Assembly: GCA_048213135.1 (NCBI GenBank)
Contig: PS015129.1
Location: 121,898 to 185,897 of the forward strand
Origin: Reclinomonas americana ATCC 50394
Lineage: Eukaryota
Length of the DNA stretch: 64,000 nt
Direction: 5' to 3'
In this document: positions 1 to 64,000 of the stretch, piece by piece
Layout of the letters: each line of letters opens with the position of its first letter
Position numbering within the stretch: position 1 is the stretch's first letter
Notes under the pieces: generated by a model
Databases searched by the model: none
What the model was told of the DNA's origin: nothing
Seen by the model: the letters and a program-made list of their open reading frames with translations, nothing else
Program-made: the position numbers and the translations under genes

Positions 1-45
1 AGAGAGAGAGAGAGAGAGAGAAGAGAGAAGAGAGAGAAAAGAGAG
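1..45. repeat. (AG)n-rich microsatellite
   Basis: Imperfect AG repeat at the window start. Confidence 0.9.
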
Positions 46-376
46 TTGCGCACCGACAGCCATCATGTGAACGGGTACGGTTGTGCAGAGTGCCACGTGG
101 GCACACACGAGAAGGAGAGTGAGCGCGATCGCCACTCTCATTGCTTCTTTTCGATACGATGCTGGTGGTTGACGGATGACGAGAGGACACTCGACGTACA
201 CCACTTGCTTGCTTCATTGCGCATTCATGAGTGGGGAGAGATTGTAAAGAGATTGTTTTCCAGCTGCTTGAGACACGCACGTGCACATTAATGTCTGCCA
301 GCACGCGACGAGCATCGCACAGACGGAAAGAGAATAAGAGGAGAAAATTAATCAACAAAGGGTAGGGGGTGTGTGT

Positions 377-3300
377 TCATCGAACACGAGAGCGTTTTCG
401 AGCCGGTTGGTCCGGCGAGGAGTGGCCATTGGTTGAGGGAGGTGTTGGGGCCGGTGAGAGTGGTCGTTTGCGACCTGAGCGCGTCGTGGGAGTCGAGCGT
501 ATCGACGGTTCAGGAGTGACAGCACCGCCATCCGCCTGCTGCTTTGACAACGCCAGTGCAGTGGCCATGTCGGCGTCGGCCGAGGAGAGAGCGGCGAGGA
601 GGTCGGCCGGCAGCGATTCGCCCTTCTTTGTCGCCCGACTCAGAACCCTGGACAGCTCATGCTTGTCAGCAACTGCTCTTATGCACAGCGCTCTCACAAA
701 TCACACACCTCTCCAGTGGCACATGTCGCGAATACTGTACAAGTTCGTGAGCCGACGCGGTGCCGGCGGCAGCGGCGCCTGAAAACGACACCGACGAGCG
801 TGTGGAACGGCGCACGCCATAGTCCAATTGCGACGACGGCAGCAGGCGATCCGGAGTCGGAGGCCTACACATCGCCCATCAGGCAACTGCACGCGGACAG
901 TGAAAACAAAGAAACCACAACTTTCTCTCACCTGCTGCGTGGTTGTGCGGGTATCGTTGGCGTGGACTGATTGGCTGCGGACCGCCTGGTGGTCCTGCTC
1001 TGTCTCCGCCCATCTTCACCTTCAGCGGACGACGCAACAATCACCTCCTCGACCTCGTCTTCATCCTCGCCAGCGGAGTCATGTTCCACGGCGGGAGACG
1101 GCGCCGCCGCAGTGGGAATGATAATACGGCGAGCCCGTACACGTCCACGGGACGCCGCGGGCGGTGGAGACGACTCGCCACCCGACGACGAATCCTCGAC
1201 AATGCCAACCACCGGCTTTCGTCGCGAGCTGCTGCCGCTGCTGCTGCCACCGCCGGCGAGTGCCGAAGATGAAGAAGGTGGTGGACGCGGTGCGACAGGA
1301 GTGCGACGCGTGTTGCGACCACGCGCACTCTTCGGTTCGACTTCGTCCTCCAGCACCACCACTTCCACTACTTCTTCCGCCTCCTCCTCCTCATCCTCCT
1401 CTTCCTCGCCATCGTCGTCTTTGTCGACACGGTCGACACCATTTTCCTTTCTTGCCGCGGGGACTGTCCTCTTGGCCCGCGCGACTGTGCCGTCCACCTC
1501 CATGGCTGTCACCGTGGCGGCCGCTGCGGCGGCACCGGCAGCGACAGTGGTATCCGCAATGCCATTGGCCGTCGCGGGTTCCACCGACTGCGCCACTGCT
1601 CCTGGTGGGGCGACTGACCCAGCAACGCGCGCCGGTTGTGATCGTCGTCCTGGTGTTTCCAGAAGAGGTGGGGGTGGGGGTGGAGGTGGTGGCGATGCTG
1701 CTGGTCGCGGCGGTGGTGGTGGTGAGTGTGACTGTGGCTGTTGAGTGCTTGCGAGGTACGCTTGCGGTAGTGGTAATGAGTACGACTCGGCATCGTCATC
1801 CAGCATCGACAGCGGCGGAAGCGGTGGAAGCGAGTCGAGATCAAACGACGACATGGGCGACAGATCGGCCAGCGTCGATCGCGCGCCTGCGGCGTTCTGA
1901 TCCTGGGCTCGCGCACGTGCTGGAAGCGCGACAGGCGTGAGCGAAAACGCAATGGAGACACTGAAAGATGACGAAAGAGCACTGACAGACTGACTGACCG
2001 GCTGTTGCACACTCGGGACACTGCCACGAGTGCATGGGGTGTGCCACTGAACGCCAGTAGTGGAACGCGCCTCGGCCGTACAATTCATCGACGCACTCGC
2101 GACAAAAGCCAATGCCACACGAGGTGGTAAAGTAGCGGCACAACAGCAGATCGCGGTGCCACAAGCCCTGACACCGGTAGCAGGCGTGCGGATCAAAGGA
2201 GCGGCTACTTGGCTTGCTCAGGCGGACGCACAGCAGAGTCTGCGGCAGGAGTGTCACAATGAGGTAGATGCGCCAAGAATTACGAAATGCCCTTTTTCCA
2301 CGCACCTCCAGCGGCACTGCGGTACCCGGGCGCAGCTGCAGTCGCAAGTTGTCCAGCACCTCGAACTGCGTTTCGTGCGGCAGCGACGAGACCAGGTGGT
2401 GATCACCCGCGTCCACTTCGGTCACACGGGCTGGTGCGGCCGTTGTGGTTGTTGTCGTCGTCGTCGTCGTTGTCGTTGACGTGGAAGAGGAGGACGAGGA
2501 GGAGGCAGCGCCGGCTCGTGCTGGTGTCGACGCTCCTTTCCGTTGACGGCCACGTTTCCGTCCAGCAGGCGTTGCTGTTGCTGTGGTGGTTGTCGTCGTC
2601 GTCGTTGTCGTCGATGACGATGATGCGGCGTTTGCCTGCGCGTCGGGCGGATCGGGAGAGAACACACGCCGTGGGTGCACCACCGAGAACAGTGGAGGTG
2701 GATGTCGGAAATGAGGTGGAATGGACTGTCCGCGTGATGGCAGACCGACTCGTCTCCTCCTGGTCAGCAGGTCGCGATTCGAGTTGGGAAAGGTGCCGAG
2801 GGTGGTCTTCGAAGGATCCACGTTGATGAGGGGCGGCAAGTCAGCCTCCGCCGTCGTCACCCGGGTTCCGGCGGGTGCGTACTCGGGCAAGTCGGGAGTC
2901 GGTGGTCGAGGTGGTCGCGGCGCCTTGCCCGTGTGGTGACGCGGTCGCGAAACACGTGATTCGGAAGCCGCTGCTGCTCGACTGCGTGGGAGGAGTGTGT
3001 GAGTGACCGGAAAGGGAGAAAGAGCGACAGAGGGAGGGCGACCAACCTCGCATCGTCAAAACCAGGTAGAGAGGCGGGGAGCACGGCCAGCGCATCACCG
3101 CCTTGGTACGCGTCGGGCAGCATCAGCGCACCCATCGATTGCGACACATCCAACGCGCCAGCGCCGACACCTGCGCCACTCACTGGTCTCTTGACTGAAC
3201 CGGTCTGCGATGAGGCCGAGGCGGCGGCCGATGCCAACACGGTGGATCGGAGACGGCCCCCGGCCTGCGCCGCTCGCTTTTGGCGCGGTACGTGATACAT

Positions 3301-4267
3301 GCCAGACACTGGATCCAATGTCGATTCGTTGAACTGCTCGAGGCCTCGGCCGCCGGGAAACACCACCTCCATGTGACGCTTGACTCGGTCGTTGAAGTCG
3401 GGTTCCACACACTTGGGGTGGCAAATGCGGGCCTGCGGGGAGGGGGCGAAAAAAGGTGAGAGTGCAATCAATGGAGGAAAGAATTGTAAGACAAGTCGAC
3501 ACGGACCAGCTCATTCAGCGACTCGGTGCGCTGATGCAGATGCTGCGCCGATGTCGGTGGTCCAATGCGATCGGAGAGATGTCTCGTTAGCTTCTGCACC
3601 ACCGCATACCGCTCCTCCACCTCGGGATACGAGCAGTAGCCGCGGCCGCGGAAAAACCGGTCATACTTCTCCGACGACTGCAACAACCTCTCCAGCTGGT
3701 TCTGCAAGTGCCTCTGTATGTATGTGAGCATACGACGCGGTGAGTAAAACGAGCGCACAGGAAGGGAGGGGGGTGCGTTTCGCAACTCTCTTGTTTCGCA
3801 GACACGAGCTGAAATACGGACAACGGCCTTGACAATGAAAACACTCCCAGTCGTGCGCGTCCGACGCCTTGCGCACGGCATTCACATCCTCAAACATCCG
3901 CTCCACACAAGGCGCACAGTATGTGCGTCGGCAACCGTCGGGATCACTCGTGCGTCTGTGTGATTTTTTCTTTGTGAGGACCAAATGAAAATTCGCCTGG
4001 GGGAATGCATCCATTCCGTGTTTGCATCAATGCACACACATACACACAACACACGCGCGCTCTCACGCACACTCGCCCGCTGTGTGTGACACACACACAC
4101 GTGCGGGCACACACTCTCTCGTGTGTGTGTGTGCGCGCGCGAAAAAACATTTGTGTGTGTGTTTGTGTTTGTGAGGGAGAACGCAACGAGCAGCGAAAGA
4201 TGCCGACGTGAAGAACGCCACACACGTGGCATTGACCGGCACCACTTGAAGCATTACGCCGTGACAT
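377..4267 (-). CDS. Multi-exon nuclear/chromatin protein: zf-4CXXC_R1-like finger, ADD/PHD-like finger, AT-hook-like and UIM-like motifs
   Basis: ATG 4267. Finger 1: CHVC...CRRTYCAPCVERMF...WECFHCQGRCPYFSSC. Finger 2: CYRC...LLLC...CGIGFCRECVDELYGRGA...WQCPEC. Also RKRGRQRK, acidic/Pro-rich tracts, DADMATALALSKQQ and C-terminal RKRP/RKRSR NLS-like motifs. The junctions checked join in phase through GT-AG introns; not all were verified. Confidence 0.7.
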
Positions 4268-4360
4268 TGGCGCAGAAAGTCACGTGCGCGCGCACACACA
4301 GAGACACACAGACCACACCGCAAAAGCGTTGGAGGGGCGAGTGTGTCAATTGCGCGCCAA

Positions 4361-4508
4361 AATGTGACTCGGGACAAACGCGCGCGAGTCACATTGGACT
4401 ACTTCGCCTTCGAGACTCGAAGCTTCGCCATGTGAAACCGCTTTCGGGTTTCATTCGATTATATGCGAGCTCACCATCAGTGTATGAGAGCTGCGTGCGT
4501 GTTGGTCC
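4361..4508. other. Hairpin-dense intergenic segment (candidate structured RNA or regulatory element)
   Basis: Inverted repeat AATGTGACTCG 4361-4371 / CGAGTCACATT 4385-4395. Hairpins at 4408-4422, 4433-4453 and about 4462-4497, closable by GGACTA 4396 / TGGTCC 4503-4508. Confidence 0.35.
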
Positions 4509-4517
4509 TCTGGTTCC

Positions 4518-5229
4518 TCACAGAGGGAACCAAACCGTGCCGATGAAAATCCACTTGGCGAGCTCACCCGGCTTCACCTGCACGCCCTGCAGTCCGTACG
4601 GGAACGTAGATGGGTCGGGGTTCAGCGTCATGGTGTCTTGCGGTGCGAACGAGGCGTTGAAGATGAAGAGGAATTCGCCGCTGGCTGCGTCCGCCGGCAT
4701 CAGCAGGTTCGCAGTGAGACCGGCAAACGTCGGCTCCAGGATCACCAGGCTGGCCGTCACTGGCACCGACGCGTCACCCGGGGCACCGGTATTGATGGTC
4801 TGCGACCGGACGGCCAAGCGGTTCGAATTCGTGGCCAATATCGATATCGCATGAGATCGCCGGCGTCTGCCTGCGATTCCCTTCGACCCTCGTGCCCTTC
4901 ACTGCAGCTTGCATTGACTTAGCCGTGCCGCCAAAGTCTGTTGGCCGCAGCGCACAGCTGTGCCCCGTGTTGCGTTTCGGACAATCGCTCATCGGCTGCC
5001 GACGCGAGCACACTCGACGTTGTGTGTGGTGATTCGCGATGGGTGCAGGCGCTTGTGCAGCGCACGCTGTCGACGACCGTCGTGACGGCGACGGTGACGA
5101 CGACGACGGTGGTGGTGGTGACCACGATGGTCGCGGTGCGAGTGGTGGGCGTCGTCAATCCCTGCGGCCAACAGTCATGGTGGAGAGTGTGTTGGGATCG
5201 CCGATGGAACGAGCGACATCGTCGGCCAT
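4518..5229 (-). CDS. Hypothetical protein (His/Arg-rich N-terminal exon plus beta-rich C-terminal exon)
   Basis: Exon 4518-4838 has coding-like codon usage (...LVILEPTFAGLTANLLMP...KWIFIGTVWFPL*). An upstream HHHHRRRR exon and ATG 5229 are inferred; the intron structure between them is unresolved. Confidence 0.35.
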
Positions 5230-5257
5230 GTGGGTGACGGCGGTGGCAGAGGATCAG

Positions 5258-6461
5258 ATGGCCACCATACAGCAGCAGCTGGAGATGCCGGCGGAGGCAG
5301 AGCTGAGAGGGAGACCTGTGTTGGTTCCGATTCTGAGGTGATTGATCTCCTCTCTCTCTCCCTCTCCTCATCCACCCTGCTGTTGATCGCTCATCACCCT
5401 CGCCGCCACTACCTCTACCACAGCTTCGCGGAGGCCGAGGAGCGAGTGCGTCACGATCGGGTCAGTGATGATTGTGTTCGATTATAATTCAATCACCCCT
5501 CGCGCGTGCTGATGTGTGCGTGTTGTCTTGTGCTGCAGACGCGAGTGGCGCGACTGCAGGACATGTTTCAGCAGCTGGCGCGCTTTGCTGCCAACGACGA
5601 ATACGTTGCGTGAATGTGGTGGTGCAGAGCTTGACGAGAGTTGCCGACTGACTCTGTTAACGCACAGTTCACGGTGGACGCCTACTGGACGAGTGTGACG
5701 GCGCGCATCGGGCAGCTGTCGCGGGCGGCCAAGTACGCCGTGTGGCGTGTGTTTGACGTGCTGTGCGTTGGCCTTTTGCGTCGTTTCTCTTTCTTTCCCG
5801 TCCCTTGCATGACCACCGTGCGTCCACAGCGATGCCGACAACACGGGCTTTGTGGAGTACGAGGAGTTCATGTGTGGAATGGTGCCGTTGTGCGATGTCG
5901 GCAGCACGGTCGAGAAGCACACGTTTGTGTTTCGTTTGTTTGACGCATCGTTGCGCGCAAGACAGTGCACCTATCCCAAGAACCGCGTCGATGCTGATGC
6001 GAAGAAGTGTGTGTACACAGACGCAGTGGATTTGTGCATCGCTCCGATGTGCGGCGTGTGCTCGAGGCCTTCTCCGCACTCGGCATGTGCGAGGCGGGGT
6101 TCGCACCGCGCGACCGCGTGCAACTGCGAAGGCACATTGGACCGCGGTTAGATGTGTTCGCCAACCAGATATTCGCGGCCTACGACAAGGATGGCGACAG
6201 CGCGATCAGCTACAATCAGTGGATGGACATGCTGCAGCATCCCGACAGCAACGTCAACCGCTGGATCGATGTTCTTGCAGTTGTGTGTGGCGGAGAAGAG
6301 AGAACCACAACGTGCGCCGCCTGTCTGTCTCCCCCACACTCTTCTCCTCGCACAGCGCGCCTTCCCCTCTGTCGACAATCGTGAGGTACCGCCAGCCAAC
6401 GACGCCCCCACATCTTGTCTCCAACAATAATGATGATGATGAAACAAAAAAACATGATTGA
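5258..6461 (+). CDS. EF-hand calcium-binding protein (calcineurin B/NCS-like)
   Basis: Spliced EF loops DADNTGFVEYEE, DASRSGFVHRSD and DKDGDSAISYNQ, with the FVFRLFD motif. The start could also be ATG 5177 or 5228. Confidence 0.85.
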
Positions 6462-6470
6462 CTTCACTCT

Positions 6471-7372
6471 CTACCGCACGTGCCGTGCACGCAAGTGCTC
6501 ACTCTCCACCATCTCTGTCTCGTCGGCCAGCGCTCTTGGCAACGGGCCCGACTCACCCTCGTACGAGGGTAGCGATGCGTAGCCGCGCTGCGACACGGCT
6601 GCGCCTGGCGGTCGCCCAAAGATGCTGTAATACGCATGCAGCAGGACCGCCACCAACGCCACGCCGGCGCGAACCCACGAGTGGGCGTAGCAATTGACCT
6701 ATTGATTGCTGGTGGTGAGCAACGCAATTAGCACAGCGCGGGGCTTGCGTTGACAGACCTTGTACTCGTCACAGTAGTTCCAGTGTATATCCGAGATCGA
6801 AAAGTGCAAGCAGAGGAACACAAAGAACAGCGCATCGGTCAACCACGGCAACGACGAGCGCGCCAGTCTCGCTCCCGCCACTGCCATCAGGAACAGCACC
6901 GAGGAAAACGACACAAACAGTCCTCTGCACACAAACTGACACCGTCAGCAAGCTGCTGAATGCACCGACAAGAGCACGCACACGCAACAGCATCTTGAAG
7001 ACAGCATACACCGCGAGGCGATAGACACCGCCATTGTTGACGTCAAAGCGCATGGGCGCAAACGGCGTGTGCATTCCCATTAGCAGATGAGGTTGCGCGC
7101 TGAACATCAATTGAAAGCCCTGCATGAGGACATCAACAACTGCACACACACTCGCACATGGGCGCGCAGCGTAGACTCACCAGCACCAAGTCGTGCACAG
7201 ATACCGCAATGACCAGCATCAGTGCGATGCCTCCAGTGGAGGCCCACGGAACCACTGCATCGCCACTGTCGCACAATGCAGCAGTGGCAGCGGTGCCAGC
7301 GACAGGTGCACCTCCACTACTGTTGCTGCTGTTGCCATTGTTGTTCTGAGCGGCGATGTCGCCGCTCGACAT
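6471..7372 (-). CDS. Multi-pass membrane protein of unknown function
   Basis: ATG 7372 (MSSGDIAAQNNN). Several hydrophobic exons (GGIALMLVIAVSV, GLFVSFSSVLFLMAVAG, ALFFVFLCLHF, GVALVAVLLHAYY). Stop TAG at 6471. Confidence 0.65.
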
Positions 7373-7431
7373 TGACAACGAAGAGAGACGGAGGGACAGG
7401 ACATTCTTTGGCAACATAACGAAATAACAAC

Positions 7432-10400
7432 ATGGACGCGGAAGACTTCCGCATCGGCACTGTTGGTGGTGGTGGTGGTGGTGGACGAGGTGGTGGCAAC
7501 TGGCGTGGCGGTCGACGAGGAGCACGAGGTATGCATGCAGTTGCCTTGTGATCGTGCGCGTATGTGCAAATCACGCTGTTGTGCCTCGTGCAGGTTCACC
7601 GCGTGGACGCGTGCACAGTTGCGCTGCGCTCTTTTCATCGCCCTCCACTGCTGCGCAAGTATGCTGATTGTGCGATACGGCAGGTCCGGGGCGCGGACGA
7701 GGCCGGGGCGGCGGCGGCTATTCGCGGACCCCGCCCACTACGCGATACAAGCGACGACACGGTTTGTGTGTATGCGGGTCCACTAGCCGACTGGTGTGAC
7801 TCCTCTTGTGTGTAGTCACGTGCCGCGCCACAGGAAAACCCGAAGACGAGAGTCGTCTCGTGCAGCTGCTACCGTGCGAAGCTACTGGCGGCGATTCTGC
7901 GACGGCGGCCTCGCAGTGCTTCCACGTCAAGTGCGCCCATCGCACGTGGCGCGACTCTGATGTGGTGCGCTTCTGCGAGGAGCAACTGGAGTCGGCGCTG
8001 TTGCGCATGGCCACGGAGGCGGGGCTGGCGGAGATTTGCATCGAACAGGTTTGTGCATGTCGCAGCGTGCTCTCGCTCCAGTTCGCTGGTTCATCGCCAA
8101 CTGTGCACCGCAGCTTCGCTTCGAGTTCAACTCGTGTGGCGGAGGCGGTCTGTTGGCCATTCGCGATGCGTTGGCTCGAGTTGGCATGGTGATGCCGGTG
8201 CATGTGGTCAACATGTGGTGCGTTCGTTGTCACGAGTTGTTCGCGGCGATGGATCGTTGTTGAGAATCGCTGCGTGCAAATGTGCAGGTTCCACACGAAT
8301 GCCATTGACGAGGCGGGTGCTGTGGGGCCGATGTGCGACATGGTGTGTCGTTTGTGCCCACAGTGTTTTCTGTTTTTTTTTTGCTCATCTCCTCTTCCGC
8401 TGTTGCCCAGATTCGGACGTATCGCCCGGTGCGTGGCGCAGTTGTGAGTGTGGCTTGTGTGCTTCGCGTGTACTGATGGTGTGGGGCTCGCAGGAGGAGG
8501 TACATCTGTCGCACAACTCGGTGACCACGGTTGGTGCGCTGGCGATTGTGGATGCGGTGGCAGATGTGGCCGACGCTGGTGGCTATCCATATGTGGCACA
8601 CGGTCGTGTCGGCAGCTCGCCGCGCAAGGTAAGCCGACGATGACAGAAACGAGTCGACACCTGATCTTCTCACCTCTAAGTGATGCAGCCTCTGTGGCTA
8701 CGCATGGAGGGCAACGTCATCTCCGACGTGCAACTCCTCCGACGGCAACTCGACGCGCGAGGTGTGGTGTATCTCTTCGGTGACCGGTTCGTTGCGCTCA
8801 AAAACTGCGCAGCGTGGTTCCTCGTCGCTCACACGTGTTGCTGCAGGGTGGGCAGCTCGGAGAGTGATGGCGGCAAGCGCAACTGCGTGGTCAAGCTGCC
8901 GTACATTACGACGCAGTACGACGCCACTCTGCTGGCACCGACATGCGGCAACTTTCGCGAAATGGCCGGGCATGTTGCGCTTATCTGCGTGCACGCATTG
9001 TGTTCGCCTGTTCTCTCGCTGCTTCTTACTTTGCTTGTCATCCATGCAGACTGGAGCTGCCGCTGCTGCCGCACCCTCCGGCAGCGGTTCGGGGACAGGT
9101 GCAGTTGGTTCCGCTGACGATGCGGGAGATGTGCCGTGTGCCGCCGCAGCGTGTCTCCAGTCGGATGAAATCGATCGCATCCTCAAGCGCGAGTTGCGCT
9201 CCTTCAGTGTGCTGGAAAAGATGAAGGGCGACCATCGATGCTCAATCGCGCACCTCTCAGACTCGGCACTCCGACGCTGGCACGCACGCTCCCCGACGTG
9301 CATGGAACCGTGCTGTTTTTCCTCGAGTTCTGTCGGGTGTCTCGTGTTGCCTCGCCTTCGTCGGCACTCACCGTTGTGCACGTGCAGTACGTCGGCTCTG
9401 GTGTGGATGGGTCTGCCAGCGAATGCCAAGTCACCACTCTCGCTGCCGTCGCTAATCGATCGTGTGAGGCGCGGCCTGCTGAACAGTTGAGTGGCCGAGT
9501 GGCGGTCTGCGCAGTTGTGTTGTCGGCACTGACTTCGAATACACGTCGCAGCGCCGAGAGACGAGAACGACAAGGTTGTTCTGTGCGCTTGTCACACGGC
9601 ACTGGTGGAACTCGACGGCGTGTGCAAGAAAGAAGAGTGCGGCTGGGGCAATGGGCTCTTCCTCTTTGTGTTCTCACTCGTAATATATCTGTCGTGTGTC
9701 GCAGGCACATTGATGGCAAGGCTGTGCATCGGCAGGTGCAGGCGGCTGCCGAAATCGGTCTGTTGCGCATCCTCGGCCGCGATCAGGGCGAGCAGATCCT
9801 GCATCACCTCAACAAGCATCTGGCGCGCAACGACGACATCATCTGTTGCGTTGTGCAGTGCGAGTTGTTGGTGTTCCAGTCGCCCTCGTTGACTGGTGTG
9901 CAGGCGAGGTGGCTCGGCTGTACTCTGTCCGTTGGCCTGGGCACGGTAATGTGGCTGTCGATCGCGTTGCTGATGTGTGTGTTTACGATCGCTCAACTGC
10001 TGTCTCTGCCACGCACAGTGTGTCTTGTGGGATCGGTGAGCGCAGTTCTTGCTTGCCTGTCTGCTTGCTGTGACTTGCGAGTTGCCGATGTTGACGATAA
10101 TGATCGTGTAGGACCTCAACATGCAGTCCTCGGCTGGCTCCGGCTCGACGCCGCTGCCGTGGGTGTCCTTCCGGCACAACTCGCAGCTGTTCACCAAGGT
10201 TGCGACGCATGCGCTGTGAGTCTTTACTTTGGTGTGCACGCTCATTTGCCAGTCGTCTTTCTGTTGCAGTTTGCCAAAGACGCCTGGAGCGCCACGTGGT
10301 TCCGTCGCGTGTTGCCAGGTGCGCCGTCTGCGGTGTATTGTGGTTACCCGTGTATCACTGCCTCTCTCACGTGCATATTCTGTCGCAGTGTCGTCGAGTG

Positions 10401-10991
10401 CGAGTGCGAATCGGTCGCCTTCGGTGCGCGGCACTGTGCGCCGTGCTGACGATTTGATGGGCTCACCTGAGGTACGATGCAGACGGGCGGGTGGTGTTGC
10501 TATTTGAAAAGTAACCTGATTTTGTTTGTTGAAGAGTGCCGTCGGCGCCAGCGCTGCGGCATTGGCCACCACCGACTTGGTTGCCGACTTGTGCGGCAGA
10601 GCGTTGCAGGAGGCGGTGGCGTTGCGTATCCTTCCTTTGTTTGTCAATCGTCGCTCCTCCATAACATGCCCACCAATGCAGTGCTCTGTGTCTGTGCCAC
10701 TCGATGCACGAGGAGGCGACGGATCCACCACGTCTGCACCACTCGCTCAGCGAGCAGCAGGAGCACTTGCGACGCGTCGTGGACATGCTGGAGGCTGCGG
10801 TGGGGACGGTGACGGCACTGGGTCTGGAGGTGCCCTCACAAGCCGCCAGCACGTTGGTGGAGCGAGAGGCAGAGGATGAAGAGGAAGAGGAAGAGGAGGA
10901 AGAGGAAGATGAGTTGGACGAAGAGGACGGTCCCGAGGGGGAAGGGGGAGAGCGGGGAGACGAGGTTGATCCTGTCCGTGAAACCACGTGA
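7432..10991 (+). CDS. RGG-box + LRR-like + PIN-domain putative ribonuclease with acidic tail
   Basis: N-terminal GGRGGGNWRGGRRGARG. LRR-like EVHLSHNSVTTVGALAI...PLWLRMEGNVI. Spliced PIN motifs LFFLDTSALV, ALVELDG, NDDII and CLVGSDLNM. C-terminal poly-Glu; stop at 10991. Confidence 0.75.
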
Positions 10992-11138
10992 ATCTAACAA
11001 CACGCGCACTTCACTCTTTGCATCCATGAGACACCGCCACGGCGTGTGAACAGCATGGTATTTTCAAGCAGGGACAGAGAGAGGATGAGAAGAAGAGAGA
11101 GAGAGAGAGTGAGCGTGTGCTGACCACCGATCGGGTCT

Positions 11139-12906
11139 TTAGCAGATTTCCATTTGGCTGCAGTTCGAGCCGGTGAATCCGGTATCGCACACGCAGCTGC
11201 CCTTGGCGTCGCAGTTGCCGTGGCTCGAGCAGGTGAGCTCGCGCAGACAGTTGTTGTTGCAGAGCGTGCCGGTGTAGCCACCAGTGCAATCGCAGGTGCC
11301 GCTGGTGGTGCACGAGCCGTGGTTGGAGCAAATCGCTGTCGTGCACTTGACGTTGCACGAGGGGCCGTAGAAGTTGGCACTGCACTCGCAGGCACCGCTG
11401 CTACCGCACTGACCGCGACCCGAGCACGTGGTCTGCGCGACGCACGACACGTTGCACGAGGCACCGTACCAGTTGGAGAAGCAGTCGCAGCTGCCGTTGC
11501 TGCTGTTGCACGAGCCACGTCCGGTGCAGGTGGAGGAGGCAAGGCAGTAGGTGCTGCATGAGGGTCCGTAGTAGTTCGGCTTGCACTGATCGCAGTTGGC
11601 GCCGGTCCAGTTGCCCGAGCACACGCACTGGCCGCTGCTGTTGCACGTACCGTGGCCGTTGCAGGTGGTGGAGGCGTTGCAGTGCACGTTGCAGTTGGCG
11701 CCGTAGTAGTCGGTCTTGCACTGGTTGCACGAGGTGCCGGCAAAGTTGCCACCGCAGACGCACTGACCGCTGCCGTTGCACGAGCCGTGGTTGTTGCAGG
11801 TGGCGGAGGGCTTGCAGAACACGTTGCAGCTGGCGCCGTAGTAGTCGGGCTTGCACTGGTTGCAACCAGCTCCGGCAAAGTTGCCAGTGCAGACGCAGGC
11901 ACCAGAGGTGGGGTTGCACGAGCCGTGACCGTGGCAGGTGGTCGACGCCAGGCAGTAGACGTCACACGCCGCTCCGTAGTAGTTGGCAGTGCACTGGTTG
12001 CAGCTGGCGCCAGTGAAGTTGCCGTCGCACACGCAAGCGCCAGTGACAGCATTGCAGGAACCGTGACCGCTGCAGGTGCTCGATGCCAGGCAGTAGGTCG
12101 CGCACGAGGAGCCGTAGTAGTTCGGCTTGCACTGATCGCAGTTGGCGCCGGTCCAGTTGCCCGAGCACACGCACGAGCCAGTCGCGTCGCACGTGCCATG
12201 GCTGTTGCACGTGATCGAGGCCTGAGGGTGGAGAATAAGAGTTGAGATTATGAAAAGAGCGGACGAAATGCACCAGAGTGCGCACGCACCGAGCAGTACT
12301 GGTTGCACGAGGCACCATAGTAGTCGGAGTTGCACGTGCAACCACCGGCGGCGGCGCATGCGCCGTGGCCGCTGCAGGTGACGGCCGGATCGCAAGTCTT
12401 GTCACAGTTGGGACCGTAGAAGCCACTGATGCACTCGCAGGCACCGGCGGCGTTGCAGGCGCCCTGGTTCGAGCAGGTGCGGACGGGGTGGCAAGTGCAG
12501 AAGGGGCCCGTCCAGCTGCGTACCACAGAAAATGAGCAGCAGGAAGAAGCACGCAGCGATGGAGACAGCTGCACTCAACTTGGCGCAAAAGTTGTCTCCG
12601 CCGACATTGAAGCAGTTGTTCGCGCACTTGCACTTGCCACTCTGGCACGAACCCTGCAATGATGAAGCGAAACGTGAGTTATCCGAACAGCAAGGCGATA
12701 GAAAGCCACGTTTGTTCGCAGTACGCAACATTGGGGTTACATGCGCCCGGGTTGGTGGAGCAGTCTCCGCCTGAACACGCAACAGGTGAGTGGGGAAAGA
12801 TCACGAGAAGATCACTTGTATCAGTGGACCGTTACTGACCTTGGGCGTAGGCCATGCTCGTACACACCGCCAGGGTACATACGACAACGATCAGGAGCTT
12901 CAACAT
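11139..12906 (-). CDS. Secreted EGF/laminin-EGF repeat protein (about 11-12 repeats)
   Basis: Signal peptide MLKLLIVVVCTLAVCTSMAYA. Repeats of TCxxHGxC...GxCxCxxNxxGxxC(xQCxxxYYGxxC). No C-terminal TM segment. Confidence 0.9.
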
Positions 12907-13339
12907 GGGGTTTCGGTTTCCGTTTGTCTCTTTCAATGTCAGCTGCGGATAGGGAGGAGAGTGAGTGTGAGACGAGGGTGAATACCACAATCCACTGGCG
13001 CGTGCCCGAAAAACAAACAAAAGAAACCACACGCCAGGATGCCCCGAACAGAGAGAAAGGCAATCGGGAGTGCGGTGTTTCCCCTCGGGCGCTAACGAGA
13101 AAGAGAAGCAGCATATCTTTCCAAAGCAAGTGCGCGAAGGACAATGTTCAGACGGAGATGCTGATAAGCAGACGAGGCTGGCCGCTCTCTCGATCACACT
13201 GCGCTTACATACGAGCATGCCTCTCTGTTCTTTGCCTTGCACGCTCCCCCTCGCTGTCTGTGGTGTACACTGGTTGTCGTTTCTCACCTCAAGCGCAAGA
13301 AATGCAACGGTCAAAATGCAGGACGCGGACATGCTTTCT

Positions 13340-13636
13340 TCATTCCATCGGTGATATGCCGGCCCTCTCCAGCATGCCCACGGCCATACGTGCATTCTCC
13401 GCGGGCACCTCTCGTAGTGCACGCAAAAATGTCTCCACCACCAGATGCTGACATGCGGCACAACTTCGTTCTTCCGTCGTCGACGTCGGCACTGAACAGA
13501 GATCGCACACGCTCATCTCCTCGTCCATGGCCTCGAAGGCGTGTCGCGTAAAGATGTCTCGCCACTCGTCCAGTGTGCACTGAGTTGGTGGCAGAAGAAG
13601 AGGCAGAAGAGTGAGTGATGGGACACGGAGAGAGAC

Positions 13637-13684
<48 letters not shown>

Positions 13685-14061
13685 GAAGAGAGACTGCACC
13701 TGCATGCGCTGCTTGGCCACCGAGAGCTGGAGGAGCATACTGTGTGCATGATCGACGATTTGGTCAATCGGCGCTTGCGTGGCTCCGTGTTTCTCCAGCA
13801 TCTCTGTTTGTGCAGGGAGTACAGTCATGAGTGTCACGGGTGCGAGCGCGCATGTGTGTGTGTGTGTGTGTGTGCATGCAGAAGCGATGCAGTGACACAA
13901 CTTGTGAACGATACGACAATGGCCTCGAGCTCAGCAGCCGATGCACCGTGCGTGTCTCGCACTGCCGCTGCACGCAGCTCGATGGCCTCATCGCGAGACT
14001 GCGGCACCGCGGAGGACGCCGATCCCGACGACGATGCTCCTTCCTCCTCTGCTCCACTCAT
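13340..14061 (-). CDS. Hypothetical protein with CxxC...CxxC motif
   Basis: Three exons: MSGAEEEGASS..., TEMLEKHG..., CTLDEWRDIF...CDLC...CAAC...ISPME*. Introns carry (CA)n/(CT)n tracts. Confidence 0.55.
13640..13680. repeat. (GA)n microsatellite in intron
   Basis: Perfect GA dinucleotide run. Confidence 0.95.
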
Positions 14062-14228
14062 GCTTGCGATTGACTCAATGCGGACACAATCGTCCCCCTG
14101 GCGATAGACGTCGAGCTCGCTCGCTGAGCAGCTTCGGGCCACGATTAACAACACACCCGTTTTACTTATTACACCCTGTGCGATCGCAGACATTGCTCAC
14201 GAGCAGCGACTATTATGGTACACAACCT

Positions 14229-15301
14229 TCACCTCTTCCAGTCTATCGCTTGCAGCTTCCGTCGCACCCACACCTGCCCGGCCATGTCCAACAGCTCCAC
14301 CTGATCGGCGTACACCGCCAAGAAGCCGTCGATTGCCGGTCGTGGCGTCTTGGTGAGCTCCGTCTCCGCTGTCCACTCGTAATCATCGAACGCCATGACG
14401 CCGCCGGGACGCAGCAGGCGGAACGCCAACACAGCATCCTCCAACACATGCTGCGCGAGATGACTGCCATCCACGTAGATAAAGTCGTACGGCTCGGTGG
14501 GCGGCGAGGCTGCAAGCAGCTGCAACAAGAAATCGAAGCTCGGCATCACGTGGTACCGCACGCGGCCTTGCTCCATGTACGGCGCCAGAGCTCGCCGGAA
14601 ACGCTGCGGGGCCTCACTATACAACGTTTCCATCTCGCCGGCGCCATCCGACGCGAGATCCACACAGTCCATCACCGTTGTCGGGAGCGAGTTCTGCATC
14701 ATCCACAACGCCGAGCGGCCCTCGAAGCTGCCAATCTCCAGAATGCGGTGCGTGCTGTTGAACGGCACATGATCGACAAAGCGCAGACGGAATCCCGACC
14801 ACAGGAACCACGGATGCTCGAACAACTCGTCGGCGGGCGGACTGAAAGGGTACGCAGTGATCGGCACCTCGCGCATGTGTTGCTCACGTTGTATGGCCAG
14901 TGGTGTGGGCGCTGGCGGGAGAGTGCTCAGAATGACGCGATGCACCTGCTGGAGGAGCGCGCAACCGCCGACAGTCTGTGTATGGGCTTCAAGAGAGCTG
15001 ACAAAACGAATGGCTTGTGGAAGAGAGAGTGAGGAATGATGCAATGCACTTGGCGCATTGACACACACACAGGCACACCTGCGAGTCGACTGTCTGCGGC
15101 ACCCTCCAAGTCGATGCGACGTGCGCCACCATCCACAAACACCTCGAGTGCTCTGCCCCGCAGGATGGCACGTTGCAAGTCGGCTGGCGAGTCAGTTGCG
15201 CATCGCTCCCAGTCGATCGCCTTGGCGGAGACGGAGACGACGAACAAGAGGAGGAGGGGAAGAAGAGGGAGAAGGAGACTGCACTGTGATCTCGCTTGCA
15301 T
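14229..15301 (-). CDS. Secreted/luminal class I SAM-dependent methyltransferase (Methyltransf_24-like), copy 1
   Basis: Signal peptide MQARSQCSLLLPLLPLLLLFVVSVSA. Motifs ILEIGSFEGRS and YDFIYVDGSH...LLRPGGVMAFDDY. One intron. Confidence 0.9.
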
Positions 15302-15385
15302 TGCTTGCGATGGATTGATCGCGATCGCGCAGCGGGACAGGATTTTTGGAGTCACGTGCACACGAGCAAGGAGCACGGTAACCGC

Positions 15386-16702
15386 TTATCCCTCCTTCTG
15401 CAACCTCCGTCGCACCCACACCTGCCCTCCCATGTCCAGCAGCTCCACCTGATCGGCATACACTGCCAGGAAGCCGTCGATTGCCGGTCGCGGAGTTCTC
15501 GTCGGCACCGTCTCGGCTGTCCACTCGTAATCGTCGAATGCCATGACGCCGCCGGGACGCAGCAGGCGGAAGGCCAGCACGGCGTCCTCCAACACGTGCT
15601 GCGCGAGATGACTGCCATCCACGTAGATAAAGTCGTACGGCTCGGTGGGTGGCGAAGCGGTGAGAAGTTGCACGAGGAAATCGAAGCTCGGCATCACATG
15701 GTATCGCACGCGGCCCTGCTCCATGTACGGCGCCAGGGCACGACGGAAACGCTGCGGGGCCTCCCGGTACAGCGTGTCGAAACCGCCGTCGCCGTCCGAG
15801 GCGAGGTCCACGCAATCCATCACCGTCGTCGGCAACGAGTTCTGCATCATCCACAGCGCTGAGCGGCCCTCGAAGCTGCCAATCTCCAGAATGCGGTGCG
15901 TGTTGTTGAATGGCACGTGGTCGACGAAGCGCAGGCGGAATCCCGACCAGAGGAACCACGGGTGCTCGAAAAGCTCGTCGGCGGGCGGACTGAAAGGATA
16001 TGCATTGGCTGGCACCTCACGCATGTGTTGCTCACGTTGTATGGCCAGTGGTGTGGGCGCTGGCGAAAGCGTGTTGAGGATGACGTGGTGCACCTGCCGG
16101 AGGAGCTCGCAGCCACCGACGGCCTGCGAGTGGGCGTCGAGAGAGCTGACAAAGCGGATGGCTGGGGGAAGAGANNNNNNNNNNNNNNNNNNNNNNNNNN
16201 NNNNNNNNNNNNNNNNNNNNNNNNNNNNNNNNNNNNNNNNNNNNNNNNNNNNNNNNNNNNNNNNNNNNNNNNNNNNNNNNNNNNNNNNNNNNNNNNNNNN
16301 NNNNNNNNNNNNNNNNNNNNNNNNNNNNNNNNNNNNNNNNNNNNNNNNNNNNNNNNNNNNNNNNNNNNNNNNNNNNNNNNNNNNNGAGAGAGAGAGTGAG
16401 TGTTGGAGAAACGAATTCGAACACACTCCGGATCCATCTGCAGTTGCATTGCGTGGACTGCACAAGCACGCACCCGCGTGTCGAGTGTCTGTGGCACCCT
16501 CCACCTGGATGCGCTGCTCGACGTCATTCAGGTAAAGCCCAATGGTTCTGCCGCGCAGGATGGCGCGGTGCAAGTCGGCTGGTTCGTCAGTTGCGCATTG
16601 CTCCCAATCGATCACCGTGGCGCTGACGGAGGAGAGGAGGGAGGAAAGGAGGAGGAGGAGGGGGAGAAGGAGGAGCAGGACGAGGAGAAGGGGCGCTCGC
16701 AT
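15386..16702 (-). CDS. Secreted/luminal class I SAM-dependent methyltransferase, copy 2
   Basis: Signal peptide MRAPLLLVLLLLL... Catalytic domain is near-identical to copy 1. The intron contains N-gap 16175-16385. Confidence 0.9.
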   Translation of the reverse strand: MRAPLLLVLLLLLPLLLLLSSLLSSVSATVIDWEQCATDEPADLHRAILRGRTIGLYLNDVEQRIQVEGATDTRHAGACLCSPRNATADGSGVCSNSFLQHSLSLXXXXXXXXXXXXXXXXXXXXXXXXXXXXXXXXXXXXXXXXXXXXXXXXXXXXXXXXXXXXXXXXXXXXXXXSLPPAIRFVSSLDAHSQAVGGCELLRQVHHVILNTLSPAPTPLAIQREQHMREVPANAYPFSPPADELFEHPWFLWSGFRLRFVDHVPFNNTHRILEIGSFEGRSALWMMQNSLPTTVMDCVDLASDGDGGFDTLYREAPQRFRRALAPYMEQGRVRYHVMPSFDFLVQLLTASPPTEPYDFIYVDGSHLAQHVLEDAVLAFRLLRPGGVMAFDDYEWTAETVPTRTPRPAIDGFLAVYADQVELLDMGGQVWVRRRLQKEG

Positions 16703-17621
16703 GGCAAAGGGCGACTGTATGTTCGAATATGAAATTTACCGCTTGCATGCAATAAGCAGGCAAGCGTGAACTGCCTGGTTGTCGAGAGGGCTGGCAACAG
16801 TGCCCGCGGTACGTGTGTGAGGATCGCCGGCGAGTGTCATTGCCAGCGCATTGTCGCGCGTGTGAGACAACACATCAATTTCCGAATCCGAACCACGCCC
16901 GACAACTCTCTCTCTCTTTCTCTGGTGCTTGCACCCTCTCCCGTTCTCTGCACATCTCTCCGCCTCTACACGCGCACCAACCGCAGGCAGGTTCGAGGCA
17001 CACGCCCTCGAATTTGCTTTCGATATATCGCAAATCTGTATTCACGCGCATTGCATGATTCGAATCCGGAGTCACACAGCCGCAACACCAGCGCAACAAC
17101 ACGACCGCCCCACATGCACCTCAACACCATCCGCACAACGCGCCTGCCGGCTCCAAACCACGCCCACGTCCGAAAAATCGCTGTTCGCCAAATCCGGCGC
17201 ACGCCTGCACAATGATTTTCTCCCCCTCTCCCGCTCTCTCCAGCACGCGGCGCAGCATCGAAGCACACAGCAAGCACAGCACTTCAACATCGCCCACCGC
17301 GCGCGCCAGCAGGCACGCGAGACACACGCACGCATTCGTCGTCATCAGGAATAATGCACTGCGCTTGATCGTCGCAGATCCGCGCCACCACGCCGCACAC
17401 CCCGTTCCACGAGCACTACTGCGCGCACACACACCCCGTCCCCCTCACCAATACATCCTTCGGCGCGCGAGCACCCCGATTTCTTCGAAGCTTTTTGCCT
17501 TACGCGTCGAGCAGTGGTGGTGTGGTCGATTTCAATCACTCCCTCTCTCTCTCTCTCTTTGCTCCCCGTGCTTTACCTGTCTGCTCTTCTTCTTCTTCTT
17601 CGTCTTCTCTCTGTGTGCGAA

Positions 17622-20600
17622 ATGGATACGCCCACATCCTCATCGTCGCCGAGCGGGTCGCAGCCAAGTTCGCCTGCACAACATCAGCGACGCGCCTATC
17701 AAAAGTTCTCACTGCAACAGGTTTGTGTGTAGGCAGCAGAGAGAGAGACAGAGAGAGTCGGCGAGTGTGTGCGCGCGTGTGTGCTTTTTTGGTCTGACAT
17801 TTTCGCACCTCACACAAAACTCACTCTCTCTCTCTTGTGTGCGTCTCTGCCTGTTGCTGCTGCTTCTCCTTGTACTCCTCTCCTGCACCTCCGCTGATTG
17901 TGTGTGAGAGCGTGTGTGTGTGAGAGTGTGTGAGTGTGTCACTGTGTGTCCGTTTCTTCATATCGATGTCTGTCTTTTTCTTTTTTGACTGCATCAGTTG
18001 TTTTTCCTCGCATTTTGCTCTCTCTCTCACTCTCCTCCATCTGCGCGCCTCACTCTTCCCGCTACGTTCATGGTTAGAGTAGGGTTTGTATGTTGTTGTT
18101 TGATGACTCCCGTTTGTTGTTTCAGCGTGTGCCCTTGAAAGATATCAAAAAACACAGACCTGCTCGGCACACTGCTTGCATGCCTCCCACCTCCCTCTTT
18201 CTTTTTTGCACGCGCGGCTCTCTTAAGCTTTGTCTGTCTGTTAGTCTGCTTTCTTGTGCGTCTTCTGCACACTGGTTTTTCGGGTTCATATCGATATGCC
18301 CGCCGACGGCAAGAATCTTGAGTGTCCGTTCACGCACACACGCACACATGAGCATGCGGCCACATTCGTTCTCCTCCCTCTCTCTCCCCCCTCCCTCCGC
18401 ACTCTCTTCTACGCACACGCACACACTGCAGACGGCATGTATGTGCGCCTTTTTGTCTGATTCGTCTTGTTTTTTGTCTGTTTTTGTCGGTCGCACAGTT
18501 GCACGCGCTGGAGGCGGAGTTTCTCACGAACCCGTACCCGGATCGCAAGCGCAAGCAGGCGCTTGCCGACGAGTTTGCCCGCTCCTTCAGCTCTGTCAGT
18601 GGTACGTCGTCGTTCAGCATTTCCTAATTTGGTCATCGTCTCGCGCATATTGATCGGACACGCACGCCCATTTTTTCTCTCCCCCCCACGCACACGCAGT
18701 GTGGTTTGAGAATCGGAGACGCAAGGAGAAGCGCGATCGCAGCGGCGGAAGCGGCCGGAGCTCGCGTTTCGAGGACGATGATGATGACGAGCAAGGAGTG
18801 CCGGTGGCGGGAGGCGCGCCTCCCCACTCACCGCACATGCTGTCGGTGCAGCGCTCAGTTGCGTCGTTCGCCGTGCATATGTGTGTGGGCGCGCGGGATA
18901 TTTCTGTGGGGGTCCTTGTTCTTTTTCTTTTCCCTTTTTTTCCACGTGTCGTCGGTATTTGTTTTGTCATCGGCTCGCACTACCGTATGGCCGGCCTCCT
19001 CTCCGCGGAGCTGTGTCTTTTTATTCTTCATCAGCGTTTGTCTGTCTTTTTATTTATTCTTTGCTGGTGCCGTGTTATCGGCTCTCGATGTCCGCGTCTC
19101 TCTATTGCTTCGCCGTTCCCGTTTTCACTCCTGCATATCGGTCTCGTGCCGGGTATCTTGTACGCGATTGCTTTTCCACTTTCATGCGCTTGCATGCCGT
19201 CGCACACAATCGTCATGCCTCTCCCCCATCTCCTTTCCCCTTGCTGCAATATTCATCGAACCTCGCACTTTTCGTGGGGTCATTGTCGTCGTTAAAACTC
19301 TGCTGTTTATTGTTGCTGACTTCCCCTGCCAGCGCGCCGGCTCCCTGTCGGTTCCCGCTTCCGGTGCCACATCACCCATTCCACATGCGGCATTTGGCGA
19401 TGCACCGGCACAACACGTGAGTCGACCGTCGCGCCACCGCCGGCGGCTATCACGAACCGCAGCATCGTCTCCTGTGCCCGGCGACGGTGACGACGACGAC
19501 GACAACATGACGAATGGCGGTGGTCGCCGGCGACGCTACGTCTCGCGTCTCGATCTGTTGGACCACGTGGGTGTGGTGGACGACGAGGACGAAGACGATG
19601 CGTTCCCCGACGACGACGGTTCCATGTACGTGGACGGTGTGCCGGCGGCCTCGCAGGCGAGCCTGCGGCAGTCGGCGCGACAGCGCTCCCGCCCCACAAT
19701 GATGGTGACGGACGAGCAGGAGATTGCCGACGCCGGCGAGTACGACGATCCAACGGACTTTACCGGCATGCAGCATGACAGTGACGGCGAGTATGTGCAA
19801 CACGGCACGGGTGCGCGCGGCCGAAGCGGTGGCGTCGCGTCGTCGCGTCGTCGCGCCGCCGTGTCTGCCAAGAAGCCGTTGACGAGTCGTGTGTCGCCCT
19901 CGATGATGCAGCAGCGGTCGGCCGCAATGCGCGGACCGCGCTCGGTCAGCGGCGATACCGACATGTCGTCGGCCACATTCGTGGTGCCGTCGCACCTGCG
20001 TCAGTTGCCCTTTTTGGATCCGTCGTCGGCCTCGTACAGCGATGCGGCCAGCAGCAGGAGTGCGCTCTCGCCAGCCACGCCCAACTCGGTCCTTCGCCGA
20101 CCGCTCGACTCGGAGCTGCACTCGGCGTTGCAGGCGTTGCTGTCGCTCTCCAGTTCTCGCGAGGTCCCAGACTTTGCCACGCCTCTTCAGCAGCAGCAAC
20201 AACAACAACAACAACAACAGAAGAGGGCGCCACCGCCGACCATTGTCACTACCAAGTCGGAGGAGGTGGAGCGCGAGTTGTTGTTGCCGCCGCTGCCACC
20301 CATTGGCGACTCGTTTGCCTCAGCGCAGCTGTCCAAGCCGTTTGGGTTGAACTCGCAGACCACCTCGTCGCCTCCGCTCTTGCCGTCAATTTCTCAACAG
20401 CTGGCTGCTGCCGTGGCCGCCGCCAATGCCGCGTCGTCGCCGGCTGCTCGGTACGCCGCCATTGCAGGCTACGACCCAATGCTCCTGTTGCCGCCACCGT
20501 TGCCGTCTCCGCCCCGCGTCGGTTTCGGCTCGCCCTTTTCCACTTTCTCCGCACCCTCTACGGCACAGCTGCTACACTCGACGCCAACCACAGCAACAAT

Positions 20601-20679
20601 GATGGCGGCTGCCAATGGCGGCCAGCCACGCAGCCCACTGCTGCACGCGGCGTCCACCGCCAACGCCATGATGATGTAG
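17622..20679 (+). CDS. Homeodomain transcription factor (non-TALE, 60-aa homeodomain)
   Basis: Exons 17622-17720, 18499-18601, 18700-18845 and 19333-20679. Spliced homeodomain QRRAYQKFSLQQLHALEAEFLTNPYPDRKRKQALADEFARSFSSVSVWFENRRRKEKRDR. Poly-Q/Pro/Ser C-terminus. Confidence 0.9.
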
Positions 20680-20837
20680 AGAGCCTCTCGTTGTTTATAG
20701 TTTTCGTGTTCAAATTTTTCTGCATAGGGCTGGCCCGTGCGTGCGCTCGTCGCCGCCGGTGCCACCACAGCCATCCTTGTTTTCGTTTGCGACAGATAGT
20801 GTAATCGCGTTTCAATCTACTTTCTGCCACACGCCTG

Positions 20838-20909
20838 CCATTCCTCGTGTCGTCGGGAGCGGAAACAAATGCCACACCATCCCTCGTGTCGTCCGGAGCG
20901 GAAACAAAG
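20838..20909. repeat. Two-copy direct repeat (39-bp period) upstream of the kinase-EEP start
   Basis: CCATYCCTCGTGTCGTCSGGAGCGGAAACAAA at 20838 and 20877. Confidence 0.85.
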
Positions 20910-20969
20910 TCGCCATCGTCCTGTTTGGCCGTGTTTGTCATTATATCATAAATTGCCGTGACCACACAA

Positions 20970-23571
20970 ATGTCAGGGCCAGAACGAGAACCAGAACGCA
21001 TTCCCGAGAGCGAAGAGTTGCCTGTCATGCCCCCCCTCTTACCCCCCTCTCTCTTCTTCCTCACTCACTCACTCACTCACACACAGGATGGGCGCCTGCT
21101 TCGGATGCGGTCGGTACATGCGCATGCAACAACTGCACGATCACGCCCTCGCCTGCCTCACACGCGACGAGAAGGATGCACCGGAGGCGGGCAGTTCTCG
21201 TGGCAGTGGTGGTGCGTGTCATGATCAAGCCTCTCTCTCTCTCTCTCTCTTAACTCATCCTCCGCAGAGTCACGCCGAGTGAGCATCGGCGATGTGTGGC
21301 AGCTGTACGCGCCGGTGGAGACTGCTGCTACGCCGGCAACTGCAGATGGTCGCGTCGTGATGGCCAGGGACATGCAATCGGAGAGTGTTGTCATGCTGCG
21401 CAGGTTCCTGATCGATCCCGCGGCCAAGGCGCAGCTCGTGGAGTGTGTCGAGGCGCAGCTGGAGACGTACAGACGGATCCACCCCGACGTGCATGTGCTT
21501 CCGCTGTGCTCCGTCACGCGCTCCGTGGAGAACGAGAACGAGTTGTGGGTGCGTGGTCTGTGTGTCGACGTCCTCGTTGGTCATCGACAATGATCCTAAC
21601 TGTCTGTAAAGTTGGCCTCGCCGTGTTTGCCCGAGGCCACGAGCTTGTCGGCGGAGATTGCGCGACAGCTGCAGGAGAGGACCTTGTTCTCGGTGGACAC
21701 TGTGCGCGAGATGCTGCGCCAGGTGCTGGCGGCCCTGGACAAGTTGCATCGGCGCGACTTGTATATGCGTCACTTGCATGCCGGTAGTGTGCTTTGCGCG
21801 GCTTCTGGAGACGATTGCAGGCTGGGTGAGTGGTGTGGCTGCTTGCGCATTGCACCGCAGTCCCTCATGTATGCCCGTGCAGACTTCTGGCGGTCACGGC
21901 GCCATCACCTGTACCTCAGCGACGGACCAACGCCACCAGCCAGAGATGTCGGCGAGCTGCAGTACTGGTTGTCGCCGGAGGCTGTGAATAGCCCAGGGCG
22001 AGTGGCGGATGCAGAGGAGGATGTGTGGGCATTCGGTTGGTGTTCAGCGGGGAGTGACATACATGATTGCTCCGCTGATATGCCAACACGCTGTCTACGC
22101 AGGTATCCTGGCGCTGGAGGTGGCCGATTTGCAGTCCCCGTACAGAGTTGTAGGAGACGACATGCACGACAAGGCAGTTGATGTTCGTATGCTTCCCGAC
22201 TCCACAAGAGATCGCACTGTGCTGATTGTTGTGCACAGCTGGACTGGAAAATTCTCAACCATCCCCCGCCGAAGCTGCAGCGCCGAAAGCAGTGGTTGCG
22301 TAGAGAAAGTGGAAGTAATCTACGTGAGCGCGAACTGACCCTTTTTTTGCAGGCCCAAAGACTTCTGTAATCTGCTGAAATGCTGTCTACGCAAGGAGCC
22401 TCACGAACGATGGACTATCGAGAGACTCCTCAGTCACCGATTCTTCCACCCGATCCAGGCTCCTCGCGACTTTGAACACTCTCGCCCGGTGATTAGTGAC
22501 GACGGACAGCTGGTGGCGGTGCCTGCAGACGCCCCACGGGCACTGCCGGTGCCAGCACCACGGGTAATGTTGGCGGACTACGTCGTCGTGGAGCTGGAGG
22601 ATCTCGATGCGACAGATGCCAGCGATACATCGTCTGTTCTATCCGCTGCACCAACAGCAGCTTCATCAGCGGCAGCACCACCACTCTTCATGGGCACAGA
22701 CGAGGAGCCGACGGATGCCGACGATGTGTCTTCTGGACCCATCATGGGCACAGATGAGGAGCAGATCGACGAGCCGACAGATGCGGTTGCCACCGCCGCC
22801 GTGGTGGGCGACCACTTGCAGCCATTGCCGCCCGTTCGTCTCCGCGTGATGACGTTCAACATCAAACACGGAGAGGAGTGCGACTTCAACCTGCAGAGGA
22901 TCGCGCGCTGCATTGCCGATTGTGAGGCGGATGTGGTCGCCCTCCAAGAGGTCGATGTTAACGTGCCGCGTAGCCAGATAGTGGAGCAGCCGACTCTGCT
23001 TTCCGATGCGCTGGGGAGACCTTGGCGTGGCGAATTCGTCGAGTCGATTCCTCTCGCAGGTGGCGAGTACGGCAATGCGATACTCAGTCGCCGTCCAGCC
23101 TATGGCGTTCATCGGTGGCTTTTCGACGCACGAGATCAGCGTCCAGAACCTGCTGAAACGAGAAGCGCCATCGCCATGCAGCTTACACCACCCGACAATG
23201 TCGCGCAGTTGTGGGTCGTGTGCACGCATCTGGGCTTCACGCAGGGCGCGGCGCAGTTGGACGAACTCCTCGCGCACATCCACGACACCATCCCACCCAC
23301 TGCAGCAGTGGTGCTCCTCGGCGACTTCAACACGCATCCAGCCGACGATCGCTACACCCGCATGGTGGAGGCGTGGGAGACGGCTGGTTTCCACGACATG
23401 GGGCCTCCAGACATCACATTCCCCGCTGCCGACGAGCCGCGCAAGATCGACTACGTCCTTGTGCGTGCGCCTCGTCCCTGGAGAGTCATCGGCACGACCG
23501 CGCGCCAGATCATTGACGGAGCCGGCCTGTCGGACCATCATGCGCTGTTTGTTGATGTGCAGCTCGAGTAA
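20970..23571 (+). CDS. UBZ-like Zn finger + pseudokinase + endonuclease/exonuclease/phosphatase (EEP) fusion
   Basis: CFGC...HALAC finger. Kinase-fold motifs are degenerate (VMLRR, YMRHLHAGSVL, DFW, WLSPE, DVWAFG, CLRKEPHERWTIERLLSHRFF). The kinase reads in frame into EEP motifs MTFNI, LQEVD, YGNAILSR, THL, GDFN, IDYV, SDH. Confidence 0.85.
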
Positions 23572-23599
23572 AACTGCGTGTAGTCTACGCATTATTACA

Positions 23600-26445
23600 C
23601 TATGTTTCGTCACCGGGATCACTCTCAAAGGCATCCAGTGGCGCTGTCCACCACAGGCCAGCGCCTTGTAATGACTGCAGCTTGATGCTCATGTTGCCGA
23701 CCACATGAACCTGCGCAGCAATGATGGGTGAGTGGCATCACTTGACACATTTCCAAGCACACTAAATACCGCAGTGATGCCGGCCTTCACAGCGGGCGGA
23801 AGCAGCCGCTCGGCCCGCAGTCGCGCGAATCCCATCAGAGTCGACATTTGACGCGGATCGAACCAGTCGAACCGCAGTCGCCCGAGACGTGTGTGGTAGT
23901 CCATAAGGAAGTTGACCACGTCCTGTTCTTGCCACGTCGCCCAGTGCACCTCCAGCAGATTGATCAGGTGCGCCAGGAATCGCAGCGAGTACACCGTCGG
24001 ACGGAAGTAGAAGGCGCCACCGTTGATACAAAAGTGTCGCATGTGTTCCCGACATGCCGCGTATCGCTGGGGAAAGGCAGAGAAAGGGAGATGTCACACA
24101 CAGAACGAGACCACAGCAGCCAATCTCTACAGAGACACGCACCCACTCTCCCGACACAGCCGTGCATCCCACGGGCGCCACCCTCCACGGCTCTCGCATG
24201 CGCGTCTCTGGACTCGTCAGCGTCACCTCATACGGATCGCAGTTCGAATTGCTGCACTCGGCCAGCGCCAACACATCGGCCACCGGTGGTCGAAGCTGCG
24301 GCAACATGGTGACATCTCGCATCACCGGCGCATCCACATCCAGATACAGAGACTGGTAGCCGAGGCGTACAAGCATGTACGAGTAGAGGTAGCGCACATT
24401 CACCGTCGGTCCAAAGCCGTACGGTGTCGCGCCCTTGTCACGACCCCTGCGTGATGTGCGATTAAGACATAGATAGTGAGATTCATCCTTGCTCTCTCTC
24501 TCTCACATCCCTCTGTCCCCTCTCTCCTTCTAGCTCCCTCCCTACCTGTTCCCCCTCAACCCCCACTCACCAGCCCGTTCGATCGAGATACGCGAGCACT
24601 TGCCGCTCCTTGATCACCACCGAGCGCACCAGTGACAGCGTTTCCTCGTCCAGGCACACCACCAACGGCATCGCCTGGTCGCCGTGAGCGTGCCAGAAGA
24701 GTGTCAACCAGTTGGCCAGCAGCGCACGCCACTTGTTCACCGACGAATTCTCACGAGTCAAGCGCATCACCGTGAACACCACCAGTTTGCCCTGATCAGC
24801 CGTCTGCAGGCCAAACGATGCCTGTGCAAGGTGCGCCGCGAAATCGGCCAGAGCGATAGAATCCTCTCGGAATGCACTCGACTTGAACAGCGACTGTGGC
24901 GGTGGCGCACGTGGATTGGCCACGGCGGCCGCGGCCTCTCGCAACATGGTGTCGTCGGTGAGCGAGGCCCACAGGAAGCGCTCCACTCCCTCGCACACCG
25001 TGTCGGCGATCGGCGTTGGACTAAAGTAATTCGCGTCCACGGCCACGCCGGGCGCCGGAGGCGCAGGTGCAGCCATGATACGGCCGCGCTGTGCAAAGTC
25101 GTCGCCAATGTGCGTACAGTCGCAAGAATGCGCCGCAGTCTCGGAGTCTGCGTCACACACAACACAAGGAGCGCGATCAGTTGCATGTGCAGGGTGGATC
25201 GCACGTGTTGCTCACGCACAGTCAGTAACGTAGCCGTAGTCTACGCACAACACAGCGCACAGATCGGCATCGCCGCGTGAGCTTGCAAGGAGAGAGCCAT
25301 GCGCCCACTCGGCCAGCAGCTGACGCTGTTGTTGGTGCTGCATCGGAGGCGACTTTTCTTCGCCCCGTAGGTCGTACGACGACAGTCGTGGTGCTGGTGT
25401 GCGCGTGTCTTCCGGGTGCCTCTTCAGGTGCTGGGCGAGAAGAGAGCAATGAGAGAGGAGTCAGGTGAAGCAGAACGAACAGCGCAGTGCACGCAGCAGA
25501 CCTGCATGTATGCGGTAAAGTAGTTGCGCGAGGCTACAATCTCTTCAGTGTCCTGATCGCGCGTGGCGTCAAGACAACGGGCTTCACAAATGGGACTGCT
25601 ACGTAGAACAGCATACCTGCGTGTCGATCTCCAGAGCACGTTCCAACAAATGCCGCGGATCTTGCTCACCAGGCAACCACTCGTGCACTGCACGCAAGAG
25701 TGAGGACTGCAGGTGACCGCTGTATGCACAGGATGCGCGGCACGCACCCTGCTCACGCCAAGAGCGCGAGGCATCCAACGCCAAGCGCAGCGGAGAGAGG
25801 TCACTGAGAAAGAACGTTGCCTCTGCAATGCGCGGATGTCTGTGCGGCAACGCCCGCGGATACTTGGCAGCATGCTGCCCGCAGCACGAGAGACCGAGTG
25901 AGTAAAACCACCATGAGTGTGTGTGTGTGTGAGAGAGAGAGAGCATCGCCGCACCACTGGATCGGCCACCGGAATCAGCGGCACATCAGAGAAGAGACTC
26001 ACACCGAAGCGAGCCACACGCATGCGCAGTTGCTCCGCCTGCAGACGCGAGAAATCGGCAAGTGCTTCGTCCACTGCACAGAGAGAGAGAGAGAGTGACG
26101 GTGAGAGAGACAAGAGGAAAAACGAATGTGCGTGTGCATTCCCACACCTGCATCCAACAGCGATACGTGATAGAAGCGGAATGCGACTGGCACCTCCACA
26201 GGATGGTCTGCAATCATCGGGTCGTCCACTACAGCACGAAACCCGGCAATGCCGCGCTTGAACAGTGGCTTCAGCAGCACATCGGCAAAGTCGCCAGTGT
26301 GGCTGAGGTCGTGGACTGTGTATGTGGTGACTTGCGCGTCGGAGAGGGAGGGCGTGGGAGAAAAGGCGGTGGCGTGGCAGAGGGCCAGGGTGAGGAGAAG
26401 AAGGAGAGAGATGAGGGTGCAGGCCTCTCTTCTCCAAGTCCTCAT
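23600..26445 (-). CDS. Nucleotide-diphospho-sugar transferase (GT77/Nucleotid_trans-like) with long uncharacterised N-terminal domain, copy 1
   Basis: Signal peptide MRTWRREACTLISLLLLLTLALCHA. DxD motif YLDVDA, plus INGGAFYFRPT, WQEQDVVN and HVVG. N-terminal exons splice in phase into the GT exons (VDYGYVTD|YSET). Confidence 0.8.
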
Positions 26446-26529
26446 CGCTCGACACAATATCAAAACCGAACTGCAGCAGGACTGCCCGCCCACTTGGTGT
26501 TTGGAGATAACTTGCTTCTATACTATTAA

Positions 26530-29194
26530 TCAAGCATTCTTTTCTTCGGTCGCTGTCGTGACCTCCTTGTCGTGTCGTTCAAAGTCTGCCAGTGGCGCGG
26601 TCCACCACAGTCCGCACACCTTCAGCGCCTTGAGCTTGTAGTCGGCGTTGCCGACCACATGAACCTGCGCAGCGATTATGGGTGAGTGGCATGACTCATT
26701 TTTTCTGCTTCTCCAAACACACAACATACCGCAGTGATGCCCGCCTTCACAGCGGGCGGAAGCAGCCGCTCGGCCCGCAGTCGCGCGAATCCCATCAGTG
26801 TCGACATTTGACGCGGATCGAACCAGTCGAACCGCAGTCGCCCGAGACGTGTGTGGTAGTCCATGAGGAAGTTGACCACGTCCTGTTCTTGCCACGTCGC
26901 CCAGTGCACCTCCAGCAGATTGATCAAGTGCGCCAGGAATCGCAGCGAGTACACCGTCGGACGGAAGTAGAAGGCGCCGCCGTTGATGCAAAAGTGTCGC
27001 ATGTGTTCTCGACATGCCGCATACCGCTGGAGAAAGGCAGAGGAAGGGAGACGTCACGCACAGAACGAGAACACATCAATCAATCGCCACAGACGCACGC
27101 ACCCACTGCCCCGACACAGCCGTGCATCCTACGGGCGCCACCCTCCACGGCTCTCGCATGCGCGTCTCTGGACTCGTCAGCGTGACTTCGTAGGGATCGC
27201 AGTTCGGATTGCTGCACTCGGCCAGCGCCAACACATCGGCCACCGGTGGTCGCAGCTGCGGCAACATGGTGACGTCTCGCATCACCGGCGCATCCACATC
27301 CAGATAAAGCGACTGATAGCCGAGGCGTACAAGCATGTACGAGTAGAGGTAGCGCACATTCACCGTCGGTCCAAAGCCGTACGGCGTCGCGCCCTTGTCA
27401 CGACCCCTGCGTTGTGTGCGACGAAGAGATTGAGACCCACGTGGTGAGATTCTCACACCCTTGCTCCCTTGCACTCTCTCTCCCTCTGTCCCCTTTCTCC
27501 TTCTAGTTCCCTGTTCCCCCTCAACCCCCACGCACCAGCCAGTCCGATCGAGATACGCGAGCACCTGCCGCTCCTTGGCCACCACCGAGCGCACCAGTGA
27601 CAAGGTCTCCTCGTCCAGGCACACCACCAGTGGTATCGCATCGTCGCCGTGAGCGTGCCAGAAGAGCCGCATCCAGTTGGCCAGCATCGCCTGCCACTTG
27701 TACACGGATGCGTTGCTACGCGACAGCGTCATCACCGTGAACACCACCAGCTTGCCGTGATCAGCCGTCTGCAGGCCAAACGGTGCCTGTGCAAGGTGCG
27801 CCTCGAAGTCGGCCAGGGCAGCAGAATCCTCGCGGAATGCACTCGACTTGAACAGCGACTGTGGCGGTGGCGCACGTGGATTGGCCACGGCGGCCGCGGC
27901 CTCTCGCAACATGGCGTCGTCGGTGAGCGAGGCCCACAGGAAGCGCTCCACTCCCTCGCACACCGTGTCGGCAATCGGCGTTGGACTGAAATAGCCCGTG
28001 TCGTCGACTGCTTCAAAGACCGGCAGCGCAGGCGGGGCCATGGAGTGGCCACGCTGTGTAAAGTCGTCGCCAATGTGCCTGCAGTCGCACTGCATGTCTG
28101 GTTCCGATGCGCCCTCTGGTCGACTGCGAGTCAACGAACCGGAGGAGGTAGAGGAGAACGCAGCACAACATCACCGTACCGGTTGGCAACGAGCCGTAGT
28201 CGACACACAACACATTGCAGAGCTTGGCCGCGGGACGAGCAGAGAGACTGTACATCAAATCGCGACCGTACACCCATTCCGCCAACAGGGGCTGCTGTCG
28301 TCGTGCTGGCTCGCCACCGCCGCCGTCACTATCGCTGTCGACCTGCCTGACAATGTACGAGGGGAGGCGCTCCGCAGGCACCCTCACAATCTCCGGGTGC
28401 TTTTGGAGATGCTGCGGGCATTCTTGGTGAGGCCAAGAAATGTAGGCGCTGCGCGCAAGTGATAGGCGCGCACCATCATGTACATCGCAAAGTAGTCGGA
28501 CGAAAAGAAGACCTCCTCCACGACCTGCAGTGTGCAGAGTCAGGTACCGGTGCCAGGACGGAGATGTGCGTGCAGATTACCGCACCAGGCTGTCGTGGAT
28601 CAGCATCGCCTCGAGCAAATGTTGCACATCCATGCTGCCGTCTGTCGCCGCTTTCCACTCCGCCGCTGCANNNNNNNNNNNNNNNNNNNNNNNNNNNNNN
28701 NNNNNNNNNNNNNNNNNNNNNNNNNNNNNNNNNNNNNNNNNNNNNNNNNNNNNNNNNNNNNNNNNNNNNNNNNNNNNNNNNNNNNNNNNNNNNNNNNNNN
28801 NNNNNNNNNNNNNNNNNNNNNNNNNNNNNNNNNNNNNNNNNNNNNNNNNNNNNNNNNNNNNNNNNNNNNNNNNNNNNNNNNNNNNNNNNNNNNNNNNNNN
28901 NNNNNNNNNNNNNNNNNNNNNNNNNNCGGGATCCTCAATGACCGACTTGAAGCCCTGAATTCTTCGCTGCATTATGGGCTTTAGCAGCACATCCTCAAAG
29001 CCATCATTGTTCTCGCGCTTGCTGTCGACAATGTACGTCGTGTCGGTCGTGTCGGCGAGAGTGACAGAGGGCGAGTGACTTGCTGTTGTTTCCTCTGTCG
29101 CGACGCAACACGAGAGTGCGACGGCGAGAAGCAGAGAGAGGAACAGTGGTGTGAGAGCACCGCCTGCCACTCGTCTTCTCCTCCGATCGCACAT
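26530..29194 (-). CDS. Nucleotide-diphospho-sugar transferase (GT77-like), copy 2
   Basis: Same architecture and motifs as copy 1. Signal peptide ...PLFLSLLLAVALSCCVA. Contains N-gap 28671-28926. Confidence 0.8.
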
Positions 29195-29486
29195 GAGTGA
29201 GTCGTGAAATTTTGCATGCAACGAATTTGAGGCCGCTTGTGGCCCGCTGCAGCGAGTTGCCGAGTGTTCCCTTGTGCGGGTGTGAGGGGCATGGTCTGTG
29301 AGTGCGACATTGCATGTGTACTGGAGGGCATTTCAATATATCTCACCACATTTATCGATCGAGTTCGCCAGCGCTGCGCTGCGCTTGCCTGTTTCAGTGA
29401 TGCAGAAGTATAGCAAGATGCTTGCTTGCTTGCTTGTGCTGTGGGAAACAGCCTCTGTCACCGCTTGATATTCTTTCGTGTTCGAT

Positions 29487-29504
29487 CGCGAATTCGAATT
29501 CGCG
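29487..29504. promoter_or_regulatory. Perfect 18-bp palindrome in a divergent promoter region
   Basis: CGCGAATTCGAATTCGCG lies between ATG 29194(-) and ATG 29860(+). The palindrome is certain; a regulatory role is inferred. Confidence 0.4.
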
Positions 29505-29859
29505 CTGCGCGCGCACACACAGTGCAGCGTAGTAAATCATGCTCGGGAAGAGCCTGCGATTGCACCCTTGCAGGCGATCCTCTCCTTTGTCGCTTTGCAG
29601 CATCACAGCATGCGTTTGAACCGGCAGTTGTTCTTTTCTCGACTTGGTGAAAATCGCGAATAGGCGCGAAAGCATGCAACGGTCATCTTCGTCCAGAAAA
29701 AATCGCAACACACTGTGTGTGAGAGGGTGAAGAGCCGTACCGCGAACACACACGCGCGCACATCCACGCACAGACGTCGTGCTGCAGCGCAGGGCTGTTT
29801 CCCACGTTGAGAGCAGCAGCAAGTGTGGTTGTGTGGGCGCTCGCCTCACCCGCAGACGA

Positions 29860-32800
29860 ATGCGGTTACCGAGAGCGCGCTTTGTCGCTCTCGCCATTGC
29901 TCTTGCCACCGTGGTGGTGCTCATCGAATGTGCACTGAGTACCACGTCACAACTGCAGCAGCAGGTTCCTGCTGCTTGGCCACCACGAGGTGCGCACACC
30001 TTTTCTCTCCCATTCCCACCACTCTCGCCTCCTTTCCCCACTCTCTCTCTCCCTCTCTCTCCCACGCCAAACTCACATGTTCGTGTAATCATCAGCATCA
30101 CCAGGGTGGATCATGGCCAGAACAGGACAGTCGATGCTGCTTGACGATGTCGCTGGTGACGACGATGCACATGCACCGTTCCACGTGGCTCTGGTGGGGA
30201 GATGTGGAGAGACCGAGTCCACGGCATCGGTGCAGGCGTGGCGAATGCCGCCTGCGCCCTCACTATGCGGTGCCGGCAGCAGGAAGCCCAGGTGGCGAGT
30301 GATTGTCGATGCACAGGCGCTACGCGAGAATGCTGTGTACGCAGTGTGCGATGCAAGGCGACGGCCTTTGGGCGTTTTTGGTTGCGTCTCTACGGTGGCT
30401 GGCGATGGCTGGCGCATCTCGATCACTTATCGCTGGCTCGTGCGTGTGCAGAAATCGTGTCGAGCCTGCATCTGTGTGCACTCACCGGCGTGCCGCCGAT
30501 ACGAGTTGCACAAATGGCTGCATCGCGTTCCACTGGCGACGCCTTTGTGAGCGCCCTAGATGGCCCCGTGTACGCCCTCCGAGCGGGCAGTGCGTCGACC
30601 ACCGAAGTGCGTGTGCACGGTCGGTCCCTGCGCGCCACAGGGGTGGCAGTCGACGACACATCGTCGACGGTATTCGTGAGCGAAGCCTCTGTCGGCACCG
30701 TGTGGCTGATTGAGCGGGATGGAGCAGCAGGTGCCGTCGACCACAAGACAACTCTGTTGCTCTCTGCCTCGCGTTCCTACACTCTGCTTTTGCTCATTTG
30801 TTGTCAATCCACCTGCAGCCTTTGCCTTGTACAGCGAGCAGAGTGCTCTGTCGCAGCCTTCCTTGCTGGCCTTTTCGTCGACCGGCACCCTGTTCGTGGT
30901 CGACGCGAAGGAGCACGTGGTGCACGCGATGCACTTGGTGTCGACGGGGGCAGCCCCACGGTGGACAGTGCACGGCACGGAGATTGTCCAGTTCCCACGT
31001 CCGCTGCGAAACGTGCAACAGCTTTTCCTGGAGACCACAGCCGAGGGTGCACGTGTTTTGGTGGTAATCGATGATGACGGCAGGACACAGGCATCGATTC
31101 AGTCGGCGGCGGCGGAGTCGATTGCGTGTGACGGAAGTCCACCAATGCTCCCCGCCGAGATCAGCGACGCTAGATTAGTGCTGGAGGGATCGTCGCTCGT
31201 CTTGCAGCTCGGCCCGGCACCGCAAATACGCCACAGCGAAACGCAGGAGGCGGCCAGTCGTCGCCTACTTATTCACGGAGCTCGCGACCCCTCGATGGAG
31301 TCAATTGCAGACACGATGCAGCTGCTGCCATGGAGCGTCGCCGGTGGTGCTCGAAGCCTGTCATGGCTGCTGGTCAGCTCCACTGCGACACAGCAGTTGC
31401 ATGTGCTCTCGCAGCATGGTGTGTGTTTTCCGCACGAGTCAAGCTACTATCCTCTTTTTGGCTATTGTCACTCATTCGATCTCGCTGGCAGGCCTACTGG
31501 ACATCGCTTCGCCCCCTGTTCTTGGCACTGGCGATGGTCCCCAGACGATACGATTGTCGTCGTGCGGTGCACTCCGCGGGAGCCCTACTCGAGCGGCTCT
31601 CGCGCGGGGTGCATGTCAGAGTGCGTGGACCGACACTGTCGGCGTCGTACCCGCCAAGGTAACTGCCATGCAGGAGCACACACTGGAGCTGACAGTTTAC
31701 TTGGCGGCGGCGACGGCGACCGCCGGCTCCACGTACCACGTCTGCCTAGACTGGGAGCATGAGTCTACCATCGACGTTGGCACGCTCACTGTCGGTACGC
31801 CGATGCTTCACGCACAGCTCTTGGCCGAGCCGGTGCCATTCGCTCACAGTTGTTGTTGTTCTTCTTTTTTTCTGTGTGTGACGGGCGCAGCCAACATTGT
31901 CGAAGTGAGACCAACACTCCTGGAGGTGCAGCGGCTACAGCGCCTGACAATTGTCGGTGCCGGTCTCGGCTCGCTGCAGTTTGGAGAAAAGGCCGGACAA
32001 GCGCTCACAGTGCACACGGACCACACGTGTGTCGTTCAGGCAAACACCGTCTCGTCGTCATCAGCGCGTCCACCATGGAACTTCCGCGCCCTATCATCCT
32101 CAGAGAACGATATCCAAGTCGACGCTTGGTTCTCTTCGTCGATGCTCGGCTGGGACGGCAGCATCCGCCGCAGTCGCCGCTTTGCGCTCTGTTTGAGATG
32201 GGGTGCACGGTCGGACTCGTACACGTTTGTCGGCATGATTGACCTCGGTTTGCATGCACAGTCTCTCTCTCGCCGATGCTGATGCCAGTCGGTTGCTCAT
32301 GTCTGCGAGTCTCGCAGTGTCGACCTTGGCGCATGTTGCATCGGTGGCGCCTTCAGTGGTGGCCCCGTTATCATCGCAGCCACTGCTCTTGTCGGGCACA
32401 CACTTGCCAGATCTGTCGCGCGATTCACAAGCGCTGTGGATCACAGCAGGAGTGTGTCATCCGTCTCTGGCGCTGCCTCTGCCGGGCTCGTCACTGACGG
32501 TGGCCTCGTATCTGGGCGAGGAGCGGGTGATCCTGCGACTCGATTTGCCCCCGGGAGTCCGCGAGGGTGCCTATGAACTGTGCGCGAGACTCGGAGGCCC
32601 TGCGGACGATTACAAGTGGGTCTCCACTGTGCTCGTTGGTGCGTGTGTATCAATCCGACTGCTTGGTGGCGAACATGCGACTTAACTGCTTGTTGGTGTT
32701 TTTTTCTTCTTGGTAGCCACGTATCACACATGTTCCGTCGTTGGAGCAGAGCAGCCAGTTCGAGTTCCACTCGCCAGTGTCTCTGCTGTGCACCAGACTC

Positions 32801-35800
32801 GTTCAGGCGACGTTTTGGTCTCTGACTCGGTGTCGGGTCGGATATGGCGCATTGCTTCCTCTGGTGAGACTGACTTTCCATGCGACTAAGACACACCTTG
32901 TGCCTAAATAGGAATCGATCTTTTCGCACAGGCCACGCAACTCCGCTGGTGGGAAGTGCAGAGGACGATCAAGCTCCCTTGTACAGACCAGCACACATGG
33001 CCATGGACGAGCAGGACACGTTGTACTTTTCCGACCGCAGCCACCATGCGGTGTATTCCGTTCGTCTTGCCGATGGTTCGTCCCGGCATGCTTCTGTGGT
33101 TGCGGGAAAATGCATATTCACCGTTTGCGCAGGTCAAGTGGAGGTGCTGAGCGGCAGCGGAAATCGTGGATCCAATGACGGCACCGGTGCCGCGGCATCC
33201 TTCTCCGACCCTGCTGGCCTGGCACTGTCGAGCGATGGGAGTGAGCTGTTCGTGGCCGACCGCGGTAATCACATGGTCCGTCGTGTTCGTCTGCATGGAT
33301 CCGATCGCGGCGTGACGTCAACGATGGCGGGCACGGGCATCCCCGGATTCCTCGATGGGCCCTATTCCACCGCACTGTTCAACTTGCCGAGCGACGTCCA
33401 AGTCGACGGGACGGCCGACGTCATTCTAGTTGCAGACACTGGCAACGATGCGCTGCGGCAGATCAATCGAGCTGGTGCGTGTGGTTTGGTGTGGCACTGT
33501 CACATGCTGTCGTTCCTCCTCCCACGAAAGTGCGATGTGCAGGTGCTGTCATCACTCTCGCACGTCGGTGCGATGTGACGAACGGAGCTTCGGCGCACTG
33601 CTTGCACGGAATGCTGCAGGCGCCCGCCAGCATTGTGTTCCAGTCGGTGCCTTCTCTCGGCGTGCTTCTGGTCGACGCCAGCAGCTCACAGCTCCGCATG
33701 TTTACGCCGCAAGGTGTGACTCGTGCATGCGTGAAGGCGAAGGAAGATGCTCACGTCGTGTGTTTTTCGGTGCAGGAAACGTGCTGCCATTTGCTGGAGA
33801 TTCGCTCTCGACGCACGTCACAACCACCTCCATCACCAGCGTTCTCAACGTGCTGGCGCACCACACGTTGGTGACCAACAACGTCACGTCGGTATCTCGT
33901 TCGTCACGCGGAGTTGCATACTTTTTGGCTCACGAGGTGCGTTGGCGAGAAGTGTGCTGCACTGCTGCAATTTTCCCCCTGTAGTGAGCGCACTCACCTC
34001 GGCTACGCACAGGGTTCCAGCAATGTTCGCATGGTGTCTCCGGGTTTGTATTCCGTCTCCTGTTGCCAAAGCTTTTTTCTCGTGCGGTCTTCTCACACTT
34101 GAGTGCTGAGCAGGCCATGTGCTCGTGGCGTATCCCCGTACAATCGCACTGTCGAGCACCACTGATGCCGGCCACACGCTGACACTTGTCGGCTGTGGTC
34201 TCTCGAGCGAGCACCTGACGGCCGTGCTCACCACGGCACCAAGTTGCGAAGAAGCGGAGGACACCGACAGCGAGGCGAACTCGACCCTCGTGCTCAATGT
34301 TGGTGATGTGGGTCTGGATGGACGTTCCCGGCTCTTCCACTTGCCGGCTGCTGGCACTCTTCGTTCCGGCAGATATTCGCTGTGCACTCGCTGGCATGAA
34401 CGACTGCCGTTGGAGTTGGTGTCCACCGTTTCACTCTGTTGCGTGAGAGCGCCAAGAAACGACCATATTTTTTGTGTGTTTCATCCCATCTCACGCCATT
34501 CGCGCAGATCGTCTGGCTACGTTGTGCACGACCGCAATGCCCCGGCACGCGGTTGGCCAAGTAACTATTCGCGGCGAAGGCCTGGTTGCGCCCTCTGCTG
34601 CGTTCCTCTCGACGAGTTATCGATGCGATACGCGTATGCGCGGTGACATCTCCGTGCAACTGGCAACATCGACAGAGCTGGTGCTGTCGCTAGACACGCA
34701 ACATGTGCGTGAGGGAACTCATGCGGTGTGTGCGGAGTGGGACGGCGACAAGGATCACGTGGAGCTGGTGACGTTTATTGCCATTGGTACGTTTTGACTC
34801 TGTGTGCGATGAGTTCACGACAGGTCGACCCACTTTCTCTCCCTTGCGCAGGAATGCCTTCAGTGTGCGAAGTCTCTCTTGCGCAGCCCGCGGATGGACC
34901 GATGGCACTGGATGAGCGCAGTGCCGACATTTTTGTCGCGCAAACCGGCCTCCATCGCATCGCAGTCATTCGCGGCAACGGATCGATCTCCGTGCTCGCG
35001 GGTGGAGGTCGTCGTGGCCATGCAGATGGAAACCCCAGAGACGCTCTCTTTGATAGTCCCCGTGGTTTGGCGTTCGACAGCGCCTCTCGCAGCCTGCTTG
35101 TTGCCGATAGCGGCAACCACGCCGTTCGTCGCGTGTCTGCGCGTGGCGACACGAGTACCGTTGCTGGACACCGCGATCGTCCCGGCGACACCGACGGTCC
35201 AGTGGAGGTGGCGAGCTTCCGCACGCCCAGCGAAGTTGCCGTGATAGACTCGACAATTCTCGTGGTTGATACGGTACGCTGGGGTCTCTGTGCAGTCGGC
35301 ACAGTCTGTGTGTGGGTCGCTCACTGCCTTGACTTGGCGCTGTTTGCTCATGCAGGATAATCGCCGATTGCGACTGATTGAAGGCGACCATGTGCGCTCG
35401 TGGCTGTCTCAACACTCACCGGAGCACGTAGCGGTGACCTGTGAGAAGCGGGTCATCTTTTTTGACAGACAGAGTCACGAACTCAAGCACACAGCCTTGT
35501 CATCATCACACGGTTCGCTCGCGTGTGTGTGTGCAACTGACTGCCGATTCCCTTGTTCTTGACTTCATCTCTCCACCAGATGCCTCGACGCCCAGCACCA
35601 TGCGCGTCGTGCAAGTTTCCGCGGCCAACAAACACTCGTCGTTGCCATTGTCGGTGCATCAACTGACAGAGGGACCAGCGGAATCAGTGCTTGTGCTTGA
35701 CTTGGTGCGTGTCTCCACTTGAAGCTTAACGTATCTTCCGTGTTTCTTATTGCTGTCGCCAGGTTGCCGCCACGCTGCGCCAGATATCACCCGATGGTGA

Positions 35801-38800
35801 GCCGTACTCGGGTGGTGACTGGGTAATGTTTTTTGACACTCACGCTCGCTCCTTGTAAAATCAGGTTCCTCCACGCCACTGATTTCTCTGCTGCCGGACA
35901 CTGTGGGAATGGTGTACGATCGTTTCCGTGGCATTCTGCTCTCGGCGACAGTTGCGACGACCTGCAAAAAGCACCCGTGGTTTTCTGCTTCTCGACGTAC
36001 ACTGACATACTGCTCTTTTCTCGCGTGTTTGTAGGGATCGGCCGTGCTTCGTACAATCGGTGATCCCGGCAACGGTGCGTTGTCTTTTTGCGCCTGCAGC
36101 AAATCATTCTTTTTCGCTCAACAACACACACGCACACACAGCACCGAGAGGAGTCTTTGTGTCGCCGCACATTCTTGTCGCGGGCAACGAAGCCACTTTC
36201 ACTGTCCGAGGCTGCAATTTGCTGCCTTTTGCATCCGTGGTACTGTCTTCTGTGCCATGCTCGGAGCGGCAACAGCAGCAGGGCAGTGATGGCCGCCACA
36301 CGTTGCTTGCAAGCGACGTTCTCTCAACGTCACTAGCGACTCTGAGTTCATCGGCATTGGTGGCCTCATTTGATGTACTCACGAGCGAGGCTGCTGGCCG
36401 ACGATGGTTGTGTGGCAACGGCGATAATGCGTTGAGTGGCGCAACTCATCTTGGTCAAGTGTCAGTCGGTGCGTGCGTGTCGGTGCTGCTGTAGATGCAC
36501 CATTTTTTCTGACAATCGAGTGCGTGTTGCAGTGCGAGTGGCTCAGGCAGACAAGGAAGCGATTGCACCAAAGACCGGCGATTCGATGCTCACGTTCACC
36601 GCCGATGATGCGTACTCGGTCGAGCAAGTGATGCTTGCGACGCTGGTGGCGCGAAGCGGTGCCTCCTGCTCTGCTCGCGACAGCAACGCCGAAGTGTCAC
36701 TGCTGCCGACGCCACTGTCGCCCACTTCATTTGTCGTGCCCGTCGGTGCTATTGCCGTTTCTTCGTCGTCGGTGTCGGTCACAAGCGACTCTGGTCTGTG
36801 GACGCTCTGTGCGCGTTGGCCGGGTGACGCGGCAGAGCAACGCATTGCGTCCTTCAGTTTTGGTGCGTGGTGTGCCTGTGTTGCGCGTGTCGGCATCTCC
36901 TCGCACGACAACTCACTTACCACCTCTTTCTGTCTGTTCCTCGCATCAGCGCGCTCACTTGGCTTCACGGCCACGTTGAGTTCGGATCTCATGGCGCTGG
37001 AAATCGAGTTTGCCGCAGATATTGTGTCCGTCTCGAGCGGTGCTGCGACGGACCGACTGTTGTCGTGCTCCACCTTGTTTGACGCCTCCAGCCTGTTGCT
37101 TCTGGGATCGGAACCGCAGTGTGCCTGGCGCTCGAACTCGGTTCTGCGAGTGGAGATGTCGGGCGACGAGCGTCCGTTGCTGCGAGTCGGCTCCGTTATT
37201 CGTCTGCGAGAGCATGCTGTGGTGGCACGTGCAGACAGAACTGTGCGCGCCTTTGACGAAACCGCAGTCGTCTCTGCCTCCGGCACCGGTGGAACGTTGG
37301 CCGTGATTGCCGGGGCATCGCCTACAATCGCGTCGTGCATCTCGCGCATCGTTCTCAGTGGCAGCATGTCGGCCGGTGGTGGCGTATTTGGCCTGGCGTA
37401 CTCGTGGAGCGTCGGTGACGGTGGTGCAGTTCCACTGACGGCTTCGAGCGACTCTTCTGTTGTCGAGTTTGAGCTTCCGCTGGACGCATCGCATTTCAAG
37501 TTCCTGCTCACTGTGCGGAATATTCTCGGCGCAGAGGCGACTACATCGGTTGAGGTGCGCTTCGAGGCTCTTCCGATTTAGCTCTTTATCTCTCTCTCTC
37601 TCTCGCACACAATCTCACTGCCGGTACGTGTGCAGATCGTCCGCGTGACGGAGGCCGTGCCTGCAGTTCATATTGTTGGCTCGCCGAACTTGCTGGTATT
37701 CCCACGCGCCGGCCTTGTCACCGTGGTGGCGGGATCATTGACCACGGCTGCCGATGAACATTGCTCACAAGGTGTGGCTGTCGATGCACTTCGACACATA
37801 TTATAATCCTCCTTCACTCACCTCGTGTGGAATGTGTGCTTGTATTTGACACAGCCGTCGAGTATGAATGGTCAGTACGCGATGACAGCACAACCAATGC
37901 ATCGTCGTGGCAAGCGAGTTCCGGCCTATTGGAGTCCAACACTCTGGTGTTGCCGGCGTCGTCGTTTCTCCCAAATGTTGTCTATCGCGTACAAGTTCGT
38001 GCCCGCAGTGTTGTCGATCCAGCGGTGAGTTCCTTGCCCTTGCTCTTCTTCTCGCGATTGAGCGTGTCTCCCATGTATTCCTCACTCGCACTTCATCTCG
38101 TTCAGTTGGTGTCGCTAGCAGAGGCACGGTTGCAAGTGATTCTGCCAATGCGGCCGCGATCGCCAGGTGCTACTGGCTTCCGCGTATCAGTTTGTTGCGT
38201 TCTCGTTACAAAGCCTCGACTCGCCCTCACAGCGCGGCAACTCACCTTATTGTGCGTGTTGTCTTGTTCTTCCTTGTACAGTTCCACTGGAGGGCGTCGC
38301 GCTGGAGACCGAATTCCACGTATCAGTGTCGGATGACTCACAGTCCTCGTCGGTACGCACACACACTCGCCTCCTTTCTCTTTCATTCCCTCTTCCCTCA
38401 TTTGTGACGCTGGCATTCGCAGAGCATACAACATCGAGTACAGCTGTTTGTGGCCTCGGCCAGTGGCTCTTCGGACAGTACGTTCGACGCCAACAGTGCA
38501 CAGTACCCGTTGACAGAACTCGCACACTATTCGCACGTTGCTGTGCGCTTGCCGCCAGGTTCAGTGATATGCATATTCTTCATTCTTTCCTGCTTTTTTT
38601 TGCTCACTTGTGGTACATAGGTCGACGACCGGATGACGCGTTGGAGCTGCGTGTTCTCATTCAGGACATCCATGGTCAGCAGCACGTGGTGCAGCGCTTT
38701 GTGCACGTTCACGAGCGTGTTCCACACACTAGCACTGCTGCGGCAGTCTCGATCGCCAGTGAGTACACTGTACACGGTTAGTGCATGTTGTGCACTGTGG

Positions 38801-41800
38801 CTCAACTGCACGCTCTTCTATTTCGCGGCAGATACATCGCGCTCCAAGTCCAATCGAGCGTGCGACATTCGACAAAGTCTCCTGCTGGAGCAGGTGGAGA
38901 AAGTGGAACGCGAGGGCAACCAGGCCGCACTCTTGGCCACCATCACAAGCACTGCTCGCATGCTCAATCTGTGGCCGTCTCAAAACAGGTGAGTAATGCC
39001 CTCAACAGTGTGTGCGTAGCTCTCCACCACCATGCTAACCCATTCATTGGCAAACGATAGTCGTGCGCCCATTCGTGATCAAGCCTGGCCGCACGCGCAA
39101 GTGCGCTCGTGCAAGTGGCCAGCTGATGAACTGAGCCGGGTACGTACCGCCGCATGTGATGCGCACACTCCTTTCTCTCTCCGTTTCTCACTCCCTTCTT
39201 ACTCATGCTTGCGCACTCTGTTTGCTCTCATGCAGCGCCGTCTGATTCGGCGTGACTGGGCCGAACTGCTCGGAACCGTGGCCACGTCGGTCGCTTGCGA
39301 TAGTGCCTCGGATAACGAGTACGTACGGCAGCTTGCCGCCTGGCATGCTGTGGTGTCTGGATCGGTGGAGGAGCTCGATGAGCCCACCATGAATGTGGCC
39401 TCCGAAACTCTATTGCGCCTGACGCACTGCTCGACGTGGCCTCGTCGGCTCGACATTCAGAAACTCGCCATGAGTGCCCTGAGCCCGCTGATGGAGGTAT
39501 GTGTGTATGTGTGTGAATGGTGCTGCCAGCATGTGTCATTGGTTTCCTCACCTTCCACCACGCGCAGCGTGTTCATCGCGCTCCCGAGCTGCAACGCACC
39601 GTGGTGCTTGGTGAAAGCGCCCACTGGTCACCGGCTAAATTGTTGGGTTTCTGGAGCCAGCAGTCCGAGCGTCTGGTCAACTCCACGTCGGCCGTGTCAT
39701 TGTCACTGCTGAATAACCTCCAGACACACGAGGTTTGAGCTGCCACACTCATCTTGTTTCTCCCTGTTTGTGTAACAAGTTTACGATGCGCAGAGTGTCA
39801 TCTTGACTCCGGTGGCACGACTGGCCGTGCATCGACACGACACACGCCATCTCCGTACGCAAGACATGCGTCTGTCAGACACACTTCCCACTGGACACGC
39901 CGTGCACTTGCCGCGCAGCTTGCCCGATGATGTCGGTATGACGGACGGCAGCATTGCTGCCCGCGTCACATCGTGGCAGCGACCTCCGCTGCACATGCTG
40001 ATTCCCTCCGGTGCCGTACTGCAAGTTTCGTATGCGTCACACGCACAAACAGTCGATTCTCTGGTTAACAACACCACGTGACATCTAAACCACCGTGCCC
40101 GGTGCATGCATACAGAGTCATGTACTGGAAGTGGAACTCGAGAGCCAGTCCGGCCCGCTTCACGTGNNNNNNNNNNNNNNNNNNNNNNAATTCCCGAGGT
40201 GAGACATCCTTCTTACATGCGCTCCCTTTCCCCTGCTGCTACTTGCGCATCCTCTGACATTGTGATACCGCGCAGCTTGTCATGATGATCCTCTTTATGC
40301 GCACTCGTCAACATCCGCTCAAATACGGTGCGTTCAATCTCTCTGCCTTGCTTCACTGGTCACACAAAGTCACTGTCTTGTGTGCTTTTTCCGCACAGAC
40401 ACCCACACGAGCACTTGGCAATGCACCGCGCAAATGAGCAAGGAGCGCCCACACGGCGAATTCGACGAGTTTGCGGCCGAGCCTTATCGCGGCAGTTGAG
40501 TACTGTAGAGGCATCAGTAACTGGCGAGTGTGCGTGCTGACCTCTGTTCAATGCAGCTCTTGTCGACATTGATCTGCCGGCCATGGAGGACACCACGACA
40601 ATGGCCATTGGCGACACACCGTACTTTATGGACGCCACATCGTACAATCATTTGCACGGTGCCATGTCGCCACAGATTGTGACCAGTCGTGCCGACTGTC
40701 GACTGGACCGAGAGGCGCTCATGTCGCCGTGGTCGGCGCGCATGGAGACACCTGAGACGGATCGCGGTGCGTTCGATGCAAGCTGTGGTAGTGTGCGCGC
40801 CGAATTTCCAGGTGTCTGTTGCCTGACACCCTGTGTGTTGCGTGTTGCAGACTCGCCGTTTGCGCCCCGACGAGCGCGCCCTCCACCGCAGCCACAACAG
40901 CGGCAGCAGCTCGCAGTCGATGGCTCGAACAGTTATCGCACCATCCGCAACAGTGTGCTGGTGGAGGCATCGGCCGATCTCGACCCAGAGCCGGATGCCG
41001 GCGATCGCGATGAAAGCATCAGTAGCGGACAAGATGTGCAAGACGACGATACGGCAGATGCCGGCAGCGAGAACACACTTGCAGTGGTCACTGTGCCGGA
41101 CGGCATTACACCGCGGTACTCGAACAATCCTCGCACTGCTGGCCGCCTCGACGACGAGGGGTCGTTGGACTCGGAGGATTCAGCGGACTGTGAGACGGTG
41201 ACTCCCTTGTCCGACGACGATGAGCTCGAAGACGGCGGAGAGGCGCAGGCCACGAAAGCGAAGACTGCTGGCGAACAACGCACGGCAACTGGGTATGTCA
41301 ACCGTTGTTTTTCCTTGCGACCGCTGATGCGTGCGCGTTGGCCTCACCAATGGCGTTTCCTGCATCTGCAGCAGCGGGGAACGCGGATCGTCGACATCCA
41401 TCCGTCTTGCCTCTTCACAGGGCGTCGATGAACCGCACCTGCTGCTTCTCGAGGTGCCCCAGGGTGCGCAAGTAAGCGACGACCCGACTCCCCACAACAG
41501 TTCTCGTCCCCGCCGCCGAACCGCGCCATCCGCATCTGACTCCCAGTCCGGAGGTGACGCGCGTCGCGATACACACGATGGCGCCGTTCCCGATGGCACA
41601 CACGATGGCGCCGTTCCCGATGGCGTAGCGGTTGTGGTGGGCGGTGTTCATGGTCATCGCCGCAGGTCTCGCAACGATGGTAGCCACCGCAGTGGTAGCA
41701 GCATGTATGGCGACAGTGCCGCCGGTCCACCCGCACATTTGGCTGTCCCCTCGGACCTGCTCACCGCCATTGCGCCGCCCATGGCTGCTCACGATCAGCA

Positions 41801-44800
41801 GTCGTTTGCCAACGGTTCGACTGCCGCCATGTACCGCGGAGCACCACCACCGCCGTCTCAGACGCTAACGAGTGGGGCTCTGGCGCCGTCGCGAGGTGCA
41901 CAGCCGGCGATCGCCGCCGCTCCTTACCAGCCACTGGCTTCTGTCGATGATGTGTACATGGACATGTCGTCGGTGCTGGAACCGGGCGAGCGGCCACCGT
42001 CGGTGTTCACTTACACATCCGGCCAGATGGAGCACGACGATGTGGAGAACGATGTGCCGCGAGCGTTTGTGGTGGAGACTGCCAACCAGGACCACGACTT
42101 TGTGGATTGGACCGTGGACGACACTTATGGTGCCGGCATCACGCCTCGACAGACCATGGCTCGGCGTCGCAACCGCTCGCGCACCGACACTGGTGATGAC
42201 GACTTGTCGTCGCGAACCGGTTCCGACACGCATCGCGGGCTGACAGCGCACACGTGGATCGACTTCTTCGAAGTAGCGCCGGTCGACGATGAACATGAGC
42301 AACTCGCGCAGTGGGAGCGTTACGAGCAAGAACAGGTCGATGGTTCGCGTGTCAGTGATGCACACGGCAGCCGCGAGAGCGACGAAAGTCGCAGCGGCGA
42401 CGGACGCAAGTCATCGTCGTCTGCCGATGGCCAATCACGTCGTCCGCGACACCTGGCTGCCTCGCAGTTGCCGCTACTGACTATTCCCAGAAGGTGTGTG
42501 CTCTTGCCCCTCTGTGTTCTACGTGTGTGTCTTACTTACGCGCGTGTCACAGTTTGCCATCTGGAGTACCGCCGCCGAACAACGGCGGTCACGTTCGACA
42601 GCACTCCCAGCACTCGCAGTCACAACCGAGCAACTCTGTTTCGCCGTCTCCAAGCACGCCGCACAGCCTGTCGTCGATGGGATCGGAGGATCCAGCCGTC
42701 AACGACCACACGCACGTCTCCCTGCCCGACACTCCCACGTCGTTTACGATTCTGGCGAATCTGCGTGCCAAGCCCACCGATCGGCCGTTCCTGACGGCGC
42801 GTTCCATGGCCCCAAGTGGACTACCGGCCCCGCTTCCCGCTGCTCTCATGCAGTCTCCCAGTCTCGGCAGCCTCCCCACCAGTCGACGTATGCACGACAA
42901 CAGTCGTTTGCTGATGTTTGCTCGCCGCCAGTCGCTGGGTCTCGACGCCGAGACCCCGCGATCCGGCGGCGGTTCGCCAGTGGAGCCGATGCCATCACCT
43001 GCTGGAAGCAACCCACGGTCGCTCCGCATTCAGACCAAGGATGCTGGCCTACAGCCGCATCCGCGTGCGCTTCTGCGTCGTGGCAGTCTGGCCGAGGAAC
43101 AAGCACCAGCGCCGCTGATCGACTTGGTTTCACCGCCGGCCATCTCGTCGCCCACATTCGACATGATGCGCAGTCCGCCGCCCAGATCACCCATGTCGCC
43201 AGCTGTCGGTCGCAACCTGGAGCCTCACTCGCCCCCTGTGGATTCGCCACCACCGGCGCCGTCCAACTATCTGCGCGGACGACGCTTCTCGGTGCACGAC
43301 GAAGAAGTGTCTGACGCGTCGATGAGGCCAGACGAAACGCAACTCACGCGCGTGCAGAGTACGCGAATGGAATGGGCACAGTCGCTTGTCGGAGTCGATC
43401 CTGGTTCGAAGTCGACTGCGTCGCAAGCGCGCTCTCCGTTCTCCAAGTCACCGCACCAGCGACGCAGGCGACGCAGCAAGTCGTCACTTGGCGTGGGTCA
43501 GGTGACCTCGCCTCCGAAATCGCCGCTGTCGCCGACCGTCTCGGTCACGTGGGATTTGTCGCGGATGAAGCCCGACGGATATCAGGTCGAGAGTCGCGGC
43601 CGTCGCAAGCTGTCAGTCACCGAGAGTCAGGGTGTACAGGTGCGTGACTGACTGACCGCTCTCCCATTACTTTGTAATAACGAGGCAACACTCACCGGCA
43701 TACTCTCGCACGCGCAGGCTTTCCCCGTGGGTGTTGACATTGGCTCGCCGCATCGACGTGGTGCACCCATGTCGCCATCCACTCTGTGGCGCCCGGTCGA
43801 CATTCTCGTGCCCCACCACTCGCTGCAGTTGATGCACTCGCCGACCGGCTCGCCCATGCCGGTGCTGTCGGTGTCCAGTACGCCCATCTTGGACGTGGTG
43901 GACAGCGCTGACGGCGACGAGTCGTACTCGTCGTACTCGACAGGCAGTTCCGATGAGTCCGAGCGACAGCTGTCGAACCCGGCCGACACATCGGTGACCA
44001 TGACCTTGGCCGTGGCTGGTGACACGCACAGCGTGCGGTGCGTTGTGGCACAGCATGTTTATTTGCAATTCGGCGCCTGCTGTGCATGTACTGACCTTGT
44101 GCATTTCTGTCGTACAGCACGTCCACCACGGTGGCTCGTCGGGGTGCCAAGACCGATGGCGAGCCCGGTGAACTTGCAGGAGTCGACGGCAGTGAACTCG
44201 ACAACGGCAACGACGGCAGCAGTACGGTGGCCAGCCGGCGTGCTGCGTGGCAGGGTGGCAAACTGGCCATTGCTTTGCCGGGCAGCCTCACGTCGCTCAA
44301 TGGTGACGCGATTCTGTCTCCCAAGGCAGTGCGCCCGCAGCTCACGCCGGCCGAGACGCCAACCTCGCGACCGATGATGGGGCTCAACAGTGCTGGTGGT
44401 ACTATTGGTGGTGGTGGCGGCGGCGGCGGCGGCAATGGCACGCCTGCTGGCGAAGGAGTGGGCATTGGCGCCAGCATGCACAGCGACCCGCTTCGCATGT
44501 ATCCGCCCACGGTGGCCGCCTCTCGACCGCTGTATCGGCAATCGTCGTTGCAAAGCATCAAGGCCGCCACAAGTCCGGTGTCACCGGCCTCCATTTTGGT
44601 GGTGCCAGCGGAAGTTGTGTCGCCGGGCTCGACGCGCAAGCTGGTGCGCAACGACAGTGCACCGCCCGGTAGCCCAGCATTCAAACTGGCGACGGTGCCG
44701 AACTCGGCTCCACCGCCGGCTGCCGGTGCCATTGTTGTCAGCAGTCGCAGCAGTGCTAACGCCGACGCCTTGGCGGTACCAGGCGTCGTGGTGCGCTGCA

Positions 44801-46526
44801 CAAGTGTCGAATCAATGTCCACGTTGGGTATCGACCAGAGTCTCGCCACTCCGCGGTCGTACGGTGCGACTCCTGGACTGGCTCTGCAGGATCCCGGTAG
44901 CGAGTCGCAGTACAGCAGCCAGTGGTCGATTGACGACGGCACGCCCACGCCGGTGCGCTTGCAACTTGTCGTCTCCCACCCAACACAAAAAACTGAGTAC
45001 TCACCACATTTTTTGTGACAGATACCCACGGTGACACGTGGCGGGGCGCAATCGACGACGCGACGAAGTGCCAACGGCACCGCACCAGTTCGCTTGACTG
45101 TCACACCACTTGAATCGGCGGCCTCGTCGGTCAGCGACAGTGATGGCTCTCGAGTGTCGGCAAGCAATCGCAGCACATCCACTGCGACGACATCGCTGGC
45201 GCGACGATCAGCCGACAACCTCGTCACTCCAGGCGACAATGCGTACCTCACACCATACGGCGCACTTGCTCCGTCGCCGGTTTGTTACAACTTGTTGCTG
45301 CTGCTTGGCGTCGGATTCGAAACCCACACACTCTCCGCAGGCTCCACTCTCGGATGCCACATCGGCTGACGAGTCGCAGATTCTGTCGCCGACATCGGGC
45401 GTGCGTCGCCATCGTCGCCGGCGCCGGTCGTCGGCGTACACTGTCCGCCGTGACCCTCTGGTGGCAGCCGGTATGGCGGCGTACGAGACTCCATCGGCGG
45501 GTCAGCAGGTTGACTCGTCGGCCATTGTTGAGACAGTCACTTATGTCGAGGAGCGCGATGGCGAATTGGTGCGTACATGCAAGCGTGTGTGTGTGCGCGC
45601 ATATGTTCGTTCATACGACTCACCGTGTTTGCATCCGGCCGTGCGCAGCATTTGGTGCAAGATCGCAGTCCTGCGCGCTCTCGCAAGTTCTTCACCGGCT
45701 TCTTGGTTATCAGTTTTCTCATGTTTGCACTGGCTACGGCGTTCGTGCTGGTGCTCTTCTCGACTTTCCAGGCCACTTGGCTCGAATACATTTTGCTCTC
45801 CACCGTATTCGGTGCCGCTTGGGTCCTCTTCGTGTGGCTGCGTATGCGCAGTCGCGGCGATCCCGTGAATCAAGACGTGCAGCGGTGTGTTAATTCCCTC
45901 TAACTTGCGTGTGTCGTCAGCTGTCTCACTCACCGCGGCCATGTGCGATATGTGCAACACAGATTCCCTCCATTCATGGATCGGGTATGTGTTTTCTGGA
46001 GTGCAGACATGATTGCTCGACGAGCCGACGCTGACGCTGTTTCTGTTTGCGTTTGCAGATTTTCTATGCGCTCTGTTGGCTCTTCACACTCCTGTACACA
46101 TGGTTCCTATTGCTATATACATCCACATTCACCGAGGGCGAAGCGGTGCGTCTGTCGATCTCTCTCTCTCACACACACACTGCGTGCGCATTTGTACTCA
46201 CCGACTGGTCCGCAGCGTACGCTAATCCTGACGTCGCTCGCAAGTTTGGCCAACGAGGCGTTCTTCTTGGAGCCCGCCATGTTCCTTTTGCAGAGTCTCA
46301 ACGGTGAGTTGATTTTGTCACCGTCGAGCCCATGGTCGCTCGCTACCTCTTACGAGAATGGCGTGTGCACACAGAACACTTGCTCGGCGGTCTTCTGCAA
46401 GGTGTTGCCTCGTGAGCCAACACGGCTGCAGTCCCTCATTTTCTCTCTCTCTCTCTCTGTGTGTGTATCTCCTTCTCTATCCCATTCTCCTCATTAGCCC
46501 TGTTTATGCGTGGAATTAATTGCTAG
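29860..46526 (+). CDS. Giant polycystin-1-like membrane protein: signal peptide, NHL beta-propellers, Ig/IPT-like repeats, REJ-like module, TM segments split by a long Ser/Pro loop
   Basis: Signal peptide MRLPRARFVALAIALATVVVLIECALS. NHL motifs (FSDPAGLALSSDGSELFVADRGNHMVRRV; FDSPRGLAFD...VADSGNHAVRRV). REJ-like motifs (EYEWSV...LVLPASSFLPNVVYRVQV; PLEGVALETEFHVSV; VLIQDIHG). TM exon IPE|LVMMILFMRTR at 40190-40330. C-terminal TMs end LLYTSTF...LTSLASLANEAFFLEP. Many introns are not individually resolved, and gap 40167-40188 hides sequence. Confidence 0.7.
41571..41624 (+). repeat. Perfect 27-bp in-frame tandem duplication (THDGAVPDG x2)
   Basis: ACACACGATGGCGCCGTTCCCGATGGC occurs twice. Confidence 0.95.
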
Positions 46527-46640
46527 ACTTTTTTGTGCCGTGCTCGATCGTGTTGCCCAGCAAGCCTCGCCAGAAGGTTCCATTGAGGGCGGCTGTGAGC
46601 GATCGCAGCGAATCAGTGTCTCACACACTGCAGCGTGCAC

Positions 46641-46679
<39 letters not shown>

Positions 46680-49600
46680 NNNNNNNNNNNNNNNNNNNNC
46701 TGTCCCTTCTCCCGGCCGACGCCTACCTGGTGGTGTGCCGGGAGAGTTTGGCCTGCCGATTTCGCCTGCTGCTGACCCCGCTGCAGTGTGGCCACCTGTA
46801 AGCTCGCTCCTGACGGTGCGTTAGTCAGTTGATTCTGTGTGCAAGAGCCCCTGTTTCTTTCTCAGCTCACGGCTCTCCATTGTACGTTGCAGATCACCCC
46901 GTGGTGGCGCACCTGGACTCTGCGTGCGCTCTTCGCGGTCACCTCATTGCTGGTGTTCGGGAGTGTAGCAGTTGGTGTCGGTGCCGCTCTGTGGCACTTT
47001 CCCGAACGAACGTACTCCATGTCGGTCGTCGGAGCAGTGTGCGCGGCTAGCTGGCTTGTCTTTGTGGTGGCGCGCTGTCGTGGAGACGCGACGGATGCAT
47101 CTTTCGCAACGCCATTCCCCAGCTGGTTGGAGTTCCTCTGGCTTGCACTGGTCTATGCTGCAGTGGCGGCGGCGATCACCACCTCCATCATTTGCACCTT
47201 GCGGTGGAGTCCGAACTATGCGGTGCGTCTTTCTGTGTGTGCAGATGCATTGCTCCCACTCCATGAGACTGACAATGGGTGGTGCGCCTGCCAGTATCCC
47301 TACTTGATCTCGTGTGGAATCAGTGTCGTGTTCGAGTGGCTGGTGCTGGAGCCGTTTGTTCTCTGGGCAGGTACGAGTCGCCCTGTGCTGNNNNNNNNNN
47401 NNNNNNNNNNNNNNNNNNNNNNNNNNNNNNNNNNNNNNNNNNNNNNNNNNNNNNNNNNNNNNNNNNNNNNNNNNNNNNNNNNNNNNNNNNNNNNNNNNNN
47501 NNNNNNNNNNNNNNNNNNNNNNNNNNNNNNNNNNNNNNNNNNNNNNNNNNNNNNNNNNNNNNNNNNNNNNNNNNNNNNNNNNNNNNNNNNNNNNNNNNNN
47601 NNNNNNNNNNNNNNNNNNNNNNNNNNNNNNNNNNNNNNNNNNNNNNNNNNNNNNNNNNNNNNNNNNNNNNNNNNNNNNNNNNNNNNNNNNNNNNNNNNNN
47701 NNNNNNNNNGCCTGCGGTACGTGAGATCCAGCAGCTGGTGCCACTGTCGGTGAGTTTCGAGGGCGACCACTCGCTGCAGCCCGCGTCGATGAGGCGTCCC
47801 GATCCGACACCACGCTGTCGGTGGCCGTCATTGAGCGGCGCGAACCCAGTGGCGTCTGCTGCCTCTCGAACGGGCGCCACAAAGACGGTGCCGGGTCCTC
47901 GTCATCCTCATCTACCGTCTGTAGTGCGCACAATGAGAAAGTGAGGAATAGAGAGAGAGATGTGGATAGCGTCACTTGCGAGTAACGCACCTGCACGGCA
48001 TGATCGACGAGGGCACCAGCAACACGAATTCCCGTATCTGTTCGCGGCACAACGAGCACCATGCGACTCATTGTCGGCGGTCCAGTCCCGCCACTGGGCG
48101 GCACAACCGCCTGCGGTGTGTGCGTCACAGGAGACGGAGAGTCCATCGGCAATGGCGTACTGACGGCAACACCTCCCGATGCGTGGGGCACCGGAGTCCC
48201 ATCGCCGACACGCGTGGTACTAGACGGCAGCGACGACATGGACGGAAAGGGGGATCGCCTGGGTGATATTCGTCGCTGGTGAGCAGAGAGTGGATGCTGT
48301 GGTTGCTGTTGCTGCTGCTGTTGCTGTTGATGATGGTGGTGGTGGTGGTGGTGGTGAAGATGAGCGTGGTGCGACTGCTCTGCCATGTCGCCATGACGAG
48401 GCGACACTCGCGGAGTGTACAATGGCGGCCGCTCGCCGATGCCAACTGTGGTGGTCGAAGTGGTTGTGGTCGTGGCGGTGGACGACGACGAGAGTCGCGG
48501 CGTCGCGGTAATCAAGTTGTCGTCGCGACCATTGCCAGCCGCACTCACAGTCGTGTCCACTGGCTCTGCGTCCAGCGGATCGCTCAACGGTCGCCGTCTC
48601 AGTCGAGGACTCGGTGGCGCTTGCGCCCAGGATACATCGTTGGCGTAGAAACGGCCACCTACGTGCACCACGGGTGAGGGCGTGCGCGCCATTGGTCGCC
48701 CAGGACTCGACAAAGGTCCCATGTCACTCGCCGCCATCGACGCCATGGTCAGCGCCGCCATGACCCGCGCCGGTGGAGGCGGCGGTGGAGGTGGAGGTGG
48801 GGGAGGAGATGTTGGAGAGAAAGGTTGAGCGAGTGTCGGTCGAACTAGCGGTCGACCGGGATTGTCGAGGCTTCTGCGGCGCGTGCAAAGTGAGTACGTG
48901 CGTGCGTGCGCGCAGAGACTCGAAGATGTGACAACGACATACATGTCGAGTCGCGGAGTCCGAGGTGATGACTGCGGCCACGTTTCCGAAGGCATGAAGC
49001 GAGGTGATGCAACGGAGCCACCAGGAGTGATCTTGGTCGCCGGCAGCGGTGGCACAACTGGGGCAGGTTGAGTTTTGCCACCGCTGTCATCGTCGTCATC
49101 CTCGACCTCCTCCTCAGCGTCCTCCTCCACATACTCCCACTCCCAGTCCCACTCGCCGTCATCGGGCTCTCCAGTCTCATTGTCTTCCGCACTTTCCTCC
49201 TCCTCTTCCTCCGCTTCCTCCTCCTCGTCCTCCTCCTCCTCTGCTTCTTCTTGTCGAACCTCCGCCATCCCCGTCGCCCTGCTCTTCTCATCCACATGCA
49301 CAACGACCTGGTCAACATCTGCATTGCTCTCGTCCTCCTCCGTTTCATCCGACTCGGACGCAGTGTTGCTGTTGCGCGGCGGCCAGGGAGGCAATTTCAC
49401 AGGAGGCTTCTTGCCATTCTGCACCGCGCCGCCATTGCTGCCACTGCCACCGCCGCCAAGCACAACCGGCACCTGCGCAGTAGAGCATTAGTCACAAACA
49501 CTAACATAGATCAATCGTGCGAAGCGCTCACCTCGTGCACTTTGGCGGCGCCACTGCCATCGCCACCATTGGTGGGCCACTGCTCCCACTCGCTGTCCAG

Positions 49601-52600
49601 CGCCTCCTCCACACTCGCTTCGTCATCGTCGTCGATCTCCACGTACGTGTACTCGTACTCATACTCGTACTCGATGATAGTGTCGCCGACTCGAGTTTGA
49701 TAGCGAACGCCAAACAAACCGTCGCCCTCGGCATCCGATGCCAAGTCATCCACTCTCGGGTATGGAGTCGCCTCGAGCGTGGGAACACTGGCTCGCGACG
49801 GGGCGGCGGCCACCGACGCTGTCGCGTCAGTGAGCGACACCACAGACAGGGTGCGCTCAGGCAACTGGCCCTCCTGTCGCACGCGATGACCATCATTTTT
49901 CTACATGTGAAACACACACACTTGACGTTACCTTTAGCCCATCACTGTCGCTGTCGCTGCCGTCCACATTGTCAGCCTGGTGCTGCTCAGCCGATCTCGG
50001 GCGTGGTGCCTGTCGTCCACCGGCAACAGTCGCGCCATCGCTCACATTTGGTGTGGCTTGCGCCGGCGGCAGTTGCGGAGGTTGTGGACGAGGAGGAAAT
50101 GTGGGTGTGTGTGGAGGGAACGGGGCCGCAGGTCGTCCTGCCGCCGCGACAGCAACAGCATCGTAGTCATTGTCCTCGTCGTCATAGAACGATGCTGGGT
50201 CGTCGTCGGGAACATACAGCTCCGGTTGCTGATCGAGCGCCCACGGGGTTGGTACCTCCATCGCACCGACACTGTCGGTGGCGCCAGCGAACAGAGCGGG
50301 CAGGGCGAGATCACCGGCGGGAGGTGAATCACGAAACTGGTCGCGCTTCTCGGCTGCCACCTCCGGCTCATTGCTGGAGACGCTGCTGAAGCGCTCCATT
50401 TCCTGCGACACACCACTCGCAGTGCGCTGCAGCAGCAACGACATTTGCGGTGGAAGTGGCGACTCGGGCAGTGGTACGAGGAACGGACTGTGTGTTGCAC
50501 ATGTACGAGTGAGAAAAAATGAAAGACGACTCTTATGCAAATGCAACGCGCACCGTGGTGGAAGCGACTTGCGAATTCGGCCAGGAAGTGCAGCGAGACT
50601 GCGTGAATCAAACGAGCGTGGCGTAATGTCAACATCCGACGAGTAGGTGAAGGTGCCGGCAGAATATGTGGCAGCGTGTTCGCGGGGAGTCGGTTGCAAT
50701 GACTGTGGTTGCGGGTGCGGTACGGGTGCTCCCACAACTGTCCCTACAGCAGCAGCAGATGATGAAGATGCATTCGCCGTCGGTGGCGCGCCAGGCCCGT
50801 CATCGCCGCTGGGGCCCTCAATGGGGGACTCCAACGCATCACGACGTGCGCCTGTCGACCAGCAACAACGCGTGAGGGGAACAGAATACGCAGGGGGCTG
50901 ATAATGTGCGCACACACACCGGAGTCTTCCAAGTAGAGATTGCGCGCCGTCAGCTGCCACGTGCTGGTGTGGGCGGCTGTGGATGGGCAAGGAGGGAAAG
51001 CAAGTAAATTCACAACAGTGCGCCAACGGAGGAGGATGGCGACGAGTTCGAACCCGTCATGGTTGGCGGTCGGCGAGTCCGCAGAAAGAGGAACAGGAAA
51101 ACAAGCTGGTGCACACACGTCAGCAAGGTGCTGTGCACACATGCGCCGCGGTCACAAAATCACGCACCTGTGGAATCCAGGCCACAAAGGCTGCCAGAAA
51201 TCCGGTGGCCTGCGATGTGCGGAGGTGTCTCAGCTAAGAAAGTATCGCATGCATCTGCTGCGTGAGGGAAACGCAACGATCTTGGAGGCGTCATTCGAGA
51301 CTTCAAACACGTACAGCGAGCCATTGACAGCAATGCTAACAAATACAAAGCTGCGATAGAGGAGAGCACTCGTCAATGGCGAGTGAGAGCGTGCGGCTGG
51401 TGACAACGCTCACTCTCAACGCAACACAAATACAAGTGCGACTGTTTGCACCGCAGTCAAACGAAAATGCGACTTGCGAGCCAGCACGTCCTTGGTACGT
51501 CCAGCAAACATCCGCAGCCACAGATGATCGAACCACAGTCGCCGACAGAAATCTGCAAGTGGCTGACTTGAGGGAGGGGTCTAAAAAGCCTTCAAAGTAA
51601 CGTGTATTCTCACACGCACCCCGCACGGCGCGCACAAAGTTGACACGTACAACGGTCCACATGGAGGGAATGACTGACGGCACGGCATCCATGCGGCGAC
51701 TGTCCGTTCCAGGAACGGCTGTGACAGAAGCGGAAACCATCATCAGTGCAGGGTGCCGTGTGGCGCAATGCACGGCCGACCACTCACCCCGTCCATTCTC
51801 GTCGAAGAGCAAGGTGGGTATCATGATTCGCTCGTCTACATCGGTACCGTAGCGGTACAGCCGATCACATTTTTGGATTGCGTGCCGTCGTCTGTGGGGG
51901 CCGTTGTGCGTCAGCGGAATGAGAAAAAAAGAAAAGAGAGAGATGAAGTGACGCAACTCATAACGTAAACGTCGGCGACGCAACAAAGCGGCGCTGATCG
52001 AAAGCGCAACGTGGATGATTAGCAGAAAACCAATCGCCAGAATCACCGCGATTCGCACGTCGTTCATGTTGTCGGTGGACGATGGCGACCATGCGTTTGC
52101 ATAGTCTCGCGCGCTACGACAACGCGTGAGTCGCACGTGTCAAAAACAGGGAGCGCGCGCAACAACTGCTACCGCAACTGGAACACAGAATTCTCCTCAA
52201 TCAGGTGGGACGACATGTGTGCCGGCTTCCATGCTCGTGCATACTGCTCGACAACTGGCGGTACCAACCGCAGAACACGAAGGCGGGAGCCGACAGCACT
52301 GACGCCGACAACGTCACCGCTCCAAGACTCTGCACAGGGTCCGTGTAATGACACCTCGGCTGAGTGCGGCCACAGTGGGCCACCACGAATTCCCGTTTCG
52401 CCCAGCACTCGGTACATTGCACCCTGTCGCGCGCACGTGTGAGACAACAACTGCTCAGAGCAGTGGCGTTCTCATGAGAGCAGCAAATACCGATGCCGTC
52501 GTGGCCCACAGAGTCCCATCATGTTGCACGCACACTGATTGAGTGTCCGGAGGCAGCTGCTGCTCCGAGTGGGACTCCACTGTCTCCCTCACCACATCCA

Positions 52601-53725
52601 CTCGCCGATACAAAACACTGCCCAACTCCACATGCTGTGCACTCTCACCTTGTCAGTATCAGCACCTCAACTACGGAGCCTCGCGAAGCGTGCCTCACCG
52701 GTTGCACAATAGACAAGAGGTCGACACCGTGCGCGACGGGGTACGAGTCGCGAGGTGGCGACACAAAAGACAGCGTCCGAACAGTACGCATGTCCATGTC
52801 GACAACTCGAATGAAGGCGCCGTCGTACACGTACACCAAGGAGGAGGTGGTAGTGGCGGCGGCCATGCGTGTCGGCCACTCAAACTCAGCTCGAGTCGCC
52901 GGACCGTCCACGTGACCGCGAACTCCCGTGCCAGCCAGCACCAACACCAGCTGCAGCGAATCACGCAACGTGGCCACTTGCGTGGACAGGAGACGATGTG
53001 CGCCGGCTTCGCTAATCAGCAGCGTCGTGTCAAGGGTCGCGAGAGCCTGTGGCGCGCGCAATCCGCACAGCAACTCGTCGACTGCGCCTGTTGCCGACAC
53101 CGAGACGACACAACCGCGCGCCGAGTCCACAGCCGCCACCAAGTCATCACTCAAGCGAGCCACGTCGGTGATCAGCGACGGCGGCGCGGCTGCACACACA
53201 CATGAGATGCCGAAGGAGCCCTGATGCCGAACAGTGAACCCACCTTTCTCGCTCACGCCGGTCTGCTGTGCGCTCAACAGGAGCGCCACAGGTCCCACAT
53301 TCGCGCCGACATACACGGCGGCGTCGGCCTGTTTCTCCAGTGTCACATCCCACTCCATGACACGCTTATCATCATCATCATCATCATCATGACACGATCC
53401 CGTCGACACAGAAGACGGCAATGTTCTCCACTGATTGTCGTGTGTGGTGTGCAGCCGCCACGTGAGCTCCTCGCCAGCACAGCTGGTGATCACGAGTGCG
53501 TGATCATCACGAAAGCGCGCGCTGCGTACGTCAACATCCGCAGCCTGTGGGGAGGGGAGAGGGGGGAGAGCGAGTGAGTGAGTGTGACTGTGTGTGTGTG
53601 TGGGAGAGAGAGAGAGGGAGTGAGTGTGTGTGTGAGTACGCAGCGACCACCCATGATATGGAGAGCGCCAGGAGAAGCGCCAGCATACAGAGCCACCACT
53701 GGTGTGGTGGTCTCCCGCGCCGCAT
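46516..53725 (-). CDS. Second polycystin-1-like NHL-repeat membrane protein (paralogue; two exons lie in an apparently inverted contig)
   Basis: Signal peptide MRRGRPPHQWWLCMLALLLALSISW. NHL motif LAGTGVRGHVDGPATRAEFEWP. TM1 IAVILAIGFLLIIHVALSISAALL. PKD1-like DHLWLRMF...LTAVQ...IAVNGSLY. TM WIPQ|LVFLFLFLRTR. Long acidic/Pro loop running into gap 47391-47709. Last exon 46592-46516. Confidence 0.65.
46642..46679. repeat. (CA)n microsatellite at a contig end
   Basis: CA run abutting N-gap 46680-46699. Confidence 0.95.
46700..47390 (+). other. Gap-flanked contig carrying four TM segments; probably mis-oriented exons of the minus-strand gene
   Basis: Encodes ITPWWRTW...WLVLEPFVLWA on the + strand. 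Its last phase-1 donor matches the phase-1 acceptor of the minus-strand exon 46592-46516. Confidence 0.7.
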
Positions 53726-54168
53726 TGACGCACACACACACAGTCGAGTACTCACGCGCGAAGAGAGCGCACGGAGTGAATGCCTCTCCTCTTCACACGG
53801 AAGAAATGCGGTTACTGCCGTAAAAGGAAGGCAATCAGTGTGTCGGAGCCGTGAGGGGACGCTTGTTTCGTATTCTGGTCGCCCGCAAGAGAGTTAGCGG
53901 GAGAAGCACGAGCGTGAAATTGTGCGGGTGAGTGTGCGTTGTGATGATCCACGGCGAACTGCACGTTGCGCATGCAACTGCACGGAGAAATTCGCCGGTT
54001 GTTTTATCGACGTCGAAGTCGCTGGGAGTGGAATACGAGTGCGCTGTGGCACCACCGCCACGATCCCCGGTGTTAGTCTCTGCTGGCATCTGCAAGCGGA
54101 GCAGGAAAAGGAGAGCACAGGCAGATTAACACGGTTGTGTCCTGTGACGCGTACGTCCGTTGCTGTCA

Positions 54169-56745
54169 ATGTTGCGCTCGTGCGCTCGCCTTGTGGCGCT
54201 GTCTCTGCGCTCCGGTGGGCCGCGTTTGTGGAGCAGCTCTGCGGCCGCATGCAGCAAAGGTGACTGCAGAGAGAGAAGGCGTCGCTCTCGCACTCTCCCC
54301 TCATCATCTCTCACTCTCGCAGGCTGCACCTCATGCGGAGGCCGCTGCGGGTCCACTGGCGGATGCACAACGAGCAGAGGTGGTTGCATGTCAGGCACTC
54401 ATCGCATGCCCGGCGATCCAACTCCGGCGGGACTACTCGGCGCCACAGTGAGTTCGCGTCCTTTCTCTCTCTCCCTCTCTTTCCTTGCCCTCACGTGCTC
54501 CATAGCCACCTGCTCGCTCGGCCTCTGAGGATCCCGAGTTGTCATCACCAGCAGCAGCAGCAGCAGCAGCGGGATCATCGGAAAAGCCTTTCCGACATGA
54601 GCTGGCCTGGCGCGATCCGGCCTTTTATCGAGAGGATCGACTGGAGGAGGTGAGTGACGCTGCGTGACCTTGGCTGCATGATTGTGCTCCCCTGCTGATT
54701 GTGAGGGGGGACTCGACCAAGGAAATGCGCCGCGTGTTTGACGTGTGCCACGGCTGCCGACGATGCTTCAATCTGTGCGACTCGTTCCCGAAGCTATTCG
54801 ACCTGATCGACAACAACAGCAGCAGTGGAGAACTGCGCTCTGTGCCCAGCTCCGAGTTCAAGGTGCTCAGTGGCTTTTCCCTTCTTTGGTGAGCGCCGGT
54901 GCTTGCCTCAATGCGTTGTTTTCGGTGTGCAGCCGGTGGTCGACGCCTGCACGCTGTGCGACATGTGTTTCCTCACCAAGTGCCCCTACGTACCACCGCA
55001 TCCGTTCAATCTCGACTTCCCGCACCTGATGCTGCGCTACCGTGCGCTGGAGAACTCGAAGGACAACGTGTCGCAAGTCGACAAGAGCGGCACCGGCGAT
55101 GGTCCACGAGCATGGGAGGGTGTCTCCAATGCCAACATTGAGACGGCGGTGACTGTGGAGAAGGATGTGTCGAGGAAACTCAAGCTGGAGTCGACAGGTT
55201 CGTGGGGGAGGAGCGCTTCACTTGCATGCTCGAGTGCACTCAGGTCGGTCGTGCAGGCGCCGTGGATCGGCAGCTGGTGCAAACGGACCGCAACGCAAAG
55301 CTGGCGGGTCGAATGTCGCGAGTGGCCAACTGGATGACGAGCGCGGACAACACGGCAGCGCGGTCGGTGCTGCACCGAGTGGCAGGTGCGTGAAAGCACA
55401 AGAGCACAAGCTCGCATGTCAGACGTGCTCACGTATGATTTCACTGCAGGCATTCACCCGTCGGCCGAGCTTCCGCCCTTCGCCCCCTCCGATGCCACGC
55501 TGACGAGCTTGGCCAAGGAGACACCTGCGCGGGTGCCGCTGAACACCGAGGCTCCTGCCTTTGTGCGTGGTCGCAAGGCCGTGATCTACGCCACCTGCTT
55601 GGTCAACTGGCACGAGCCAGGCATCGGGCTGGCGGCAGTGGGTGTGCTGGCCAAGAACGGTGTGCGCGCCGAGGTGTGCTATCCTCAATGCTGCGGTATG
55701 CCGTTGCTCGAGCAGGGGCTGGTGGCGGAGGTGGCCGCCAAGGCAGAGAAAACGGCGGCACAGTTGGCACGGTGAGTGGGTGTTTCGATGCACCGACAGG
55801 TGAGCGGCGGTAGCTTGATGCTCGGTGTCGTGTCGACACACAGCTATGTGGATGACGGCTACGATATTGTGACATTGGTGCCGTCGTGCGCGCTCATGTT
55901 GAAGCAGGAGTGGAAGTTGCTGCTGCCTGAGAATGAGGTTGGTCGACAGAGCTGTATTTGTGTCCACAGCGTTGGGGGGGAATACTAATTCGCTGCGTCA
56001 CAGCACATTGCCAAGGTCAGCGCCAACACGCGCGACATTTGCGAGTACATGGTTGAGATTGCGAAGGGCGAGGGACTGGCGAGTGGACTTGTGCCGCTTG
56101 CAGGACCGGTGACGCTGCACGTGGCCTGCCACGCACGAGCACAAAACATCGGCAACAAGGCGCTGGAGATGCTGCGACGGATTCCACGCACGCAGGTGCG
56201 CTCGATTGAGCGATGCTCGGGGCACGGCGGTTCGTGGGGTGTAAAGGCGGTGAGTCGAAGAGTGACGGCTGCCCCTTTTCCACTGCCACGCTTCTCATTA
56301 GTTGGCGTGCTGTGTGCAGGACAATTTCCCCACTGCGCTAAAGGTCGGCAAGCCGGTGATCCAGCAGGCAGTGAAGAATGTGCTCAGTTGCGTTTCCTTC
56401 GCAAATGGATTGTGTTTGCCCGCAAACGCTGACTTGCTAGAGCGCAGCCAACCGACACTACTATGTCGCCTCCGAGTGCCCACTTGCTGGCTCGCACATA
56501 TTGCAAGGAATGCGGTGCGAAGAGAGTGATTTGTGCAAAGGTGTGGTGTTGTCGCTGACTTTGCGTGTTTGTGTGATTCGTTCCGCAGCTTGGCCGAGGA
56601 GCAAGCTGCCGAACAGGCGGGTCGTGCATATCACCCGATTGAGCTCATGTACGCGGCGTATGAGCTGCCACTGGAAAACGCCTCCACCGAGACCATTGAT
56701 CGGGTGGTGGAGGCCACGGGACCTCCGCTGAGCATGAAGCCATGA
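54169..56745 (+). CDS. Bacterial-type Fe-S oxidoreductase (GlpC/HdrD-like; rubrerythrin-associated RFO type) with predicted mitochondrial presequence
   Basis: RHELAWRDPAFY, RVFDVCHGCRRCFNLCDSFP, CTLCDMCFLTKCPYVPPH, CCG domains (YATCLVN, QCCGMP, VPSC, HVACH, CSGHGGSWG, SECP) and HPIELMYAAY. The N-terminus MLRSCARLVALSLRSGGPRLWSSS is Arg/Ser/Leu-rich with no acidic residues. Multiple introns. Confidence 0.85.
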
Positions 56746-56808
56746 AGTGAACGCACGCCAACGTATGGGTTCTTTTCTCCGCGCGTGTATATTTCTGCCG
56801 TGTAGTTT

Positions 56809-59800
56809 TCAGTAGCCAGCCGCTTCACCTCTGCGCACAACACAAGCGACGGTGAAACACGTGTCGACCAGCCAGCCACCTGCGAGGAGGAGCATGACAC
56901 GACGCAACAGCTTGCGAATATCACTAAACGCCGACAGCCGATTCTTCGTGTTGACAATGGCTTGCACGTTGCCAATGGAGTGACCGTCGGCCAGCGGCTT
57001 GGTCATCACCTCGACCTGCGTTCTGCGCGTGAGCATAAACAATAACAGGCTGCGATACCTAACCGCACACGCACCACATGGCCTCGTCGCTGCAAGTCCT
57101 CTACATACTCTTCGGGGAACACCTTCTCCACCACCACGAGATGCGGAATCAGCTGGTGATGGAAGCGCGGTCGCACAATGGCGCTCATCGGGTCCATCTT
57201 GAGGGAGAGGATGCCGAGGAGTACCTGCGTGGAGATAAGGCCACGTGAGAAAGTGGGCAAGAGATACAGAGAGAGAGAGNNNNNNNNNNNNNNNNNNNNN
57301 NNNNNNNNNNNNNNNNNNNNNNNNNNNNNNNNNNNNNNNNNNNNNNNNNNNNNNNNNNNNNNNNNNNNNNNNNNNNNNNNNNNNNNNNNNNNNNNNNNNN
57401 NNNNNNNNNNNNNNNNNNNNNNNNNNNNNNNNNNNNNNNNNNNNNGTGCACGTGTGTTAGACAACAAGCAATACAAGAAACTACACTGCGCTGTGATGTG
57501 TGCTGCTCACCGCCAATGACCAGCTGCGGCACGCCTTCGGCCAAGAAAATTGTCGGGCACATGGACGACAGAGGTCGCTTGCCGGGCGCTGCAATAACTT
57601 CAGATATACAACACCTTCACAGCAGAGCACCAAACATCCACACACATACCAATCTCATTCGCCTTGGACGGCGGCAGACCAAATCCGTTGGACTTGCCCG
57701 GCGCCACCGTGAAATCGTTCATCTGGTCGTTCAGCACAATGCCGGTGCGCGAGGACACGATCTTGCTGCCAAAGGAGAAGTTGACCTGTGGCGGATGTTG
57801 AGGAAAGGGCAGTACATGCAAGCGACCTGTGTATGGGGACGCACAGTTGTCGTCATGGCCACGGCGTTGCGGTCCGAGTCGATAATGGAAAAATGCGATG
57901 TGCCGTGGTCCTCGGTCGTTGAGATTTTCGTGATGTAGTGGTCGACGGGGAAGGTGGTTTTCTGCGCATTAATCGAAAGGTGAGACGCACGGGCAACGAC
58001 GGAAAGCTGTGGAAAGAGCGAAGAAATCACCATGCTGATGCCGCGGCGAAGCTGGTCGGCAAAGTGCTTGTCGACAGCACGACGGAGGACCTCGGTGACG
58101 TCTACAAAATCGGGATCGCCCTGCACGATGTAGAGGATAGAGATGAAGATGCATGGAGGCGTGAAGAGAGCATGTCCAGCTCGACGCACCAGCAGCATGC
58201 GCTCCGCAAACGCGAACTTCATGGTCTCCACAATCACATGGATGGCATCCGTGATCGCCATGTCGCGGAGCTCGAACCGCTCGAGCATGTTCAGGGCCAG
58301 ACTCATCCACGCTCCGCCTGCCGTCCAAAGAGGAGATGAGAGATGTCAGATCAATGAGGGCGGGGAAGGGAGTGAGGGAGAGGGAGAGGGAGAGGGAGAG
58401 TGAAAGGGAGGGCGAAGGGGAAGACGTTTCCAGTTGCCTTCCTTCCAAGCCGCTCTTTGTACGTATTTACACCTCCACAATCACGTCGCACTCACCCGAT
58501 GACGGAGGCGGCATCATGAGAACCTCCATGCCGCGATAGAAGGTGGTCACTGGAGTGGTGACCTGCGTATCCGCCGCGTCAGATGCATACAACAACACTC
58601 TTTTCTCCGTCTCTACGCAACTCGCGTGGTATACGATTGCAGATCCTCGGCCTTCCAGGGTGACTGGAAGTCGGCCATGTCTGCCAGTAGATCGCGACCC
58701 ACGTCGCCCTGCGTCATGCGCGGTGAGTCACCGGCTCCCGTGACGAAAATCAAATAAAAATCGATACTCACGTGATAATACACGTCGGCGCCTCCCACGG
58801 CAATCTTGCTCAGCGTGGCACCCAGTTTCGGGCGTCGGAAGTAATCCCCTGTGGAGACACACAGTTCACGCGTGACACTCCACAGGCGCGTATATGAACA
58901 TTGTGAACGACAAACCCTGCTGGATCAGACGGCCGTCGATGCTGAATTCGTTAAAGAGGCTCGGGCTCGCACGAATGGCAGTCTCCACACTCTACAAACA
59001 TTCTCGGGCGATGAGACACAAAGGCGAGCGAACTGAAACAACAGCTGCGAGCGCAGACCTTGATGCGCAAGTCCAGCAGCTCATGCACCACGAATCCGTT
59101 GGTGGCCAGATCTGCCACTGGCTGCACCTGTTCTCGGTATCGCAAGTCGGAGTCAGCGGGATGGAATCATTGGCAAGCTCAACATCGAATGTGACGGGAT
59201 TACCAGATCCGCCCACGGAAGCCGACCGTGCAACTGGTGTGCCGTCCACAGGCCGGACACTTCACCTGCGTGCGCGACAAATTGCGTCCATCAGCATGCG
59301 GCAAGAAATATAACATGATCCCCCCACTCACCGGGAATGGCGGCGGCGCGCGGACCCGTCATGGACTCGTTCTCTCGGCCAATGTACATGTCGGCGGTGG
59401 AGTTGCTGGGTGCCATTTCTCTGAAATCCAGCGCCGTTCGTGTACCATTCGCCATGTGGACGCTGCGCAGACAAGAGAGCTCAGCGACAGGTTGCCGAGA
59501 AAGGGAGAGACAGCAGGGTATGGAGACGCAACACCATAAAGCCACCGCCCCCAATGCCCGAGGCGAAGGGATTCAGCACGCCCAGACACAAGGCGGAGGT
59601 AACAGCGGCGTCAACAGCATTGCCGCCGCGCTTCAACACACTGGCACCCATTTGCGAGCAGGTCGGCTGGTCCGTGGCCACGGCGCCATTGGCAGCCAGC
59701 AGCGCCGCTGAAACCCCAGCAAGTCAGCCGCGAAGAGAAGAAATAGAAGAAAGAGAAAACAAACAACGACGCAACATTGCGGAACAGTGTGCAACGCAAT

Positions 59801-60796
59801 GCCCAGCACCGTCAGCATCAACACCGACGTGACGGCGACCACGGAGAGCGTCCATCGATTCTGTGTGCCATCGCGCGAACAAGTGAGAAGGAAAGAGAGG
59901 AATGAGACGAGGCCGCCGACAGGGGGAAACAGACGAAAGAGACACTGCAAAGAGACAACAAAGGTGGTACAAGGGGTGTAAAAGAAGGGGAAAGAGAACC
60001 AACAGGAATAGAGCAGCAGAGGGAGAGAAGATAAAGAAAGGGAGAAGACAGACAGCGCAAGAGACAAACGAAGGCGACAATGAGCACACGACAGGAGAAA
60101 GAGACGCTGCAAAGAGACAAAGGAGATGACAAGGGATGCAATGGCAGGGAGCTGCAATAGAGCAGCAGAGGGGAGAAGAGGAGGAAAAGAAAAAGAAGAC
60201 AGTGCGATAGACAAGAAAGGCGGTAACAAACGGGCGCAAAAGGAGGGAAAGAGACAAACGAAGGCGACGCGAAAGGAAGGAGAGAGACGCTGCAAAGAGA
60301 CAAGAAAGGAGATGACAAGGGATGCAATGGCAGGGAGCTGCAATAGAGCAGCAGAAGGGGAGAAGAGGAGGAAAAGAAAAAGAAGAAAGACAGTGCAGAC
60401 AAGGGGGAGAACATGAAGAAAGACAAGACACCAAGCCAAGTACAAAAGAGAGAGAGACAAGAGGCGGGCAAGCTGCGCACTTACCCTCATCCACCACCGC
60501 GGATCCCGTCGCTTCATCACCATGGCCGCACTGGACAACGAACCACCCACTCCTCCCTCTCCACCGTCACCACCGCCACCTCCTCCTCCTCCACTACCAT
60601 TATCCCCATTGTTTCCACCACTTCCACTACCACCACCACCACCACGCTCCAGGGGAATAAGATCACTCGAGACTGCGTGATCGTCGCCAGTGACATCGTC
60701 GTCGTCGAGTGCGTGGCCGCTGTGAATGGCGCCTCCGCCACTGATCACTCGCGGTGGAGAGGCGGATGAGGAGCCGAGAAGACTGAAGCTGTCCAT
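56809..60796 (-). CDS. GGT: Gamma-glutamyltranspeptidase, type II membrane-anchored
   Basis: GAVATD, GGNAVDAA, ASGIGGGGFM, DFREMAP, catalytic Thr in DHGTSHFSIID, LNDQMNDF, PGKRPLSSMCP and PRFHHQL. N-terminal signal anchor. Gap 57280-57445. Confidence 0.95.
59939..60395. repeat. Degenerate tandem repeat (about 160-185 bp units, about 3 copies) in GGT intron 1
   Basis: GAGACRCTGCAAAGAGACAA at about 59939, 60101 and 60284. The block GGAGATGACAAGGGATGCAATGGCAGGGAGCTGCAATAGAGCAGCAG is identical in two copies. Confidence 0.85.
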
Positions 60797-61320
60797 TGTG
60801 CATGCACGAGTGAGTGAGTGAGAGAGAGTGAGAGAGAGAAGAGTGTTTTGTGCGAGGCTGTGTTCGGGAATGCGGCGTTTTCGCGCGTCTGCACTGCGTC
60901 CGCTCTCTTTCTCTCTGCTGTTGTGTGTGCGTGTGTGCGTGTGTGTGTCGCACCTGCCCGGTCGCCTGTCTTGTAGCGACTGGTGCACTCGTGACATTGC
61001 GCCCATTTCAATGTCGGTTGGCGATGCGCTTATGGCTGCTGCTGCTGCTGCGGAGTCTGCTGCACGACGCATCTCACTCTCTTCTTTGCTCTGCCTCTCC
61101 GGGGGTTCACTCCGACCGACAACGCGCTTTTCATTTGACGAAATGGACGTCTGCATGCATTGCACACACACACGCACACACAATGTAGACTCACGATGTG
61201 CACACACACATGCAGAGAGAGGAGAAAGAGAGAGGAAAGACACAGAGCAAAGAAAACGCGAGAGAGGTTTAGAAAATAAAGAGGAAAAACACCAGAGAAC
61301 AAAAAAAGGGGAGAGGTGGA

Positions 61321-62450
61321 TTAGACGCGCGTCGGCGCTGCCGAGACCACCTCGATCTTCTTCTCGTGGTGCCAGCCGATCATGGCTTCGTAGGTGAGGG
61401 AGCCGACAAAGCCGCCAATCATTGGCGCAATCACCGGCACCCACCACCAGTTGTTGCCGGCGGTGAAGACGTCGCCACCCCAGCCGGCAATGGCCGAGAA
61501 GAGGCGCGGCGAGAAGTCACGAGCCGGGTTCACCGGGAAACCGCAGTTGAAGCCGAAGGCGCAGGCGATGATGGTCAGCAGCGCGGCCACGTGCACCGGA
61601 GCAGAGTCGTCACGCAGACCGGCGTTGCGGCGATCGGAAATGGCAAACACGCCGCCCGTCAGCAGCGCCGTGCCAATGACCTGATCGAAGAAGCCAGTCA
61701 CGAGGCCGATCGAGGGGTGCGGGTACGAGGCGAAGATGCCTGCCGAGGCGACCGTGCGGCCACCATTGTTGTTCTCCCAGTCGCCAATGGCGTCGGCGTA
61801 CACTCCGTAGACGGCTGCGGCACCAATGAACGCACCGAGGAACTGTGCGCCCACGTAGACGGGCACACGTCGCCAGGTGGTACGACGATGCAGCGCAAAG
61901 GTGACGGTGACAGCGGGGTTCAAGTGGGCTCCAGAGACACCAGCACAGGCGACCATACCCGTCATGACAGCGAGACCCCAACCAATGTGCACGTCGATCG
62001 AACCTGGCCGCAAAACNNNNNNNNNNNNNNNNNNNNNNNNNNNNNNNNNNNNNNNNNNNNNNNNNNNNNNNNNNNNNNNNNNNNNNNNNNNNNNNNNNNN
62101 NNNNNNNNNNNNNNNNNNNNNNNNNNNNNNNNNNNNNNNNNNNNNNNNNNNNNNNNNNNNNNNNNNNNNNNNNNNNNNNNNNNNNNNNNNNNNNNNNNNN
62201 NNNNNNNNNNNNNNNNNNNNNNNNNNNNNNNNNNNNNNNNNNNNNNNNNNNNNNNNNNNNNNNNNNNNNNNNNNNNNNNNNNNNNNNNNNNNNNNNNNNN
62301 NNNNNNNNNNNNNNNNNNNNNNNNNNNNNNNNNNNNNNNNNNNNNNNNNNNNNNNNNNNNNNNNNNNNNNNNNNNNNNNNNNNNNNNNNNNNNNNNNNNN
62401 NNNNNNNNNNNNNNNNNNNGGGGGGGGAGGGCAATAGTTTTGGGTTTCAT
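61321..62450 (-). CDS. Aquaglyceroporin (GlpF/AQP3-like MIP channel)
   Basis: SGAHLNPAVT and PVNPARDFSPR (Asp after the second NPA), AGIFASYP, WWWVPVIAP. The N-terminus is in gap 62017-62419, so the start is uncertain. Confidence 0.92.
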
Positions 62451-63185
62451 GATACGATACCGGCGCGCAACACACACGCGCACTTGGACGAGACACAGTG
62501 ACGGAGGAGGAGGACGGTGACACACGCAGCACACGCACACACAGCAGACACACGCAGCGAGCGAGCGAGAGAACACACCAAAAGAGTTCAAATTTCTCAA
62601 ACACAAAATGCACACACAGGCTCACACAGACGCACAATCGCCAGCAGCGCACGCTCTCCACAGACACGCGCACGCGCTCATAACACAGGCACGCACGCAC
62701 ACGCGCATGAAAGATGCAACATCACTTTACGTCCATCTATCGCACACAAGCTTGAGAGAGAGAGAGAGCACTGTCAATCACGCGCACACACACACTCACT
62801 CACAGGCACACACGCCACACACACACACACGCACGCAGAGTATGAGTTGAACACTTACAATTTGCCGACACTCACTCTCTCAGATGCGCACAACAAACAA
62901 ACAAACAACCCAATTCCACGTCACTCACACAAAGACACTCTCCCACTCACACAGACACACACACACAGAGAGAGAGAAAGCACGCAAGTGTGTGTGCGCG
63001 TGCAAGCACGTGTGACGCAGTGCATCAGATGCATGCAAAATGCACTTTTTTCTCTTTTCCAAACACACGTGCACACACTCGCTCTCTGCGTGACTCACCG
63101 CGATCCAACAACAACACACGCACACACAAAAGAGTGGAAAAAAGTAAGGAGGGTTACGCAGCTGCGATTTGGGTAACCCGCAGTC

Positions 63186-63200
63186 ATGGTAAGTCGTGCA

Positions 63201-63262
<62 letters not shown>

Positions 63263-64000
63263 ACACACACACACTCACACACACACACACACTCATTCAC
63301 ACACTCCCTCTCTCTCAGTTTGGCCTTGTTGCCAGCGTGTGGGACGCGCTATTCTCCTCTCCCTCGTTCACTGTGCTGCTGGTTGGCATGGACGGTGTGG
63401 GCAAGACGGTGAGCAGTCGTGCATTGCACTGCATTTTCGTTCACTTTATTTTCTCAATTTACAATCAAAAGACCTTGCTGGAGAAGAACCTCGTGGCAAG
63501 TGGAGCTCGACGAGCGCGGATTGCACCAACTGTTGGACTCAATGGTGTGTCTCCTGCTGCTGCTGCTGCTGTTGTCGGTTTCCTGACACGTGGTTCAGTG
63601 CGCAAGGTGCTGGTGGGCGGCTGTGAGCTGCTTGTGTGGGACCTGGGCGGTGCCGGTTGCGTCTTGCGTGCCGCTGATGTGCCCTTGTTGCTTCTTGCTT
63701 ATCACTCAGTGTTTGCCCTCCAGGCGGTCTGCGTCGTCTGTGGCGCGAGTACTGTGATGAAGTGCACGCAGTTGTCTTTGTGGTTGGGGCGCGCGATGTG
63801 GTCTCGGAAGAACGGTGGCGCGATACGTTGATGGAGCTGCGCTCGCTGGCGGGTGCGTGGGGCGGACAAGTGACGTGTGTGTGCACTCCATGTGGTGGCT
63901 GATGAGTGTTTTCGCAGCTGCGCCGTCTCTCGTCAATGCGCACTTGTTGGTGTTGTGCAATCGTTGGGCCGACGAGCACGATCAGGAGGAAGGTGAGCCT
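63186..64000 (+). CDS. Arf-family small GTPase, ARFRP1-like, divergent (3' truncated by the window)
   Basis: ATG-only first exon, then MFGLVASVWDALF, GMDGVGKT|T, IAPTVGLN, VWDLGGA|GGLRRLW and LLVLCNRW. Confidence 0.8.
63204..63300. repeat. (CA)n microsatellite in the first intron of the GTPase gene
   Basis: Long, slightly imperfect CA run. Confidence 0.95.

Follow-up and report, generated by a model that had tools for sequence, protein, structure and literature searches.

Introns with two kinds of putative 5' splice site lie side by side in the window, a 64-kb stretch (64,000 nucleotides) of Reclinomonas americana DNA that is intron-rich, GC-rich and GT-rich. Besides ordinary donors of the form G/GT[G/A][C/A]GT (a single slash between exon and intron, or between amino acid residues, marks the junction), an earlier note had pointed to 11 introns that begin with GTTGCG(T) or GTTGAGT, and had described them as a second donor class, in which one additional T follows the GT of the usual donor and pushes the conserved G to +6. 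Here we ask whether these sites are genuine donors and, if they are, how a donor displaced by one base would be recognized.

Shifted donors and their anchors in predicted proteins

All 11 cited sites open, on the strand given for them, with GTTGCG or GTTGAGT; the heptamers GTTGCGT and GTTGAGT account for about 8 of the 11 (GTTGAGT at 9486 and 40495), with GTTGCGC at 5950 and GTTGCGA at 3786 (Table 1). An exon-final G precedes none of the 11, and at each of them a branch-like motif and a CAG acceptor lie 59-75 nt 3' of the donor. The core of the earlier description holds as well: the shifted class has U at +3 and carries the tail G, C/A, G, T at +4 to +7 rather than at +3 to +6. At five sites (5605, 9486, 40495, 51425 and 58621), the upstream open reading frame (ORF), when read through the donor, reaches a stop within 1-3 codons. 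At the level of sequence, we regard it as confirmed that these sites act as donors and define a class of short introns with a GTTGCG(T) start. By our estimate, which has no reliable full intron catalogue beneath it, shifted donors make up roughly one-fifth to one-third of the introns in the window; in frequency they are on a par with the perfect ordinary heptamer, G/GTGCGT.

Table 1. Coordinates of the GGT gene and of the introns and candidate introns with shifted donors (exon bases in lower case).
Feature	Coordinates	Strand	Exon/donor	Length (nt)	Remarks
Gamma-glutamyltranspeptidase (GGT) gene	57045..60796	-			homology yardstick; at least 10 introns
GGT intron	58563..58621	-	cga/GTTGCGT	59	SYTTR/VTTP; read-through stops after 2 codons
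GGT intron	59463..59532	-	ggt/GTTGCGT	70	GFMV/VHMANG
Intron	59708..59775	-	aat/GTTGCGT	68	joins long 5' exon to first conserved GGT exon; CAG and branch motif
Intron, EF-hand gene	5605..5667	+	tac/GTTGCGT	63	read-through stops after 2 codons (GTT GCG TGA)
Intron, EF-hand gene	5950..6020	+	atc/GTTGCGC	71	splits EF-hand loop FDAS/RSGFV
Intron	9486..9551	+	aca/GTTGAGT	66	CAG and branch motif; no homology anchor
Candidate intron	9845..9903	+	tct/GTTGCGT	59	proposed as PIN, NDDII/CE; CAG, TTGAC upstream
Intron	40495..40556	+	gca/GTTGAGT	62	read-through stops after 1 codon
Candidate intron	3714..3786	-	aga/GTTGCGA	73	after CDCA7-like zinc finger; or 85 nt, ending at 3702
Intron	51210..51277	-	atc/GTTGCGT	68	CAG and branch motif; flanks open, codon scores positive
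Intron	51351..51425	-	tgt/GTTGCGT	75	CAG and branch motif; read-through stops after 3 codons; coding flanks pass
Added candidate	6925..6988	-	gct/GTTGCGT	64	new beyond the 11 cited; 3' signals and coding flanks pass
Added candidate	9193..9260	+	cga/GTTGCGC	68	gene shared with 9486; 3' signals and coding flanks
Added candidate	38194..38281	+	ttt/GTTGCGT	88	3' signals and coding flanks
Added candidate	52114..52178	-	cca/GTTGCGG	65	gene shared with 51277 and 51425; 3' signals and coding flanks
Added candidate	63656..63723	+	ccg/GTTGCGT	68	exon-final G; 3' signals and coding flanks

Junctions in the GGT gene were scored with a profile built from 102 GGT homologues. The nine junctions scored comprise two GTTGCGT donors, three GTGAGT or GTGCGT donors and one each of GTATGT, GTTTGT, GTAATC and GTCTGC. 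Both GGT junctions offered earlier as anchors of the shifted class were the top-scoring ones: the donor at 58621 led 12 candidate junctions with 39.4 bits, and that at 59532 led 16 with 125.4 bits. In both cases, a GC donor lying 3 nt farther 3' scored less, with 34.5 bits and 119.9 bits (the runner-up), respectively. Farther 5', in a part of the gene to which the homologues do not extend, the intron at 59775 brings an upstream ORF of 580 codons into the frame of the conserved exon.

In the EF-hand gene, the junction at 5950 was examined with a loop pattern that we take to be the consensus. Among 70 frame-compatible, stop-free GT/GC..AG junctions, exactly one, that of donor 5950, restores the EF-hand loop, whereas reading through leaves no loop; this anchor, DAS/RSG in the earlier note, is thereby borne out. 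The other intron of this gene, with donor 5605, has CAG and a branch motif at 63 nt, is flanked by 39 open codons upstream and 91 downstream, and passes the coding-flank test described below. A homologue search with the EF-hand exon gave no matches. In all, the predicted proteins confirm three shifted junctions only, two in GGT and one in the EF-hand gene.

The remaining sites were judged by reading frame and coding signal. At 9486, an upstream ORF of 267 codons ends one codon past the donor, and 112 codons are open after the intron; at 40495, splicing opens 290 codons with a positive codon score, and the coding-flank test is passed. The proposed PIN anchor at 9845 is no more than a candidate: the NDDII/CE junction can be read, but the PIN family was undetected both in Pfam searches of ORFs and in a PDB search, where ORF 9169-10446 gave 0 matches; read-through stays open at this site, and the frame does not force an intron. 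The donor at 3786 is the weakest of the 11, with read-through open for 41 codons and A at +7. A Pfam match to zf-4CXXC_R1 ends at this donor (profile position 78 of 99), and the zinc-finger ORF produced only a weak CDCA7 match in the PDB search (E=0.06). Homology anchors were generally scarce: the Pfam search of stop-to-stop ORFs, 348 of at least 100 aa and 74 further ones, detected few families, a homologue search with a kinase ORF gave no matches, and the tandem gene duplicates in the window contain no shifted donor and hence provide no comparison.

With respect to intron type, the shifted introns have GT/AG ends and the usual spacing between branch and YAG, and their removal restores the GGT and EF-hand proteins, as expected of major (U2-type) GT-AG introns. 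Introns of the U12 type are characterized by donors of the [AG]TATCCTT type and by U11/U12 snRNAs. Such introns were rejected: the donors here read GTTGCG(T), and no snRNA match lies within the window, where Rfam gave no match, either at the gathering threshold or with E relaxed to 1, and thus no U1 or U6 gene. GC-AG introns, with exons ending in GTT before GCG, were rejected on the lower GGT scores given above and on the broken spacing of the EF-hand loop. An origin from an introner or repeat family was also rejected, given that blastn-short comparison of 41 candidate introns returned matches from overlapping candidates only.

Association of the shifted word with 3' intron ends

To compare donor words independently of any donor model, we recorded for all 256 GT-hexamers the presence of a downstream CT[GC]A ... 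YAG signal at 50-90 nt. GTTGCG ranked first of the 256, with 28 of 77 occurrences followed by the signal, compared to 1346 of 8606 (16%) for all GT (p=7e-6). The link is specific for distance: 40/114 at 50-90 nt, compared to 12-22/114 in five control windows. When 20 open, positively scoring codons were additionally demanded on each flank (the coding-flank test), GTTGCG remained on top of the ranking, with 15/76 passing sites next to 20/125 for GTGCGT and a background of 372/8595 (4.3%); for the whole class GTT[GA][CA]G, 20 of 120 sites passed against a background of 3.9%. Furthermore, the claim of a second class survived the refutation test that had been set for it in advance: among sites with T at +3, those that passed carried G[CA]G at +4 to +6 more often (odds ratio 4.3, p=2e-6).

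The preferences for the tail run parallel in the ordinary and shifted classes (20/125 and 8/30, respectively, for GCGT; 8/79 and 2/7 for GAGT). T at +7 is enriched after GTTGCG (20/42 vs 17/74), which makes for a sharp consensus, GTTGCGT. The two classes are also alike on the 3' side, with a median length of 68 nt for shifted and 70 nt for ordinary introns, a branch A located 20 and 19 nt from the end, respectively, and CAG ends in 18/20 shifted and 31/33 ordinary introns.

Raw word counts were uninformative, being close to those of canonical words when related to the maximal-order Markov expectation (observed/expected of 1.03 for GTTGCG and 1.36 for GTTGCGT). The strand concordance of shifted sites with ordinary donor words is not significant (24 vs 14, p=0.07), and k-mer enrichment 3' of donor words was drowned by GT repeats. 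Our own dynamic-programming gene finder, run with no donor model or self-trained, recovered 2-4 of the 9 GGT introns and was not used as a catalogue; GTTGCG was among its top three donor hexamers in most printed runs (for example, 9 of 112 introns, or 10-13 of 136-164).

Extra base, exon-final G and the proposed register of U1 pairing

T is the sole extra base that appears to function at this position: 41 of 115 GTTG[CA]G sites have the 3' signals, whereas words with the other bases are at background (GTAG[CA]G, 5/38; GTCG[CA]G, 23/151; GTGG[CA]G, 18/207), as is the link to 3' ends for words shifted by two bases. The two classes differ in their dependence on the last base of the exon. Ordinary GT[GA][CA]GT shows the link to 3' ends after a G (33/88) but drops to background without one (23/154), whereas GTTG[CA]G is linked regardless of the preceding base (7/19 with G, 34/96 without). 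Accordingly, of the sites with 3' signals, 33 of 56 ordinary but 7 of 41 shifted ones follow an exon-final G (p=5e-5); of those that pass with coding flanks, 22 of 28 ordinary but 5 of 20 shifted ones do so (p=3e-4), the candidate at 63656..63723 being among the latter five. Ordinary donors that lack the exon-final G do exist, at 57844, at 5446 and, by our reading, near 5764. Because only T serves as the extra base and the exon-final G is dispensable in shifted donors, both classes fit one word, G-[G/T]-T-G-[C/A]-G-T, cut before its first GT, and this shared word speaks for a one-base shift of register rather than for a simple bulge.

We examined pairing at the 11 shifted sites with RNAduplex, using a standard U1 5' end and one adapted to +4C (ACGUAC-type), which may not be the organism's own U1. 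With the standard end, the mean energy was -2.1 kcal/mol for shifted and -7.6 for ordinary sites, and the shifted register was adopted in only 2 of 11 sites, both GUUGAGU. With the adapted end, the corresponding means were -4.6 and -11.4 kcal/mol, and in the minimum-energy duplexes of the 11 sites the tail was in the shifted register in 9 and the +1G faced C9 in 6. The bulge register was chosen in none of the 11. Ordinary donors without an exon-final G have better predicted pairing (about -7) than shifted donors, yet seem rarer, and the preference is therefore not accounted for by the energy of pairing with one U1.

In the reading that we consider probable, although by no means assured, these are genuine U2-type GT-AG introns of the usual short type, about 60-75 nt in length with a CTGA-like branch site and CAG at the end, the 5' splice site of which is the normal word of this lineage displaced by one base and read by U1 in a shifted register. 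The ordinary donor G/GT[G/A][C/A]GT needs the exon-final G and the second class, N/GTTG[C/A]G(T), does not. Under this model, the U1 snRNA 5' end would bind both forms alike. In the shifted class, the +1 G of the intron would face U1 C9 in place of the last exon base, a G in ordinary donors, the +2 U would be mismatched against C8, and the +3 U would pair at the usual place of the +2 U; U6, U5 and the GU requirement would then move cleavage upstream by one base relative to the usual site. We infer both that U1 is the reader and that a single U1 species is involved.

A second U1 species, with a change in position 8 or an added A, could instead be fully complementary to GUUGCGU, such that two U1 isoforms would serve major-type introns. 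We regard this explanation as possible but unlikely. The weak predicted pairing of GUUGCGU with a single U1 in both versions tried, in a class that matches the perfect ordinary heptamer in approximate frequency, is in its favour, as are the sharp GTTGCGT consensus with its T at +7 and, from the available part of 10.1101/2022.06.08.495308, the co-evolution of U1 5' ends with donors in Entamoeba and Mastigamoeba. Conversely, the Rfam search found no snRNA gene in the window to attest a second U1, and a variant with an inserted base would leave C9 available to an exon-final G, for which no preference is seen; a position-8 variant would fit. A bolder and rather doubtful extension is a two-position donor code, in which one word, G-[G/U]-U-G-[C/A]-G-U, would be cut at either of two places and two U1 isoforms, distinguished by the base opposite the second letter of the word (a C8 form for G/GUGCGU and a variant for /GUUGCGU), would act in the major spliceosome; between one-fifth and one-third of all introns would use this dual system.

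The earlier proposal of routine bulged pairing, with the same U1 in the normal register and one U of +2/+3 bulged, fares worse and appears improbable; the alternatives named beside it were a variant U1 or U6 snRNA and altered U1C/Luc7-type factors, of which a variant U1 stays in play as a rival through the weak predicted pairing. The extra T does adjoin the +2 T, equivalent to the degenerate +2/+3 bulge of human sites (PMC4856993, in the part available), but a bulge keeps the pair between the exon-final G and C9, so that G should be favoured, and the counts above (7/19 vs 34/96) show no such preference. Thus, the second donor class of the earlier note stands, whereas its bulge mechanism, with this indifference to -1G and with no bulged duplex among the 11 sites, is less supported than a register shifted by one. 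Finally, it is very improbable that the sites are not donors at all, whether as a chance word in GT-rich DNA, as a GTTGCG count near the Markov expectation and the open read-through at 3786 and 9845 would allow, or as neighbours of true GC-AG donors 3 nt downstream, which preserve the frame, because the link to 3' ends is distance-specific, GTTGCG leads with coding flanks demanded, the upstream ORF ends 1-3 codons past the word in five cases, and GT beats GC in all three testable junctions (with a margin of about 5 bits at either GGT junction and on the spacing of the loop in the EF-hand gene).

Implications and relation to known splice-site systems

If RNA data confirm the register shifted by one, a way of reading 5' splice sites that is rare in humans would be the standard second code of a whole lineage. 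Such a lineage would provide a natural system for the uncoupling of the U1 binding register from the position of cleavage, as well as for a mismatch tolerated at U1 C8 and for the co-evolution of snRNA variants with donor classes. In practical terms, gene finders trained on a single donor matrix that expects G at +5 would model a large share of the introns wrongly and yield frame-shifted or truncated proteins, and annotation of this genome needs a two-class or dependency-aware donor model.

The closest parallel is human: Roca and Krainer, in 2009, reportedly described 5' splice sites at which the register of U1 is displaced by one base. In the account available, these sites share with the present ones the GU at +1/+2, the U at +3, the displacement of the remainder by one base into the intron, the +1 G opposite U1 C9 and the cut at GU. 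The human sites are rare, however, whereas the class predicted here from the DNA rivals the perfect ordinary heptamer and has a consensus of its own, GTTGCGT. In the available part of the human survey, all curated noncanonical registers together comprise 2.1% of 201,541 sites (PMC4856993). The human bulge +2/+3 and +3 registers, with 68 and 51 predicted sites among the same 201,541 (PMC4856993, in part), likewise have an extra U right after GU and G at +6; the difference lies in the -1 G, the indifference to which argues against a bulge here.

Within the openly accessible literature on registers and protist splice signals, we found no lineage-wide shifted class, and a search for these words as a donor consensus returned unrelated papers only. 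The two major classes of 5' splice sites, AG//GU and //GURAG (eLife 2022, PMC9803359, in the part available), resemble the present pair in that donor strength is split between the exon end and intron positions, but they share one register, whereas here the whole word is displaced. Among protists, the searched passages of 10.1101/2022.06.08.495308, in which a register shift is not mentioned, report GUUUGU donors with U1 AACAAAC in Entamoeba and GUGCGC donors with U1 ACGUAC in Mastigamoeba. Lineages of this type have GC-rich donors with +4 C, like the ordinary class in the window, and indicate that donors and the 5' end of U1 can drift in concert. Nevertheless, Entamoeba and Mastigamoeba have one consensus each in those passages, whereas here two classes one base apart coexist in the same genes.

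Donor words and protein anchors

At all 11 coordinates for which the earlier note had claimed donors with an extra T after GT, the sequence carries GTTGCG or GTTGAGT on the strand given. In these shifted donors the conserved G lies at +6, as opposed to +5 in ordinary donors of the form G|GT[GA][CA]GT. None of the 11 sites is preceded by an exon-final G, and each is followed, 59-75 nt downstream, by a branch-like motif and a CAG acceptor. At the five sites marked "stop and resumption" in the table, the unspliced upstream ORF (maximally 267 codons) stops within 1-3 codons, and beyond the candidate intron a long ORF picks up again.

Run against 348 ORFs with a minimum length of 100 aa and another 74 ORFs, Pfam recovered few families, and the sole conserved intron-rich gene found in the window is that for gamma-glutamyltranspeptidase (GGT), on the minus strand. 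We fetched 120 GGT homologues, of which 102 went into a profile that served to lay out the exon chain. For nine introns we took every GT/GC..AG junction close to the exon ends that kept the frame and lacked stops, and scored the peptides spliced across these junctions against the profile. The best-scoring donors were GTTGCGT and GTGAGT (two junctions each) and GTGCGT, GTATGT, GTTTGT, GTAATC and GTCTGC (one each). The runner-up at both GTTGCGT junctions, a GC donor 3 nt downstream, was rejected on its lower profile score. The spliced translation contains GFMV-VHMANG and SYTTR-VTTP, the motifs by which the earlier note had fixed GGT donors. Its EF-hand anchor also stands: donor 5950 joined to acceptor 6020 is the only one of 70 candidate junctions around 5950 to yield an EF-hand loop across the junction, and read-through gives no loop. 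For site 9845 the proposed PIN motif is readable in the sequence, but the PIN assignment found no support in family or structure searches.

Donor sites, GGT features and other genes and duplications in the window
Position	Strand	Feature	Observation
3786	-	Shifted donor, unverified candidate	Adjoins end of CDCA7-like zinc-finger match; read-through open
5605	+	Shifted donor	Stop and resumption
5950	+	Shifted donor	EF-hand gene
9486	+	Shifted donor	Stop and resumption
9845	+	Shifted donor, unverified candidate
40495	+	Shifted donor	Stop and resumption
51277	-	Shifted donor
51425	-	Shifted donor	Stop and resumption
58621	-	Shifted donor, GGT junction	GTTGCGT best, 39.4 bits vs 34.5 for runner-up; stop and resumption
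59532	-	Shifted donor, GGT junction	GTTGCGT best, 125.4 bits vs 119.9 for runner-up
59775	-	Shifted donor
58318-58495	-	GGT intron	178 nt, ~3 times the usual 60-75 nt; extra length is a CT-rich (CTCCCT)n-like tract
59776-60796	-	Apparent long GGT 5' exon	~340 codons, without homology to other GGTs
59929-60403		Tandem repeats in GGT 5' exon	~160 nt, 86% identity
3664-4026	-	zf-4CXXC_R1 zinc-finger ORF	E=5e-5; human CDCA7 structures matched weakly, E=0.06
11142-12574	-	Gene of many teneurin-type EGF repeats	Internal DNA repeats
32874-35357	+	Separate gene with NHL/teneurin-NHL repeats
14251-15026 and 15399-16174 (also 15068-15277 and 16461-16672)	-	Tandem duplicate with Methyltransf_24 methyltransferase gene	87% identical; N gap adjoins one copy
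23625-25124 and 26579-28089	-	Tandem duplication, a Nucleotid_trans (PF03407) gene in each copy	~1.5 kb, 87.6% nucleotide identity, introns included
21600-23568	+	Weak protein-kinase match (E=2e-4) directly upstream of full single-exon Exo_endo_phos domain	Possibly one gene; no relatives of the kinase ORF in homologue searches

In this protist-like genome, the teneurin-type EGF and NHL genes carry adhesion modules of animal type.

Association with 3' ends across the window

The window is eukaryotic nuclear DNA of 58% G+C with seven N gaps. Raw counts on both strands (GTTGCG 77, GTTGAG 39, GTGCGT 125, GTGAGT 79) by themselves prove little, because the ratios of observed to expected numbers under a maximal-order Markov model (1.03 for GTTGCG, 1.36 for GTTGCGT) are much like those of ordinary donor words (1.20-1.35). 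In a test that involves no donor model, every GT was scored for a 3' end 50-90 nt downstream with features taken from the GGT introns (length ~59-76 nt, YAG, and CT[GC]A 10-42 nt upstream of the end). Against a background of 1346 of 8606 GTs (15.6%), GTTGCG ranked first among the 256 GT-hexamers (28/77, p=7e-6), followed by GTGCGT (33/125), GTATGT (10/26) and GTTGAG (13/39), and the heptamers were sharper still (GTTGCGT 15/30, GTTGAGT 4/7). The association of GTTG[CA]G was specific to distance, with 40/114 at 50-90 nt compared to 12-22/114 in five control windows, of which three lay beyond this range and two on the upstream side. The same specificity was seen for G|GT[GA][CA]GT, whose length histogram had the same shape, and the 3' features of the two classes did not differ.

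When 20 open codons with a positive codon score were also required on both flanks, the background fell to 372/8595 (4.3%), and two hexamers stood out, GTGCGT (20/125, p=5e-7) and GTTGCG (15/76, p=8e-7). By class, 20/120 GTT[GA][CA]G, 53/797 GT[GA][CA]G and 229/5852 remaining sites passed, an excess over background of ~15 and ~22 sites for the first two. The enrichment of G[CA]G at +4..+6 on which the earlier note had staked its claim was found among passing +3T sites (odds ratio 4.3, p=2e-6): 20 with and 65 without G[CA]G passed, compared to 95 and 1317 of the others.

The extra base in shifted donors must be T: 41/115 GTTG[CA]G were linked to a 3' end, whereas GTAG[CA]G (5/38), GTCG[CA]G (23/151) and GTGG[CA]G (18/207) were at background, as were words with two extra bases in the window. 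Throughout the window, ordinary GT[GA][CA]GT words depend with unusual strictness on an exon-final G (33/88 linked with it, 23/154, that is background, otherwise; 22 and 6 passing sites, respectively), with homology-backed exceptions such as act|GTGCGT at 57844. Shifted words were linked to 3' ends equally with (7/19) or without (34/96) a preceding G, and thus in the window the class shows no dependence on the last base of the exon, G not being avoided (5 and 15 passing sites). The difference between the classes is significant for sites with 3' signals (Fisher p=5e-5) and for passing sites (p=3e-4). Given this contrast and the requirement for T, a single word, G-[G/T]-T-G-[C/A]-G-T, in which the cut precedes the first GT, fits both classes; any other base at its second place leaves neither a GT nor a usable site.

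Predicted pairing with U1

This pattern is what would be predicted if U1, the candidate reader molecule, paired in a register shifted by one. In shifted donors, the +1 G would face U1 C9, where the exon-final G otherwise sits, and the +3 U would pair in the place normally held by the +2 U, with the cut position set by GU. Rfam gave no matches in the window, whether the cutoff was the gathering threshold or E was relaxed to 1. RNAduplex was run with a standard U1 5' end and with the +4C-adapted end reported for Mastigamoeba (preprint 10.1101/2022.06.08.495308), both of which may differ from the organism's own. With the standard end, predicted means were -2.1 kcal/mol for the 11 shifted sites and -7.6 for 11 ordinary sites, and only the two GUUGAGU sites adopted the shifted register; with the adapted end, the means were -4.6 and -11.4, and the tail was shifted in 9/11.

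Predicted pairing of shifted sites is thus weak with both ends, and weaker than that of ordinary donors lacking the exon-final G, although the latter seem rarer. Hence the duplex energy of a single U1 does not fully explain the preference for shifted donors, and a second U1 isoform or help from a protein is possible. A bulge at +2/+3, which the earlier note had proposed, fits less well than a shift by one: it would retain the benefit of an exon-final G, which the shifted class lacks, and with the adapted end RNAduplex chose a bulge at 0/11 sites. The donor class that the note described stands, and the note's interpretation is partly supported, with a one-position shift as the better reading. 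Origin from a repeat family was rejected, the candidate introns having no common sequence outside the splice signals.

Share of introns and comparison with known systems

Protein homology and within-window statistics confirm, at the level of sequence, that the shifted class is present as observed. It accounts for two of the nine scored GGT junctions, or 3/10 counting 59775, and by excess counts is about the same size as the consensus ordinary class; four of the nine GGT donors are off-consensus, and such donors escape the hexamer and class tests. Our gene finder, which recovered 2-4 of the nine GGT introns, was too poor for an intron catalogue, and a rough estimate of the shifted share of all introns is a fifth to a third.

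Such a class matters both to splicing biology and to annotation. The shifted register was originally reported for human sites. A literature search on donor words, registers and protist splice signals, covering open-access articles and the main texts of preprints, turned up no shifted class described as lineage-wide. In human 5' splice sites, according to PMC4856993, shifted and bulged registers are established yet rare: 68 (+2/+3) and 51 (+3) bulge sites are predicted among 201,541, and all curated noncanonical registers amount to 2.1%. The Entamoeba preprint 10.1101/2022.06.08.495308, in whose main text the word 'register' does not occur, describes several lineages with transformed donors and a co-evolved U1, each with one consensus.
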